Part shown: in pieces, positions 1 to 52,304 of the stretch
How the letters are laid out: each line of letters starts with the position of its first letter
Position numbering within the stretch: position 1 is the first letter of the stretch
DNA from: a virus
Lineage: Duplodnaviria > Caudoviricetes
Strand: one strand, 5' to 3'
Length of the DNA: 52,304 nucleotides
Virus record (IMG/VR): IMGVR_UViG_3300019458_000043
Span: 1 to 52,304 of that record
The notes under the pieces: generated by a model
The model's input: only the letters and a program-made list of their open reading frames with translations
Database searches by the model: none
What the model was told of the DNA's origin: nothing
Translations under genes and position numbers: made by a program

Positions 1-1154
1 ACCTCATCCCTACCCGCCCCGCCGGAGGTAATAACGTCCGGCAGCATATCTCGGAGCGTAAGAATGGGGCTACCCGCCTTCAAGCCGCTCCCGCTAGCAA
101 ACAGTGTCCAGAACTCAGCCGCCTTCGGTTGCATCTTGAAGTTAAGCGCCACGGAGCCATGCTCTTGGTACTTCTCCGGGTCGGTATTGCTCGTCGCCAT
201 CAAGTAGTAGAGGGCACAAGCGTAAGGGAATGACAAGAATCGACTGATCCGCCGACCATCCCTACCGCCCCCGGCCTCGACGCCCCACAGAAAGAGTATT
301 GCGTCCACCAATTTTGGGTGGTTGGCAATAAAATCCAACGCTTCCGAGTGGGGGAAGTGGGGTGCATCGGACACTTTCTGGCCCCCGGAACGCAGCCAAG
401 CTAGCCGGATCGCCCCCGCGAGGGAGTTCGCCAGCCTCTTTTTCACGTTTTCCGTGAAGTACGTGCTGTTGATCGGGTCAACCGGCCCCTCGAACCGTCG
501 ATCCCGATACAGTACATCCCCCAAAGAACGCTTCTGGCCCAGGTCGAGGGTGTCAATTACCTCCCTGGACTCTTTTACACCTCGAACGATGATACATTCC
601 ATCGTTAAGGGGCCGTTGATGCCGAACCGCTTATACACGTTCGGTGTCCTTTGCCGCAACTGCTCGCCCAGGATGAGACCTACGAAGCGGTGGGCGCCAC
701 TCTCGACCTGATCGCAGCGGTCGATGATGATTGTTTCACCATTCAACTGCCATTTGCTCCGCAACAACTCACTCATATACCGCCGAGCGAGGGCAATCCG
801 AAACGGCCGGTTCTTGACGTTGTTGGCTAGGAAGACTTTTGTGCGATTGTAGTCGGAGAAGTGGTAGAAAGTACGTTCATCCTTGGGTACTTCCGTCCAG
901 CCAATCGCTTTCTTGGCTTGCTCAACCGTAAAAGCACCGTGGTTGCCTCCCTTTTGGTACACCGTGGCCGTTACAGCCTTGTGGACCACTTTGGGGGTGG
1001 GGAATTTGAGAAACACAGGTTCTTGCTTCTCACCTTTACCCTTACCTCCCTTCCCTTTTGTTGTTCCTTCGTCACCCGACTCATTTTGTTGGTGTTCCGG
1101 TCCGGATTGATGTTTCGGGACTGGCCGTCGTTTCAAACTCAAACCTGTACTCAT
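1..1154 (-). CDS. ParB/Srx-like phage protein, runs off the left edge (not in the supplied ORF track)
   Basis: Manual translation from ATG 1154 (upstream AAGGGGGA) stays open to base 1. It contains NNVKNRPFRIALARRYMSELLRSKWQLNGETIIIDRCDQVESGAHRF...IIVRGV...IDTLDLGQKRSLGDVL, matching the NRxL...W.LNGE.I..D....DGQHRL...VRG...DT.D.G..RS pattern of phage ParB-like proteins. Confidence 0.7.
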   Translation of the reverse strand, partial: MSTGLSLKRRPVPKHQSGPEHQQNESGDEGTTKGKGGKGKGEKQEPVFLKFPTPKVVHKAVTATVYQKGGNHGAFTVEQAKKAIGWTEVPKDERTFYHFSDYNRTKVFLANNVKNRPFRIALARRYMSELLRSKWQLNGETIIIDRCDQVESGAHRFVGLILGEQLRQRTPNVYKRFGINGPLTMECIIVRGVKESREVIDTLDLGQKRSLGDVLYRDRRFEGPVDPINSTYFTENVKKRLANSLAGAIRLAWLRSGGQKVSDAPHFPHSEALDFIANHPKLVDAILFLWGVEAGGGRDGRRISRFLSFPYACALYYLMATSNTDPEKYQEHGSVALNFKMQPKAAEFWTLFASGSGLKAGSPILTLRDMLPDVITSGGAGRDE

Positions 1155-1212
1155 ACGTTCCCCCTTGTGTGAGATGAAAAACAGGAATCGTCAATTACTG
1201 ACCTTTGCCTAC

Positions 1213-1340
1213 TGCCCCAGCTACTCTGCCCCAGCTACTCTGCCCCAGCTACCCAGCCACCCAGCTACCCAGCTACCCAGCTACCCAGCTACCCAGCTAC
1301 CCAGCTACCCAGTACCTAGCTACCCAGCTACTCTGCCCCC
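1213..1340 (+). repeat. Tandem repeat: 8-bp CCCAGCTA units flanked by 14-bp CCCCAGCTACTCTG units
   Basis: Directly visible; it gives rise to the spurious PATQLPSY ORFs. Confidence 0.95.
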
Positions 1341-1351
1341 ACACACTACCC

Positions 1352-1519
1352 CTACTTGTTCCATCCGTACTGGTTCCACTTACGCTTGCTGCTACTCTTT
1401 TTACCCCCTTTCTTCTCTTTTCGTTTGAAATCCTTGTACGACACCTGCGGTGTCACAGCAGCTTCGATCTCAGTCCTTGTCGAAACTTCCAGATCTCCCA
1501 TCCTAATAATACGAACCAT
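1352..1519 (-). CDS. Small basic hypothetical protein (55 aa)
   Basis: GGAGG RBS before ATG 1519; MVRIIRMGDLEV...KRKWNQYGWNK. Confidence 0.55.
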   Translation of the reverse strand: MVRIIRMGDLEVSTRTEIEAAVTPQVSYKDFKRKEKKGGKKSSSKRKWNQYGWNK

Positions 1520-1587
1520 AGCTTCCTCCATCCTTGCGGTTCTAGGGATTCTGCTGTTTACAGAGTCGCACCCCGCGACAATGCACA

Positions 1588-1653
1588 GCAATAAACGCCA
1601 CTATACCTTACCCCACCACCATATACTATATACTAGGAACTGGCGTTTATTGC
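1588..1653. promoter_or_regulatory. 13-bp perfect inverted repeat (GCAATAAACGCCA / TGGCGTTTATTGC) in the divergent intergenic region; operator candidate
   Basis: Arms at 1588-1600 and 1641-1653 with an AT-rich 40-bp spacer. Confidence 0.6.
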
Positions 1654-1723
1654 ACGGTTTCTGCTAGGTTTTTGCTATAACCCTAATGCTGGCAATAGGT
1701 TAGGGCAATTTTGCTAGGGGGGC

Positions 1724-1752
1724 TTGCACGGGTTCCCCCATTCCTATAAGGT
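1724..1752 (+). promoter_or_regulatory. Putative sigma70-like rightward promoter
   Basis: TTGCAC (1724-1729), 17-bp spacer, TAAGGT (1747-1752), upstream of the rightward operon. Confidence 0.4.
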
Positions 1753-1775
1753 GTGGTAGTAGTAGTAGTAACTGT

Positions 1776-2022
1776 CGAGGGGTAATGCCACGAACCCCCC
1801 CCCTCGCACCCAGCAAAGCAACCTAGTAGGCTCGGGCTATGCGGAAGTCGCACCCCGGCAAGTCCGAGCCACTACTAGGTCTGCTCGAAAGGGGAAACCG
1901 GGAAGTGTCGCACCAGCGCTCTCCACGATGGGAAACACTTCCCGGTCCCCGATCGAGCCGGTTAGGACTGACCATTCAAAACCCCGTCTGCTGTGGACGG
2001 GGCCAGCAACGCGGAAGTTGGT
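1776..2022 (+). ncRNA. Highly structured 5' leader or candidate ncRNA
   Basis: Consecutive long stems: 1821-1829/1872-1880, 1829-1838/1861-1870, 1883-1888/1953-1958, 1897-1908/1935-1946, 1982-1988/1996-2002. Confidence 0.45.
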
Positions 2023-2035
2023 AAGGGTCTCCGAA

Positions 2036-2308
2036 ATGGCTAAACGCCTTAAGACATACGAACCCGTTGTGTCCAACAAGGGTCGCCCTTGCAAGTATCC
2101 GTACAACGAATGGTTCGACGGACAGATACGCAGGTTGTTCCAGGGTACCATGCCTCCTGACGGAAAAGGGGATTTTGAATGCACCCTAGCAGCGATGGAA
2201 GTCACAATCCGACGTGCCGCCAAGTTTCGTGGAATCGACGTAAGCATCTTTTACGAGCACGACCCGCCCGCTCTTGTCATACAGGCGATTTTGCAAGCGT
2301 CAGCGTAA
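2036..2308 (+). CDS. Small putative DNA-binding protein
   Basis: GRPCKYPYNEWFDG motif seen in small phage DNA-binding proteins; first gene of the operon. Confidence 0.55.
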   Translation: MAKRLKTYEPVVSNKGRPCKYPYNEWFDGQIRRLFQGTMPPDGKGDFECTLAAMEVTIRRAAKFRGIDVSIFYEHDPPALVIQAILQASA

Positions 2309-2399
2309 GTATAAGTTAGCTTCCCGGATAAGGCAGAGCTACGGCGTAGCAACAACCGTGGCTCTGCCAGTCCGGCCACTTCCACTCGAAAGGAATCAA

Positions 2400-2654
2400 A
2401 TGAGCTACAACTGTTCGCTCTGCGGGGATTATGTCGAGGCCGGCAAGCCGGCACAAAAAGCCAGACTCATCATTCCAGGCGACTACAAAGAGCGAGAGCA
2501 CCTGCTGTGTTCCTCCTGTTTTACCGGCTTAGCCGAGGGTATCCGCCCTCTAACACTCCAGCGTCGTCGGTTGCTACTTGGGCAACCAGTGGACAACGAC
2601 ACGCAACGCCATCGCTCAATCTCTACTTCAACCCCACCCAATTTGGAGACGTGA
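2400..2654 (+). CDS. Small zinc-finger hypothetical protein
   Basis: AAGGAA RBS; CSLC...CSSC. Confidence 0.55.
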   Translation: MSYNCSLCGDYVEAGKPAQKARLIIPGDYKEREHLLCSSCFTGLAEGIRPLTLQRRRLLLGQPVDNDTQRHRSISTSTPPNLET

Positions 2655-2866
2655 TGATCGACCTACCCACCCCTAAGGTTGTTGGCTCGGACAAAAAGTC
2701 GCTAGCGTTGGATCAGTGTAAGCAAGAATGCTTAATCCAACTCTCTCATCTCCTTCACTTTATTGCACTTCTAGTCCGAGAGATGGTCCTTGAAGCAGTA
2801 ACTACCAAAAACGTCAAACAACTTGGTTTCCTTGGTTTCCACAAAAAGGACAAACCACAAAGATGA
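2654..2866 (+). CDS. Hypothetical protein
   Basis: GGAG RBS; start and stop overlap both neighbouring genes. Confidence 0.5.
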   Translation: MIDLPTPKVVGSDKKSLALDQCKQECLIQLSHLLHFIALLVREMVLEAVTTKNVKQLGFLGFHKKDKPQR

Positions 2867-3252
2867 GCCAAGCAGCTTGGAAAAAATCGGAACAACGCCT
2901 GGCTGCCCTATTCGGGGCCAGACGACGACCCCTCAGTGGTGGAAACCAGGGCGGAGGGCGTGACGATGGGATGCACCCCATTCTGTTCCTGGAGAACAAG
3001 CACGGCAAACAATGTGCCGGGTTAGTCAGTCTTTTTGAACAAACCGCACTTAAAGCCAAGAAAGAGGGCCGAGTACCAGTCATTGGTGTCCAAGCCAAGT
3101 ATCGCGGTACCGTCCTCATCTTCGCAGCAATTGACTTCGAGCGTGTAGCCCAAGAGTGGGCCATCGCCCACGGGTACCACTTCGGAACCACGGCCGAGGT
3201 TCTAACAGCTATTGGACATCCCCCAAAGAAAACCACTGGGAGACAAGGATGA
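2863..3252 (+). CDS. Holliday-junction resolvase-like PD-(D/E)XK nuclease
   Basis: WKKSEQRLA...RRPLSGG...D...FLENKH pattern. Confidence 0.65.
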   Translation: MSQAAWKKSEQRLAALFGARRRPLSGGNQGGGRDDGMHPILFLENKHGKQCAGLVSLFEQTALKAKKEGRVPVIGVQAKYRGTVLIFAAIDFERVAQEWAIAHGYHFGTTAEVLTAIGHPPKKTTGRQG

Positions 3253-3869
3253 GCGTTACGATTCACAAAATGCTGATGCCAAGCTGGGAGCGTCATAAAG
3301 CGGCGTGGTGTAACTGTACTAGATGTCCACTGGCACACGAACGACAGCAGGTTATCTTGTACCGGGGTTTCCTGCCGTGCGACGTGTTGTTTGTGGGGGA
3401 GGCACCCGGCGAGTCCGAAAACGTGCGTGGGGAACCTTTCGTCGGACCCGCCGGGCAGCTTCTCAACAGCCTTATTGCAGAGGTTGAAGTGGGTGGCAGT
3501 ACAAAGGACCCAGGTTTCCGGTACGGTGTCACCAATATCGTTGCTTGTATCCCCTGGGATGGCGACGAGGGCCATACTAGGGAACCTAAGAAAGAGGAAG
3601 CTGCCGCTTGTTCCAATCGACTTGCAGAGATTATGCGGTTGGCCCAACCCCGCCTAGTCGCTTGTCTTGGCCGAGTAGCCCAGCGTTTTCTACCAAGGGA
3701 CTTTGGTTCCTTCACGGACTGTCATAAACCGGAGGTGATCCACCTCGTTCACCCAGCCGCTATTCTACGCGAAGTAAACGAAGTAAACAGCGGAACTGCT
3801 GCCCTAATGGAAAAGCGGTTTATTGTCACCCTTAAAGCAAAGCTGGAGGAAGTGCTATGCAAACGTTGA
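3249..3869 (+). CDS. Uracil-DNA glycosylase, family 4 (Fe-S)
   Basis: CTRCPL, VLFVGEAPGESE..RGEPFVGPAGQLL, ACIP, AAAC, HPAAILR. Confidence 0.9.
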   Translation: MSVTIHKMLMPSWERHKAAWCNCTRCPLAHERQQVILYRGFLPCDVLFVGEAPGESENVRGEPFVGPAGQLLNSLIAEVEVGGSTKDPGFRYGVTNIVACIPWDGDEGHTREPKKEEAAACSNRLAEIMRLAQPRLVACLGRVAQRFLPRDFGSFTDCHKPEVIHLVHPAAILREVNEVNSGTAALMEKRFIVTLKAKLEEVLCKR

Positions 3870-4393
3870 CTCGATTACTCATTTGGCTTTGGGTAGCTGT
3901 AAAGCTACTTGCTTTCATGGTCGGCCTTGGTTACATCATCATTGTAATTTGCAACGCTCTAGTACTAGGTGCAGAGGAACTACCCACCCCGTTCGTTCTA
4001 GGTCGCGAACACCCTGTTATAGTTCGCTCTGTGTACGACGGGGACACTTTCACGCTCGATATTGACCTGGACTTTGGCTTCTGGCTAAAGGGTGAGACTG
4101 TGCGGGCAATGGGCTACGACGCATGGGAGGTAACACGCACCCGCAAAACAGTCGGTGAGATAACCGACCAGGAGATTGCTAAAGGAAAAGAGGCCCGTAC
4201 CTACGTCGAAAACCTGTTCCGTAACGCTAAGGTAGTCACCTGTGAATCCTCAGTTATTATAAACCAGGATTTCGACGGTACCACCCTCGCTCGTCGTTAC
4301 CGCGACCCCTACGGACGGCTCTTGTTGTTCATTCGTGTGGATGGCAAGCTACTAGCCAAACTGATGGAGGAACGTGGCTATGTGCGAAAATAG
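3857..4393 (+). CDS. Thermonuclease (SNase family) with N-terminal hydrophobic anchor
   Basis: VYDGDTF.LDIDLDFG...VRAMGYDAWE...DPYGRLL; about 35 hydrophobic N-terminal residues. Confidence 0.8.
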   Translation: MQTLTRLLIWLWVAVKLLAFMVGLGYIIIVICNALVLGAEELPTPFVLGREHPVIVRSVYDGDTFTLDIDLDFGFWLKGETVRAMGYDAWEVTRTRKTVGEITDQEIAKGKEARTYVENLFRNAKVVTCESSVIINQDFDGTTLARRYRDPYGRLLLFIRVDGKLLAKLMEERGYVRK

Positions 4394-4493
4394 GAACGAC
4401 AACCATGACTACTGGACACTCGTTCTGGCTGGTATCGTATCACTAATATCGTGGATTCCACTTCTCCTCTACGTATACAAGTTTTGCCTTTAG
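4380..4493 (+). CDS. Possible 37-aa single-TM protein
   Basis: Manual translation MCENRNDNHDYWTLVLAGIVSLISWIPLLLYVYKFCL; GAGG upstream. Confidence 0.35.
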   Translation: MCENRNDNHDYWTLVLAGIVSLISWIPLLLYVYKFCL

Positions 4494-4592
4494 CACACGC
4501 TCAGGTTTCCCATGCGACTTTTATTACGTGCTCTGAGGAGGGCGATACTCAGATGGCTCGTTTCCCATTATCGCCGGTCAAGGAGAAACTGT

Positions 4593-4814
4593 ATGGCTAT
4601 TTCACAGGGTACGCGAGATTTGATCGAGGCTGCCTCCCAAGCTGACGATGCTGTTGATGTTGCCCGTACCGACGTGGCCCAAAAACGGCAAACTACCGCC
4701 GACGCTCAGGCCGCTCAGGCCGCAAGCGAACTGGAACTGGACGCGAGGATGATCGACCGCGACCAGAAAAAGGGAGCTGCCTTCGACGCTCTCATCGCCG
4801 AATTGGGGGACTAG
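4593..4814 (+). CDS. Small Ala-rich coiled-coil protein
   Basis: AGGAGA RBS before ATG 4593. Confidence 0.6.
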   Translation: MAISQGTRDLIEAASQADDAVDVARTDVAQKRQTTADAQAAQAASELELDARMIDRDQKKGAAFDALIAELGD

Positions 4815-4879
4815 TTCTAGCTACCTCGGCCCCCAGCTTAGGGAATTATTGCTCGTAGCAGTAACACTCCCTTTGAAGT

Positions 4880-4925
4880 GGTGGGGCGGGCGCCACCATG
4901 ACATCCGCCTCACCCTTTTCATTTC
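4880..4925 (+). terminator. Putative intrinsic terminator or hairpin
   Basis: GGTGGGGCGGG...TCCGCCTCACC followed by CTTTTC. Confidence 0.35.
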
Positions 4926-4949
4926 CATTCCATTGCACTAATAAAAACC

Positions 4950-6206
4950 ATGCCACCCAGAACACTTCCCAAAAAACGCAAAACAGCCCCAGTAAATATT
5001 GTGGCAACCCCAAATCTTAAACATTCATTATGGCAAGGCCCGGAGAAGGACGGAATAACTTTCTCGTTACTATCTCGGTTCCTTTGCTGTCGTGAACGAT
5101 TTCGTCTTCGCGTGGTCGAGGGGTTGGTTGAGGACGAAGGCTTTAACCACACCATTGAGTTTGGCTCGATCTGGCACGCCGGCGAAGAGGCCTTTGCTCG
5201 AAAGAATGACTGGGCACAGGCAATGGCAAACTACACATCCGTTTTGTTTCAGAAGTACCCCACCGATGAAAAAGAGATTGCCAAGTGGTATTCTATCGCC
5301 AAAGCCCAATTCCCCATCTACATCGACTACTGGCGACACCACCCCGACCAGCGGAGGCGGCGGCCGGTTCTTGAGGAAGCTGCTTTTCGCGTACCGTACC
5401 TGCTGCCATCTGGTCGTAAGGTTATTCTTCGTGGCAAATTTGATTGCGTCCTCCTTCTCGGAAATTCGCTGTACTTACAGGAGAACAAAACAAAGGGAAC
5501 TATTGATGAGGAGGGAATCCAAAAAACCGTTGCCCAAAACTTGCAAACGATGCTCTACCAGATAGCCCTTCGACAGTCATTGCAACACATCGCAACAGCG
5601 GGACAGAATGACTGGTTTATAACCAACATCTGTGGTTCCAGACCGCATGAAAGTATTTTGTGTGAGCTAACCCCATTTCGTTCACCAAAGAGGGGCTACA
5701 AGATAGGTGGTGTCATCTACAACGTAGTCCGTCGGCCACTAGCGGATCGTTTCGCGATCAAACAACGTAAGAGCGAAACCTTACCCCAATTCTACAAACG
5801 GCTTGCCAGCGTCATCAAAGGAAAACCAGACTATTTCTTCCACCGTTGGAACGTTGGGTTGCAACAGTCGGACATCAATCGCTTCCGCCAGCGAGTGTTC
5901 GACCCCATACTCGAACAACTTTGCGACTGGTGGGAATGGGTATCTGTAGATCCTTTCGACCCTTGGACCCCTCGGATGCTATTTCGCGTTCAAAGCTCAA
6001 ACGAGTGGAAGCTAGCTATGGTTAGTAACACCCACAAAACATCTCTCCCCCGCAACCAAACCCACTTCCAAGCCCCCTGGGGAGTCTATAACTCTCTAGC
6101 TGGCGGGTTTCGAGGTGACTACTTTGACTTTCTCACTTCCGAGGGCCGACGCACTTCTGGCCTTCGTAAAATCGACAATCTCTACCCTGAACTAACCTCG
6201 GAGTGA
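4950..6206 (+). CDS. PD-(D/E)XK exonuclease (RecB/Cas4-like phage recombination nuclease)
   Basis: TFSLLSRFLCC, FGSIWH, LRGKFD...LQENKT, QTMLY. Confidence 0.8.
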   Translation: MPPRTLPKKRKTAPVNIVATPNLKHSLWQGPEKDGITFSLLSRFLCCRERFRLRVVEGLVEDEGFNHTIEFGSIWHAGEEAFARKNDWAQAMANYTSVLFQKYPTDEKEIAKWYSIAKAQFPIYIDYWRHHPDQRRRRPVLEEAAFRVPYLLPSGRKVILRGKFDCVLLLGNSLYLQENKTKGTIDEEGIQKTVAQNLQTMLYQIALRQSLQHIATAGQNDWFITNICGSRPHESILCELTPFRSPKRGYKIGGVIYNVVRRPLADRFAIKQRKSETLPQFYKRLASVIKGKPDYFFHRWNVGLQQSDINRFRQRVFDPILEQLCDWWEWVSVDPFDPWTPRMLFRVQSSNEWKLAMVSNTHKTSLPRNQTHFQAPWGVYNSLAGGFRGDYFDFLTSEGRRTSGLRKIDNLYPELTSE

Positions 6207-6209
6207 ACC

Positions 6210-6551
6210 ATGCGACTTATCTTCGAGTTGGAAGGAAAAGAAAATGATTTGGATATAACCCAGTTAGTAACCCAGTTTACTTACTGGAGTGACGAATTGC
6301 GTTCGTTGCTAATACACTCCATACCCAACCAACTCCAGCCACTATCTCAAGCACAGAACCCTTCTAACCACGGAGAAACCGATGGCTCAAGTAACGAAAC
6401 AGACATCGCGACCGAAACCACAAACACGACCCCAGCCCCCGTCGAACACGTCATCATCGAATGGGAAGAAGAGCAGCTTGGTACCAAAGAGTACCCGGCC
6501 GTCGTCAAGCAGATCAAGCGACACGCCACAATCCGCCGGCTTCCTGGGTAA
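6210..6551 (+). CDS. Hypothetical protein, overlaps the next gene
   Basis: GGAG RBS, but 170-nt overlap with the AAA gene. Confidence 0.3.
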   Translation: MRLIFELEGKENDLDITQLVTQFTYWSDELRSLLIHSIPNQLQPLSQAQNPSNHGETDGSSNETDIATETTNTTPAPVEHVIIEWEEEQLGTKEYPAVVKQIKRHATIRRLPG

Positions 6552-7308
6552 AGACCCGCTGGGCATGGTTGTATATGGGCCTAGTGGTGTTGGTAAGACT
6601 TCGTTCTGTGCCAACTTCCCCAAGGTCGGCGTCATCCACGATCCGCAAGAGGGCGGTATCCTCAGTCTGTTACAATTCAAGCAATGCCCCGAACCTGTGT
6701 TCCACAAAGAGATGGACAACTTTGAGAAAACCTTGCTCTTTCTCGAAAAGGTAGCAACAGACACATTGGGCATTCGCACCCTCGTCGCTGATTCTGCCAC
6801 CGGGTTCGAGAAACTCTGTTTCCAGTACCACTGTCGAGAACACTTCGACAACGACTGGTCAAAAGAGGGTTTCTACTCATACCAACAAGGCCCGAAGAAC
6901 GCTGCCAAAACGGATTGGCCCATGCTCGTTGATGCACTCGACAACGTGCGGCGTGCCGGCATTAACGTCATCATCATCGCCCACTCGCAGGTCAAGAACT
7001 TTCAGAACCCAGTCGGCCCGGACTACGACAAGTACACGCCATACTTGGACAAGGAAAGCTGGCAGGTTCTCCACCGCTGGGCACAAGCTGTACTCTTTTA
7101 CAACTACTACGTTGACATCGAGAAAAAGAAGGGAGGAATTAAACCAAAGGTCAAAGAGGAAACTGAGTGTCGGCAAATCTATACCCAACACTCCGCCGCG
7201 TTCGATGCGAAGAACTGGTACGGTCTGGAACCAATCATCGACGCCGGCGATTCCGGTACGGATGCTTTCGACAACTTCGTGCGTGCGTTCAAATCAGCAG
7301 GCAAGTGA
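6382..7308 (+). CDS. Phage AAA/Sak4-like NTP-binding recombination protein
   Basis: Walker A YGPSGVGKTS, TLVADS, IIIAH, AFDAKN; located between exonuclease and SSB. Confidence 0.8.
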   Translation: MAQVTKQTSRPKPQTRPQPPSNTSSSNGKKSSLVPKSTRPSSSRSSDTPQSAGFLGKDPLGMVVYGPSGVGKTSFCANFPKVGVIHDPQEGGILSLLQFKQCPEPVFHKEMDNFEKTLLFLEKVATDTLGIRTLVADSATGFEKLCFQYHCREHFDNDWSKEGFYSYQQGPKNAAKTDWPMLVDALDNVRRAGINVIIIAHSQVKNFQNPVGPDYDKYTPYLDKESWQVLHRWAQAVLFYNYYVDIEKKKGGIKPKVKEETECRQIYTQHSAAFDAKNWYGLEPIIDAGDSGTDAFDNFVRAFKSAGK

Positions 7309-7363
7309 ACTTGCTAATAAACGCCGCGTTTCACCACTCTCCCCCAAAGAAAAGGAAAGCCCT

Positions 7364-8314
7364 ATGGCTGCTAACACAAAGTTCTCCAAGGCCATCCAAA
7401 AGATGAAGAAGATCGGCAAGGGTGCCTGGAGCCGCTCCCGACAGAAAGAGGCAAAGGCTCGTGGTGCCAGGCTTCCCGGCGGTCTCATCAACGCCGTTGC
7501 CAAGCTCTCCAGCTACAACATCGGTGAATACGATAACGGCACGCCTTTCGTCAGCATCACCGGCATCGTTGTGGAACCGGAGGAACATGCGGGCGTCCGG
7601 GCCGTTACCAAACACCGACTGGAGGAAAACGACCGACAGACAATCGACGAGGCGTTCGACAAATTGTCCTCTGATATCCAACTGCTCGGCGGCAAGACCG
7701 ACGAAATGTCCGAGGATGACATTCCGAAGGAACTGACCCGGCTTTGCAAGGCTAGTCCCTACTACAAGTTCAACACGGTCGCTTGGGAGTTCAACGGCCG
7801 GAGTGGCACAGCCTGTCTCATCCAAGGGTTGTGTGACGAGGACTTCACACCGGCCGATCCGGTGGAGATTGTCGAGGAACCCGACGCTGACGAGGATGAA
7901 AACGACCTGGATTCGCTTTCCCGCACCGAACTGAAAGCCCTCATCACCGAGGAGGAGCTGGATGTTAAAGTTAACAAAGGAATGTCAGACGACGACATTC
8001 GCGAGGCGATCCGACAAGCCCGGCCGGGCAGCGACTATGAGGAGGAAGGTGACGAGGACGAGGAGGCTAAACCCGGCGATGAGGGTGAAGAGGAGGAGGA
8101 AGAGGAGGAGATCGACGAGGGCAGCAATGGCGAGGACTGGAAACCCGCCAAGGAAGATATCTACAACTTCAAAGCCCCCGGTACTCGCAAGTCTGATGAG
8201 TGCGAAGTTACCTCGGTCAACGAACGGAAGCGAATCGTCAGCCTGAAACGCCTCCGCGACAAAAAGCTGTTCAAGGACGTTTCGTGGGACAAGCTCGAGT
8301 CCGCCGGCGAGTAG
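7364..8314 (+). CDS. SSB-like protein with acidic linker, helical HeH/Rho-N-like segment and C-terminal beta domain
   Basis: Follows the AAA gene; LPGGLINA start; long D/E tracts; DLDSLSRTELKALI...MSDDDIREAI. Confidence 0.6.
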   Translation: MAANTKFSKAIQKMKKIGKGAWSRSRQKEAKARGARLPGGLINAVAKLSSYNIGEYDNGTPFVSITGIVVEPEEHAGVRAVTKHRLEENDRQTIDEAFDKLSSDIQLLGGKTDEMSEDDIPKELTRLCKASPYYKFNTVAWEFNGRSGTACLIQGLCDEDFTPADPVEIVEEPDADEDENDLDSLSRTELKALITEEELDVKVNKGMSDDDIREAIRQARPGSDYEEEGDEDEEAKPGDEGEEEEEEEEIDEGSNGEDWKPAKEDIYNFKAPGTRKSDECEVTSVNERKRIVSLKRLRDKKLFKDVSWDKLESAGE

Positions 8315-8480
8315 GTGGTCGGCGAGTCCTTTGTACCAAAATCGCTAGGATTGTCAGCTAACCCTACAGTGGGAGGAAGTGCGAACCGTGCCCAGGGATT
8401 AAACAAGCGACGCGGGTTATGCCGCAGGATGCGTCTCTGGCCTCCCACCACATTTCAAACACATTGGAGAACTAACTAAA

Positions 8481-9002
8481 ATGGCTACGGTTAGTGCAAA
8501 ACTTGTTAGTGCAATACTTGAAGCCCAGCCCGATGCTCTGGGTCGCCCCGTTGACGTTTTCAACATAAAGGTGGGTCAAGACTTCAAACTCGACCTGCTT
8601 GTCCGAAACTACGACCCGAGGTGTGTCGGGGTCAGCCTGCTGAGCCTTAATCTTCGCTGGGACCCAAAAATCCTGGAGGAGATTACCCCCGACATACGAA
8701 AGTTAGTTACCCCCTATTTCCCCTCGACTGGCTTTGTGACTAGGGCAAGTGGTCAGATCATCAACCTTTCCGGCCACTACCACCCATTCGCTCATGGCCG
8801 GGGTGGGATAGGCAGGTTCATAGGTCAAGGAAAACACGAACGGTTCGTGACATTCCATTTCAAGGCTCTCAGCATAGGAACCACCGCTCTCAACTTCTCC
8901 TTCGGGCGGAATGGCTCTGCGTTATTCACCGAGGCGAATTGGAGCGTCCCGATAAGAACGCCGCAAATGTCTTGGCCCAACGTTATGGTTTACGTGAAAT
9001 GA
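8481..9002 (+). CDS. Cohesin-like beta-sandwich protein
   Basis: IKVGQDFKLDLLV...GVS...NLRWDPKILE...FVTFHFKALSIGTTALNFS; GGAG RBS. Confidence 0.5.
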   Translation: MATVSAKLVSAILEAQPDALGRPVDVFNIKVGQDFKLDLLVRNYDPRCVGVSLLSLNLRWDPKILEEITPDIRKLVTPYFPSTGFVTRASGQIINLSGHYHPFAHGRGGIGRFIGQGKHERFVTFHFKALSIGTTALNFSFGRNGSALFTEANWSVPIRTPQMSWPNVMVYVK

Positions 9003-9496
9003 TCCAACCCAAGCCAACCCGCTACGGCCCTTATTTGTTCAAGAGCCGTCTGGAAGCACGCTGGGCAGTCTTTCTCGATAACTGCCCCAGCGTACTTCGA
9101 TGGAGTTACGAACCAGTCCGCTTTCGTGAACTCCAAACGGGTTGGGATTACACACCCGACTTTAGTGTTGTCACCGCTGGTCGAAAGTTGTATTTGGAGG
9201 TCAAACCTATATTCCCAACAGCCGAGTACCTCCATGTCCTCCAAGTATTTGCCATTGCTATCGCCCAGCAAGACAGGAACCTATCGTTTCGACCCGGCAA
9301 GCCCCCATTATTACAGGCACTTGTTCTCGGTTACGGCAACTTCTGGGACGACGATATAACTTTGCTCTCCGTAGAATCCCCAAACCTTCGCTTCTCACTC
9401 CAGAGCGTGTTTGCCAATTCTAAAACCGCACGTATCCTTGCCAACAACTATCGCTTCGACCTCCCCCAAAGAAAGAAAGGCCGCAGACGCAAATGA
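8999..9496 (+). CDS. PD-(D/E)XK endonuclease
   Basis: FKSRLEARWAVFLD...WSYEP...YTPDF...YLEVKP. Confidence 0.8.
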   Translation: MIQPKPTRYGPYLFKSRLEARWAVFLDNCPSVLRWSYEPVRFRELQTGWDYTPDFSVVTAGRKLYLEVKPIFPTAEYLHVLQVFAIAIAQQDRNLSFRPGKPPLLQALVLGYGNFWDDDITLLSVESPNLRFSLQSVFANSKTARILANNYRFDLPQRKKGRRRK

Positions 9497-11487
9497 AACT
9501 ACTGGCAGTTGACACGGAAACTACCGGAGTCGATTTGTGGCACGGGTGCAAGCCCTTCTACGTTTCGACCTGTAACGAGGATGGGGCAATGCGATCCTGG
9601 GAATGGGATGTGAACCCAGAGACACGGGAACCTATCATCCCGCAACGAGAAAAGCGTGAGGTTTACCTTTACCTCGCCAAGCACCAACTCATCTTTCATA
9701 ATACAAAGTTTGACGTGCGTGGTTTGAATCGTATCGGTATCACCATCGACCGATGGGATATGCACGACACACTGGTTGCCAGCCACGTTGTTGCTTCTGG
9801 GGAATCACATAAGTTGAAAGATTTGGCTTTGTTACACCTCGGTATCGACGATAGGGATCAGCAGTCACTGCAAGAGGCTGTTAATGAGGCACGTCGCTAC
9901 GGTCGTTCGCTAGGTTGGCGAATCGCCAAAGTTGGTGATCCACATTTCCCTGCTATGAAAAAGACAGCCAAGGATGGTTGGTGGCCTATGGATATGTGGT
10001 TGCCGCGTGCGGTTGCAAAGCACGCCGGCTATCCGAAAAATCATCGTTTCTGGAGCGTATGCTCGAACTACGCCGATACCGACGCCGAGCGTACCATAGG
10101 TTTATGGTACGCTCTTTGGGATGAGATGAAACAGGAGGACTTACTCGATATTTACGAAACCCGTCGCAGGCTTTTGGAAGTTACGTTTATTATGGAAGAA
10201 CGTGGAGTTACAGTAAACCGTAGCCGCTTAATAAACGCCAGAAAAATATATATACGTAAAGCCCAAGCAGCCGAATCACTCTGTTTTAGGCTGGCCGACT
10301 TCAAGGTCGATAACTTAGCTAGCCCCAAACAAGTCGAAGGTCTTCTATACGGTAACTTCGGCCTCAAACCGATCAAACAGACAAAGGCGAGCACGCCCGA
10401 CAACCCACACTTTGCTACCGACAAAGATACAATCAGCAAACTCCAAACACAAGTGCGACCACAAAGTAGGGCTGGGTTGTTCCTCACTAATCTGGTTGCC
10501 AATCGTAAAAATCGCAAAGCTGCAAGCTATCTCGACGAGTACGAAATACGTGGGATGACACCCTACTATCTCGATATGAAAGCACAGCGGTTGTGGTGGG
10601 TTCTAAACCCTAACTTTAATATCACTGGTACTCGCACCCCGCGATTCTCCAGCAACAGCCCAAACCAGCAGAACGTGTCGAAGCAAGAGGTTCGTGACGA
10701 GGATGGCAATATCGTTGAATCTTACAACCTTCGAGAGGTGTTCGGGCCTGTACCGGGTCGCGAATGGTATTCACAAGATTATGAGAACATCGAACTTCGC
10801 ATCTTTGCATATTCATCAGGGGACAAGCGGCTTATCAAAGCCTTTGAATCCGGGTACAGTGTCCATCTACTCATAGCCGAAATTCTCTTTCCTAAAGAGT
10901 GGAAGCTATGCCAGCGACTTGGCGTGTCGTTCAAGGATTATTACAAATCGACACTTTACCAGTGGACTAAAAACGGCAACTTCTCTATTATCTACGGGGC
11001 CAGTGAGGCTAAGGCCGACTCAACTTACCATTTGGATGGTGCTTATGCCAAGGTACGCAAAGAGTTTCCACTTATAAGGCGAGTAACTGAGGAAAAGTCG
11101 AACGAAGCCAGGGAATACGGTTACGTGACTACTCTAGGTGGTTATCGCCTCCAGGTGGCTAGCAACGAACCGCACAAAGCACTCAACTATTTTGTCCAGG
11201 GTACTGCCGGCTGGTGCATAATCCTAGGTATGGTCCGCATTTTCGAGTACCTACGAGATTTTCCCAGCTACTACATGATTATGCAAATCCACGACGAACT
11301 GGACTTCGACTTTCCAAAGCACAAACGGAATCTTGCAATAATCTCTGAATGTGCTAGATTGATGGCCCAAAGTGGTGGTGATATTGGTATTCCTACCCCA
11401 GTCGATGTTTCCCGCCACCGACAGACCTGGGCACAAGGCGAGCACGTCACCACTACATCCCTAGATAATTCACGGATCGCAGTATAG
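9493..11487 (+). CDS. polA: DNA polymerase family A with 3'-5' exonuclease
   Basis: ExoI DTETTG, ExoII HNTKFD, ExoIII YADTD; motif A DYENIELR, motif B KNGNFSIIYG, motif C QIHDEL. Confidence 0.95.
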   Translation: MKLLAVDTETTGVDLWHGCKPFYVSTCNEDGAMRSWEWDVNPETREPIIPQREKREVYLYLAKHQLIFHNTKFDVRGLNRIGITIDRWDMHDTLVASHVVASGESHKLKDLALLHLGIDDRDQQSLQEAVNEARRYGRSLGWRIAKVGDPHFPAMKKTAKDGWWPMDMWLPRAVAKHAGYPKNHRFWSVCSNYADTDAERTIGLWYALWDEMKQEDLLDIYETRRRLLEVTFIMEERGVTVNRSRLINARKIYIRKAQAAESLCFRLADFKVDNLASPKQVEGLLYGNFGLKPIKQTKASTPDNPHFATDKDTISKLQTQVRPQSRAGLFLTNLVANRKNRKAASYLDEYEIRGMTPYYLDMKAQRLWWVLNPNFNITGTRTPRFSSNSPNQQNVSKQEVRDEDGNIVESYNLREVFGPVPGREWYSQDYENIELRIFAYSSGDKRLIKAFESGYSVHLLIAEILFPKEWKLCQRLGVSFKDYYKSTLYQWTKNGNFSIIYGASEAKADSTYHLDGAYAKVRKEFPLIRRVTEEKSNEAREYGYVTTLGGYRLQVASNEPHKALNYFVQGTAGWCIILGMVRIFEYLRDFPSYYMIMQIHDELDFDFPKHKRNLAIISECARLMAQSGGDIGIPTPVDVSRHRQTWAQGEHVTTTSLDNSRIAV

Positions 11488-11495
11488 GAGTAAAC

Positions 11496-12695
11496 ATGGG
11501 TCATAAAGATCTCGGTGTACGAAACTACAACCCTTCCCTTGCCGCCCAGCAAACCAAAACTGGCAAGACCTACTTGGACAAAATTCGTAAGTTATCCCCT
11601 TACGAACGGTTGCTGTATTGGGTTTGCGAACGGCACCAAATCCACATCAACCGTTTTCCAGAGGGTGCCTACCCAACCGGCTGGTCCACAACAAACGGAA
11701 CCACGAGACGACAACGAACTCGGCATGTCAGTCAGACCGACCCACCTTGGACCGAAGACCCAATCCTCCAAACTGTATTCTTTTGCAACCCTTATCGGGA
11801 GAATGACAAAGTTACCGCTTACCTTCGCGATAATTTTAGGGAGAAGAACAAAAACAGCCCGTCGGCTTTTATGGGGTGTATTCTGCTCCGCTGGTACAAT
11901 TATATCCCAACTATGTCGAAGTTAATAAAAGCCGGGATTCCACACTCATTCGATACCGGCAAAGGCAAGCATGGTTGGGACTTACGTACCTACCTCTCTA
12001 TGTTAACCAAATTGCGTGACGAACGAAACGAACAGCTCTTTGGTGGTGCCTACATTATCCGCCCAATCGTTGATGGTAAGACAGGCGCTCGCAAGGTGGA
12101 GAGCATTGGCGAGTTACTTACCAATATGGCACTCGACGCCGACCTTTATCCACAAATTACTGGCAAGCACAAAACCCTGATGGGTCTTTCGCCCAGAACT
12201 TACGAGTCTTTGGGTAGTTCGACAGACGAAGACCAAGCCGGTTCGATGGCTTTTGCCTTTGCTCGACTCCGCGAGTTTAGTGGGATGGGCAAGTTTTACA
12301 ACTACCAGTTTATAGGGGACTTAGCTTACACCCACGTACTCCACAACGCTCCAGATTGGTTGACCTGGGGGTTCTGTGGCCCCGGTACCTCGCGAGGGTT
12401 GGTACGTCTTAACTGCCCATCTGGTAAAGCTACGTTACCGAACGGCAAGCGACTCCCTCGCCTTATGCCACTCCAACGAGGCTGGCAGGAACGATTGTTG
12501 CACGTCCAGGAACGAGTGAATAAGGATTTGAACCTTTCCCCCAAAAAAGATAGCAAGAACGGCGGCGAGGTTAGGCGGATGCAATACATCCACATGAGAG
12601 ACTTGTGCAACTGTCTTTGCGAGTACGATAAGTACGAGCGTGCCCTATTCAACGAACGGTCAATAAAGCGACCGTATTACGGACAAGGCAATTAA
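11496..12695 (+). CDS. aGPT-Pplase1-like thymidine hypermodification protein (HhH glycosylase-like fold)
   Basis: ERHQI...PPWTEDPILQ..FFCNPYRENDKVT; GMGKFYNYQFIGDL; GPGTSRGL; NCLCEYDKY. Confidence 0.85.
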   Translation: MGHKDLGVRNYNPSLAAQQTKTGKTYLDKIRKLSPYERLLYWVCERHQIHINRFPEGAYPTGWSTTNGTTRRQRTRHVSQTDPPWTEDPILQTVFFCNPYRENDKVTAYLRDNFREKNKNSPSAFMGCILLRWYNYIPTMSKLIKAGIPHSFDTGKGKHGWDLRTYLSMLTKLRDERNEQLFGGAYIIRPIVDGKTGARKVESIGELLTNMALDADLYPQITGKHKTLMGLSPRTYESLGSSTDEDQAGSMAFAFARLREFSGMGKFYNYQFIGDLAYTHVLHNAPDWLTWGFCGPGTSRGLVRLNCPSGKATLPNGKRLPRLMPLQRGWQERLLHVQERVNKDLNLSPKKDSKNGGEVRRMQYIHMRDLCNCLCEYDKYERALFNERSIKRPYYGQGN

Positions 12696-12977
12696 ATGGA
12701 TAGACTAATCACAAACCTGCGTGCGTCGTTACACAAATACAGGTCCAAACAGGAGAGTATTATGACTGAGTTGCACAACCAGCGTGCGTCCGGGGACACG
12801 CAAGTATCCTTGATACTAAAATCGAAGTGTTCCGTTTGCAACGAATACCACGTTTGCAGGGACCACACATTCATGACAGTAAAAGCTGCCGCCGAGTTTT
12901 TGTTAAGTCATTTGGCACCTATCGACGTTCAGCATCTTGCCGATATGCACGTCGCTCGTCGAGGGGGTGAACAATGA
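12696..12977 (+). CDS. Hypothetical protein with CxxC
   Basis: Abuts both neighbours; CSVC...HVC. Confidence 0.55.
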   Translation: MDRLITNLRASLHKYRSKQESIMTELHNQRASGDTQVSLILKSKCSVCNEYHVCRDHTFMTVKAAAEFLLSHLAPIDVQHLADMHVARRGGEQ

Positions 12978-13195
12978 TACTTGATCGTGCCAAACTCGCT
13001 CGTATGATCCCCCGTTTCCGTGAAGTTGTCAAATCCCTTATCGGTGAGGCTAACGTAACCGACAACGAATTGACTGGCCTCGATATCCTGGAAACGTTCG
13101 ATCAGATACAACAACGACTTGCTATCTTGGAGCAATACTTCAAGGTAGGTCGCCCCCAGATTCTGACACCCACCCAACGCGAGGAGGATGATTGA
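12974..13195 (+). CDS. Hypothetical protein
   Basis: GAGGGGG RBS; ATGA overlap. Confidence 0.6.
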   Translation: MILDRAKLARMIPRFREVVKSLIGEANVTDNELTGLDILETFDQIQQRLAILEQYFKVGRPQILTPTQREEDD

Positions 13196-13629
13196 TGCAC
13201 AACGTACCAATGATTACCGATGTGCGAGACTTCCATCTGGCTTTTCGTCACCCTGTTGTCGAGCGACCATCTCTCCCAATCATGCAACGTAGGATGCTAC
13301 GGCGACACTTGAACTACGGGGAATGGCAAGAACTGGAAAGTTCGATGGATAAGCTCGAGTCCCCGAACGAATTAACCCAGTTGGAAGGGCTTATCCAAGT
13401 TGCTGATGATATTGCCGACCTGATCTATGTTCTGATCGGGATGGCTTTAGAATACGGTATTCCTTTGGATGCTGTATGGCGGGCCGTACAGCGAGCCAAT
13501 ATGGCTAAGCTAGGACCGAACGGCTTGTCGATGTATGACGTTAATGGCAAGGTGTGCAAGCCTCTTGGTTGGTCGCCACCGGATATCAAACAAATTCTCA
13601 TCAACCACGGATTGGAGGTACCTAAATGA
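13192..13629 (+). CDS. MazG-like/PRA-PH all-alpha dNTP pyrophosphatase
   Basis: VRDFHLAF...ADDIADLIYVLIG...VQRANMAKL...GKVCKPLGWSPPDI. Confidence 0.85.
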   Translation: MMHNVPMITDVRDFHLAFRHPVVERPSLPIMQRRMLRRHLNYGEWQELESSMDKLESPNELTQLEGLIQVADDIADLIYVLIGMALEYGIPLDAVWRAVQRANMAKLGPNGLSMYDVNGKVCKPLGWSPPDIKQILINHGLEVPK

Positions 13630-13949
13630 TTTATGCACTTGTTCAGATTGTCAAGTTGCATGGTCGTAACTACGGGCATAGCCTTGTTGCTGAGGTTAAT
13701 GCTTCGAGTACGCAAGAGGCATTCATGTTCTTTGCTAGTCACTACAAAGAACTACCCAGGGATTATTACATCCATACACCAAACTGCCAGCACCTCCCAT
13801 ACGCTCGTACCTCCCGACACGGGCATATAAGGGAAGCCCAAGGTATCGTGGACGAGAGTTTTCGCAAGGCCCGGCCGTTAGTAGAAGGGGCTGAACCCCC
13901 AGAGCGTAAAACTACCCGCCCACCGCGTCGTGTTTTCCCACGTCACTAG
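13626..13949 (+). CDS. Hypothetical protein
   Basis: GGAGG RBS; ATGA overlap. Confidence 0.55.
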   Translation: MIYALVQIVKLHGRNYGHSLVAEVNASSTQEAFMFFASHYKELPRDYYIHTPNCQHLPYARTSRHGHIREAQGIVDESFRKARPLVEGAEPPERKTTRPPRRVFPRH

Positions 13950-13966
13950 CTTTCAAGGACAGAACC

Positions 13967-15064
13967 ATGCACTATTTCTTCCGCAACGTGAACGATGCTT
14001 TTGCTGGGGTGGTCGATCAGCTTGCTGTTAGTGACAAGAACAACAAAGCAACACTCAGTGTACCCGTAAGCAGACATCCCAGTCGCTACGGTGAAGTGCT
14101 CCAAATCACAGAACCAGTAACCTTAACCTACTCCCACCCTTGGGAACGAGTCCTGTTTAGCCGGAAACGAGATTGCAACCCATTCTTCCACCTCTTTGAA
14201 GCTCTGTGGATGCTGGCAGGCCGTAGAGACGTGGAATTTCTCGCCTACTTCAATCCCCGAATGCGTGAATTTTCAGACAATAGCAAAACTTTGTGGGGTG
14301 CCTATGGCTATCGCTGGCGACGTGCTTCGTCCCTCTATCCTTTGGAAGATCAAGACCAGATAGAGAATACTATCAATGAACTCAAGGTGGACCCTTATAG
14401 TCGTCGTTGTGTAATCGCCCACTGGCGGGATGTTGATTGGTGTGCTATCCACGCTCATAGCAAAGACATACCGTGCAACACACATATCTATTTCCAGATA
14501 CTGGACGGTAAACTGGAAATGACTGTATGCAATCGCAGTAACGATATGATTTGGGGGGCGTTAGGGGCCAACTATGTCCATTTCACTTTCCTCCAAGAAT
14601 ACATCGCTTTGGCCCTTAACGTGGCGATGGGTCGTTACCATCACTTCTCCACAAATATGCACGTTTACATAAACAACTGGAAACCTGACTTATGGCTGTC
14701 TGATCAATCAGCGGACGGGGGGCTCCAATACCCTTCGTCTGCATTTTCTACTCCTCTTGTTCTTTATAGTAACCGAGCATCCTTCGACACCAAACTCCCC
14801 GACTTACTGGACTGGGCTACCGAGCACGTAAACCACCAAGCTACCTATCATTGGGATGTGCCGTTCTTCGATGGTGTTGTCCACTACGCTGCCAAAGCGT
14901 TCGCCCTCTACAAACAAAAACGATACGATGATGCCCTTGCACTATGCCGTCTAATTCACTCGTTCGATTGGCGAGTAGCTTGCCACGAATGGGTACTCCG
15001 CCGCAAGTTGCGTGCAAAGACCAACTTCCCCGAACTTGAAGTGAAGGACAACGATTATGTATAG
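13967..15064 (+). CDS. Thymidylate synthase superfamily, probable dUMP hydroxymethylase
   Basis: NPFFHLFEALWMLAG, GAYGYRWR, catalytic KDIPCN, RSNDMIWGALGAN (Asn at the dUMP-specificity position), NMHVY. Confidence 0.85.
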   Translation: MHYFFRNVNDAFAGVVDQLAVSDKNNKATLSVPVSRHPSRYGEVLQITEPVTLTYSHPWERVLFSRKRDCNPFFHLFEALWMLAGRRDVEFLAYFNPRMREFSDNSKTLWGAYGYRWRRASSLYPLEDQDQIENTINELKVDPYSRRCVIAHWRDVDWCAIHAHSKDIPCNTHIYFQILDGKLEMTVCNRSNDMIWGALGANYVHFTFLQEYIALALNVAMGRYHHFSTNMHVYINNWKPDLWLSDQSADGGLQYPSSAFSTPLVLYSNRASFDTKLPDLLDWATEHVNHQATYHWDVPFFDGVVHYAAKAFALYKQKRYDDALALCRLIHSFDWRVACHEWVLRRKLRAKTNFPELEVKDNDYV

Positions 15065-15135
15065 TTTTTCATCCACAAAACAAAGTTTAACAACCTTTCC
15101 CACCTTCGGACAACATTTACCCCAAGTGAACAAAC

Positions 15136-15576
15136 ATGACTATCGAGACAACTGACCGCCACCCGGACACTGATTTTTGGGTTGCTGTCCAGCAAACAGA
15201 CATTACCCAACTCACTGAAAAAGAGAAAACCTACAAAGGTTCTTGGAAACGTCGCGGTGGTCGCGGGGCATGGTTCACCATCGCTCGACCTCTTGATCGG
15301 CTGGAAGTTATTGTTAACCGTTTTGACGATGACATATTCAAAGCCTGCGAGGCTGATGATACCGGGGCCGACGGTTCCGCCTTGGCATGTATCCGCGATC
15401 TACGTCGCTACTTTACCCTCCTCGAAGCTGAAATCATTCGGCGGAAGCGAGTTTGGGGTGGTAAAGTTGCTGTAGCCCGTTCCCTCGACAACCCCGACCC
15501 AATCCGTTCACCAACTTCAATCGCTTACGACAATGAGCTACTCAACTCTTCTGATATGGGAGAACCCCGTGGTTAA
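15136..15576 (+). CDS. Nucleotide-modification-associated all-alpha protein (Nmad1/DUF1599-like)
   Basis: KEKTYKGSWKRRGGRG...RPLDRL...IRDLRRY; adjacent to the TS homologue. Confidence 0.65.
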   Translation: MTIETTDRHPDTDFWVAVQQTDITQLTEKEKTYKGSWKRRGGRGAWFTIARPLDRLEVIVNRFDDDIFKACEADDTGADGSALACIRDLRRYFTLLEAEIIRRKRVWGGKVAVARSLDNPDPIRSPTSIAYDNELLNSSDMGEPRG

Positions 15577-17797
15577 ACTCAAAGACGCCCCAGACAAAGT
15601 CAAGCCTTTCCTTTTCTTTGGGGTGGAGTGCGACCCACACCCCAAACAGACACAAGGTACTTGCCCTTTCTGCCACGCTGAAAAACTCGGTATCGAATCC
15701 GAAACCGGAAAGTGGCAATGCCTCAAGTGCAAAGCCGGGGGCAATATCTATTCGTTTCTTCGCGTTCTGTACGACGAGTCCTATCAACAAAGCGGTAATG
15801 TACGCGACTATAACGCTTTCGCCAGCGAACGGAATCTCCGCCCCGAAACACTGAGGGCTTGGGGGTTAGTAAAATCCGTTACCACTGGTGACTGGTTGTT
15901 ACCAGGTTATAACGAAACCGGGAAACTTACAAACCTCTACAAGCTGGCTGAGGTGGGTGGTAAGCAACGTGCTCTCTCCACCCCAGGCTGCAAACTCCAA
16001 CCGTTCGGCACTTTATTGCTCAAGACCGAGCACAAAACGCTCTACATTACTGAGGGCTGGAGTGACGGTATGAAGTTGTGGGAAACCCTACAAACTCTTC
16101 GAGCCGGGGCGAACGGGCTAATAAAAACCAAAAATCCAACCCAAGCCCTAGCAGCTACAAGCGGCGTCCTCGCCATGCCAGGGGCCGCCGCTTTCCAAGA
16201 GTCGTGGCTAACCCACCTTGCCAATCGGCACGTTATTCTACTCTTAGACAACGACCACCCCAAACGATTTCCTCCAGACCACCCCAAGGCCGGCAAGGTG
16301 ATGCTCCACCCAAAAACCCGTAATAAGATTATACCGGGTTGGGATGGACAACAGCGTATAATTACTATGGCCCAGAAAGCCGATACCCCGCCCAAGTCTA
16401 TGAAACAGATTGTATGGGGCGACGGCGGGTTCGACCCTGAAATGACAGACGGCCTGGACATTCGCGACATTATCAACGAGATCGGCCCGCTCGCCGGGGT
16501 CCAGTATTTGCTGGACAGGGTTCAGCCCGTTCAACTCTCCCCAAAGAAAACCGAACCCGGTCAAGCTGTAGCTGTCGACCCAGTTGAATGCACCACCTTC
16601 ACAAACCTTACAAAGCACTACCATGATACACTCCACTTCTCGCGACAGATGGAAGATTCACTGGTAGTCATGCTAGCTGTTGTTCTCTCGACCGATCTGC
16701 GAGGGGATCAATTATGGTTGCGTGTTATCGGCCCACCAGGGTCCGGCAAATCAACGCTCGCCGAAGCCATCACCGCTGCCCAGGACTATATTTACGCTTC
16801 GTCCCTTTTTACTGGGTTCCACTCAGGCTACTTGGGGGACAAAGGCGAACGAGCCAAAGGTTCGGCCTCTCTGGTCCCCCAGATGGACGGAAAAACAGTT
16901 GTTATAAAGGATGGTGACACTTTGCTCAACTCGTCGGGTTGCAACCGCATTCTATCAGAGTTACGTGACCTATATGACGGCACTTCCAGAGCCAGGTACC
17001 GTAACCGCGAGCAAGGGTTATACGAAGGTCTACGTATCACGTTCATCTTGTGTGGAACCGACGAGCTTCGGTCCTTGAACCGAACGCACTTAGGGGAACG
17101 GTTCTTGGATTGTGAGGTGTTAGGTAACGAGGATACTACCCCTTACCTGAACCGTGCAATCAAAAACGCTTTCTCCCAATTATCGACCGGGCTTGCCAAT
17201 GGTTCTCCCGACCACACTGGGGTTGGTGTTGAAGATAATATGCTGGTTATCAAGCAGGCTACATTCGGTTTTATCAGACACTTAAAGGAAACACTCTCCA
17301 GTACCACCCCGCCGACCCATACCACCGAAGTCGATAATGTCATTGGGGCACTAGCCCAGATAGTCTCTTACGCCCGTGCCCACGTCAAGCGTGACGGGCA
17401 GGATATCTCTTACCGGCCACGACCGGAGTTGGCAACCCGGTTGGGTGCCCAGTTTACTCGGCTCTCTGTTTGTATGGCAATCGTTCTCGGAAAACAAGAG
17501 TTGGATAAAACCGTGGTTCGTATCTTGCGAAAAGTAGCCCATGACACCTGCCAGGGTTTCCGCTTCGAGGTAATGAATCTTTTAGCCAGCAGACCCAGCT
17601 TATCCGCTGTCCAGTTATCGAGGAAACTCGGCTTAGCCGAAACCGCCGTTCGGCGGTTGTTGTATGACATGCTCGAGTTTAAGATCATCGAGCGTGTCTC
17701 CCGGCCCAATAACTCCGGACAACGTGGTCGCGACGTTCACCTGTGGAAGTTAACGCAAGCCATCCACTCTCTCTGGAAGGTTGCGTTTGGTCACTAA
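15569..17797 (+). CDS. Primase-helicase: Zn finger + TOPRIM + AAA+ ATPase + winged helix
   Basis: CPFC...CLKC; ITEGWSDG, LLDND; GPPGSGKST; RERF-like GERFL; C-terminal HTH LSAVQLSRKLGLAETAVRR. GTG start overlaps the upstream stop. Confidence 0.85.
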   Translation: MVKLKDAPDKVKPFLFFGVECDPHPKQTQGTCPFCHAEKLGIESETGKWQCLKCKAGGNIYSFLRVLYDESYQQSGNVRDYNAFASERNLRPETLRAWGLVKSVTTGDWLLPGYNETGKLTNLYKLAEVGGKQRALSTPGCKLQPFGTLLLKTEHKTLYITEGWSDGMKLWETLQTLRAGANGLIKTKNPTQALAATSGVLAMPGAAAFQESWLTHLANRHVILLLDNDHPKRFPPDHPKAGKVMLHPKTRNKIIPGWDGQQRIITMAQKADTPPKSMKQIVWGDGGFDPEMTDGLDIRDIINEIGPLAGVQYLLDRVQPVQLSPKKTEPGQAVAVDPVECTTFTNLTKHYHDTLHFSRQMEDSLVVMLAVVLSTDLRGDQLWLRVIGPPGSGKSTLAEAITAAQDYIYASSLFTGFHSGYLGDKGERAKGSASLVPQMDGKTVVIKDGDTLLNSSGCNRILSELRDLYDGTSRARYRNREQGLYEGLRITFILCGTDELRSLNRTHLGERFLDCEVLGNEDTTPYLNRAIKNAFSQLSTGLANGSPDHTGVGVEDNMLVIKQATFGFIRHLKETLSSTTPPTHTTEVDNVIGALAQIVSYARAHVKRDGQDISYRPRPELATRLGAQFTRLSVCMAIVLGKQELDKTVVRILRKVAHDTCQGFRFEVMNLLASRPSLSAVQLSRKLGLAETAVRRLLYDMLEFKIIERVSRPNNSGQRGRDVHLWKLTQAIHSLWKVAFGH

Positions 17798-17815
17798 CCT
17801 TGGAAAGGAATTACC

Positions 17816-18100
17816 ATGCTTATCCTAACTCGTAGCGTTAAGGACAAAATCATTATACCGGATGTCGGCATTATTATCACCTTAACAGAGATTTATCGCG
17901 ATGGTCGTCGTGCCAGGATCGGGATTGAAGCACCCGAAAATATGAAGATATACAGGCACGAATTGATGACAAAGGACCAACGGGATATAGCAGAACAGAT
18001 AATGCGAGGCGAGCGGCCCCTTGGGGCTTGCTATATCCCTAGCATAAAAGCGGCCTATGAAACTACACAAAATAGGCAAACTAGGGAAACCAGCCCATAA
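17816..18100 (+). CDS. csrA: Carbon storage regulator CsrA homologue
   Basis: MLILTRSVKDKIII...RARIGIEAPENMKIYRHEL. Confidence 0.85.
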   Translation: MLILTRSVKDKIIIPDVGIIITLTEIYRDGRRARIGIEAPENMKIYRHELMTKDQRDIAEQIMRGERPLGACYIPSIKAAYETTQNRQTRETSP

Positions 18101-18211
18101 AGCCCCCAGCCATCGCGTATTTGCGTTTAACCTACCTACCACACATACTACTACAAGGCCCCGCACATTGCCCCCAGCCCCAGCCCAGCCCACTGCACAA
18201 GCTAGGGGGTC

Positions 18212-18243
18212 GGGGTCGCACCTCGCGACCCAGCCCCAGCCCC
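18212..18243. repeat. 32-bp palindromic element; inverted copy at 44248-44279
   Basis: GGGGTCGCACCTCGCGACCCAGCCCCAGCCCC matches the reverse complement of 44248-44279 with 1 mismatch. Confidence 0.85.
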
Positions 18244-18315
18244 GTAACTGCCAAAATGGCAGCCCCCTATTAACATAAACGAGGGTTTATATGTTCCCCC
18301 GATGGAGTCTCGGTT

Positions 18316-20859
18316 TTGGGTAAGGCCAAAGCCGACCCGACCAAGGCAAAAGACAAACGAACCACTTCCATTAAACCCCGGAGAAAACGCCCCACGAAGT
18401 TAGTCAGTTTTACACCACCACCGAAGAAAGGTCGTCCAAAAGGATCTAAGGACAAAAAAGTTCCTAGTGTCCTCCAAGCTATAATCGACAAGCGAGTAGC
18501 CGATCTCACGGACGGCACGCCCAAGCCGATTCTATCTCGTGCTTCTTCTGACCACGGCAGGCACGAGAAGTTGGAGGAGGGTGAACTACTCCACCGAGCT
18601 AGGGTTCATGCAAACGCTTACCGGCAAGCCCGGATGCGAGCAGGTCGTGACATCGCCCCGATCCCCACCGACGAAATTAACTGGGAGCGGAGGAAGGCTT
18701 GTCGTCGCAACCTCAAGCTATTCAGCGAAACGTACCTCCCCCGCGTATTCAAGTTGGCATGGTCTGACGACCAGCTACGCTGTGTTGCCAAAGAACAGAG
18801 CGTAATCTTGGACGGTGGGAAGTTTTGCATGGCCCAACCTCGCGGCGGTGGTAAGACTGCCATTTGCCGCTCCGGCTTGCTCTGGGCCTCTGCTTATGCC
18901 CACCGTCGCTTTATGTTCTTTCTTGGGAGCAAGGAACAGAAAGCCGCCCAGACGCTCGACTTTGTCCGCCAGTATTGGTACCGTAGCGACCTGCTACGCC
19001 AAGACTTTCCAGAGATAGCTTGGGCGGTTTACAAGCTGGAGAATCGCTGGCAGCTTGCCAAAGGCCAGCTATACATGGACGAGCCTACCTATATCGAATG
19101 GGGAACTAACCGGATTCGTTTCCCTAGCTTGATCCTCCCCAAAGAGATAGCCGACGAGTACGAAGCCAATGATTCTGAGTGCTTGCTTTGGGTTCCAGAG
19201 ATAAAAGCGTTCGTTCACAAAACGGCTGGTATCATTCTTGGTACCAATGGGATTGACGGTTCGATTCGAGGTGAAGCTGAGGTTCACCCGATCACCCTCG
19301 AACAGCCCCGCCCCGATTTGGTTCTGCTTGACGATGTCCAAAAGGATCAAAAGGCAGATTCCCCCGTTGCTTGCGAACGGCTGGTGCGCCTCATCGACGG
19401 TGCCATTCAGGGTCTAGGTGGGCCAGGCGAGGAGATTGCCGCTTTGATGCCGTGTACCGTCATTCGTGAGGGTGACGTGGCCGATACCTACCTAGATCAT
19501 ATCAGAAAACCGGAATGGCGTGGTGAGCGATGTGCGATGGTCAAATCCTGGCCCCCCGGTATTACAGACACCGAAATTACGAATGATACTGAACCTGGTA
19601 AACTCTGGAACGAATATGCCGAGTTACGCCGTCGCTCACTCAAAGTGTTTCAGGACATGCGGCTTTGCACGGAATTTTACGGAGAACACCGCGAGGTGAT
19701 GGATCGAGGGTTTGTAGTTTCTTGGACAGAACGCTATATTCGCAAGGGACCGAATGTCGAGTTGTCTGCCCAACAGCATTCTATGAACCTTCGATTGGAA
19801 GCCCCTACCAGTTTTCTTGCAGAGTACCAAAACATCGGCAGGAAACTCCATGCCGAGGGTAGTATCCTTATCACCGCTTCGCAACTTGCGGAGAAAAAGG
19901 TCATTCCTGTCCCAGAGTTTGACCTACCACTGGAAACCGAACACGTCACCGCTTTCATCGATGTTCAGAATGAAATCTTATTTTACCTAGTCCTCGGCGT
20001 TTCACCCGACTTTGATGGCTTTATCACAACTTACGGTACGTGGCCCGAAGTAAATGTCCCATATTTCCAAAAGTACCAGGCAGAGGGCTGGTCCCTTATA
20101 ACACGGGCATTCTTTAACCGTTACCCAGAACACCAAGACAAAGCATTGCTTACCAGTGACGGCAAACGTCGTGCTCCGTTAGAAGCCAAAATCTTCTTCG
20201 CACTCCAAGAATGCACCAAACACCTACTCTCTATGCGGTTTCGCCGTCGGGGGCAACACCCCAAGACATTTGAGGTTGACAAGCTGGGCATCGATACTCG
20301 CTGGGGTATGGCAAGCGAAGCTATCAAACGCTTTATCCGAGAGCAAGGTACAAATCGGATCGTTCCCTGTTATGGTCAGTCGTTTCCACCAACCAAAAAA
20401 CAGTTAGAGGAGTACGAGCGTCGTCCAGATTGGACGTTCGAGAATACACTCTGCCCAAACGTTCGCGAGGATAAATGGGTGATTCGACCTAACCCTGATG
20501 GGATGTATTACCTGAACAACGACGTTGATCGGCTTAAAGATTTTGTTTTCGCCCGCCTCGCCACCCCGCCAGGGGCCAAAGGGTCAATCTCTCTTTACCA
20601 TGCCCCAGCAGAGCGACATGAGATGTTCTCGCACCATATTTGCTCATCTGAGTATCCGGAAGCTGTCACCGCTCGTATGATGACAAAAAATATGTGGCAG
20701 GTTCGGGAAGTATCTACATTCGACAACGATTGGTTGGACTGCCTAGTAGGGTGCTGTGCTCTCGCTGGAACCCGTGGTGCCTCATATAAAACACCGGAAG
20801 GTATGCCACAAGCAAGCCACCGCAAACTTTCCGACGTGTTTAGGAGGAAACGAGCCTGA
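18316..20859 (+). CDS. Terminase large subunit (lambda GpA-like); start uncertain
   Basis: Walker A QPRGGGKT, Walker B VLLDDVQ, nuclease AFIDVQ...GIDTR...NDWLDC; upstream of portal. Confidence 0.85.
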   Translation: MGKAKADPTKAKDKRTTSIKPRRKRPTKLVSFTPPPKKGRPKGSKDKKVPSVLQAIIDKRVADLTDGTPKPILSRASSDHGRHEKLEEGELLHRARVHANAYRQARMRAGRDIAPIPTDEINWERRKACRRNLKLFSETYLPRVFKLAWSDDQLRCVAKEQSVILDGGKFCMAQPRGGGKTAICRSGLLWASAYAHRRFMFFLGSKEQKAAQTLDFVRQYWYRSDLLRQDFPEIAWAVYKLENRWQLAKGQLYMDEPTYIEWGTNRIRFPSLILPKEIADEYEANDSECLLWVPEIKAFVHKTAGIILGTNGIDGSIRGEAEVHPITLEQPRPDLVLLDDVQKDQKADSPVACERLVRLIDGAIQGLGGPGEEIAALMPCTVIREGDVADTYLDHIRKPEWRGERCAMVKSWPPGITDTEITNDTEPGKLWNEYAELRRRSLKVFQDMRLCTEFYGEHREVMDRGFVVSWTERYIRKGPNVELSAQQHSMNLRLEAPTSFLAEYQNIGRKLHAEGSILITASQLAEKKVIPVPEFDLPLETEHVTAFIDVQNEILFYLVLGVSPDFDGFITTYGTWPEVNVPYFQKYQAEGWSLITRAFFNRYPEHQDKALLTSDGKRRAPLEAKIFFALQECTKHLLSMRFRRRGQHPKTFEVDKLGIDTRWGMASEAIKRFIREQGTNRIVPCYGQSFPPTKKQLEEYERRPDWTFENTLCPNVREDKWVIRPNPDGMYYLNNDVDRLKDFVFARLATPPGAKGSISLYHAPAERHEMFSHHICSSEYPEAVTARMMTKNMWQVREVSTFDNDWLDCLVGCCALAGTRGASYKTPEGMPQASHRKLSDVFRRKRA

Positions 20860-21146
20860 TGCCGCGTACCCCTAAGACCAGTGAAGGTCGAGATGGCATT
20901 CGTTGCCCTACGTGCGGGAACCCCTATTGCCCGGTTTCGACCACCGTGCAACGAGAAGTCCGCTGGCGTGGCAAGGTGCGTGTCCATACTCGACGGTTCC
21001 GCTACTGCCACCATTGCCAGGCTTACTTTACTACGGTCGAACTATTAGAGGACGAGGACAAGCCCGGATTCCCTGAACCCCCGGAACCAGAATCTCCCCC
21101 AAAAGAAAATGATAAGAATGGCAAGGGGCGAAACCCGTACCTCTAA
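20859..21146 (+). CDS. Zinc-ribbon protein (Ogr/NrdR-N-like), candidate late activator
   Basis: CPTC...TRRFRYCHHC..YFTTVE. Confidence 0.65.
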   Translation: MPRTPKTSEGRDGIRCPTCGNPYCPVSTTVQREVRWRGKVRVHTRRFRYCHHCQAYFTTVELLEDEDKPGFPEPPEPESPPKENDKNGKGRNPYL

Positions 21147-21151
21147 CGCGA

Positions 21152-21196
21152 TTTCCTACCCGTAGTATTTCTGCCTTAGCAAATCTGTGGCATAAT
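21152..21196 (+). promoter_or_regulatory. Candidate late promoter 1
   Basis: TTTCCTACCCGTAGTATT, 21-bp spacer ending in TGG, then CATAAT. Confidence 0.55.
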
Positions 21197-21245
21197 AAAA
21201 ACCAGTTTCCGGGCCTTATGTACCTTTACCCCTACTGGTGCAACC

Positions 21246-21500
21246 ATGCCACTACAAGATCAGGACGAGGATAATCTGCTTGGCCAAGATGAGATGCCGC
21301 TGAACGCCGATACGATTGCGGAACTGGCAACCGCACCGAAACGGACAAAGACCGCCGAGGGTATGGTTGAGGAACGATCAATCGACGAGTTGATAAAAGC
21401 AGACCAGTACACCAACTCAAACCCAAATGCGGTCCCTTGGGGGATGCGAATAGCCCGCGTCAGACCAGGTAGCACTACAGCAGGTCATGGCAACCCCTGA
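21246..21500 (+). CDS. Head-tail adaptor (gpW-like position)
   Basis: APKRTKTAEGMVEERSIDELIKADQY; lies between terminase and portal. Confidence 0.55.
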   Translation: MPLQDQDEDNLLGQDEMPLNADTIAELATAPKRTKTAEGMVEERSIDELIKADQYTNSNPNAVPWGMRIARVRPGSTTAGHGNP

Positions 21501-21539
21501 CCGTCCGCCTCGGTACCTACCCCGCCAGTATAACCTTTT

Positions 21540-23183
21540 ATGGCTCACCGAACCAATAGGTGTAAGATGGTACGAGCTAGTTCAAGTGGTTTACTAGACG
21601 CTTACGGGCGTCCTGTTCGAGCAAACGAGATCGCCCAGGCCCGATCTGATGTAATCAAGTTGCGAAACCAGATTCGAGCAAAGTTCGACGCAGCCCAGAC
21701 GTTTACCGGCAACGAGGGTCACTGGTCCAATGCCGACCACTTCGACCCTCACCAAGTAGCCAGCCAACGAGTTCGGAGAATCCTTCGTTCCCGATCCCGT
21801 TACGAAGTCATCGAGAACAACCCTTATCTCAAGGGTACGGTTCTTACGATGGCTTATGACTTTGTTGGTAAGGGGCCAAAACTCCAAGTTACCGACAAGC
21901 GAATCTCAAAAGAACGTCGGCAACGGATTGAACAACAATTCGCCAAGTGGTCCAAGTTGTGCAAGCTACGCCAGAAACTCTGGCGAATGCGACTTGCCAA
22001 GATTGTGGACGGTGAAGGTTTTATGCGTGCCTATGCTGACAAGTCTAGGGCATACCGTCGTTACCCCCTACAACTCAACTTCCAGGTTTTCGAGTGCGAC
22101 CGTTGCTCATCGCCAGAACCGGCCAAGACGAGGGACTTGCCGTACAACCAAATTGACGGCGTCCGGTTCGACGATTACGAGAACCCGCTCCAGTATCATG
22201 TTCTAAATTCGCACCCTGGCGGCGGGTCTTCATTCTGGTCCTCGTTCTTCTACAACTCCAACTCTTTTGAAGGGAAGTGGTACGACTCACGCTATATCAT
22301 CCACTGGTTTCGACAAGATCGGGGCTGGTTGCGTGGTATCCCTGAAACAACCCCCTCCCTCCCATTGTGTGCGTTGTTGCGTCGTTACACCCTCGCTATT
22401 GTCCGTCACGCTGAAGTGGCGGCAGATTTTACTGCCATTATCGAAGCTGAGGGACCAGGTGCCCAAGCTGCCTGGACAGATGGCAGGGGCAACGTAGTCG
22501 AAGATGATCCGTTCGACACATTCCCCATCGAGATGGGTATGATTATGAACTTGCCTTGGGGGTACAAAATGTCCCAACTCAAGGCTGTTCCTTTAGGTAT
22601 CCAATTCGACCAATTTGTTGGTGCCATTCTTCGAGAGATAACCCGCCCATTGCTGGCCCCCTACAACATTGCCGCCGGTACATCAAAAGATTCCAACATG
22701 GCTAGCGGGATGTTAGACCAAAACATTTACAAGGGTGGACAAGAGGCAGAACGCGAGGATTGTGAGGACTTCGTTCTCGATAAAATCCTTGATTTGTGGT
22801 GGGGTGAGTCGCTTCGGGTTCCAGGGTACTTAGGCGACGATATGTTAAGCACAGATCAATCATTTAGAGACGAACCGCCCGAACACGTTTGGCGATGGGA
22901 CCGTATCGGCCTCGACCATACCGATCCATCCAAAGCTGCTACTGCCTTACAGATCCTCCACGATGCCAAATTCCTCACAGATCGTGACATTCAGGAAATC
23001 TACTACAACCGCGACGTTGAACAATGGCGTGAGGAAGCAATGGAGGATGCTGAATTTCGTGCCTCCCTACCACTTGCACCAGAAGCACAGGCCAAACAAG
23101 ATGCCACCAAAGAGAAAGCCAAGCAAAAGAAAACCCAAGCCAGCCGGATTATTTTGGAGGACGATTATGGGCAAGTTACTTGA
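21540..23183 (+). CDS. Portal protein (lambda family); start 21540 or 21567
   Basis: LRSRSRYEVIENNPYLKG...VGKGP; IVDGEGF; GVRFDDYENP; RGIPE; SNMASG. Confidence 0.9.
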   Translation: MAHRTNRCKMVRASSSGLLDAYGRPVRANEIAQARSDVIKLRNQIRAKFDAAQTFTGNEGHWSNADHFDPHQVASQRVRRILRSRSRYEVIENNPYLKGTVLTMAYDFVGKGPKLQVTDKRISKERRQRIEQQFAKWSKLCKLRQKLWRMRLAKIVDGEGFMRAYADKSRAYRRYPLQLNFQVFECDRCSSPEPAKTRDLPYNQIDGVRFDDYENPLQYHVLNSHPGGGSSFWSSFFYNSNSFEGKWYDSRYIIHWFRQDRGWLRGIPETTPSLPLCALLRRYTLAIVRHAEVAADFTAIIEAEGPGAQAAWTDGRGNVVEDDPFDTFPIEMGMIMNLPWGYKMSQLKAVPLGIQFDQFVGAILREITRPLLAPYNIAAGTSKDSNMASGMLDQNIYKGGQEAEREDCEDFVLDKILDLWWGESLRVPGYLGDDMLSTDQSFRDEPPEHVWRWDRIGLDHTDPSKAATALQILHDAKFLTDRDIQEIYYNRDVEQWREEAMEDAEFRASLPLAPEAQAKQDATKEKAKQKKTQASRIILEDDYGQVT

Positions 23184-23382
23184 CAAGGACCACCCAATTT
23201 GGAAAACCATCCAGTTTGGTGTCACCATCGGCTCGCTGGCTCTGTTCCTTCGGTTTAACTACAACACCTTCGATGAACGAGACTTGAAAACCATCGGCGG
23301 GACTGTAGTAGCTTACTTGTTGGCCCAATTCGCCCCGTTCCTGTTACCCGGCAATAAAAACCAGAATCCACCCGCCGCATAG
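23167..23382 (+). CDS. Small two-TM membrane protein (holin-like candidate)
   Basis: GGAGG RBS; two hydrophobic segments. Confidence 0.5.
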   Translation: MGKLLDKDHPIWKTIQFGVTIGSLALFLRFNYNTFDERDLKTIGGTVVAYLLAQFAPFLLPGNKNQNPPAA

Positions 23383-23385
23383 CGT

Positions 23386-23431
23386 TTTCCTACCCGTAGT
23401 ATTCCCAACCCCAAGCAACTTCTGCTACTCT
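23386..23431 (+). promoter_or_regulatory. Candidate late promoter 2
   Basis: Same 18-mer TTTCCTACCCGTAGTATT, 22-bp spacer ending in TGC, then TACTCT; upstream of the capsid gene. Confidence 0.55.
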
Positions 23432-23520
23432 GAGAGTGGAAGTGGAAGTGTCGCGGTGGTCGGCGGGTTCTCGGCTCAACCCTTGAACCCGCCTTCTACA
23501 TCCCCCAAAAGAGAACAACA

Positions 23521-25839
23521 ATGGCTGCCAAGACCAAAAAGCGAAAACGCAAGCTAGTTAGCTCTAGTTCGTTCCCAAAACGTTTGTCGCTGGCAGGTAG
23601 GGTTCAGGTCAGAGCACAGCAAGGCGGGACCGAAAAAATCTTTCTGGTCGCAAATACCGGAAAGCCTATGAAACTGGACAACTTTTTCGACCCGGTTATC
23701 GTGAACATGCGGGGGGCAGTCTTTGATAAACAAACCACCCCGATCATTGCGGACCACGATACGAGGCTGCGGATCGGACACTCGACCGAGCAGTTGATCC
23801 TCGCTACAAACAAGCAAGGGTCTATCAACGGTCGAACCATGAAGGGACCACTAATCGCCGCGTCGGGTATCCGTTCGTCGAACATGGCGATTGCTCAAGG
23901 ATTTGTAGATGATGCCAAGGCGGGTTTTCCGTTCCAAGTCTCCATCGGGGCGGATATCTTACAAGGGAAGCATATTCCAGATGGAGACAGCGTGCGGGTA
24001 AATGGGAGGACATGGGAAGGTCCGCTCATTCTCGCCAATCGTATTCGTATCAGGGAACTTTCAATCACCGTCTTGGGAGCCGACAATGACTCGTCAGCGA
24101 CGATTGCTGCCAAGGCCAAACTTTTGGAGGATCAGCAGATGAGTTTTAACGCATTTGTGAAGTCCCTCGGCCTAGACCCAACGAAGTTGACGGCCGAACA
24201 AAGGACTGCTCTCAAAGCCCAGTACAAACTGGCAAAAGCCAAGGCTAGGCCGAAGCTGGCGGCAAGCCGCAAGCCCCACAAGCATACCAAGGCCAACGAC
24301 CGAGAGGATGAACCTCGACGCAAGCCTCGCAAGATTCATGCAACGGTCGGGGCCGGAACCGGAGAAGGAGAAGATGATCTGCGGCGGCAACGCCGTCGAA
24401 ACTTTGCCAACGAATCGCTGCGAGTGGACAACATCAACGCGGCAGCCACCCGTTTCGCCAGCGTGGAGAAAATCAAGGTTGGCAGCAAGGAATACACCAT
24501 GTCAACCCTCAAGGCAAAAGCGATCCGCGATGGTTGGAGTGCCGACCAATTCGAGCTACATCTGCTCCGGGCAGACTACCCACAACAGGACGGCCCGGCA
24601 ATTCACTCCATAAGCCGTGATCTGACGGGCGAGCAAGCGAACCTCGCGATGCAGGCGTCGATCCTCCGCTACAGCGGCGTACCGAATCGTGAGGCGAACC
24701 GGCGAAGCGGTCGGGACTTTGGGTTGGAAGTCATGTTCAAACCCGAAGTGCTCGAAGCCTCCCACCAGCGGCAGTACCAGGTCGGTGGGTCCATCCAAGC
24801 CTTGCTAGACTTGCAGATTCGGGCGGCGGGGGGTTATTACGCTGGCTCTGACCGCAGCAGTTCGGAGTTCGTTGGGCAAGCCATCGAAGCCTACAGTAAA
24901 ATCAAGGCGTCGGGCTTCTCCACCTTAAATATCGTCAACATCCTCGAAAACGTGATGCACAAGTCGTCCTTGGCTGCGTTTGAGGCAGTAGAGGCTGTCT
25001 GGCGATTCCTGTGCGGTCGTAAACCACTCAACGACTTCAAGCCCCACGCTCTCTATAGGCTGGACTTCGCCGGCCACTTCAAGAAAGTGGCGACCGACGG
25101 GGAATTAAAGCATATCTCGATGGTTGATACAAAGAAAACCATCCAAGCCGAAACTTACGGTGCGATGCTCACCATCGACCGAAAGACGATCAAGAACGAC
25201 GACCTCGGCCTGATTTTGGACCAAGCCCGCGGCCTCGGCACGTTGGGTGCCCAACGGATCGAGGAATCGGTTCTGGTTTTGCTCCTCAGTAATCCCGGCT
25301 CATTTTTCAGCAGCGGCAATTCCAACCTGATTACGGGAGGCGGCACGGCGTTGAGCGTTACTTCACTCAGCCAAGCCAAGAAGGTCTTCCGTGATCAGGT
25401 CGTGAACGGCAAACCTGTCTCAGTCAGCCCGGTGCTCCTGCTCACTGGTACGACACTGGAAGAGACAGCACTTCGCTTGTGGGCAGAGGAGAAACTGGCC
25501 GCGACGGGTGACACCGACGCCCTGGTGTTCTTCAACAACCCGCACAAGGGGATGTATCGGCCGTTCGTCTCCCCGTACCTCGACAACACCTCCGTGACCG
25601 ACCAGGACGGTGCTGCCATCTCAGGACAGTCCGCAACCCAATGGTTCCTGGGGGCTAGCCCCTCGGCCCCGCAAGGTTCGGCTCTCGTAATCGGATTTAT
25701 GGACGGTCGAGAGACCCCGTTCTTCGATGAAGCGGAGACACAGTTCAACATCCCTGGTGGTTTGCAGTTCCGCTCCTACCTCGATTGGGGTGTGGCGATG
25801 CACATTCATCAGATGATGCTCCAATCCGCTGGTGCATAG
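23521..25839 (+). CDS. Prohead protease-scaffold-major capsid fusion
   Basis: PIIADHD...IGH, FPFQVSIGA, RELSITVLGAD (protease); LNDFK, DGELKH, AETYG.MLTIDRKTIKNDDLG, FMDGRETP, FRSYLDWGV (Mu-T/HK97-like capsid). Confidence 0.9.
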   Translation: MAAKTKKRKRKLVSSSSFPKRLSLAGRVQVRAQQGGTEKIFLVANTGKPMKLDNFFDPVIVNMRGAVFDKQTTPIIADHDTRLRIGHSTEQLILATNKQGSINGRTMKGPLIAASGIRSSNMAIAQGFVDDAKAGFPFQVSIGADILQGKHIPDGDSVRVNGRTWEGPLILANRIRIRELSITVLGADNDSSATIAAKAKLLEDQQMSFNAFVKSLGLDPTKLTAEQRTALKAQYKLAKAKARPKLAASRKPHKHTKANDREDEPRRKPRKIHATVGAGTGEGEDDLRRQRRRNFANESLRVDNINAAATRFASVEKIKVGSKEYTMSTLKAKAIRDGWSADQFELHLLRADYPQQDGPAIHSISRDLTGEQANLAMQASILRYSGVPNREANRRSGRDFGLEVMFKPEVLEASHQRQYQVGGSIQALLDLQIRAAGGYYAGSDRSSSEFVGQAIEAYSKIKASGFSTLNIVNILENVMHKSSLAAFEAVEAVWRFLCGRKPLNDFKPHALYRLDFAGHFKKVATDGELKHISMVDTKKTIQAETYGAMLTIDRKTIKNDDLGLILDQARGLGTLGAQRIEESVLVLLLSNPGSFFSSGNSNLITGGGTALSVTSLSQAKKVFRDQVVNGKPVSVSPVLLLTGTTLEETALRLWAEEKLAATGDTDALVFFNNPHKGMYRPFVSPYLDNTSVTDQDGAAISGQSATQWFLGASPSAPQGSALVIGFMDGRETPFFDEAETQFNIPGGLQFRSYLDWGVAMHIHQMMLQSAGA

Positions 25840-25927
25840 CCTCGCGGTACGGCGGGGTGGAAGATGTGATTCGTAGCCTGACCCACTCAACCACCTCGCC
25901 ATTAACTCAACAATGAAAGGGAACACA

Positions 25928-26143
25928 ATGTCTGTGATCGACATTGCTACTCGCGTAAAAGGTTGTGGCCCTGATGCAACCATTACACTCGGCCCAGCCG
26001 ACTTGGAGGAACTACGCGGGTTTGTCCCCGCTGGTAACAAAATCAAACTCCCAGCGGACGGGCCGGGCGGGGCCATCGTAAACTGCAACCAACTCTGTGA
26101 GATCGTGTTCGGCGGCTCCCCTTCCCCAAAAGAGAAGAAATAG
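25928..26143 (+). CDS. Small head-associated hypothetical protein
   Basis: AAAGGGA RBS; follows the capsid gene. Confidence 0.55.
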   Translation: MSVIDIATRVKGCGPDATITLGPADLEELRGFVPAGNKIKLPADGPGGAIVNCNQLCEIVFGGSPSPKEKK

Positions 26144-26205
26144 CCCCCGGTTAATAAAAACCAAACCTTCGGGGCCATGCCCCAACAACACAAGGAGAAT
26201 CGAAG

Positions 26206-26616
26206 ATGGCACAAGCCCTTGAAGCAATCTTCTACCGAGGCGACGACCAGAATCGGACAGACCACACGCCGACTTCCGGTGCCGTGAGCAACGGCGTAAT
26301 TGTTGATCTAGGGACGATCATCGGCGTTTGCACGTCCGTCGAGGGGATTGGCAACAACACTCTAGGTTCTTTGGCAACCGAGGGGGTGTTCAAGATCGCC
26401 AAAGACTCCGGCGTCGTGTTCTCTAAGAGCGACCCGGTGTTTTTCAATACCAGCACTCGCGTTGCCAAGACTGTCGGCGGGGCCAATACTATCCGTATCG
26501 GTATTGCCGACGAAGCCGCGGCCTCCGGCCACAACAACGTCAAATGCGACATCAACCGGCTGGGTCCACAGGACTCGAACGTGGCGACGGACCCTACGAC
26601 GACGACCACGACCTAA
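26206..26616 (+). CDS. Capsid decoration/cement protein (DUF2190-like) ending in TTTTTT
   Basis: DHTPTSGAVSNG.IV.LG.IIGV...GSLATEGVFKIAK...IGIA; six C-terminal Thr. Confidence 0.8.
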   Translation: MAQALEAIFYRGDDQNRTDHTPTSGAVSNGVIVDLGTIIGVCTSVEGIGNNTLGSLATEGVFKIAKDSGVVFSKSDPVFFNTSTRVAKTVGGANTIRIGIADEAAASGHNNVKCDINRLGPQDSNVATDPTTTTTT

Positions 26617-26743
26617 TCGACCAGGAGGATGACTACCTCCTAGACGAAGGTGGTGGCGTTTTACTGGCAGAGGTTTGACTCCCAGACTCGACTAGCCTCA
26701 TTTGGACCGGATGGGGCTGTCGGGTCTGGATAAGGGTTGACAA

Positions 26744-27145
26744 ATGGATCGACCACAACCAACAAAGCAACTCCCATCCCCTAATGTGTTCAACCACCCC
26801 GACCTTTCAGATAACGAGGATGGGACTTGGACACTAACGGACCCTCTTAGGTTCGTGCTGTCGATGGGTAGGGGGAAAATCGAAGTGGAAGTCCCAGCCG
26901 GTTTTGTAACGGATTTTGCATCGGTCCCCAGGTTGTTGTGGTTCATCTTCCCACCATTCGGTTCTTGGTCGCGACCTGCGGTGTTGCACGACTTTCTTTA
27001 CTCAGTAACAGGGGGGTGCTCACGGTTCTTAGCTGACGCTCTTTTCAGGGAAGCGATGTATCAACAATGCGTGCCGGCATGGCGTCGTGCTATCATGTAC
27101 TGTTCAGTCCGAATGTTTGGCCGACACGCCTGGAGGAAACGATGA
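26744..27145 (+). CDS. DUF1353-family protein
   Basis: VPAGFVTDFASVPR...AVLHDFLY...ADALFREAM...MYCSVRMFG. Confidence 0.85.
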   Translation: MDRPQPTKQLPSPNVFNHPDLSDNEDGTWTLTDPLRFVLSMGRGKIEVEVPAGFVTDFASVPRLLWFIFPPFGSWSRPAVLHDFLYSVTGGCSRFLADALFREAMYQQCVPAWRRAIMYCSVRMFGRHAWRKR

Positions 27146-27525
27146 CCTACCGTTTTCTCTCCCGATTACGGCATGTTGCTAACCGAGCAAACCAGGTAAA
27201 CGCGGAAGTCATAACTTATATTCGAGGTGCCACCAGCCGTGAGATGTCAGCAAGCCCGATTCTGATGGAGGCAGTCGAGATAATTCCGGGCCTGGTGGCA
27301 ACCCGGATTGAATATCAAGACTGGGCAATCGACGTTGTGGAGTTAGAAGTGTTTGGCGGGGTGCCTGTTGTCGGGGACAAAATAGTTCGTTCAACTGGTG
27401 AAGAGTTTCTGGTTTCATCGCGGGGGATGGTGACACAAGACATAACCGATCCACCTTACCGCTTTGCAACTTCTGACCGTGACCGGGTGATCGCCTATAC
27501 AAACCGCGTAAAGGGGAGTGGTTAA
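27142..27525 (+). CDS. Head-tail joining/closure protein
   Basis: Position; ITYIRG...P.VGDKI pattern. Confidence 0.6.
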   Translation: MTYRFLSRLRHVANRANQVNAEVITYIRGATSREMSASPILMEAVEIIPGLVATRIEYQDWAIDVVELEVFGGVPVVGDKIVRSTGEEFLVSSRGMVTQDITDPPYRFATSDRDRVIAYTNRVKGSG

Positions 27526-28007
27526 TGGCTGAGCTAACCGCACTACGCGACGAAGTTTACACCCGCATAAACGTCAAGAAATCGAACAGCCAATTCATTG
27601 TCAATAATTTTGCAGTCGAGAAGGACCGCTGGCTACCGTCGGAAGGTTTAGAGGGTTTGAAAGCGACGTACCCTAACGGGTTGTTGAACGTTATTGGTGG
27701 TTGCCTTGGGGACATGAAAAATTTGGGGCGACAACCACTAGCCAACCGCGAGTACAGTGTTCACATCTCCTTCCAAAAGGTAATCAACGGTCCTGCGGAC
27801 CCAAGCATCGACACCCTTGTCACCCTCCTCGAACAGCTAGATTTGATGTGTCTGTCACAGATTGCAAACAGCACCAACCGAATGACACCATCCAGAATCG
27901 AATACTTGAAGGACGAGCACAATCTACCCATCGCTTACGTGCTTCTCCGACAAGGTTCTTGCTTCTCAGCTCTTTTTTCCGCGTACTACCTGAAACCACT
28001 CCAGTAA
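27525..28007 (+). CDS. Probable tail terminator/completion protein
   Basis: Size and position directly before the tail tube gene. Confidence 0.5.
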   Translation: MAELTALRDEVYTRINVKKSNSQFIVNNFAVEKDRWLPSEGLEGLKATYPNGLLNVIGGCLGDMKNLGRQPLANREYSVHISFQKVINGPADPSIDTLVTLLEQLDLMCLSQIANSTNRMTPSRIEYLKDEHNLPIAYVLLRQGSCFSALFSAYYLKPLQ

Positions 28008-28031
28008 CCCCAAGAATAGGAGTTTAGACTT

Positions 28032-28526
28032 ATGGCACCTACAACTGGTTTCAACAACAAACTCTATCGAAACACCGGCAGCGTAGCCACCCCGGTATGG
28101 TCCGAAGTGAATCAGATCGGTGACGTTTCTATCGACGGCCTTACCCGCGGCCTTGCAGAGTTGAAGCGGCGGGCAACCCAGTTCACCCTCAACCTACCAT
28201 CACTCATCCAATCCATCACTGCTAGCTTCCGCTTGCATCATGGACTCGACAGTTCCACGTTCACGGCACTCCGACAAGCGTTCTTCGCCGCCACAGTCAT
28301 CGAGTGGGCTATCATGGACGGTGATATCGACGTAGCTGCCGCCGAAGGGTTGCGTATCCCTATGCTAGTGTCCGACTTTCCGTGGGAACAACCATTGGAA
28401 GACGTTTCGGGCCACGACGTAAAGCTGGCCGTCGGTTACATGACTAGTGGCGGCAATGAAGTTGTTCCATCTTGGCTAGTCGTTTCACAGAATCTCCAGT
28501 GGACAACCACCACAACCACCACGTAA
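28032..28526 (+). CDS. Major tail (tube) protein ending in TTTTTTT
   Basis: GFNNKLYRNTG..ATPVWSEV..IGDV...LRQAFF...VSDF...QPLED; AGGAG RBS; seven C-terminal Thr. Confidence 0.75.
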   Translation: MAPTTGFNNKLYRNTGSVATPVWSEVNQIGDVSIDGLTRGLAELKRRATQFTLNLPSLIQSITASFRLHHGLDSSTFTALRQAFFAATVIEWAIMDGDIDVAAAEGLRIPMLVSDFPWEQPLEDVSGHDVKLAVGYMTSGGNEVVPSWLVVSQNLQWTTTTTTT

Positions 28527-28564
28527 TAAAAACCAAAATCTCTAACCCATAGGGGGAACCACTC

Positions 28565-28906
28565 ATGTCCGAAAACAAGCCCAACGTCGAGAACGTACTT
28601 GCTCGACTCCAAAATCCTGGTGTCCAAGTACAACCCTTCAAGGTCCAGCACCAGGAGACGTTTCGACTCACAGCCGGCGAACTTCGCGGTGTCTGTAGCC
28701 AAAACCCAAAGCACCCCAAGGCTCAAGTCTTAACCGACGCTACCAAAGGGATGCCGGACGAACACTCGGTTGTCTGTGACCGTGTCGATCTTGAAGCGGT
28801 CATTGGCAACTACGATGTTGTCGAGGACCACGAAAGTGGACAGACCGAGGATGGCCCCGTTACAGTCGTTCGGAAACGACTGGGCGGCCCCCGGCCCCGG
28901 CGTTAA
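28565..28906 (+). CDS. Hypothetical protein
   Basis: AGGGGG RBS; lies in the tail operon. Confidence 0.6.
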   Translation: MSENKPNVENVLARLQNPGVQVQPFKVQHQETFRLTAGELRGVCSQNPKHPKAQVLTDATKGMPDEHSVVCDRVDLEAVIGNYDVVEDHESGQTEDGPVTVVRKRLGGPRPRR

Positions 28907-28956
28907 CTGTGTCGATTCTCCCCAAAGAAAACACCGGCGACTAGCTGGAGCTACTG

Positions 28957-30681
28957 ATGAAAATTCCAGAGTACCCCGAACTGGCAACAATCCAAGACGA
29001 TGACTTGTTCTATATCGTCGAGTATGTTGCTGGGAACTACGTGAGCAAAAAAGTCAAGGCTCTAACACTCCAAGAATACATCGAAGGTGTTCTTGGGGGT
29101 GGGAATGTGAGCAACCCGCTCACTGGCAACCTAAGTGCTGGGAACTTTTCCATCACGACTCTCCGAACCCTCACCCTCTCAAACGGGGGTGCTGGTTCCG
29201 CCGGTCAGACCCCAACGCTCGACGGTGCTGGCAACTTGACTTGGGCGACCCCGTCCGGGTCTGGTAACGTAACCAGCCCTCTCTCTGCTGCGTTGGATAT
29301 AGGAAGTTTTGGGATCGTCGGGTACACCGCCAGTCGTTTAGTGGTCACTAACGCGAACGGTAACATTACTGTTAGCTCCGTGACTGCTACCGAGGCGGGT
29401 CATCTCTCTGGTGTCACTTCCGCCATCCAAACCCAGATCAACACCAAAGCTGCCACTACCTATGTGGACGCTGCCGACACGATTCTGGACTCGGCTATCT
29501 CCTCGGAAGCCTCAGCCCGTTCCGCTGCCGACCTGACCCTGCTGCCCTTAGACGGCAGCCGCGAGATGACTGGCAACCTGAGTGCTGGGAACCAAACCTT
29601 GCTATACGTCGCCGGCATCCGTCTCTCCAGCGGCAACGGGACTGATGGCCAAGTCCCCATCGTGCAAGCCGACGGGAACCTTGCCTTCGGTGACATGATC
29701 GGGGGCGGCAATGCTACGCCCGGTGGTGGCAATACTGCAATCCAATTCAACGACGACGGTGCGTTTGGCGGTGACGAGGCACTGATCTCCTTTGACAAGG
29801 TTACAGGGACATTAGCGGTAGGAAATGTCACGATAAACGGTGGTGGAAACACCACTGTAACTAGTGATGATGGGCTTACTGTTAACGTCGGTGGCATATT
29901 AGTCAAAGGGCAGCCAGTAGATTCCAGCGGTTCTCAACGCTTGTGGTTCTACTACGACACACCGTTTGACCATTCCTTCATCATTTCTCGCGGCATTGAT
30001 GCTAGTACGATAGGTGCTCTACGCATCGGTGCCTACTCATCTAATGGCTCCGTTGGTCATGCGGTCGAGCTAGGAGCAGATGGAGTAGCCATTGGAGCTG
30101 GTGAGGATTACTACTTGCTACCTTGGGCTGACGGTGATGCTGGCCAAGCACTCGTTACCGATGGGGCTGGGACGGTGAGCTGGGCTAGTGTCGTTACCAA
30201 TCCGATGCTGACCGACTTCGGTATTGGGCAAGCCAGCCCTGGACCTGATTTGTGGGTGCATCTTGCTAGTGACATAAATCTTGGGGTACAAACTGCTGGT
30301 GGTGAAGTACAGATCGCTACGTTTGATGATGCCTACACCGGACAACCTTGTGGTTTCGGCTTTTATGCCGCTAGCCACAAATTTTTCGTCGGAAGTGATT
30401 TAGTGCTTGAGTTAGACGGCGGCGGTAACTTAGGTGTCTTCGACACCACACCAGTCGGACAACAAGCCTTGCTCACACCAACGCAGGACGACCTGACCGA
30501 CAGCACAGGCGGCACGCCTGGGACCACGCTCGCCGACTTCTCTGGTGGTATCGACACTGTAGATGCAACAACACTTCTCGATTGTATCGCTTCGCTTGCA
30601 GCACAACTCGCCAAGGTCAAAGATGACTTAGCGGCTGTTAACGATATTCTGATCGCTTTTGGCTTTGAGGCCGCAGCATAA
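28957..30681 (+). CDS. Fibre/spike-like structural protein
   Basis: Gly/Asp/Thr-rich with repeated DGAGNLTW/DGAGTVSW, LTGNLSAGN and IQFNDDGAFGG fibre motifs; C-terminal coiled segment. Confidence 0.7.
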   Translation: MKIPEYPELATIQDDDLFYIVEYVAGNYVSKKVKALTLQEYIEGVLGGGNVSNPLTGNLSAGNFSITTLRTLTLSNGGAGSAGQTPTLDGAGNLTWATPSGSGNVTSPLSAALDIGSFGIVGYTASRLVVTNANGNITVSSVTATEAGHLSGVTSAIQTQINTKAATTYVDAADTILDSAISSEASARSAADLTLLPLDGSREMTGNLSAGNQTLLYVAGIRLSSGNGTDGQVPIVQADGNLAFGDMIGGGNATPGGGNTAIQFNDDGAFGGDEALISFDKVTGTLAVGNVTINGGGNTTVTSDDGLTVNVGGILVKGQPVDSSGSQRLWFYYDTPFDHSFIISRGIDASTIGALRIGAYSSNGSVGHAVELGADGVAIGAGEDYYLLPWADGDAGQALVTDGAGTVSWASVVTNPMLTDFGIGQASPGPDLWVHLASDINLGVQTAGGEVQIATFDDAYTGQPCGFGFYAASHKFFVGSDLVLELDGGGNLGVFDTTPVGQQALLTPTQDDLTDSTGGTPGTTLADFSGGIDTVDATTLLDCIASLAAQLAKVKDDLAAVNDILIAFGFEAAA

Positions 30682-30700
30682 CCAACAAGAGGAGATCGTA

Positions 30701-30970
30701 ATGAAGTTCACCCTCGATGTACCGGACAAGATGTATGACAACCTGCTCCAAACATTCGGCTCCGAATCGGCCATCGTAGCCGGGGTGATTGATTGGGGGG
30801 TAGCAGCCGTTGCCGCCCATGAAAACAAGCAGGTGCGAGCAACCCGTCGAGTGGAGGATAGTGCGGCACGAGCAGCATCCGCCACCACGGCAAAGGCACT
30901 CAAACAGGCTGTTATCGTAACTAAAGAGGATGGTGAGGTAATCACCGCCCCAACCGGGAACATGACGTAA
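30701..30970 (+). CDS. Hypothetical protein (possible fibre chaperone)
   Basis: GAGGAG RBS; follows the fibre gene. Confidence 0.55.
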   Translation: MKFTLDVPDKMYDNLLQTFGSESAIVAGVIDWGVAAVAAHENKQVRATRRVEDSAARAASATTAKALKQAVIVTKEDGEVITAPTGNMT

Positions 30971-31010
30971 CGCTTTGGCAATAAAAACCACTTTCAGAAA
31001 GGGGAACCCG

Positions 31011-32384
31011 ATGAAACTTCTATTCACACTCTGTTTCGCCTTGTTGCCATTTGTAGTTCTGGCCCAAGACAACTGGCGACCGTCGGTTATGTCACCAGAA
31101 GAATTGGAGTGGCAACGCAAGACCTACGGCGAACCACCGGCTGAGGCTTATACCGCCATTGTCGATGGTTTCAAAACCACCCTCTCTCCTACCCAGCAAC
31201 CTGGGGTTTACGTCCCAACTCAAAAAGCCAACCCCGCCGTCGTGCGGGTTGGTTGCTTGGAGGGAAACAGTTGGTCCATCGGCTCGGGCACGTTGGTTGA
31301 CACCAACGACCAGCATGGTCTTATCGTTACCAACTGGCATATTTTCAGGGACAACCCTAGCGGTGCCATCCTTGTGCGTTTCCCAGACAAACGAGCCTTT
31401 TGGGCTAAGCGTGTAGGTGAGGACCGAACGAGCGACCTCGCTGCTCTGATTATCGAAAACCCTGGCGTTACCCCATTGCGTGTTATCCCCTACACCCCCC
31501 AAAGAGGAGAGAACGTTGCCATCGCCGGTTGGGGGGAACGCGGAACCTATAAGACCCAAACGGGGACTGTGTCCGACAAGTACGTTTCATTCGACGGTAA
31601 GAACTTTGATTGTCCTCAAATCTATGGGGCAGTAGCCCGGCAGGGGGATTCTGGTGGGCCAATTCTGACACCTGAGGATGAAGTGGTGGGGGTTCTCGCA
31701 GGCTGCGATGGTCGCCAGACTTGTGGGACGGGCGGGTATCGACTCTGTTCATTCCTTGCTCAGCATTCTGCCTATTACCGTTCATGCCCCGGTGGGAACT
31801 GCCCCCGACCTGTCATTGCGTCTCAGCCTCCGGCCAATTATAACTACTCCTACGATCATCGAAGGGGGCCGTTTGTTGGGCAGACCCAGGTTAGAGCGAA
31901 TGGTTCGACACCGACCCAACCAGCTCCGACTTACCAACCACCCCCACAACCAACCGCTACTGCTCCAGTAGCCCAACCTATCAAGGTTACACTGACTGAC
32001 GCGGACTACGAAAAGCTGGCCGGCCTAATCACCGAAAGAATAGCAAAGGATGGCCGTTTCAAGGGTAAGGACGGACTACCAGGTACCCCTGGCGAGAACG
32101 GGATGCCAGGGGCCGATGCAAAGATAACCGACGAGGTGTTAAACCAACTAGCCGGTAAGGTCCAAGCAAAGCTGGCTCCGATCACTTTCTATTTTGAAGG
32201 TGCGAGGGACAACGACGGCAACCCATCTATCCACCGCACAGAGGTTGTGTATCTCGGCGGGCACCTGAATATCCCAGCCCAACGGATGGAGATTGCTCAT
32301 CCGAACGGTGACAACTTTTATCAGGAGAAACCACTGGGCGAACCAATAGCCCTTGAGTTGGTGCCACGAAAACCCCCCAAGTAA
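31011..32384 (+). CDS. Secreted trypsin-like serine protease with Pro-rich linker and short collagen-like segment
   Basis: Signal peptide MKLLFTLCFALLPFVVLA; catalytic triad VTNWH / SDLAAL / GDSGGP; GKDGLPGTPGENGMPGAD. Confidence 0.85.
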   Translation: MKLLFTLCFALLPFVVLAQDNWRPSVMSPEELEWQRKTYGEPPAEAYTAIVDGFKTTLSPTQQPGVYVPTQKANPAVVRVGCLEGNSWSIGSGTLVDTNDQHGLIVTNWHIFRDNPSGAILVRFPDKRAFWAKRVGEDRTSDLAALIIENPGVTPLRVIPYTPQRGENVAIAGWGERGTYKTQTGTVSDKYVSFDGKNFDCPQIYGAVARQGDSGGPILTPEDEVVGVLAGCDGRQTCGTGGYRLCSFLAQHSAYYRSCPGGNCPRPVIASQPPANYNYSYDHRRGPFVGQTQVRANGSTPTQPAPTYQPPPQPTATAPVAQPIKVTLTDADYEKLAGLITERIAKDGRFKGKDGLPGTPGENGMPGADAKITDEVLNQLAGKVQAKLAPITFYFEGARDNDGNPSIHRTEVVYLGGHLNIPAQRMEIAHPNGDNFYQEKPLGEPIALELVPRKPPK

Positions 32385-32396
32385 ACGGAGGTTTGT

Positions 32397-32801
32397 ATGG
32401 CCGGTGAGGGGAACGAGGATGTAATACTGGAGGGAACCGCCCATAGCTCCGGGGTTTCGGAGCGACAAGACCCACTGGAAATCCCGGTTGGGGAACAATC
32501 GAAGGAGGATTCTATGGCTGCTGGTGATGGACTTGCGGGACCAACCCCGCAACTCGCGGAGCCGGGAAACCTGGCTGTCGCGATGTCTGTTTTGGCCCAA
32601 GGGGCCGCTGGTGCCGCAGACGCTCGTATGCGTGCTGCTGACCAGTTGGGTTCCGATTCTCAACGTATGTGGTCTATCGCGATGACAACGCCGACCGTCC
32701 TGGCTGGCCTTGGCTATCGTGCCGCGACCGAGTCCGGTTCCGGCCGCACTCGTGCGGAGACCAACAACCCGGCGAACACCGGGGCCGCTGGCAACACCTA
32801 G
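32397..32801 (+). CDS. Ala/Gly-rich hypothetical protein (second start possible at 32514)
   Basis: GGAGG before 32397 and AGGAGG before 32514. Confidence 0.6.
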   Translation: MAGEGNEDVILEGTAHSSGVSERQDPLEIPVGEQSKEDSMAAGDGLAGPTPQLAEPGNLAVAMSVLAQGAAGAADARMRAADQLGSDSQRMWSIAMTTPTVLAGLGYRAATESGSGRTRAETNNPANTGAAGNT

Positions 32802-32814
32802 TCAGGAGGCGACA

Positions 32815-33102
32815 ATGTCTTCCACTTCCGATATCGCCAAGAAAGCGGCTGATGATGCCATCGCTAGGATGCAAGTGGCCGATAACGAAGCCCTTGCATC
32901 CAGCGTGGCATTTACCCTTGGCCCCGACAACTTCCAACAATACTATGACAAGAAGGCGGCTGATGCCACAGCCCGCTTGGAGAAACTTTATGGGGAACTT
33001 ACCGGACTCAGACCCAAACCAATCTTCGACACTTCACAACCCGCTAAAACAAGCAGCAGAGTTGATAGCTCTGTGGGGGCCACAACTGTCCGCGGGGGCT
33101 AA
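32815..33102 (+). CDS. Hypothetical helical protein
   Basis: AGGAGG RBS. Confidence 0.6.
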   Translation: MSSTSDIAKKAADDAIARMQVADNEALASSVAFTLGPDNFQQYYDKKAADATARLEKLYGELTGLRPKPIFDTSQPAKTSSRVDSSVGATTVRGG

Positions 33103-33547
33103 AGCGGTAGGTTTAGAAGACCACCAACGAATGTTAAAGGATTTCCGAAACCGAATCGCCGACACCCACAAACTTCAGATGAAACAACTCGGTATGAAGG
33201 AGGATGAAGTAACCGAGGAAAAACCAGGAGAGGAGGACACTATGGGGGTTGCTCTAGCTCGAGACATCATTTACAACATCAATACCCCGACCACCCCACC
33301 ACCATCAGCAGAACTAAAGGGAGAACCCCAGGCAGCGGTTCCACTCCCACCAAACCCGGTAACTAATAAATCTCCTTGGTGGAAGCCTATGCTGCCTGCC
33401 GCTATCGGTGCCGGCCTCACCGGGATCGGCCTCGCGGGGTGGGATTGGCTCAGCTCATCTCCCCCAAAAGAAAACCCAGCCCCGGTCACAATCAACCAAC
33501 TTGATTCGTTACAGTACGACTTGCAGTTCGGGAAACCTTCCCGCTAA
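32990..33547 (+). CDS. Membrane-anchored Pro-rich protein
   Basis: TM-like WWKPMLPAAIGAGLTGIGLAGW; overlaps the previous ORF. Confidence 0.55.
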   Translation: MGNLPDSDPNQSSTLHNPLKQAAELIALWGPQLSAGAKAVGLEDHQRMLKDFRNRIADTHKLQMKQLGMKEDEVTEEKPGEEDTMGVALARDIIYNINTPTTPPPSAELKGEPQAAVPLPPNPVTNKSPWWKPMLPAAIGAGLTGIGLAGWDWLSSSPPKENPAPVTINQLDSLQYDLQFGKPSR

Positions 33548-33580
33548 TAAAATCCAAAAATTGCCACTAGGGGAACCATA

Positions 33581-34222
33581 ATGGGAACCGCAGAACAAAC
33601 CCGGCAAGTCGGGTACTCTTTTACCGACCGTAAAGGTCGAGTCTGGGATGTAACTATGACGCTGGCAGGGGCCAAGCGTATCGACAGTATGGACTATTCG
33701 GGCTACCTGGAGACAGAATTTTCCATCCTTCGACCCGACCGACAAACCTTCTACCAGCTAATGAGTAACGCCCCATTCATGTTCACCGTCATCTGGGCTT
33801 TGGTACGACCTCAAGCTATCACCATGTACCGACGGTTTGGGGATAGTACACATTCCGCGGTTGCAGATGATGTGGTTGCTGGTGCTACTGGTGCCAACAG
33901 GCTATTCCCTGTGGACCCTGATGCCGACGAGGAAACTGCCCAGATGGAATTTGCCGAGGCTATCGACGGGGCCGCTTTGGAGAAAGGACGGCAAGCCTTT
34001 TGGGGTGCTCTCTCCGATTTTTTCCCCGATCACAAGACCGTCTTATTAATGTTGATGAACCAACACATGAAAGCGATCAAAAAAGCGGACGGAAAACTAC
34101 AGGAACTGGAGGTCGAGATGGAAAGGATGGTGGATCGGGAGCTGGAAATGGGGATGGACGACCTTCGGAAGAGGTTAGCGACCCCCGGCGAGAATCGTGG
34201 AATGCCATCTATCAAATCATAG
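33581..34222 (+). CDS. Tail assembly chaperone (G-like)
   Basis: FTDRKGRVWDV...F.EAIDG.AL...AFWGALSDFFP; upstream of tape measure. Confidence 0.7.
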   Translation: MGTAEQTRQVGYSFTDRKGRVWDVTMTLAGAKRIDSMDYSGYLETEFSILRPDRQTFYQLMSNAPFMFTVIWALVRPQAITMYRRFGDSTHSAVADDVVAGATGANRLFPVDPDADEETAQMEFAEAIDGAALEKGRQAFWGALSDFFPDHKTVLLMLMNQHMKAIKKADGKLQELEVEMERMVDRELEMGMDDLRKRLATPGENRGMPSIKS

Positions 34223-34524
34223 GGTTGTTGGGGTGGCAACCTACTGGTCAGTTCTGGGATATGGATTTGCGGCAGTTGTATTTAGCCTACGATGCCAAAC
34301 TCATTGCTGACTGGGACCACACAGCCCTGCTCGCTTCTCTAGTCCACAACCTGTCGGTCATAGTTATTAACATAACCTCGAAACGAAAGGTAGAACCTAG
34401 ACCAGCAAGTTACTTCAACCCATTCCGCAAACGGCAACGACAAGGGATGGTACTATCAAAGGGGACGTTCGGAACTCTCAAATTATTGGGCCGGGCCTTG
34501 GCAACTCAAGGTATGCGAAGATGA
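34180..34524 (+). CDS. Tail chaperone T-like segment, probably reached by -1 frameshift
   Basis: Overlapping -1 frame WNAIYQIIGLLGWQP...LRQL...WDHTA...FNPF. Confidence 0.55.
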   Translation, partial: DPRRESWNAIYQIIGLLGWQPTGQFWDMDLRQLYLAYDAKLIADWDHTALLASLVHNLSVIVINITSKRKVEPRPASYFNPFRKRQRQGMVLSKGTFGTLKLLGRALATQGMRR

Positions 34525-35180
34525 ACTTTGCCACGCAACAATTTATTGGGTCAAGTGTGGGGTCAACGCTGGGTACCTTTGGCGGTCATGCTGCCCAATT
34601 CCAGTTCGGTATCGGCCCGTCTGCTGGTCGGCAGATCGTTGCTGGTCTTTCGGGTGGAACGTTGCGGCTGAACGTTCCGATCCAATTCAAAATCTCGAAG
34701 GGGATGATCTACTTTGACCGAAACATTATCCGTACCAACTGGAAGCGGATTAACCGCACACCACTCCAACGGGCTGCAAATCTGGTTCGGGTTATCGCTC
34801 GTCGTTCTATCCGTCACCGTCGGTACGGTACTACTTCTGCTCCCGGTACACCCCCATATTCTCATCGACCCGGCAACACACCCCCGTTTAAGATGATCTA
34901 CGCTGCCCCGACCTTTTGGGGTACCAACGCACAAGTTTTAGTTGGTATGGTGGGGTTCGGGTCACAACCTGCTGTTCCTGGTCTTCACGAACACGGCGGG
35001 TTTGCTATACGACAAGGTCCACCACGCTGGCGAACGATCCGAGGTAGGCGGGTATTCCAACGGGGAGTATCACGACGAGTTTACTACCCACCCCGACCGT
35101 TTATGTGGCCTGCTCTGTTGCACGCCCGACAATCCATCCCCCAAATGTGGCGAGGGATAACTGCCCGCCTAGCTGCTTAA
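34521..35180 (+). CDS. Neck/tail completion protein (HK97 gp10-like)
   Basis: Basic protein; ARRSIR...SAPGTPP...LHEHGG...YPPRPFMWPAL. Confidence 0.65.
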   Translation: MNFATQQFIGSSVGSTLGTFGGHAAQFQFGIGPSAGRQIVAGLSGGTLRLNVPIQFKISKGMIYFDRNIIRTNWKRINRTPLQRAANLVRVIARRSIRHRRYGTTSAPGTPPYSHRPGNTPPFKMIYAAPTFWGTNAQVLVGMVGFGSQPAVPGLHEHGGFAIRQGPPRWRTIRGRRVFQRGVSRRVYYPPRPFMWPALLHARQSIPQMWRGITARLAA

Positions 35181-35190
35181 GGAGATCCAA

Positions 35191-35463
35191 ATGCTCTTGG
35201 CCGAAACCAGCACCCTCGAAATAGTCCTGATGGTTATCTCAGCCTTGTTAGGTATAGGCTTAACGGCCGGGCTACCTTGGGCTTTCATTGTGGAGCGACG
35301 ACTTGCCAGAATCGAAGCCAGTTTGAACATCAGGCTCTCTGGGTTAGCTGACGACGACGCACGGGTTGAACTCTGTGTAACGACACTTGGTAGAAAGGTT
35401 GACGAACTTGCCAATAAGATAATCCATATCGAAGCTACGATTGAAACTAAATTAAAGGGGTAG
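35191..35463 (+). CDS. Single-TM plus coiled-coil membrane protein
   Basis: AAGGAG RBS; hydrophobic N-terminus followed by heptad repeats. Confidence 0.6.
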   Translation: MLLAETSTLEIVLMVISALLGIGLTAGLPWAFIVERRLARIEASLNIRLSGLADDDARVELCVTTLGRKVDELANKIIHIEATIETKLKG

Positions 35464-35466
35464 GGT

Positions 35467-38253
35467 ATGTCAACTGCTGGTTCTATCCGAGCTGGTCGGG
35501 CGTTCGTCGTTATCGAAGCTATTGATCGAACGGCTAGTGTCCTTCGCAGCGTTGCTGCTCGATTGGACCAGTTCGGTACACGATTAACCAACATCGGTCG
35601 TAACATCACAGGTATTACATTTGGGATGTTGCTGCCCATCGTAAAGGGTGCAAAAGACTTTGCTAACTTTGATGATGCACTTCGCAAGGTCGAAGCTCGC
35701 TCTCAAGGTTCTGCCGAAGAGATGGACAAAATCCGACAGCACGCAAAGGATTTGGGTGCTGCTACAGTATTTACTGCGTCCGAGATAGGTGAGTTGCAAG
35801 CCGTCCTCGCCCAAAAGAAATTCAGCCGACGTGAAATTACAGAAATGACCGAGGCGATCACTAACCTGGCTATTGCCGCCGGCGAGGGTGCGGACCGGAT
35901 GGAAGATGCCAGAGATGCCGCATACTTAGTCTCTGGTACCATCCGATCATGGGGCTTACAAGCCGAGGACGCTAACCGTGTTGCCGATCTGATGACCGCA
36001 ACGGTTACAGCTAGTAACTCCACCATGCGGGCCTTGATTACCACCCTCCAATACGCCGGCCCGGTGGCTGGTCAGGTTGGCTTATCAATGGAAGATACGC
36101 TTGCGATGGTGGCTGCTATCTCTCAACTTAACATTCACCCGTCTATCATCGGTACGTCAATCCGCAACATGGCTGAGTTTCTTACCGACCCGAAACGACA
36201 ACAGGAGTTTAACCAGACATTACAGAACCTGAACGGGTTGTCTGTAACATTTGAGGATATGAACCATAACCTGTTGCCTGTCCCTAGCGTTCTGTTCGCC
36301 GTTGGTGAAGCAATAAAGGATTTGGGTACAGCCCAGCAAATCGAGATGTTGCACCGCTTGCTAGGCACCCGTGCAGTATCCCCAGCCCTTGGTCTTGTTC
36401 GAGGCAAAAACCTGTTCGCAGAAATTAACGATCTGTTAAAGAAAGCTACTGGTTCCGCCCAGCGCTTCCGCGATATCATGTATGCTGGTGTAGGCAACGC
36501 TCTGGAACGTGTATTATCTGCCGCTCAAGCTGTTTCCATCGCTCTTGGCGAAGCTTTTGAACCTGCCTTGATACAACTCTCCAATACAACCGAGCGATGG
36601 TTAAACAATCTTATCGACTGGGTGGATCATAACAGGGGACTGGTCGCAGGTATTGCTGCCAGTGTTGTTGCTCTTTTTGCATTCGGTATCTCTTTAGTTA
36701 CCACTGGGTTGCTGGTAAAGCTCTTAGCATTTAGTATAGAGATGCTAGCTGCTGCTATTACCTTTCTCATGGCCCCGATCCATCTTCTTATCGCTTTCGT
36801 CCCAGTTCTCATAACCACTGTTATCTTCCTTACCAGATCAATCGCTGCTCTGGCAGTTACCATCACACTCTCATTGTTGACTGCCCTGCGAACAACTGCT
36901 GTCTTTATGGCAACTGTTCTACCGGGGTTGTTCGTAACTTTGATGGACTTAATAGGGAACCTGCTCGCCTTCGCTCTCTACCCTTTGATTATGGTTGTCT
37001 ATGCTTTGGGCCAGGCATTCTTCTGGTTAGGTCTTCTCGCAGTCCGTAGCCTTATCGGTACCCTTGCCCTACTGCCAGGTTTACTGATTAGTGTAGTCAC
37101 CACAATGGTCTCAGTCTTCGGTGCCGTTCTGTCTGCACTAATAATTGCTTTTGGTCCTGTAGCTGGGGTGCTGATTGCAGTTGCCGCAGTTGTCGGCATC
37201 GTACTCTTGAACGTAGCTGCCTTACAACAAATCTGGGGGCGTATGGGTGTGGCTGCCCAACAAGCCTCCGCTACTGCTGTTGCAAGCACCCGAGCACAAG
37301 CCGCAGCGACCTCACAATTTGGTGGTGTTACTCAAAGTGTCTATAATCGCATCTCGTCCAGCCTTTCCCTGTTCTGGCAGGATGCCCAAAAAGCATTCTC
37401 CTCTATAGCCCGTATTGGCTCAAGTGCATTCTGGGAAATAAAAGATGACGCTATGCTTGTATTCAACGGTATTATCCAGGCACTAGCAAAAGGTGACGTG
37501 GAAGCTGCTTGGGCTATTATCACGGCTGGTATCCAGTTGTTGTGGCAAGATTTAGTTGACGCTATCAAGGCCATGTGGGAGCAGCTCATGGCTTTTTTGA
37601 AACCGTACATGGATGTTGTGAAAAGTGATATCAAAAACGTTTCTAACTGGATAGTCCGTTTCTACTGGGGCGGTCTATTCACCGGCAACCCGAAACAACC
37701 TGCCGCCGCTGCCGGTCCTCTTATAGAGGATGAAGCGACGATGCGAAAACGGCACCTCACCGATGCTATCTCCGAGTATAATCGTATCTCTATGCTTAAA
37801 GATATGGTTGAACTAACTGAGGGGGAGTTGAACCATCTCAAACTTTTGAAACAACAAGTAGTGGAACTAGACCCAGCGGCCGGGAAGGAACTGGACCGTG
37901 CCGAGAAGCGTGGAGAACTTCGTAAGAAACTGTTTGACATCATCAATGCTACTCGCGACTTCTCCCCAAAGAGAACAGAGAAAGCCCGCAACGACTTTGC
38001 AGCTACGCTTGGTGCCTGGCAAAATCAGGTAGATGATATGGTCAACGAGGTTGGCATGACAACAGCGATGGCTCCTAACGTAGGACTGGAGCGAGGTAGC
38101 GTCGAAGCTGCCAAAAAGTTCAGGGAGAATCTGGCAAACAACGAGTTACTCCAACAGCAAATACAAGCCCAGGACGTTCAGAAGAAACAGTTGGATGCTT
38201 TGATGAACATCGACGAGAATACAAAGAAGATCGAAGCGATGGAGGGTGTATAA
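35467..38253 (+). CDS. Tail tape measure protein (TP901 core)
   Basis: AGRAFV; AKDLGAATVFTASE; LQYAGPVA; long hydrophobic helical region. Confidence 0.9.
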   Translation: MSTAGSIRAGRAFVVIEAIDRTASVLRSVAARLDQFGTRLTNIGRNITGITFGMLLPIVKGAKDFANFDDALRKVEARSQGSAEEMDKIRQHAKDLGAATVFTASEIGELQAVLAQKKFSRREITEMTEAITNLAIAAGEGADRMEDARDAAYLVSGTIRSWGLQAEDANRVADLMTATVTASNSTMRALITTLQYAGPVAGQVGLSMEDTLAMVAAISQLNIHPSIIGTSIRNMAEFLTDPKRQQEFNQTLQNLNGLSVTFEDMNHNLLPVPSVLFAVGEAIKDLGTAQQIEMLHRLLGTRAVSPALGLVRGKNLFAEINDLLKKATGSAQRFRDIMYAGVGNALERVLSAAQAVSIALGEAFEPALIQLSNTTERWLNNLIDWVDHNRGLVAGIAASVVALFAFGISLVTTGLLVKLLAFSIEMLAAAITFLMAPIHLLIAFVPVLITTVIFLTRSIAALAVTITLSLLTALRTTAVFMATVLPGLFVTLMDLIGNLLAFALYPLIMVVYALGQAFFWLGLLAVRSLIGTLALLPGLLISVVTTMVSVFGAVLSALIIAFGPVAGVLIAVAAVVGIVLLNVAALQQIWGRMGVAAQQASATAVASTRAQAAATSQFGGVTQSVYNRISSSLSLFWQDAQKAFSSIARIGSSAFWEIKDDAMLVFNGIIQALAKGDVEAAWAIITAGIQLLWQDLVDAIKAMWEQLMAFLKPYMDVVKSDIKNVSNWIVRFYWGGLFTGNPKQPAAAAGPLIEDEATMRKRHLTDAISEYNRISMLKDMVELTEGELNHLKLLKQQVVELDPAAGKELDRAEKRGELRKKLFDIINATRDFSPKRTEKARNDFAATLGAWQNQVDDMVNEVGMTTAMAPNVGLERGSVEAAKKFRENLANNELLQQQIQAQDVQKKQLDALMNIDENTKKIEAMEGV

Positions 38254-39173
38254 TGCCCCTACACTTAGGTATAAAAGACAGTTCCACAGAAAGTACCGTT
38301 AAGGTGGAACTAAAGAGCGGTACGTTAGCTTTGGAGCACAAAACTCGTAAAGATACTCACTACGTTCTAGCCGACGATATTCTTGATGATGAGGATGCTA
38401 TTCTAGCTACTACCGGCGTACCCGGTATGTACTCTATTCAAAGCGGGTGTGTAGTAACAGATTTGAACCCTAGTGTATCATCAACTATCATCCACCCAAC
38501 AACAGGTTTGCTAACACAGTTATGGGAAGTCGAAGTTTCCTATGACTCCAACGTTCCGCCGGACATAAACCAACCGATTACCTCTCAAACACCCAAGGTG
38601 CGTTGGTACCCAGAAGCTGAGGAAGAGGTTCTTGAGAAGGATGCGATCACTAACGAGCCAATTACCACCGCTTGCGATGAGCCAATCATCATCGAGCACC
38701 AATACTACCAGATTATCCAGGAAATTCGTCGGTACGAGGCTTACCCATTTGACCAGCTTCTCCAGTACACCTATGGCAACCACGTCAACGAAACAGAGTT
38801 TTGGGGTGCCCCACCGGGTTGTGCCCTTCTCCTTCCAATGGAAGTTGAGGAGGAAGCCATCAACCAACAACGATTTTGTATTGTAACCTACAAGGTAAAA
38901 TACAAGATCCGATTTGACGACAACGGCGACATGCTGGAAGATACACACAAAGCTGCCCCGCTCCATCAAGGAAACCTTTACTTCCCAAAACTGGATATAG
39001 CCCTAAGCCCGCTGGGTGTCCCCAAGCGTTTCCTCGACAAGGATGGCAACCCCGGTACTGTCAACCTGGACATTTTCGGTGTACCGCTACCCCCAGGCCA
39101 ACCACCCCAGTACCTCTCATTCAATCGGTTCCCTAAAGCTGACATAAACTTGTTGAACCTCGGCCCCTTCTAA
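38253..39173 (+). CDS. Distal tail/baseplate protein
   Basis: Follows tape measure; WEVEVSY, VNETEFWGAPPG. Confidence 0.6.
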   Translation: MPLHLGIKDSSTESTVKVELKSGTLALEHKTRKDTHYVLADDILDDEDAILATTGVPGMYSIQSGCVVTDLNPSVSSTIIHPTTGLLTQLWEVEVSYDSNVPPDINQPITSQTPKVRWYPEAEEEVLEKDAITNEPITTACDEPIIIEHQYYQIIQEIRRYEAYPFDQLLQYTYGNHVNETEFWGAPPGCALLLPMEVEEEAINQQRFCIVTYKVKYKIRFDDNGDMLEDTHKAAPLHQGNLYFPKLDIALSPLGVPKRFLDKDGNPGTVNLDIFGVPLPPGQPPQYLSFNRFPKADINLLNLGPF

Positions 39174-39189
39174 TAAAAACCAAAATCCC

Positions 39190-41322
39190 ATGCCTGTATT
39201 CGGTTTCGGCGATAAAGAGGTTGCACTACGTTTGAAGAACCTGGCTAGGGAGCGAGAACATCGGTCCCAGTGGTTCAACCGCAACTATGTCAAAGAGTTG
39301 CAACGACTCGCTTTGCGGGCTTATATTATCATTCTTGATTACCCAATAGAGCCAGCTACCCAAGTCGGAGGTGGCTGGCGATTAGGGGTAGGTACTGGCG
39401 TAATCCATTTCCGAAACGATGTGGACTCACAGGATCGAGCCGAGCACCGCAACTCTCGAGAGTTGGAAGTGTCGATCAAAACTCGTGATCTAATTCCCCA
39501 TCGTGACCCACAAACCGGCGAGTGCGGTCGGGTGCGAGTGTTCAACTTCACAGAGCAAACCATACCAGCTTGTGTCCCTGTAAGTGCTGTGCAGGATAAC
39601 TTTGGCGACTACTACATCCTTGAGCCATACGAGCAAAGCGGGGCTGGCGAGGGTACATCCACTACCACCACTTCACTCCCTACTTGTACCGGCGAGTGCA
39701 AATACGTCTGGAACGAAGCCGGTAACACCTGGCAACTAGGCACACAAACTTGCGGCCCCCCGACCACCACTTCGACTACCACTTCAACCACCGCTGCCCC
39801 CTGCACCGGCAATTGTATCATCGTCTGCCCAAGTGGGACGTGGCAGCTAAACAACACTTGCGAACCGGGTTGCGATTGTGGTTTGGAGATACTTATCGGT
39901 CAGCCTTGTACTATCGGAGCACAGCAAGGTGCTCCCTGCGGCGACGGGACTACTACGACCACCACAACCACTACACTCGACCCTTGCTCTTGCGGTACGA
40001 CCTCCACTACTACTACTACATCCCAAACAACAACCGACCCGGATACAACTACTACGACGGAGAACCCTTGCCATTGCCTACCCCCAACCTACTGCGGCAC
40101 AGAAGATGGTGAATGTACCTACACCCAATGCTCTCAAGGTGAGATTACATACATCATTGACTGTGAAACTGACGATACAACTACTACCACACCCACCCCT
40201 TGCTCCGCCTCGCAATGTTCACAGATTTGCACCAATGGTATTTGGACTTTATGTGCCAACGACCCACCAGTAGAGGATCAGAGTGACCAGGAACTAGAAG
40301 ATGAGAACGACGACCCCATCGACGGTAATGGTTGTGACCAAGGTTGTGCCCACGGCTGCGGGTGCCCGGAGCTAGGCGACGCTTGCTCTCCAGAAAACGA
40401 AGTTCGTTATGTCGGTTGCGAAACCACCACAACCTGTGACTGTAATACATCCACTACGAGTACGAGCAACCCAGAGTGTGCCGGTGGTTGTGATTGGTTA
40501 TGGATACCCACGTCGGGCTGGGCTAAGATTAACGATTTCTGTCACTCGTCATGTCCCTGCCCCGAACCTGTCCCCGTTGGTACCAACTGCCAGACAGCCC
40601 ATACAGACTGTGAACCTGTGGAACCGATTGCAACCACATTGCCCCCAGTAGAATGCACAGGTGGTTGTATCTATTGGTGGCTCGACGTAATCAACCAGTG
40701 GCATTTGACTGACTACGACTGTTCACTCTCTGTCGATTGTACTTGCGTTGAGCCAAGCACTCCCGGTAATTATTGTGCCCCTATCAAGTTACCTTGTATC
40801 AAACTCACCACTACTACGGTCAACCCCAATACCACCCCACCCCCTTGCGAGGACTGTTATACAACAACGACAACCTCTACCACTTCCACTACAACGACCA
40901 CCCCCAACCCTTCTGATTGCGAAGGCGACTGCTTATGGCAATGTAGTAGTGATGTTTGGAACCTTATTGATTTTGGGTGCAACCTGAGCCAAAACTGCTC
41001 ATGCTTACCACCATCTATTGCTTGTCATGACGACTGTGAACGGGCCAGGACGATCTGTTTCCAGACAACTACAACACCTGCCCCCACGACAACCAGCACA
41101 ACCATCACAACTTCATCTACAACTACTACAATAGGGCCATGTGAGACAAGAGGTTGTTCAGTACAGTGTCTCAGAAATGAGTTTGACCAGTTGGTATATG
41201 TGCAAGTATTAGACAATTGTGACTTTGATTGTACCTGCAACACACCTTTTCCCATAATAGGAGAGCCATGTAGTTTTGAGTTTGCCGTTCAAGGATTCCC
41301 GTGTGACACTACCACTACCTAA
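39190..41322 (+). CDS. Cys-rich, poly-Thr (mucin-like) tail-associated protein
   Basis: About 150-aa N-terminal domain, then repeated CxGxCxxxW/C...W...CxxxCxC modules separated by Thr/Ser tracts; ends DTTTT. Confidence 0.8.
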   Translation: MPVFGFGDKEVALRLKNLAREREHRSQWFNRNYVKELQRLALRAYIIILDYPIEPATQVGGGWRLGVGTGVIHFRNDVDSQDRAEHRNSRELEVSIKTRDLIPHRDPQTGECGRVRVFNFTEQTIPACVPVSAVQDNFGDYYILEPYEQSGAGEGTSTTTTSLPTCTGECKYVWNEAGNTWQLGTQTCGPPTTTSTTTSTTAAPCTGNCIIVCPSGTWQLNNTCEPGCDCGLEILIGQPCTIGAQQGAPCGDGTTTTTTTTTLDPCSCGTTSTTTTTSQTTTDPDTTTTTENPCHCLPPTYCGTEDGECTYTQCSQGEITYIIDCETDDTTTTTPTPCSASQCSQICTNGIWTLCANDPPVEDQSDQELEDENDDPIDGNGCDQGCAHGCGCPELGDACSPENEVRYVGCETTTTCDCNTSTTSTSNPECAGGCDWLWIPTSGWAKINDFCHSSCPCPEPVPVGTNCQTAHTDCEPVEPIATTLPPVECTGGCIYWWLDVINQWHLTDYDCSLSVDCTCVEPSTPGNYCAPIKLPCIKLTTTTVNPNTTPPPCEDCYTTTTTSTTSTTTTTPNPSDCEGDCLWQCSSDVWNLIDFGCNLSQNCSCLPPSIACHDDCERARTICFQTTTTPAPTTTSTTITTSSTTTTIGPCETRGCSVQCLRNEFDQLVYVQVLDNCDFDCTCNTPFPIIGEPCSFEFAVQGFPCDTTTT

Positions 41323-41333
41323 AGGGGAACAAG

Positions 41334-43298
41334 ATGAAACTTACAGTAGGGATGGCTACCTACGATGATTACGACGGTGTAGTTTTTAGCATCCAAGCCT
41401 TGCGGCTCTATCACCACGTCGATGAGCTACTGGTTGTAGATAACAACCCCGGTTCGCTTGCCGCTCGGCACCTCGCCGATTTTTGTCAAAAAACTGGGGC
41501 ACGGTATATCCCTATGCCGGAGCCCGTAGGGACTTCCGCCCCTCGCAATCGCGTCTTTACCGAAGCTACCGGCGATGTTGTATTATGTATGGACAGCCAT
41601 GTACTAATCCAGCCAGGTGCTTTGCAATTACTTCGAGAGTGGTTTATTGATGTATCATCCCACAACGATCTCGATATGGCCCTGCTTCACGGGCCGATGA
41701 TGCTCGACTCCTTCAATGGTATTCAGACACACTTCGATAGTGTCTGGCGTGCCGAAATGTGGGGTATCTGGGGTCACGCTTGGCGATGCCGTTGTTCAGA
41801 CCACGCCCGGTTCATTTTCTCAATGCAACCGTCTGAGTACCAGCAAACATACTACCTGCCAATCTCCCCCAAAGAAAACCTCGCTGCCTGCCCCTACTGT
41901 GGTAACAAACTCCCCGACCTATCTTGGTCCCAACACGAATCTCAAATGTTGGCCCTCGGCTTTGAGCCTTGTGCTCTAAAAGACGATGAACCCGCGTTCG
42001 ATATTCCAGGCCAGGGTCTCGGTCTCTTTGCCTGTCGTAAAGATGCGTGGTTAGGCTTTAACCCACACTTCCGCGGCTTCGGTGGGGAGGAAATGTATAT
42101 CCATGAAAAGTTTCGGAAAGCTAACCGCCGTGTGTTTTGTCTCCCATTCCTCAAATGGTGGCACCGCTTCGGGCGTCCCAGTGGGGTAAAGTATCCACTA
42201 ACCCGCTGGAACAAGGTCCGCAACTACGTGCTCGGCCACAACGAATTGGGGTTGCCACTCGATCCGGTCCATGCCCATTTTGTAACCACCAACCTCATGA
42301 CCCAAAGCCAGTGGGACTACCTGGTAGCCGATCCTATCCATCGGCCTTCCAACCCGAATGTATTGTCGGTACCTTCCCCCAAAGAAATCCCAGCCCCGTC
42401 CATAACTCAACTGTACCAGGCAGCCCGTGGGACATCTCGAGATCTTGACCAACATATGGATCAGTTGCGGTTGTTGGCGGGGCTTTGTGATAACATAACT
42501 GAGATATCAAAACGAAAAGAATCCACCATCGCTTTTGTTGCCAGCGGCCGTCCAGTCATTTCCTACAATACTGAGTCTGGGGACCAAACCTACCAAACCC
42601 TAATCCGCATAGCCCCCAACTTCCAATGGCACGACCAAAACTCCACGCAAGTCGAGTCTATCGCAGCTACCGACCTGTTGTTCATCGACTCCGAACATAC
42701 CTACGCACGGTTGAAGGAGGAACTGAACAAGTACGCTACCGCTGTCCGACGGTTTATCATATTACATGATACTCAGTTGCACGGCGAGCGGGGGGCCGAC
42801 AACGGGCCAGGTCTAAACCAGGCATTGCGAGAGTTTACAGCCGACAACCCCGCTTGGTTCGTCTATTATTACACACCTAACCAGTTCGGGTTAACGGTAC
42901 TTGGTATCCGACCGAGTGACCGCCCAGCTAATAAAATCCACGCTTGGGCACCTATGTATGGTCCCGGTACCGAGCTAACTAATTTACTCAGTTCGCTTGG
43001 TGTCGTGTCCAAACCGAACTGTACCTGTCGGGCAATGGCAAACCAGATGGATATCTGGGGGGTCCAGGGTTGTAGAGAGCCGGCCCATCACCAGCAGATT
43101 CTTACCACCATCCATAGTAACAAAGACAAGTGGGGGTGGAAGGATAGGGTACTTGCCATCACAAAGGCTGTTACTAGTGGTCTAGCATTTAAGCTAAACC
43201 CACTCGACCCATTCCCCTCCCTGATCGACGAAGCGATCCGACGAGCGGAGTTAGCTGAACAATCAAGACTTACTTCCATCGAAATTGAAGGCCACTGA
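41334..43298 (+). CDS. GT2 glycosyltransferase fused to a class I methyltransferase-like domain and a Cys-containing C-terminal domain
   Basis: LTVGMATYDD, LLVVDNNP, VLCMDSH, FRGFGGEE; DLLFIDSEHTY...IILHDT; GPGTEL...CTC...WG..GC. Confidence 0.85.
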   Translation: MKLTVGMATYDDYDGVVFSIQALRLYHHVDELLVVDNNPGSLAARHLADFCQKTGARYIPMPEPVGTSAPRNRVFTEATGDVVLCMDSHVLIQPGALQLLREWFIDVSSHNDLDMALLHGPMMLDSFNGIQTHFDSVWRAEMWGIWGHAWRCRCSDHARFIFSMQPSEYQQTYYLPISPKENLAACPYCGNKLPDLSWSQHESQMLALGFEPCALKDDEPAFDIPGQGLGLFACRKDAWLGFNPHFRGFGGEEMYIHEKFRKANRRVFCLPFLKWWHRFGRPSGVKYPLTRWNKVRNYVLGHNELGLPLDPVHAHFVTTNLMTQSQWDYLVADPIHRPSNPNVLSVPSPKEIPAPSITQLYQAARGTSRDLDQHMDQLRLLAGLCDNITEISKRKESTIAFVASGRPVISYNTESGDQTYQTLIRIAPNFQWHDQNSTQVESIAATDLLFIDSEHTYARLKEELNKYATAVRRFIILHDTQLHGERGADNGPGLNQALREFTADNPAWFVYYYTPNQFGLTVLGIRPSDRPANKIHAWAPMYGPGTELTNLLSSLGVVSKPNCTCRAMANQMDIWGVQGCREPAHHQQILTTIHSNKDKWGWKDRVLAITKAVTSGLAFKLNPLDPFPSLIDEAIRRAELAEQSRLTSIEIEGH

Positions 43299-44182
43299 TG
43301 ATACCGACCGTACTTTGCTTGTGTCCTACATATAACCGGCCAGCCCATCTGGTTTCAAATGCGTTGGCGTGCTTTGAAATCCAGGATTATCCGGCCAGCC
43401 ACCGCGTATTATTTATCCTCGATGATAAACCTTGCTATAGTATGCAACGCGGTACCAACTGGATAGTCTGGGCCGAGAACCGTCGCTATCCATCTCTGCC
43501 AGCCAAGTATAACGAGATGCTCCGAATGATCCGCGACATTCCGTGGTGCCAGTTCACCGGTTATCCACCATCTAACGATCTGCCCACACCCAGCCCGCTG
43601 ACTATCCACCATCAACACCATCACCCCTGGAACTGCCACCCAGACCTTGTACTTGTATGGGATGACGACGACGTGTACCTCCCTTGGCACATCTCGTCGT
43701 ATGTCGAGGCATTACAGCAGCCACGTATCCACCATCAACCATCCGAATTACGCCCTGGTTGGGTCCACCCCACCATTGTATGGACTGACTACCCCGGTCG
43801 CCTGATCCAGGAAATAGCCACCGGGAGGTTCCACGGTAGTCTCGGTGTATCCTGGGAGTTGTTGGACCTGCTGGAAGGGTGGGTTACGACAAAGCGAGCC
43901 GACTTTGACCAACAGATGATTGCCAAGCTCCACAAAAGCTTACCACCATCCCGCCCGCCCGTTAGGTATCCACCATCATACATCTTTCGGTGGGGTTCGA
44001 CGGGCGGTGCTCATTGCCAGTCGCATATGAAGACACCAGCCAACGAGACATGGTACGAGGACTATGCAATGTTAGCAACACCTCAACCGTATCGGGGGGA
44101 ATTGGTGGCAGCTATGGATAAAACCACCAGCCAATACATTAAAGAGATAGCGGCGGGTTTCGTTCCCCAACCCGCTAGCTAG
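43298..44182 (+). CDS. GT2 glycosyltransferase
   Basis: CLCPTYNRP, ILDD, WDDDDVYLPWHI. Confidence 0.85.
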   Translation: MIPTVLCLCPTYNRPAHLVSNALACFEIQDYPASHRVLFILDDKPCYSMQRGTNWIVWAENRRYPSLPAKYNEMLRMIRDIPWCQFTGYPPSNDLPTPSPLTIHHQHHHPWNCHPDLVLVWDDDDVYLPWHISSYVEALQQPRIHHQPSELRPGWVHPTIVWTDYPGRLIQEIATGRFHGSLGVSWELLDLLEGWVTTKRADFDQQMIAKLHKSLPPSRPPVRYPPSYIFRWGSTGGAHCQSHMKTPANETWYEDYAMLATPQPYRGELVAAMDKTTSQYIKEIAAGFVPQPAS

Positions 44183-44585
44183 GGGCTGGGGGCCGGCAAT
44201 CGCCCCCAGCCCCGTTAATACTCGCCCCACCTCGCCCTCGCGAGGCTGGGGCTGGGGCCGGGTCGCGAGGTGCGACCCCAGCAAGCCCCAGCCCCTTGCG
44301 GGGCCGGGTCGCGAGGTGCGACCCAGCCCCTTACGGGCTGGCGAGCTGTCGGGCGACCTAGCCCGCCAGCCCGCCCCAAAACCCAGCCCCTTAACCCAGC
44401 CCCGCAACGGGGCTTTGCGGAGCTTTCCGGGCTGGGGGCGATACCCTACAGCCTGCCCCCGAAAAGCCCCATAAAACGTTTCCTATTGCGTTCTAGGGGG
44501 TATCGACCTAGTTTGCCTAGCTTTACTATACCCCTTAGTTTAGAAAACCCCCTAGCTTACCTAGCTTGCCTAGCGAGGTAGTGCG
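44183..44585. repeat. GC-rich convergent intergenic region with two GGGTCGCGAGGTGCGACCC palindromes and CCCCAG repeats
   Basis: Palindrome copies at 44260-44278 and 44306-44324; many CCCCAGC/GCTGGGG units. Confidence 0.75.
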
Positions 44586-44589
44586 TATC

Positions 44590-45099
44590 CTAGTTCCGTA
44601 ATGGGTCGTATTTACCAGCCTCTTGCACGAACCGCCTCTCGAACTCTTCCTGGTCTTGCTCGGTAGGGTTTCCCTGCCACTCTCCGAGTATCCAGCTAGC
44701 GAAGTTGGCACAAAGATGGCAAGCAGCCCTATTGCCACGCGCTATGTCATCCCCTGTATCTTCGTACACCTTTGCCAACTTATGGAACCAGATAAGAAAC
44801 ACTTTCTTCATAGCTCGGATAGCTTCGGGGCTGGGTAGCTTCCCGTCTCGCCACGCCGGTTGTCCGTTCCTCGCTGGCATCACGATACCACGTTGCCAGT
44901 TCCCTTCCCCGTTGATAAGTTGCTGGAATACCACCTTATACTCATCTCTATCGCCAAACACCCCACCGTCGCGTGGTTCGACCATTGAGGGTACAATCAT
45001 CAACCCATCGTTAGTCTCAACCGGCAAGCGTACTACGTTGTAGTATCTCCCTTTCAACTCAACAACCCAGATACCAACCAAATCGCTGTGGTTTGTCAT
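44590..45099 (-). CDS. Hypothetical protein
   Basis: GAGGTG RBS; last gene of the leftward arm. Confidence 0.7.
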   Translation of the reverse strand: MTNHSDLVGIWVVELKGRYYNVVRLPVETNDGLMIVPSMVEPRDGGVFGDRDEYKVVFQQLINGEGNWQRGIVMPARNGQPAWRDGKLPSPEAIRAMKKVFLIWFHKLAKVYEDTGDDIARGNRAACHLCANFASWILGEWQGNPTEQDQEEFERRFVQEAGKYDPLRN

Positions 45100-45208
45100 A
45101 CATCACCTCATTAAAAAGAGTTGAACCTAGCACTTTTCCCCAGCAATAAAAACCACATTTCCCGACCGTACCCCTTATATTCTTTATTCTTTGGGGGGAA
45201 ATAGCTAG

Positions 45209-45240
45209 GGGGTTGCGACCCTATTATAAGTCGCAACCCC
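45209..45240. terminator. Hairpin downstream of the helicase gene
   Basis: GGGGTTGCGAC-N10-GTCGCAACCCC, lying between two AATAAAAACCA copies. Confidence 0.45.
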
Positions 45241-45285
45241 CCAGCAATAAAAACCACATTCCCACCCACCCCGCGACTCTGTTGG

Positions 45286-47340
45286 CTACAACGCCGCTGG
45301 CCCATCTACCCATACCAGTTCGTCGATAGCCCGCGTGATAGCTACGTACTCCAAGTGCCGTTCCTGCCCCCTAGCCCAATCCGTTTTAGCCATTGGGTGC
45401 GGCAGCAGGTCCGGGCGAAGCACGAACACCCGCCCCGCCTCCAACCCTTTAGCTCGATGGATACTCGACAGCAGGATGCGACCCTTCGGTTCTTCACCTT
45501 CGTTCTTCGATTCGATATTAGCGTAGTTACCCTTGCGACCATGCCACTGTTGCTTTTCGATACCGAAGACCTTGTCGATGTTGGCGTATAAGTCACCTAT
45601 CTCCACAGCCCCGTCGCAAAACACCCGCAAACATTCAACACGGTCTTGCAACGTAATCGCGGCTTCCTCATCCTTTTGCTTACGCTTGGCAAGCCGCTCC
45701 TGTTCCCGCCGGTGGTATTCATCTAGCCATACCAGAAAGTCGGAGACGTTGCTTTGCTTGCTGTTGCGGATAATAGTTTTCAGCCCGTCGCCAATGTTGC
45801 GACCTTGGATATTCGCCCGCCGGCCTTGTCGGATGTAGCGAAACGCCAAACCCACCAGCGGGGCATTCACGCGACAGAGTAGCATGTCGCCCTCTTGTGG
45901 TGCTCGCGGGTTATCCTTATTATCGAGCTGGTCCCAAGGCAGCCGGTTTACCATCCCTGCCCCGTTGCTGGGGTGTGCTTCAAAGTCGGGTACTATCTCT
46001 TTAGCCCTAGCAACGATAGCCTTGCCGCATCGTCGTGTTACGGTCAACGTCATCTGTTGCACCCCCCGACCACCCCCAGCGACCCCACCCCCAGCGACCC
46101 CTCCCCCGCCCTTGCTACCCACAACTCCAACCCTACTAACCCCGTCCTCACCATTGCTGCCCGCCCCGACGGCACCCCCCAACATCCGTTCCATGTTGTT
46201 AATAGAGTCCACGTCGCTGCCGGCGAACCCATAGATAGCCTGGCACTCGTCGCCTACCAGCAAGATCCGTTCCCCTGCCCGAAGAATAAACTCTTGCTGG
46301 CATCGGTTCAGGTCTTGGCCTTCATCCACCAGTAGCAACTGGTGCCGGGGAATAGTAAGTTTGTTCACTACGGGCAACCAGAGCATATCGTCGAAGTCGA
46401 TCTCTTTAGCCACCTGCTCGTAGCTCTGCCGCCACAGTTGGGGCACGGTCTGGAATATCTCATCTCGCTGGCCCTCGTCGCCCAGGTCCACCCCGTAGTA
46501 CATGGCGAGTGCCTCCATTGCCTCCCTGCTAGGTTCCACCCCGTCGGCAGCCCCGGCAACCGCCGTTCCCAGCCCGTTGCCCCAGCCCGCGAGGTTGATC
46601 TTCGAGTAGTGTACCAGCTCTTCGATTGCCTGAATGACAATCGCCTTCTGCTTCCACACTTCCCGCAGGTCGATGCCCCACAACACCTCCAGCATGTTGC
46701 GGGTCCGGTACTTGTTCACCGCTCTCCAACCGAGGCGATAGTGCCGGCCGCACACGGCATTGCCCATCTTATGCACCGTACTGAACGAGAGTTGCACCCC
46801 GATTCTCCCCAAAGAATCGACCAGCCAGCGGTACTTGCCGGAGAACTCGTCCACGATACTGTTGTTGAAAGCACAGTACGTGACCTCGCGGGGCTTCTCT
46901 TGCGAAATGAAGTCCCAGACCACTTGCTGCTGCGGGCTGGGCTGGGGTTCAAAGCCGAGGTGTCGGCAGACGTTCCCCCATACCTTACCCCTATACGCCC
47001 ACGCAGCACCCAGGACCAAGGTGAATGTCTTGCCGGTCCCAGCCCTGGCTCGGACAATACCGTGCGGGGCTAGTCCCCCTGCTCGCCGGGGCTGTGCCTC
47101 TTTCGTTACCTGCCTTGCCGCTTGCCCCACCCCTGCCTGCCCCACCCCTACCTGCCCCGGTCGTACCCCCGTCGCCTTGCCCCTCACCGCTCGCAGCATA
47201 TCCGCTTGCTGTGCGGTAAGCTCCGATTTTGGTGCCCCCTCTTTGGTCTTTGCCTGTATGTTACCCTTCGTCTTCTCCACCTTCACAACAGCCTTGACAG
47301 CCTTGTTGGCCTTCGACGGTGTGACTTTTCGCTTTGCCAT
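45286..47340 (-). CDS. UvrD/Rep-like superfamily 1 helicase
   Basis: ARAGTGKT, VDEGQD, GDECQAIYGFAGS, TRRC, SIHRAKGLEA, YVAITRA; likely start 47340. Confidence 0.9.
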   Translation of the reverse strand: MAKRKVTPSKANKAVKAVVKVEKTKGNIQAKTKEGAPKSELTAQQADMLRAVRGKATGVRPGQVGVGQAGVGQAARQVTKEAQPRRAGGLAPHGIVRARAGTGKTFTLVLGAAWAYRGKVWGNVCRHLGFEPQPSPQQQVVWDFISQEKPREVTYCAFNNSIVDEFSGKYRWLVDSLGRIGVQLSFSTVHKMGNAVCGRHYRLGWRAVNKYRTRNMLEVLWGIDLREVWKQKAIVIQAIEELVHYSKINLAGWGNGLGTAVAGAADGVEPSREAMEALAMYYGVDLGDEGQRDEIFQTVPQLWRQSYEQVAKEIDFDDMLWLPVVNKLTIPRHQLLLVDEGQDLNRCQQEFILRAGERILLVGDECQAIYGFAGSDVDSINNMERMLGGAVGAGSNGEDGVSRVGVVGSKGGGGVAGGGVAGGGRGVQQMTLTVTRRCGKAIVARAKEIVPDFEAHPSNGAGMVNRLPWDQLDNKDNPRAPQEGDMLLCRVNAPLVGLAFRYIRQGRRANIQGRNIGDGLKTIIRNSKQSNVSDFLVWLDEYHRREQERLAKRKQKDEEAAITLQDRVECLRVFCDGAVEIGDLYANIDKVFGIEKQQWHGRKGNYANIESKNEGEEPKGRILLSSIHRAKGLEAGRVFVLRPDLLPHPMAKTDWARGQERHLEYVAITRAIDELVWVDGPAAL

Positions 47341-47486
47341 GCTAGAACCCTTTGCTAATAAAAACCAGTGTCTGAACCCAGTACACCCACAACACTCTCC
47401 AACCACACACCTCGACATCCCGCTGCTTTTACTTACTGGTACGCTGTACCTTACTGGGCTGGTACGCCGTACTCCGAGCAAGTACA

Positions 47487-47951
47487 TCACCCAGCCTGGT
47501 CCACTTTGCCGCTGTTGTCCCACGCACCAGGGTCGCTGCCGTAGTACCTCGCACAGAGCCGGCAGATGAACCCCTTGCGAGGCCGCCTCAGCTTTTTCCA
47601 AAACGCCTCGCATTCACACGGTCCCCGACCCGGCGGGGTTACAACCTCCCCTTCCCCCTTCCGCCGCACGACTGTAGACATTACCTCCGCAACCCGCTTG
47701 CCCCCACCCCGCAACCCCCTACCCCGCAACCCTACCCCGTTCCCAGCCCCATCCTTGCCCGTTGCCTTACCTCCTACGGCCTGCTTGCCTCGCCTTGCGG
47801 CCTGCTTGCCTCGCCTTGGCACGGGGGGCTTTCGTTTGCCGTTTCGCCGTTCGCTCTGCTTTGCCTGTCGTGCCTCCACTTTTCGTTTCCCGGCCAGTTT
47901 CGACTTTGCTTGCCGAGATGCCAACTTCTGCGTGGTATTCTCTCGCACCAT
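47487..47951 (-). CDS. Very basic protein with C-terminal Cys cluster
   Basis: GGAGG RBS; RRGKQAA repeat; CEC...CRLC. Confidence 0.55.
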   Translation of the reverse strand: MVRENTTQKLASRQAKSKLAGKRKVEARQAKQSERRNGKRKPPVPRRGKQAARRGKQAVGGKATGKDGAGNGVGLRGRGLRGGGKRVAEVMSTVVRRKGEGEVVTPPGRGPCECEAFWKKLRRPRKGFICRLCARYYGSDPGAWDNSGKVDQAG

Positions 47952-48258
47952 GTTCACCGAGCCTCCATAATAGTTGTTGTCGTTGGACACAATCGAACGC
48001 CATCTTACTACACCGTTCTGCCCGCTCGCGGGGCAACGGCGGGCCAAAGTCCAACCCGCCACACCCCACCCCCTTTACACTGACATAACGCTGTTCCCCA
48101 CTTTTAGTAGTTACAGGCCGCTCCACAAATACGACCCTTCCATCCGGCCCTTCCCCACAGATACGCCCACGCTTCATCAAGGCTTTGTTGTTGTCCCCCG
48201 GCAGTGCCGGCCGTATCCGCCCACATTGCGGGCAGACCACATACTGTGTTTCACTCAT
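47767..48258 (-). CDS. Hypothetical Zn-ribbon protein
   Basis: GGGGGG RBS, ATGA coupling; VVCPQCG; the 3' part overlaps the next ORF. Confidence 0.45.
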   Translation of the reverse strand: MSETQYVVCPQCGRIRPALPGDNNKALMKRGRICGEGPDGRVVFVERPVTTKSGEQRYVSVKGVGCGGLDFGPPLPRERAERCSKMAFDCVQRQQLLWRLGEHGAREYHAEVGISASKVETGRETKSGGTTGKAERTAKRQTKAPRAKARQAGRKARQAGRRR

Positions 48259-49412
48259 GCTACACCCCCCTTCGTTTTGCGTTTCGCTGCTTTTACCTCC
48301 TGCTGTTGTCCCTTCACAGCATTGACCAACACCCGCCCCGCCCGTTGGAACTTCGCTCGGTAGTCTTCCCCCATCGGCTTGTTGCACGATACGACCAGCT
48401 GTGTCCACCGCTCGCGGCGGTCATAGCTATGCACCAAAAGATATTCGGCCATCGAAACCGCCTTGCTGCCGTTCCATTCCACCATAACGAGCTTATCCTT
48501 TGCCCGAAGTTGTCTGATGTAATGTTCACCACCAGCACAGTTCTTTAGCATCTTGGCAGCAGTTACCAACTCGGCCGGGTCTTTAACCAACCGAAGAACA
48601 TTGCCCCCAAACTTTACCGAACCCTGGAATGGGAATGGGGCGGAAGCAAACCGCAGCTTACGCATATCTTCCTTTTCGATACGGCGTTGGGCCCAACCCC
48701 GAAAGTCCTCGAACGTGCGACACCGGGCTAACTGTTCTTGGGTTATATGCTCCAACTCATCAAACAGCCCCTCGCCTTCGGCAGCCCACTTCTCCCTATG
48801 TGCTGCCAGGAATTGTAGGACATACGGCGGAAGCCCCTGTTGCACCGCCTCCACGAACCTGCCGGGCAGCCCATACCCTTCAGCCGCCACCATCGTCGGT
48901 GTCGGGAACTCTGTAGCACCGTTCGATAGGTTGAATACCTTGGCTGTAGCTGCCATGACATCGAACGGGCCAAAGTAGAAGAGGTACAAGTCGCGGCCCC
49001 GGTGGCACTGATACCAGTCCGCATAAACAGTATAAATATCCCAGTACCCCATCAGACCAACCCATACATCACTCGGTCGAAACCCAGTGATGTTTTGAAT
49101 GTGATCCAACAAACACTTTTGCTTGGGGTTTACCTTAACGGTCGGTTCCTGCCCCATAAGCCGGTCATAATTGGTAATACCCCCGTACTTGCCGCCAACA
49201 CCGATAAGACCACCACCACGTTTCGGCCCAGGGTCACGAAACATAGCATGTCGCCCCCGCATACCCAACCCATCCAACACAGTCATTGCATACGACTTTG
49301 CCTGTTCCTCCGTATAACCAGCTTCGCAAGCCTTGCGGTAACTATACAAAGTCCGCATGTATTGCAGAACAGTCAGCTTTTCACGCAACGTCGCACTCTT
49401 TGGCAAAGCCAT
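48255..49412 (-). CDS. PcfJ-like domain protein
   Basis: C-terminal ELVTAAKMLKNCAGGEHY...QLVVSCNK resembles the PcfJ EL..EG..M.HCV..Y pattern. Confidence 0.55.
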   Translation of the reverse strand: MALPKSATLREKLTVLQYMRTLYSYRKACEAGYTEEQAKSYAMTVLDGLGMRGRHAMFRDPGPKRGGGLIGVGGKYGGITNYDRLMGQEPTVKVNPKQKCLLDHIQNITGFRPSDVWVGLMGYWDIYTVYADWYQCHRGRDLYLFYFGPFDVMAATAKVFNLSNGATEFPTPTMVAAEGYGLPGRFVEAVQQGLPPYVLQFLAAHREKWAAEGEGLFDELEHITQEQLARCRTFEDFRGWAQRRIEKEDMRKLRFASAPFPFQGSVKFGGNVLRLVKDPAELVTAAKMLKNCAGGEHYIRQLRAKDKLVMVEWNGSKAVSMAEYLLVHSYDRRERWTQLVVSCNKPMGEDYRAKFQRAGRVLVNAVKGQQQEVKAAKRKTKGGVA

Positions 49413-49505
49413 AGTTCATTCCCTTATTTAGAGTTTGCCACAAATAAAAACCACGTTTCCTATCCCGGTCGCCAGCATAATTCCCCAGCGTATATCGCGG
49501 GGGCT

Positions 49506-50543
49506 TTACTGTTCACCCCCCAGCCCCAGCAAAGCCCCAAAGTTGTCAACGTTCTTCCACCCCTGCCTCTCTCGCTTCGGTTGCGGAGCCGCCGCGAGTA
49601 CGTATTCACCTTCCCCCAAAGAAAGCCAAGGGGGGAACCCCCCACCGTGGCCGTTCCGCATTTTCAGTTCGATCTTGTTCGTTACGTTGTAGCGAACCTG
49701 GATATCGTCGCGTAATTCGCCCCCAGGGTGTTCGGCAGTCGCTTCGGTCCTACCATGTCGCAACTCCACATACCGGCCGCCCTCGGTGTACTCTTTGCCC
49801 CGCTGCACCCACCGATGGAGTATCGACTGTACCTCCTCGACGAAGCAACCCTTGCAGAAGTGCTTGTTGGTCCGCCATTTCCCGTTCACGTACTCGCCCC
49901 ATGCCCAGACATTGCCAAGGCCAGTATCTTCGATTTCGTAGTGGGCGTAATACTCCGGTGTACGACCCCCCAGCCGGGCCAGTCGCCTCTTTTCGTATTC
50001 CCGCTTCATCTCGGCCAATGCCCGAAGGGCTAGCAACCCTCGGTTCTTACTCTTTAGGTCGTTCAATACACCGACCACCTTGCGTTCCTCTCGCTTCGGG
50101 GCCTCAACCGGGCCGCCGAAATTGCTGCAAGATACATTCGGGCAGGCCCAGATCGACCCTTTGCCAGCCATATACCTGTTGCGGACACGATGGCCCCGTC
50201 GTTTGTTGGTAACAATTTGTTCTGGCGTAGCCCGCTCCGCAAACGTGCCGCATTCGGGGCAGGGGAACAACCAGTTCATTTCCTCCGCCTTCTCATGGTC
50301 CTCGACCAGTTCCACCGACCCTTGTATTTGCCATCGCCATACGCCAACCTTGCCGGTTCGCTTACCCTCCGATAGTACCTCGACTTGCTGCAACGTCCGC
50401 AACAGCCGCGTATCACTTTGTTGCGACGCTGGGTAAAACTTACGTTCGTAGAGGTTGTACTCGCTGGCGAACTGGGTGTTGCAACCCCCACACTTGGTCC
50501 TTGCGAGGGGCATGAAGTATTCGTTTTGGATGTGCATAGCCAT
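49506..50543 (-). CDS. Hypothetical protein with several CxxC pairs
   Basis: CGGC, CPEC, CPNVSC, CKGC; GGGAG RBS. Confidence 0.65.
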   Translation of the reverse strand: MAMHIQNEYFMPLARTKCGGCNTQFASEYNLYERKFYPASQQSDTRLLRTLQQVEVLSEGKRTGKVGVWRWQIQGSVELVEDHEKAEEMNWLFPCPECGTFAERATPEQIVTNKRRGHRVRNRYMAGKGSIWACPNVSCSNFGGPVEAPKREERKVVGVLNDLKSKNRGLLALRALAEMKREYEKRRLARLGGRTPEYYAHYEIEDTGLGNVWAWGEYVNGKWRTNKHFCKGCFVEEVQSILHRWVQRGKEYTEGGRYVELRHGRTEATAEHPGGELRDDIQVRYNVTNKIELKMRNGHGGGFPPWLSLGEGEYVLAAAPQPKRERQGWKNVDNFGALLGLGGEQ

Positions 50544-50718
50544 AACTATTCTCCCTAGTGTTTGTAGGTACTAAACATTTCCCTGCCAACCTCGCCGCAC
50601 CCCTACGCATCTTCCGGCATGTGTTGGGGGTACAATGGGGTCGGTCGCACTACACGCCGACCCAGCCCCCGCGAGGGCTTGGCCGGGGCTTGGCCCCCAG
50701 TATAACCGATTCGGGGCG

Positions 50719-50916
50719 TCAATACTGACACTCCGAGATCGGTACGAGTGTCATGCACTCGCGGTGATCGTAGCCGGTATGCACGCCACGCCGGCAATAG
50801 TCGCACGCCGAGGCGTGCAGTCCTCTGGTCAGGCCGTAGCGTGCGGCCTCTGTCTCGATTTCGTGTGCAGACCCAGCGGTCAGCAGATCAATTAGCCGGT
50901 CGTATTCTCGCATCAT
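50719..50916 (-). CDS. Small hypothetical protein
   Basis: GGGAG RBS; CDYC...H...HREC. Confidence 0.4.
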   Translation of the reverse strand: MMREYDRLIDLLTAGSAHEIETEAARYGLTRGLHASACDYCRRGVHTGYDHRECMTLVPISECQY

Positions 50917-51053
50917 TTTTCTCCCGGCCCTTGCGGGCCAACTGCGTTTCACCTCGCCAGGTTGCGGCAGTGTGCCGCAAGTACCCGTTGCCGGATGCGA
51001 GCCGGCTTACGCTGACGGGCAGAGCGGATTAGACACCTTGCCTGGTTGGGGGT

Positions 51054-51305
51054 TTACCGCTTTCGCGTTACGATATCCGAAACCTGCCACCCGAAAGATA
51101 GCCACCGACCTGTTGTTGGCTGAATATCCTTCCCTTCTACAGTCCTTGCCAACCGCACCGACCGTTCCTCAATCTCGTAATAACCTTTGACGACAATGTT
51201 CTTCACAGCAGAATCGTCGGCAGGGTAGCAGTAGTCATACCGTAGCATATCCAGCGGGAAGTACCCAACCCCCGTTACTACAAAACTCTGGTAATAACCA
51301 GCCAT
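51054..51305 (-). CDS. Small conserved-looking phage hypothetical protein
   Basis: GAGGTG RBS; FVVTGVGYFPLDMLRYDYCYP...PTTGRWLSFGW. Confidence 0.7.
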   Translation of the reverse strand: MAGYYQSFVVTGVGYFPLDMLRYDYCYPADDSAVKNIVVKGYYEIEERSVRLARTVEGKDIQPTTGRWLSFGWQVSDIVTRKR

Positions 51306-51363
51306 GTCACACCTCATTTGTTGGAGTTGTTGGCGTTTGCCGTGTTAATAAAAACCAGTTCCG

Positions 51364-51392
51364 GGGGCTGGGGTAGCACGATACCCCAGCCC
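51364..51392. terminator. GC-rich hairpin between leftward genes
   Basis: GGGCTGGGGTA-loop-TACCCCAGCCC; on the - strand it is followed by TGGTTTTTATT. Confidence 0.5.
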
Positions 51393-51407
51393 CCACCACT
51401 CGCGACT

Positions 51408-51845
51408 CTACCTTCCCGCTAGCTTGGCAAGTGCCTCTGCCAAGCTACTAGCCTCCACCACAACCAGCCCACGCATCAGCCCAGCCTTTACCCCTTCCCG
51501 CCGCTCGCCGTCGCCAACCCCGGCCTCCTCGAACGCCTCGTTGGTCTCACGCTGCTCGCGTTGCTCGTTGGTGTCACCCGCCACCGGCTGGTCCGCTTCC
51601 CACTCGTGGTCCGCAACCAGTTCCCATTCGCCCAACACGTAGGCGACAACGGGCAGTTTCATCTTTCGTATCGGTCGCCCATACTCATTGTACGAGCCTT
51701 CATCCACCACGTCGCCTTGCAGTGGGACCACCCGGTATGCGTTGACTAACCCACCACCTGCATCATAATACCGATAGCGTTGAATGACCACACCACGCTC
51801 GCCACATCCTACCACAACCCGTTGCCCGATTGCGAAGCTAAACAT
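51408..51845 (-). CDS. Hypothetical protein
   Basis: GGAGGTG RBS; MFSFAIGQRVVV (KOW/SH3-like start). Confidence 0.65.
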   Translation of the reverse strand: MFSFAIGQRVVVGCGERGVVIQRYRYYDAGGGLVNAYRVVPLQGDVVDEGSYNEYGRPIRKMKLPVVAYVLGEWELVADHEWEADQPVAGDTNEQREQRETNEAFEEAGVGDGERREGVKAGLMRGLVVVEASSLAEALAKLAGR

Positions 51846-52088
51846 AGCACACCTCCAAAAAGGGAAAAGAGAAACACAACACAAGACACTACTCGCTATC
51901 ATATCTGCCACAACCACCTGCCCCAGACATCGCCAACGAGGAGGTACCCCGTCGTACTCGCTGCAAAGACCTGCCACCCTGCTTGCCGGTGCTTATAGTT
52001 AGGGCCAGCAAGCTCAGCAACCCATACTAGGTCACACAACGGAATAAACCCCATCTTTGCTTTCCTTATGTAATGTAAGCGTTACCTA

Positions 52089-52167
52089 ACCACCATTCCT
52101 ACCACCATCTTACCACCATTCCTACCACCATCTTACCACCATTCCTACCACCATCTTACCACCATCT
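52089..52167 (+). repeat. Seven ACCACCAT cores in alternating 12/11-bp units (23-bp period)
   Basis: (ACCACCATTCCT ACCACCATCTT)x3 plus ACCACCATCT. Confidence 0.95.
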
Positions 52168-52304
52168 ACACGCCGACCCGGACCAGGGGGTAGTGGGGGG
52201 CGGCCTAGCCGCCGGGGTTGGGCAGGCTGGGGGGACCGGGCAGGCTGGGCGGACTAGGCCCCTTGGGGCGTGCGTCGGAGATACGCAGGCAAACGGACCC
52301 ACGC

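Follow-up and report, generated by a model that had tools for sequence, protein, structure and literature searches.

The window, a 52,304-nt stretch from an uncultured siphovirus (IMG/VR record, estimated completeness 74%), carries a short AT-rich motif that lies on one strand whichever way the genes run. This points less to an ordinary promoter than to a signal that is read along the chromosome, for instance a site for nicking or priming. The phage represents a new uncultured siphovirus clade that carries thymidine hypermodification genes and whose strand-locked motif is built differently from those of cultured phage groups: it is AT-rich, boundary-placed and evenly spaced, joins a conserved core to a lineage-specific tail, and has a second polar motif as partner. 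Tentatively, and with less than even confidence, we read this motif from its sequence context as a putative site of strand-specific DNA processing along the genome axis, used for nicking or for lagging-strand priming.

The exact 11-mer AATAAAAACCA occurs 13 times in the window, always on the + strand, where dinucleotide shuffles predict 0.03 copies (0 of 100 shuffles reach 13) and an order-3 Markov model, the kind of background proposed for this count in the first-pass annotation, predicts 0.02. Three copies of AATAAAATCCA (327, 33546 and 42930) are also on +, giving 16 for the two words together against 1.16 expected. Our recount returned exactly the 13 and three positions reported in that annotation, and the reverse complement of AATAAAAACCA is absent from the + strand of the whole window. 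The wider family, AATAAA[A/C]NC[C/A]N, comprises 21 copies on + and one on -; five further + members (1590, 7316, 10230, 11924 and 52043) and the inverted one (1641) are new here (Table 1). Its AATAAA half is invariant, the 3' half takes lineage-dependent forms (AACCA, CGCCA, ATCCA, CCCAA, CGCAA or ATCAA), and the sequence around the copies contains neither conservation outside the 11-12 nt nor a -35 element. A second polar motif, the C-rich hairpin TTC-CCCCAAA-GAA, was also observed. Among Logan contigs the phage is present in two DNA runs only, and none of the RNA runs in that search contains it. A genome collection search found no relative, and a full-text literature search for the 11-mer had no phage paper among the matches listed.

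Table 1. Copies of the motif family in the window and their surroundings.
Copy	Position	Strand	Context	Further observations
AATAAAATCCA	327..337	+	Antisense within the 3-1154 (-) gene	G003 and G004 orthologues have the identical 11-mer at the matching residue (about aa 272-289)
AATAAACGCCA family copy	1590..1600	+	Divergent control region	
AATAAACGCCA, sole opposite-strand family copy	1641..1651	-	Divergent control region	
Exact copy	4940..4950	+	Last base (A) opens the ATG of the PD-(D/E)XK nuclease ORF (4950-6206)	Pfam domain of this ORF begins at residue 38
AATAAACGCCG family copy	7316..7326	+	7 nt past Sak4-like gene	Second-motif copy 15 nt after it
AATAAACGCCA	10230..10240	+	Within DNA polymerase gene, exonuclease/polymerase domain boundary (aa 245)	G007 and G008 have their own variants ~6 codons away, in a non-conserved stretch
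AATAAAAGCCG	11924..11934	+	Within 5-hmdU DNA kinase gene	
Exact copy	16120..16130	+	Within primase-like gene (aa 183), over conserved L-I-K-T peptide	
Exact copy	21194..21204	+	41 nt upstream of gene at 21246	
Exact copy	23353..23363	+	Between portal and protease-capsid genes; within the final 19 nt of a questionable 71-aa ORF	
Exact copy	26153..26163	+	42 nt upstream of decoration-protein gene	
Exact copy	28525..28535	+	Includes stop codon of upstream gene	Junction also motif-occupied in G002, G004, G011
Exact copy	30980..30990	+	20 nt upstream of trypsin-like protein gene	
AATAAAATCCA	33546..33556	+	Includes upstream stop codon; 24 nt ahead of gene at 33581	Junction also motif-occupied in G002, G008, G011
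Exact copy	39172..39182	+	Includes upstream stop codon; 7 nt ahead of ATG at 39190	
AATAAAATCCA	42930..42940	+	Within glycosyltransferase/methyltransferase-like gene (aa 532)	
Tandem exact pair (45145, 45246)	45145..45256	+	Minus-strand arm; encloses flipped second motif and strong hairpin	
Exact copy	47357..47367	+	Between two minus-strand genes, 16 nt from called UvrD-like helicase start	
Exact copy	49443..49453	+	Between minus-strand genes	
Exact copy	51347..51357	+	Between minus-strand genes	GC-rich hairpin after the copy
AATAAACCCCA family copy	52043..52053	+	Near right end of record	

The polarity extends to the clade. Across the window and 12 relatives' contigs (portal identity 50-65%), 148 family copies lie on the strand of the structural genes and 6 on the other. 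The family is found in 10 of the 12 relatives' contigs (G009 and G013 are without it), with the same polarity and at junctions that recur between relatives, so that the conservation for which the first-pass annotation proposed to look is present; G001 has 13 exact copies on a single strand. In gene blocks on the opposite strand, all 22 copies of the window and relatives are unflipped (12 inside genes, 10 between), and no flip occurs in the minus-strand arms of the window, G001, G002, G003, G004, G007 and G008. All six window copies among minus-strand genes (327, 45145, 45246, 47357, 49443 and 51347) keep their orientation, which bears out two earlier statements: that the motif does not flip in the leftward arm, and that it tracks the genome axis rather than transcription. 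Base composition does not explain this orientation of an A-rich word, since the + strand is T-rich in the minus-gene arm (AT skew -0.05 to -0.15). Nor is the motif sparser there, with about 8 copies in about 9 kb of the window's opposite-strand arm vs 13 in about 42 kb of the forward arm.

The earlier observation that most copies sit at gene junctions also stands: by our crude in-house gene calls, 12 of the 16 copies of the two words fall between genes, in DNA that is about 14% non-coding (binomial 6e-8), the other four (327, 16120, 42930 and 23353) being inside ORFs. Clade-wide, the intergenic share is 81 of the 148 copies, where non-coding DNA makes up about 12%, and an intergenic copy lies a median of 25 nt from the next start codon. 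Of the 53 intergenic copies between forward genes, 37 lie within 45 nt of the next start, just before the ribosome-binding site; 16 include the stop codon of the upstream gene, and in 9 the gap between motif end and start codon is at most 12 nt. The stop codon overlaps reported before at 28524, 33545 and 39171 were found again, in ORFs ending at 28526, 33547 and 39173.

Such placement, with its intergenic bias and closeness to forward starts, would fit a promoter core, and this is the main rival, which we consider unlikely but well short of negligible. AATAAA would then be a -10-like element followed by a discriminator and start region, with no -35, to which a phage factor steers host RNA polymerase, as happens at T4 late promoters; transcription of the middle or late phase would proceed round the genome in one direction, and antisense RNA in the opposite arm would help to silence early genes. 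The late region has no more sigma70-like matches than chance predicts (13 vs 13.6 expected), none of them overlapping a copy, so the late genes need another promoter. In the relative L009, near-consensus sigma70 promoters with an extended -10 follow the terminase-side gene and portal, the second of them at the portal/protease-capsid junction that is motif-occupied in the window (23353), G003, G004, G011 and G012. The variant classes are partly regional, resembling temporal promoter classes: in the window (G000), G003 and G004, the replication and reverse-arm regions contain most of the CGCC forms, and the structural region most of the AACCA, ATCCA and CTCCA forms. A constant core joined to a tail that changes with lineage is also reminiscent of promoter specificity in phage groups, and the inverted copy at 1641, in the divergent control region, faces the minus-strand genes. 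However, all 22 reverse-block copies face against their genes, at equal or greater density, and tandem pairs 68-103 nt apart, like that at 45145/45246 in the window, occur in G003, G004, G002 and G008, in G003 and G004 in convergent gaps with no plus-strand gene downstream. The nine copies ending within 12 nt of a start codon also count against a promoter, and in G012 the motif abuts the Shine-Dalgarno sequence, running directly into AAGGA, and no usable leader is left. Pfam and PHROGs searches of the scanned proteins, which include many small proteins without a family, detected no sigma, gp55-like or RNA polymerase gene, and neither even spacing nor in-gene copies are expected of promoters. 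Were the motif a promoter, systematic antisense promoters at every junction of an early arm would make it unusual.

The same geometry could arise at the RNA level, if the word were an intercistronic element of the forward polycistronic mRNA (stop codon, A-rich spacer and ribosome-binding site, or a processing site). The 16 copies holding an upstream stop, the short median distance to the next start and the direct run into AAGGA in G012 speak for it, but in-gene copies occur in two reading frames, and reverse-arm copies would appear in the sense mRNA as the U-rich complement, making the same RNA function impossible there; we give this explanation only a slim chance.

In this phage and its relatives the copies recur about every 2.5 kb. 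When the coefficient of variation (CV) of spacing was compared with a null drawing sites from gene junctions, spacing was more even than the null in G000 (CV 0.50, P 0.002), G001 (0.44, 0.003), G003 (0.49, <0.001), G006 (0.40, 0.003) and G011 (0.14, 0.005), with P 0.02-0.04 in G002, G004 and G008 and no significant difference in G007, G010 and G012. In-gene copies lie in linkers of long genes, in two reading frames and in frames that avoid a stop codon. Coding constraint may contribute to the copy at 327, as the 11-mer recurs at the same residue of the G003 and G004 orthologues, and the copy at 16120 may be partly a coding by-product of the conserved L-I-K-T peptide that it overlaps. Third-codon-position GC skew on the motif strand is nearly equal in forward and reverse genes of G000 (-0.19/-0.18), G002 (-0.19/-0.18), G003 (-0.24/-0.25) and G004 (-0.24/-0.22), which indicates a genome-axis asymmetry independent of transcription; G001, G007 and G008 do not show it, though the polar motif is present there. 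Together, the even spacing and this strand asymmetry link the motif to a process that runs along the chromosome in one direction.

We therefore favor strand-specific processing, in which the AATAAA(A/C)NCC(A) family would be read on DNA by a process running one way along the whole chromosome and acting on single sites of one strand at intervals of roughly 2-3 kb. The sites may be localized nicks, as at the motifs of tf/LUZ24, phiKMV and T5, or they may be fixed starts of discontinuous (lagging-strand) synthesis in a one-directional, rolling-circle-type replication, whose unsealed junctions would themselves look like nicks. The invariant half and the lineage-specific 3' half point to a sequence-specific reader that differs between lineages, and we infer that it is phage-encoded. 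Several observations favor this reading: the one-strand distribution whatever the gene direction, spacing more even than the junction null, in-gene copies at linkers with variants codons apart in the polymerase gene, the lack of anything conserved past 11-12 nt and of a -35, a copy density in the opposite-strand arm at least that of the forward arm, the transcription-independent third-position asymmetry, and the precedent of one-strand nick motifs in tf and Rembedalsseter. The gene content is likewise suitable, with genes for a family A DNA polymerase, a UvrD-like helicase and nucleases, and one for a primase-like Zn-ribbon/P-loop protein. Against a nick-type reading stand the intergenic enrichment (81/148), which the tf group lacks, and the uneven spacing of the nick motifs described in the studies consulted. 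The regional variant classes, the L009 promoters at motif-type junctions, the lack of the third-position asymmetry in three genomes and the absence of the family from two relatives also weigh against strand-specific processing in general, as does the enzymology: no nickase was identified, and known primases read about 3 nt, not 9-11.

A more specific version of the processing model, which we regard as distinctly improbable, is a dedicated priming code in which the primase-like protein would use the complement of AATAAA(A/C)NCCA, on the displaced strand, as its sole kind of start site for Okazaki fragments. The chromosome, carrying hydroxymethyl-uracil-derived bases, would then replicate one-directionally, with fragment ends fixed by the sequence at intervals of about 2.5 kb, at gene boundaries and at protein linkers; unsealed junctions would appear as site-specific nicks, and the hairpin motif might be a companion signal on the same axis.

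Two further explanations invoke a polar site of another kind. The motif could be an asymmetric binding site for a phage protein, an idea already put forward in the first-pass annotation, acting as a polar roadblock, insulator or architectural anchor (stoperator-like or fork-barrier-like), with its orientation set by the direction of the machine blocked or guided. A short, exact, asymmetric word with about 15-20 copies per genome, conserved junctions and lineage variants would suit such a site, and the copies at 1590 and 1641 form a 13-nt inverted pair that flanks an AT-rich 40-nt spacer, bracketing the center of the control region like an operator pair. A plain double-strand binder, however, gives no reason for 148 vs 6 copies unless its action is directional, and the orientation is independent of transcription, unlike that of L5 stoperators. 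Pfam and PHROGs detected no repressor or integrase family among the scanned proteins, many of which have no family, in a record estimated to be 74% complete, and a coarse table of orthologue identities singles out no protein that varies together with the motif variant. Among the candidates named earlier, the "ParB-like" 3-1154 protein has no match in Pfam, NCBIfam or PDB sequence searches; its Atlas neighbor cluster has ParB_N on 21% of members, so that a ParB-like identity is a weak lead. Sequence analysis ties neither the 2036-2308 protein nor the Zn-ribbon protein to the motif. On balance, a binding site seems improbable. We judge it very unlikely that the motif is a Chi-like hotspot taming a host or phage helicase-nuclease that enters from the free end of a concatemer, in which case all copies must face that end. 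Genome-wide polarity, over-representation and fairly even coverage would fit, as would the encoded UvrD-like helicase and PD-(D/E)XK nuclease, and with the terminase, portal and head genes running left to right the motif is a top-strand word, which is the active Chi orientation in lambda. Known Chi sites, however, are G-rich words of 5-8 nt that are not concentrated at gene boundaries, and the second, C-rich polar motif fits Chi composition better.

Compared with known systems, the motif shares features with several. Chi sites are host-defined and read one-directionally by a translocating enzyme, and like our motif they are polar and over-represented, but ours is AT-rich and boundary-placed. 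T4 late promoters (TATAAATA) share ATAAA and are likewise AT-rich -10-type words without a -35, just upstream of late genes; they are oriented towards the genes that they control and depend on gp55 and gp33, whereas our reverse-block copies (22/22) point against the genes and no gp55/gp33 homologue was detected among the scanned proteins. The stoperators of L5 and Cluster A phages resemble the motif in being multi-copy, short, asymmetric and mostly intergenic: the 13-bp site occurs in about 20-30 copies, chiefly in narrow gaps between genes. They belong to the repressor system of temperate phages and are oriented with transcription in both arms; the contrast drawn with them in the first-pass annotation was fair, because our motif ignores transcription, staying unflipped in the reverse arm, and no repressor or integrase was detected among the scanned proteins.

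Single-strand interruptions offer closer parallels. Phages of the phiKMV group and T5, which encode family A DNA polymerases, have 3-5 nick sites per genome with a GC-rich consensus, a small number and a composition that set them apart from our motif, and they are not known to be evenly spaced. Their interruptions are confined to one strand at a conserved consensus (CGACNNNNNCCTA/CTCCGG for the phiKMV group; major nicks for T5; as cited in PMC3517423). The nearest likeness is to tf, LUZ24, PaP3 and Rembedalsseter, whose motif is given in two studies as TACTRTGMC/WACTRTGAC (PMC3517423, PMC11780129). Phage tf has 14 nicks, all on the top strand despite two convergent transcription units, with one-mismatch variants on the same strand and similar positions in relatives (PMC3517423), and Rembedalsseter has 13 nick-associated copies on one strand of a motif enriched in a 61-phage cluster (PMC11780129). 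Theirs and ours are short asymmetric words on one strand despite convergent units (9-14 copies per 45 kb in theirs), with variants on the same strand and positions conserved in relatives with little DNA identity. There are also differences: nicks were physically shown there and are predicted here; their copies are mostly in coding sequences (88%, with no intergenic enrichment), unevenly spaced and concentrated on one genome side (PMC11780129), whereas ours are boundary-enriched, evenly spaced and AT-rich with a lineage-variable 3' half. According to the same source, motifs locked to one strand are known from a small number of cultured phage groups, in which they mark nicks whose role has been a puzzle for 50 years (PMC11780129). 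Against that background, the nicking or priming that we infer here makes a sharper and more testable hypothesis than those systems offer.

The first-pass annotation had described a strand-polarised 11-mer, concentrated at gene junctions, that follows the genome axis and not transcription. Its copy number held up on recounting: AATAAAAACCA occurs 13 times in the window, always on the + strand and with no reverse complement on that strand, against 0.03 copies expected from dinucleotide shuffles and 0.02 from an order-3 Markov model. Allowing one mismatch added only three copies, all AATAAAATCCA, giving 16 on + and none on - (1.16 expected), and the full family pattern AATAAA[AC]NC[CA]N has 21 copies on + and one on -. 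The preference for junctions was likewise borne out, as 12 of the 16 copies are intergenic in a sequence with about 14% non-coding DNA (P ~6e-8; gene calls here and in the relatives come from our own, crude codon-usage script), and the ORFs ending at 28526, 33547 and 39173 take the TAA within the motif as their stop codon. Minus-strand genes surround six window copies, none of which is flipped; the + strand is T-rich around these six, and base composition therefore fails to account for the orientation of the A-rich motif.

The window spans an entire IMG/VR virus record, which is classed as linear, is estimated to be 74% complete and has siphovirus-type gene content. Structural genes encode a lambda-type large terminase, portal, protease-capsid fusion and tape measure protein, and those for replication and DNA metabolism a family A DNA polymerase, a primase-like Zn-ribbon/P-loop protein, a Sak4-like annealase, a PD-(D/E)XK nuclease and a UvrD-like helicase. 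Four further genes are assigned to thymidine hypermodification via 5-hydroxymethyl-dU; the predicted modified-T positions number eight on the motif's complement and only one on the motif strand. Sequence searches of Pfam, NCBIfam and PDB did not confirm the ParB-like label given earlier to the product of the 3-1154 gene, for which a weak Atlas lead is all that remains. Contigs of the phage were found in two cave-metagenome DNA runs, and no RNA run was listed with it. Across 32305-52304, the second run's contigs differ at 25 single bases, none within a motif copy, which is uninformative because only about 0.1 would be expected there. Read ends gave no information; contig breaks near 49462-49472 adjoin the 49443 copy, without interpretable meaning.

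Features of the window and of related sequences, with positions on each sequence (contigs carrying the module are oriented with the motif on +)
Feature	Sequence	Position	Remarks
11-mer, exact (AATAAAAACCA)	window	4940, 16120, 21194, 23353, 26153, 28525, 30980, 39172, 45145, 45246, 47357, 49443, 51347	+
11-mer, variant (AATAAAATCCA)	window	327, 33546, 42930	+
Rightward genes	window	2036-44182	
Leftward genes	window	44590-51845, 3-1519	
5-hmdU DNA kinase	window	11496-12695	PF18723
MazG/PRA-PH-like protein	window	13192-13629	
Thymidylate-synthase-like enzyme	window	13967-15064	
UDG-superfamily protein	window	3249-3869	
Nuclease	window	3857-4393	
Primase-like protein	window	15569-17797	
CsrA homologue	window	17816-18100	PF02599, E 1e-12; just upstream of terminase region
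Late-gene ribosome-binding sites	window	28540-28565, 30995-31011, 33560-33581	common unusual GGGGAACC core
Recurrent motif junctions	window	28032/28565; before 33581	also portal/protease-capsid and before tape measure gene
Second motif, exact (CCCCAAAGAA)	window	518, 3220, 7341, 9463, 16538, 28919, 41866, 42376, 46806, 49613 (+); 15614, 45187 (-)	12 copies
Tandem module	window	45145-45256	strong hairpin, -37 kcal/mol for interval
Tandem module	G003	27940-28028	gap between converging gene arms
Tandem module	G004	29858-29936	gap between converging gene arms
Tandem module	G008	35806-35889	
Tandem module	G002	44742-44855	
Inverted pair (GCAATAAACGCCA ... TGGCGTTTATTGC)	window	1586-1655	13 nt, around 40-nt spacer containing CATATACTATATACTAG; divergent control region
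Tandem array (CCCAGCTA)	window	1244-1331	x11, non-coding
Tandem array (23-nt unit)	window	52089-52167	x3.3, non-coding
GTCGCACC	window	1565-1914 (three copies), 18215; 44269, 44315 (-)	18215 is upstream of terminase gene
TAATTACTAGCTAYTGAGCTTG element	L009	3015-3160, 7626-7786	after terminase-side gene; after portal

No near-identical phage is present in the cultured-phage collection, where the best portal matches are about 25% identical, and no relative was found in the genome collection. Portal homologues of 50-65% identity number in the hundreds in metagenomes, many on 50-60 kb contigs, and 12 contigs chosen from one collection by portal similarity were fetched whole for comparison. The motif proved to be conserved in most of these related phages: window and contigs together hold 148 family copies on the structural-gene strand and six on the other. 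De novo word counts identified the 11-mer as one form of a family in which AATAAA is invariant and the 3' half, or tail, is lineage-specific. The family is absent from contigs G009 and G013, and also from a further relative, L009, which has a different element. A profile scan of viral contigs returned 35 loci, and a tandem-pair scan returned 13, with two to six copies of the 11-mer each; portal-based searches recovered none of these 13 as relatives. Separately, the palindrome CGTTTAAACG is strongly over-represented in G001 (L057/L058), L023 and L027, and in G001 CGTTTAAAC is present 18 times on one strand and 17 times on the other, where 0.27 would be expected.

Motif copies by strand, tails and evenness of spacing in the window (G000) and related contigs (CV, coefficient for gaps between copies; P against the gene-junction null; ranges are shared by the contigs that carry them)
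Genome	Copies by strand	Tails	CV	P
G000		AACCA	0.50	0.002
G001 (35.9 kb)	13 exact and 1 variant, one strand only	AACCA	0.44	0.003
G002	7 vs 1	with final T or G	0.58-0.61	0.02-0.04
G003	11 vs 0	CGCCA with AACCA, CACCA	0.49	<0.001
G004	7 vs 0	ATCCA, CGCCA, CTCCA	0.58-0.61	0.02-0.04
G005	5 vs 0			
G006	6 vs 1	CGCCA with AACCA, CACCA	0.40	0.003
G007		CCCC(G/A)	0.61-0.64	not significant
G008	14 vs 0 (CCCAA form)	CCCAA	0.58-0.61	0.02-0.04
G010			0.61-0.64	not significant
G011		CGCAA	0.14	0.005
G012		ATCAA	0.61-0.64	not significant

Orientation is also unflipped in the opposite-strand gene blocks of the clade, where 12 in-gene and 10 between-gene copies all have the genome-wide orientation, not all of them independent, as the copy in the 3-1154 gene has counterparts at the identical residue of G003 and G004. 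None of the six opposite-strand family copies falls in such a block, and motif copies are at least as dense in the reverse arm as in the forward one. Tracking of the genome axis is thus a clade-wide property. GC skew on + is negative throughout the window, and genes of both directions have the same third-codon GC skew (about -0.18 to -0.25 in G000, G002, G003 and G004), an asymmetry of the genome axis that is not linked to transcription; equal skew in both gene directions was not seen in G001, G007 and G008.

Comparison of the flanks revealed no conservation beyond 11-12 nt and no -35 element, signals being limited to a pyrimidine at -1 and a weak GC at -3/-2. Among 53 copies between forward genes, the upstream stop codon lies within the motif in 16, the next start codon is a median of 25 nt away, and nine copies end at most 12 nt from it. 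Identical junctions are occupied across several genomes despite differing tails. In-gene copies use the frames AAT-AAA or A-ATA-AA and are often found where domains meet in long genes. The window and G007/G008 each have their own variant in the DNA polymerase gene, separated by a few codons within a non-conserved stretch, which suggests that selection acts on the DNA word; the copy in the primase-like gene overlaps a conserved L-I-K-T peptide and may partly be a coding by-product. In eight of 11 genomes the copies are spaced more regularly than chance would give, also against the gene-junction null, with a median gap of 2.4 kb in the window.

A second polar family, (T)TC-CCCCAAA-GAA(A), combines a small TTC/GAA stem with a C-rich loop. 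Counts that allow one mismatch give 14 copies on + and two on - in the window, 16 and 0 in G003, and 20 and 0 in G002; variant words occur in G004 (CCCACAGAA), G001 and G008 (TTCCAGAAA), and G010. A peptide origin was excluded, as it is found in all three reading frames and antisense in reverse-arm genes. The two motifs have no fixed spacing, and they share a recurrent module in which two AATAAA-family copies 68-103 nt apart flank a flipped second motif beside an AT-rich TATATT-type stretch. The inverted pair in the divergent control region could function as operators, as two divergent promoters or as part of an origin. The tandem arrays near the record ends and the GTCGCACC repeats (six copies, two expected) are possible iterons.

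Polarity, equal density in both arms, even spacing, in-gene copies and strand asymmetry point to a one-way process along the chromosome. A plain double-strand binding site would be expected to show less polarity. Our tentative preference is that the motif may mark sites of nicking or priming on one strand; if lagging-strand synthesis began at fixed points, the ~2.5 kb period would be accounted for as well. Several observations weigh against this and keep alive a promoter core, which we regard as doubtful: copies concentrate strongly at gene boundaries, the variant classes of the motif divide in part by genome region, sigma70-like promoters stand at the equivalent junctions of L009, and the late region lacks sigma70-like promoters above chance. 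However, a promoter core would require 22 antisense copies to be accepted, along with tandem pairs that lack a downstream gene. Weaker than both are a polar roadblock or anchor site, which we consider unlikely, a Chi-like site, which is improbable, and an RNA-level spacer element, which is very improbable.

In L009, the repeated TAATTACTAGCTAYTGAGCTTG element continues into promoters of sigma70 type whose -10 is extended. For the motif of the window, a sigma70 reading was rejected, matches being at chance level, and a sigma54 reading because a by-eye flank check found no -24 GG element 12 nt before the motif-preceding GC and the flank comparison no conserved base upstream of -3. A terminator was also rejected, a GC hairpin being placed for a minus-strand U-tract in only two of 16 copies (26153, 51347). 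A coarse orthologue identity table contained no outlier that would indicate a co-varying reader protein.

Returning to nicking or priming, phage tf provides the closest documented parallel with its nick-associated motif. According to PMC3517423, tf has 14 nicks on the top strand only, despite convergent transcription units, with motif variants on the same strand and positions common to relatives. PMC11780129 describes a related motif, that of Rembedalsseter, as enriched across a cluster of 61 phages. The same study places 88% of the copies of the tf group in coding sequence, whereas the motif of the window favours gene boundaries strongly.

Follow-up and report, generated by a model that had tools for sequence, protein, structure and literature searches.

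Poly-threonine tails end two virion proteins of the window

The window analyzed here is a stretch of 52,304 nucleotides from a virus of the Caudoviricetes (IMG/VR record IMGVR_UViG_3300019458_000043, positions 1 to 52,304). Its head and tail-tube genes include the following features:

26206-26616, plus strand: head decoration (cement) protein, 136 aa, ending in DPTTTTTT (PF09956, Phage_cement_2)
26596-26613, plus strand: T6 poly-Thr tail closing the cement ORF just ahead of its stop codon (ACG ACG ACG ACC ACG ACC TAA)
27525-28007, plus strand: virion gene between the head-tail joining and tube genes, untailed in the window (no family match in Pfam or PHROG)
28032-28526, plus strand: tube (major tail) protein of 164 aa with the C-terminus WTTTTTTT (weak Foldseek matches and gene order)
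28503-28523, plus strand: poly-Thr tail (T7) of the tube protein (ACA ACC ACC ACA ACC ACC ACG TAA)

The cement protein matched its Pfam family at 9.4e-14 (52.1 bits, cut-off 24) as well as PHROG 122, head decoration (1e-9). For the tube protein, no Pfam or PHROG match was found; its AF2 model (pLDDT 77.8) retrieved weak but consistent tail-tube/Hcp folds with Foldseek (lambda gpV, YDC107, monocin, and SPP1; E 4e-3 to 5e-2, probability up to 1.0), and gene order agrees with a tube identity. The final block of the model scores 52, so the poly-Thr tail is probably disordered.

Upon re-reading the sequence, all coordinates that the initial annotation had given for Thr runs and glycosyltransferase ORFs proved correct. 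Across all six frames, 515 stop-to-stop ORFs reach 50 aa or more, and five of these have homopolymer ends of four or more residues, namely three T-tails and two minus-strand V-runs. T-run ends were restricted to three virion-protein ORFs, which bears out the claim that replication genes lack a terminal Thr run. By our own arithmetic, four terminal threonines are expected by chance about 2e-5 times per protein at ~6.5% Thr, and from sequence composition a chance origin of these ends is negligible. The codons of the runs are indeed mixed, which the initial annotation took as a sign of selection rather than slippage. Tail lengths differ between the close relatives G022 and G023—T8 versus T12 on the cement protein, T7 versus T5 on the orthologue of the 27525-28007 product—as would fit slippage-prone repeats.

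On the cement protein, the tail appears sporadic. The G023 orthologue (41% identity to that of the window) carries one, as does that of G022, whereas the orthologues of G001 and G020/G021 are untailed and no poly-Thr tail was found in the only two close database homologues. The 27525-28007 product resembles that of L028:9401-9922 (36% identity, E 9e-33; BLASTP), and tails on its orthologues are confined to G022 and G023.

A mucin-like tail protein and two glycosyltransferases close the late operon

Further downstream, the tail genes lead into a Thr-rich gene and two predicted glycosyltransferases (GTs):

35467-38253, plus strand: tape measure protein (Pfam PhageMin_Tail, 6.3e-35)
38253-39173, plus strand: distal-tail-position protein (by position only; kept in relatives)
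39190-41322, plus strand: mucin-like tail protein, 710 aa (from its translation; Thr 17.6%, 66 Cys)
41308-41319, plus strand: C-terminal TTTT of the mucin-like protein (ACT ACC ACT ACC), which ends in DTTTT
41334-43298, plus strand: glycosyltransferase-methyltransferase fusion (GT-MT), 654 aa (Pfam GT2, AF2 fold)
43298-44182, plus strand: second glycosyltransferase, 294 aa, GT-A/GT2-like with DxD (Atlas placement, invariant DDD)

The tape measure protein matches 23 PHROG families, the majority of which bear a tape measure annotation. Its neighbor has no match in Pfam or PHROG; ORFs of 304-314 aa occupy the same distal-tail position in L007, L003, L026, and L028. The mucin-like protein, likewise without a Pfam or PHROG match, consists of a ~150-aa N-terminal part followed by ~30-aa Cys/Trp-rich modules split by poly-Thr/Ser tracts. 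We counted 14 S/T tracts and 12 runs of at least T4 along its length, the C-terminal TTTT among them. Homologues have other ends (e.g., ETTPPP or NGSCVPL); in this protein the TTTT is a linker-type tract, no dedicated tag. Of the three virion proteins originally proposed to be tagged, cement and tube thus remain, while the Cys-rich tail protein drops out. The tight coupling of the GT genes to the Thr-rich gene was confirmed: 11 bases separate the latter from the first GT, and base 43298 belongs to both GT ORFs.

The first glycosyltransferase is predicted to fold like a polypeptide GalNAc-transferase

In GT-MT, the GT-A domain (aa 1 to ~345) corresponds to window 41334-42368; a class-I methyltransferase-like domain follows at aa ~350-530, and the protein closes with a C-terminal extension. 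A Pfam GT2 match (2.9e-11) upholds the family assignment of the GT domain. As for the suggested methylation of the glycan, the methyltransferase-like domain is weakly supported by an Atlas score of 0.90, whereas its match to Pfam RMNT_CmcI (0.003; 17.7 bits) stays under the cut-off of 23.2.

The AF2 model of the GT domain (pLDDT 92.6) was compared with solved structures in two ways. With Foldseek, all matches listed were polypeptide GalNAc-transferases (ppGalNAc-Ts; best E 5e-13). VIA-align, an independent all-against-representatives alignment, gave the same ranking: GalNAc-T1 (Z 23.0, rmsd 2.9 over 256 residues) and Toxoplasma GalNAc-T3 (Z 21.6) were followed by other GT-A enzymes at Z 19.3 or less, including wall-teichoic-acid GT2 enzymes at 17-18.5. 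At the sequence level, the best PDB matches were the teichoic-acid GT2 enzymes TarP and TarS (E 3e-4), and GalNAc-T7 was matched at E 0.18. D87-x-H89 is invariant in 39 sequences; GT27 enzymes use D-x-H, and polypeptide GalNAc-transferases start mucin O-glycosylation. The modeled GT-domain fold is hence closest to these peptide-acting enzymes, a likeness that is in itself no proof of a protein acceptor. A tblastn search of 50,697 GenBank phage records returned no match to the GT-MT protein.

The second enzyme had also been called a GT2. It finds no Pfam match at E 0.05, but groups in Atlas with PF00535 (GT2) clusters by features (0.98) and structure (TM 0.61-0.66), and nine aligned homologues keep an invariant DDD and a CPTY-type N-terminus; we therefore describe it as GT2-like. 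Neither GT has a predicted TM segment.

The gene cassette recurs across phage backbones and accompanies poly-Thr tails

The order of Thr/Cys-rich mucin-like protein, GT-MT, and second DxD GT at the end of the late operon recurs among relatives sharing the tube protein (G001, G020/G021, and G023). It is also found on backbones that lack a homologue of the window tube (G029, G030, G032, G034, G035/G036, G038, and G040); in all of these, as in G023, the second GT follows GT-MT. Three Planctomycetota MAG contigs carry the pair of Thr-rich gene and GT-MT, and Planctomycetota MAG contigs also take the top four places among full-length matches in species genomes, in keeping with the earlier guess of a Planctomycete-type phage; from these matches, the host is probably a member of this phylum.

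Among the viral loci with a GT-MT-length match, a Thr-run-rich ORF lies upstream of GT-MT on the same strand in 13 of 13; it ends at most 1112 bases away, and no more than 142 bases away in 12 of these loci. Elsewhere than on the fiber, poly-T tails occur in at most two of the seven cassette-bearing records with other backbones (clear in G030, doubtful in G032). The fiber is the constant partner of the cassette, and tags are the minority case.

Tube homologues share a core ending in ...DPSWYxVP, beyond which 11 of 112 carry a poly-T extension. Nine T-tailed homologues are known as proteins only, and genome-level counts rest on viral loci, six of 28 of which have the tail. Mapped onto a tree of 130 tube cores, the tail has to change six times, and well-supported branches force at least three of these changes. 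It is kept in every cassette-bearing family member, even in the distant G039 (32-36% identity to all others), whose tube ends in TTTTGA.

Of the 28 tube-family records, four—exactly the T-tailed ones long enough to reach the GT position—encode a homologue of the first GT (E 1e-100 to 1e-159), and none of the eight long T-less records does. Within the limits of comparative genomics, C-terminal Thr runs and the GT pair therefore co-occur as predicted (4/4 versus 0/8). Whole-record surveys gave the same picture, with eight poly-T tails among 870 ORFs of four cassette-bearing records against neither a Thr-run-rich protein nor a credible poly-T tail among 2565 six-frame ORFs of eight cassette-less controls. 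The lone T-tail match in these GT-less controls was rejected as an out-of-frame ORF nested in a longer gene. The tube family holds only one independent GT/tail pair on supported branches and two on all branches, so a sign test cannot reach significance, and the 4/4 versus 0/8 contrast partly reflects shared ancestry. Separately, the T-less relative G017 encodes a different GT2 after its tail genes.

Tail placement differs between lineages. Tails occur on the cement protein in the window, G022, and G023, on the 27525-28007 orthologue in G022 and G023, and on the tube protein in the window, G001, and G020-G023. In G030, an unrelated 72.5-kb phage with the cassette, they end a 343-aa protein with a weak tail-fiber match and a 180-aa protein beside the fiber gene. 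This agrees with the idea of a portable tag.

A putative mucin-type O-glycan coat

Comparative sequence data and fold models lead us to consider it fairly likely that the three genes form a mobile cassette endowing the virion with a mucin-type O-glycan coat; this phage and relatives with the gene set would probably sugar-coat head and tail. The product of the first gene (39190-41322) would be a tail-tip or fiber protein displaying Cys/Trp-rich modules on poly-Thr linkers, like mucin PTS domains, and this fiber is probably the primary substrate rather than a tagged protein. The second product (41334-43298), a predicted soluble cytoplasmic GT-A enzyme, would act late in infection, before virions assemble or while they do so, attaching a first sugar to the Thr hydroxyls in unfolded poly-Thr tracts. 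The sugar would next be methylated by the methyltransferase-like domain fused to the same enzyme, and glycan extension would fall to the third product (43298-44182), a GT-A enzyme with DxD.

Recognition may ask for little beyond a Thr run, in which case any virion protein gaining a disordered C-terminal poly-Thr tail would become a substrate. We take the tails on tube and cement to be acceptors because an enzyme acting on poly-Thr linkers would be expected to take a free poly-Thr tail as well. Since both proteins are tagged and each particle holds many copies of them, the coat would extend over tail and head alike, with relatives tagging other sets of proteins. If such a coat exists, it may shield or stabilize the particle or help it adhere to host or environmental glycans.

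Alternatively, the cassette could glycosylate only the neighboring mucin-like fiber, leaving the tube and cement tails unmodified, as tolerated products of slippage or as hydrophilic spacers. The invariable pairing of fiber gene and GT-MT (13/13 loci), the lack of tails on other proteins in at least five of seven cassette-bearing records with other backbones, the length variation between close relatives, and the sporadic cement tail all agree with this explanation. Nevertheless, we regard it as improbable: the tails are confined to cassette-bearing genomes (eight in four records against no credible one in eight), recur on differing orthologues and on unrelated G030 proteins, and persist on the tube of all cassette-bearing family members including G039. 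Their mixed codons, and the expectation that an enzyme for poly-Thr linkers should also accept a free tail, likewise argue against it.

The window also encodes a 5-hmdU DNA kinase (PF18723, 4.3e-36) and a thymidylate-synthase-like enzyme, raising the question of whether the GTs act on 5-hmdU-derived hypermodified DNA—or, in lysogenic conversion, on host envelope glycans—with the Thr tracts as unmodified linkers. Both DNA and O-antigen are well-known targets of phage GTs, as an excerpt of PMC12619734 states, and by sequence the closest solved relatives are TarP and TarS. However, the kinase occurs without a GT in G013 and G026 and is absent from the GT-bearing, 98%-complete G021. This dissociation of the two genes makes hmU-DNA, an alternative that the initial annotation had named, an unlikely target. 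Moreover, the GTs sit right behind the fiber gene at the close of the late structural operon, a position kept across backbones; they lack TM segments, no GtrA or flippase-like partner was seen, and the closest fold is the peptide-acting ppGalNAc-T. We consider a DNA or envelope target very unlikely overall. That host enzymes or another chemistry such as phosphorylation modify the poly-Thr tracts while the phage GTs make a separate product seems barely credible, as nothing direct favors it beyond a possible non-sugar substrate for the methyltransferase-like domain, and the joint gain and loss of Thr-run proteins, tails, and cassette would be left unexplained.

Comparison with known glycosylation systems

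Freeman et al. are said to have described virion O-glycosylation in the mycobacteriophages Che8, Corndog, and Myrna (Cell Host Microbe, 2023). Excerpts of PMC12619734, PMC12363180, PMC11256854, and PMC13445384 cite this system, and the first, citing Freeman 2023, reports that capsid and tail-tube subunits bear glycans at their C-termini. As far as these excerpts go, the putative O-glycan coat would share with it phage-encoded soluble GTs, acceptors at the C-terminal ends of abundant subunits of the virion (the tube protein among them), and one mark on head and tail proteins alike with a presumed particle coat, features that are predicted for our phage. The acceptors differ, with the Che8 capsid and tube proteins ending in ...NKTGS and ...YSDGS rather than in poly-Thr; the head target in our phage would be the cement protein, its major capsid protein ending in ...QSAGA. 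Profile comparison of the window GT with Che8 gp110, gp109, and gp108 (hhalign probabilities of 0.1%, 0.1%, and 13%) indicated no family-level relationship. The Che8 GT genes lie at the genome right end, far from the structural genes, whereas those of the window close the tail operon. Unlike the mycobacteriophages with their actinobacterial hosts, our phage probably infects Planctomycetota and has a putative dedicated mucin-like fiber substrate.

The ppGalNAc-Ts (CAZy GT27) provide the closest solved folds by both aligners and share D-x-H at the usual DxD position; as with the Pro/Thr/Ser-rich mucins, the putative substrate bears Thr-run tracts, here in a Cys-rich modular protein. Sequence identity to these enzymes is 12-16%, however, and the window GT lacks their ricin-type lectin domain and membrane anchor, carries a fused methyltransferase-like domain, and would work in the bacterial cytoplasm.

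Chlorovirus PBCV-1, a eukaryotic giant virus, encodes its own capsid glycosylation, with glycans atypically N-linked on the major capsid protein and A064R as a multi-domain glycosyltransferase and methyltransferase. Compared by description, our phage would resemble it in bringing its own enzymes for the cytoplasmic glycosylation of a structural protein and in joining GT and sugar-methyltransferase in one polypeptide, as predicted here; the putative poly-Thr acceptor and mucin-like fiber are features of the window phage without a counterpart in PBCV-1. Finally, glycocin S/O-glycosyltransferases of the SunS family (GT2), likewise soluble bacterial GT-A enzymes, glycosylate peptide Ser/Thr/Cys in the cytoplasm. 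The similarity of SunS to the window GT domain (VIA-align Z 15.0) is well below that of the ppGalNAc-Ts and of many polysaccharide GT2 enzymes, and, in contrast to the poly-Thr tracts proposed here, the substrate of SunS is a small bacteriocin precursor, which it recognizes via a dedicated domain and modifies at a single position.

Threonine runs at the ends of virion proteins

An IMG/VR virus record of 52,304 bases makes up the window in its entirety (completeness ~74% by CheckV estimate); in it, replication and nucleotide-modification genes precede a siphovirus-type late operon.

Plus strand, replication and nucleotide modification: PD-(D/E)XK nuclease, family A DNA polymerase, 5-hmdU DNA kinase, thymidylate-synthase-like enzyme, primase/helicase-like protein
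After the replication genes, late operon, in order: large terminase, lambda-type portal, protease-capsid fusion, cement protein (PF09956), DUF1353 protein, head-tail joining protein, protein at the tail-tube position, trypsin-like peptidase, tape measure protein, tail-tip genes
26206-26616: cement protein
28032-28526: protein at the tail-tube position (tube)
39190-41322: mucin-like, Thr/Cys-rich tail protein (fibre)
41334-43298: glycosyltransferase-methyltransferase fusion (GT-MT)
43298-44182: second glycosyltransferase (second GT)

The cement protein is assigned to Phage_cement_2 (PF09956, former DUF2190; 52.1 bits against a curated cut-off of 24). The tube, the mucin-like protein and the second GT had no match in Pfam or PHROG. 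By gene order, with the head-tail joining genes before it and the tape measure gene after it, the tube occupies the place of a siphophage tail-tube gene; its model (pLDDT 77.8) gave weak Foldseek matches to lambda gpV, YDC107, SPP1, monocin and Hcp (E 4e-3 to 5e-2, TM 0.4-0.5).

Three proteins end in runs of threonine (26596-26613, 28503-28523 and 41308-41319) written in mixed ACN codons, as initially annotated, and no other C-terminal Thr run of four or more turned up in the six-frame set of 515 ORFs (minimum length 50 aa). The tube ends in seven threonines (T7) and the cement protein in six (T6), while the major capsid protein has no such tail. The third protein had been counted as equally tagged: its terminal TTTT is indeed present, but is one tract among many in a mucin-like tail protein. 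That protein, in which 17.6% of residues are Thr, has 66 Cys and 12 runs of at least T4, and is built of ~30-aa Cys/Trp-rich modules with poly-Thr/Ser tracts between them.

The initial annotation had interpreted these runs as tags for virion O-glycosylation, a proposal that is upheld as far as comparative and structural prediction reaches; on that footing, we consider O-glycosylation of the virion on poly-Thr to be likely. We regard the mucin-like fibre as the probable primary substrate and the C-terminal tails as secondary tags.

A predicted mucin-type fold in GT-MT

The N-terminal domain of GT-MT is a GT2 domain (PF00535, 2.9e-11, 44 bits against a cut-off of 23.3), in which D36, D87-x-H89, E253 and H277 are invariant across an alignment of 39 homologues. 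Its AlphaFold (AF2) model (residues 1-345) adopts a GT-A fold with confidence (pLDDT 92.6), and all matches listed by Foldseek for this domain in the PDB were polypeptide GalNAc-transferases (E 5e-13 to 3.5e-10). VIA-align, which does not depend on Foldseek and covered 48,161 representative chains, returned the same order, headed by GalNAc-T1 (Z 23.0, rmsd 2.9 over 256 residues) and followed by Toxoplasma GalNAc-T3 (Z 21.6), B4GALNT1 (19.3), RmlT (18.5), TarS (17.8) and SpsA (17.4). A profile search of PDB sequences, in turn, ranked TarP and TarS best (E 3e-4 to 1e-3), with GalNAc-T7 at E 0.18 only (query 216-279). Because TarP and TarS score better by sequence, the predicted resemblance of GT-MT to the polypeptide GalNAc-transferases (CAZy GT27) is one of fold and motif, not of family membership.

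GT-MT and GT27 enzymes alike have a GT-A catalytic domain carrying a D-x-H metal motif, which we take to be a defining feature of GT27, and GT27 catalytic domains are the nearest structural neighbours of the GT-domain model. However, GT-MT has neither the C-terminal ricin-type lectin domain (by Pfam) nor the type II membrane anchor—no hydrophobic segment was found in it or in the second GT—and its C-terminal half is methyltransferase-like instead. Residues 350-530 match PF04989 (CmcI-type methyltransferase) at 17.7 bits, below the curated cut-off of 23.2, and in the Atlas they reach a feature score of 0.90 and a structural TM of 0.50-0.58 to clusters of which 13-33% of members carry PF13578 or PF04989, so that a CmcI/Methyltransf_24-type class I methyltransferase is a lead only. 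In G007, a cassette-less relative, a 570-aa ORF (G007:C1:18896-19039, locus L037) matches GT-MT residues 542-592 only (E 1.5e-6); the C-terminal extension may thus be a separate domain common to another phage protein.

The second GT is placed with GT2 clusters in the Atlas (0.98 by features, TM 0.61-0.66 by structure), and its DDD (DxD) motif is invariant across nine homologues. At about aa 95-115, the second GT has an insertion rich in His and Pro, with a histidine run in it, that none of the eight aligned homologues has.

Poly-Thr tails occur together with GT-MT

Among 112 database homologues of the tube, whose core ends in ...DPSWYxVP, 11 bear a poly-Thr extension of 4-9 residues. Nine T-tailed homologues (P0012, P0039, P0061, P0073, P0078, P0085, P0095, P0097 and P0109) are known from the protein alone. 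Scanning viral contigs with an alignment of 41 tube homologues yielded 28 loci, six of them with tailed tubes. As the acceptor-tag proposal predicts, GT-MT homologues (43-50% identity, E 1e-100 to 1e-159) were found, across the 28 records searched, in exactly those tailed records that reach far enough (G001, G020, G021 and G023); the remaining two tailed records are ~7.5-kb fragments. No GT-MT gene was present in any of the eight long records with T-less tubes (36-58 kb, two with terminal repeats). Six-frame scans of whole records found eight poly-T tails among 870 ORFs in the four cassette-bearing records and one among 2565 ORFs in the eight others. That sole tail in a GT-less record (G007 35623-35937) was discounted as an out-of-frame ORF nested in a longer gene.

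Which protein carries the tail differs between relatives, as tabulated here for three proteins whose orthology was confirmed: the poly-Thr tail moves between virion proteins.

C-terminal tails of three virion proteins in the window and in relatives (Tn, run of n threonines)
Protein: window; G001; G020/G021; G022/G023
Tube: T7; TTTTTGA; SSTTTTT; T9 / T9
Cement protein: T6; none; none; T8 / T12
Orthologue of window 27525-28007: none; none; none; T7 / T5

The close relatives G022 and G023 (loci L027 and L028) share a T9 tube tail and differ in tail length for the cement protein and the 27525-28007 orthologue, pointing to rapid, probably slippage-driven change in tail length. In the database search for cement-protein homologues, only two close relatives were found, both tail-less.

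A maximum-likelihood tree was built from 130 tube cores without their tails; on it, the tail requires six changes, of which well-supported branches force at least three. T-tailed and T-less rows are intermixed on this tree, and among the T-less is G026, likewise without the cassette. Since the independent-contrast test, run on records with both traits known, held only one to two phylogenetically independent contrasts, we make no claim of statistical independence for the link between tail and cassette in the tube family.

Further searches added little. A metagenome scan with the tube alignment gave 31 loci, mostly short or duplicates of viral records, with one new T-tailed tube on a 2.2-kb contig; long metagenome contigs with T-less tubes (L041, L044, L048 and L068) were not counted for GT status. 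Species genomes scanned with a single tube protein gave no match, and a viral scan based on the aligned P0078 clade (T-tailed tubes) did not bring back any member of it. In G017, one of the eight long T-less records and one with terminal repeats, a different 567-aa GT2 (L022:17410-19113; PF00535, 3.5e-25) follows the tail genes and the tube ends in ...VVAGT; this is perhaps a further form of virion glycosylation that uses another acceptor, perhaps something unrelated.

A mobile cassette with a mucin-like partner

A scan of viral contigs with the GT-MT alignment returned 304 relatives, of which 80 were kept. A tube homologue was present in one of 13 further records checked (G039), the others being different phages, and the gene order Thr/Cys-rich protein, GT-MT, second GT recurs in G029, G030, G032, G034, G035/G036, G038 and G040. 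All 13 loci matched over the length of GT-MT have a same-strand Thr-run-rich ORF ending 5 to 1112 bases upstream. For loci whose match spans only the GT domain (n = 67, including L081, a contig-end truncation of G020), such an ORF was found in 19, within 1.5 kb in seven, and there was none in ~382 kb of cassette-less relatives. The cassette is mobile, with the mucin-like protein as its constant partner.

Tails accompany the cassette in two further phages: in G030, a 72.5-kb phage, two more proteins end in T5 plus three residues, and the distant tube of G039 (32-36% identity to the rest) ends in TTTTGA. Both are further, independent instances in which tails travel with the cassette. Another apparent tail, TTTTTSAA on a 153-aa ORF of G032, is doubtful, the ORF overlapping two better ones.

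Many phages with the GT domain only, lacking the methyltransferase fusion, have extreme Thr-run ORFs near the GT (L102:4787-5836, L109:7351-9954, L116:4937-8218, L141:2263-3642), with up to 44% Thr and some nearly Cys-free, suggesting that the GT family may serve several kinds of mucin-like proteins.

In one-genome-per-species contigs, where the GT family has 245 relatives, the four best full-length GT-MT matches (36-50% identity) lie on MAG contigs whose labels read Planctomycetia, Pirellulales, Planctomycetia and Thermogutta, and a Thr-rich gene lies directly upstream in all three Planctomycetota MAG contigs examined. By itself, the GT domain has homologues in a wide spread of phyla.

Possible targets of the glycosyltransferases

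In at least five of seven other backbones, Thr runs are found on the fibre only, and the serious rival explanation is that the fibre alone is glycosylated and the tails are bystanders. Against this stands the restriction of tails to cassette-bearing genomes. The host envelope is an unlikely target, as the enzymes are predicted to be soluble and close the tail operon beside the fibre gene across several backbones. Equally unlikely is an action on phage DNA, given that 5-hmdU DNA kinase homologues occur in the cassette-less G013 and G026 and are absent from the 98%-complete, cassette-bearing G021.

At 11496-15064, next to its DNA polymerase gene, the window encodes the 5-hmdU DNA kinase (PF18723, 4.3e-36), a PRA-PH/MazG-like pyrophosphohydrolase (13192-13629) and the thymidylate-synthase-like enzyme (13967-15064), an arrangement suggesting that thymidines of the phage DNA are hypermodified. 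Only three of 28 related records hold a homologue of the kinase.

Relation to mycobacteriophage virion glycosylation

To our knowledge, only a few mycobacteriophages have been shown to have glycosylated particles. No account of mucin-type glycosylation or of poly-Thr tags in phages came up in a full-text search, with subscription journals and ~1.7 million PMC articles lying outside it. In mycobacteriophages, capsid and tail-tube subunits of the virion are reported to bear O-linked glycans at their C-termini, attached by phage glycosyltransferases (Freeman 2023, as cited in PMC12619734). Phage-encoded GT genes occur in both systems, and the principle of a C-terminal acceptor on head and tail subunits would be shared; the window differs in enzyme family, putative acceptor (poly-Thr), dedicated mucin-like substrate, fused methyltransferase-like domain and probable host phylum (Planctomycetota). 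The phage here is uncultured and known as a contig alone. In the mycobacteriophage Che8, capsid and tube proteins end in ...NKTGS and ...YSDGS rather than poly-T, and the GT genes are far from the structural genes. The GT profile bears no family-level relation to the Che8 enzymes (hhalign probability 13% for gp108 and 0.1% each for gp109 and gp110), and a tblastn search with the GT-MT protein gave no match in 50,697 GenBank phage records. The locus suggests an independent, mechanistically different form of phage-particle glycosylation in an unrelated phage group, distinguished by a mucin-type enzyme fold, a minimal poly-Thr tag that moves between virion proteins, and a dedicated fibre resembling mucin.

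Taken together, the observations allow a broader reading that we advance tentatively, as a possibility short of an expectation: Planctomycetota phages and, it appears, many further uncultured phages would carry a self-contained cytoplasmic system of mucin-type O-glycosylation, whose initiating enzyme would be a bacterial-virus relative of the animal ppGalNAc-transferases and whose acceptor a mere run of threonines. A few ACN codons before the stop would then suffice to enrol any virion protein, and head, tail tube and fibre could be coated at will with a methylated glycan. If so, poly-Thr would be a minimal, transferable glyco-tag, with a possible evolutionary link to eukaryotic mucin glycosylation.

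For glyco-engineering, an enzyme that is soluble and adds sugar to a bare Thr run inside the bacterial cytoplasm would be a useful tool. Given the size of the GT family (304 relatives in the viral collection, 245 in species genomes), sugar-coated phages may be common in environmental viromes, in which case adsorption, particle stability, grazing and antibody recognition would be affected.

Other features of the late operon

The protease-capsid fusion (23521-25839) is a single 772-aa ORF that joins a prohead protease/scaffold-like N-terminal part to a major capsid domain (PF25209, aa 468-759; PHROG 4523, 'major head and protease protein'), and relatives have ORFs of 749-798 aa with the same conserved C-terminal motif at this position. 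Within the tail gene cluster, the trypsin-like serine peptidase (30975-32384; PF13365, 7.3e-17) has a hydrophobic, signal-like N-terminus, and ORFs with similar N-termini occupy its position in loci L002 and L028. The DUF1353 protein (26744-27145; PF07087, 1.8e-26; PHROG 1158, annotated 'tail assembly chaperone') is encoded between the cement and head-tail joining genes and overlaps the next ORF by ~80 bases.
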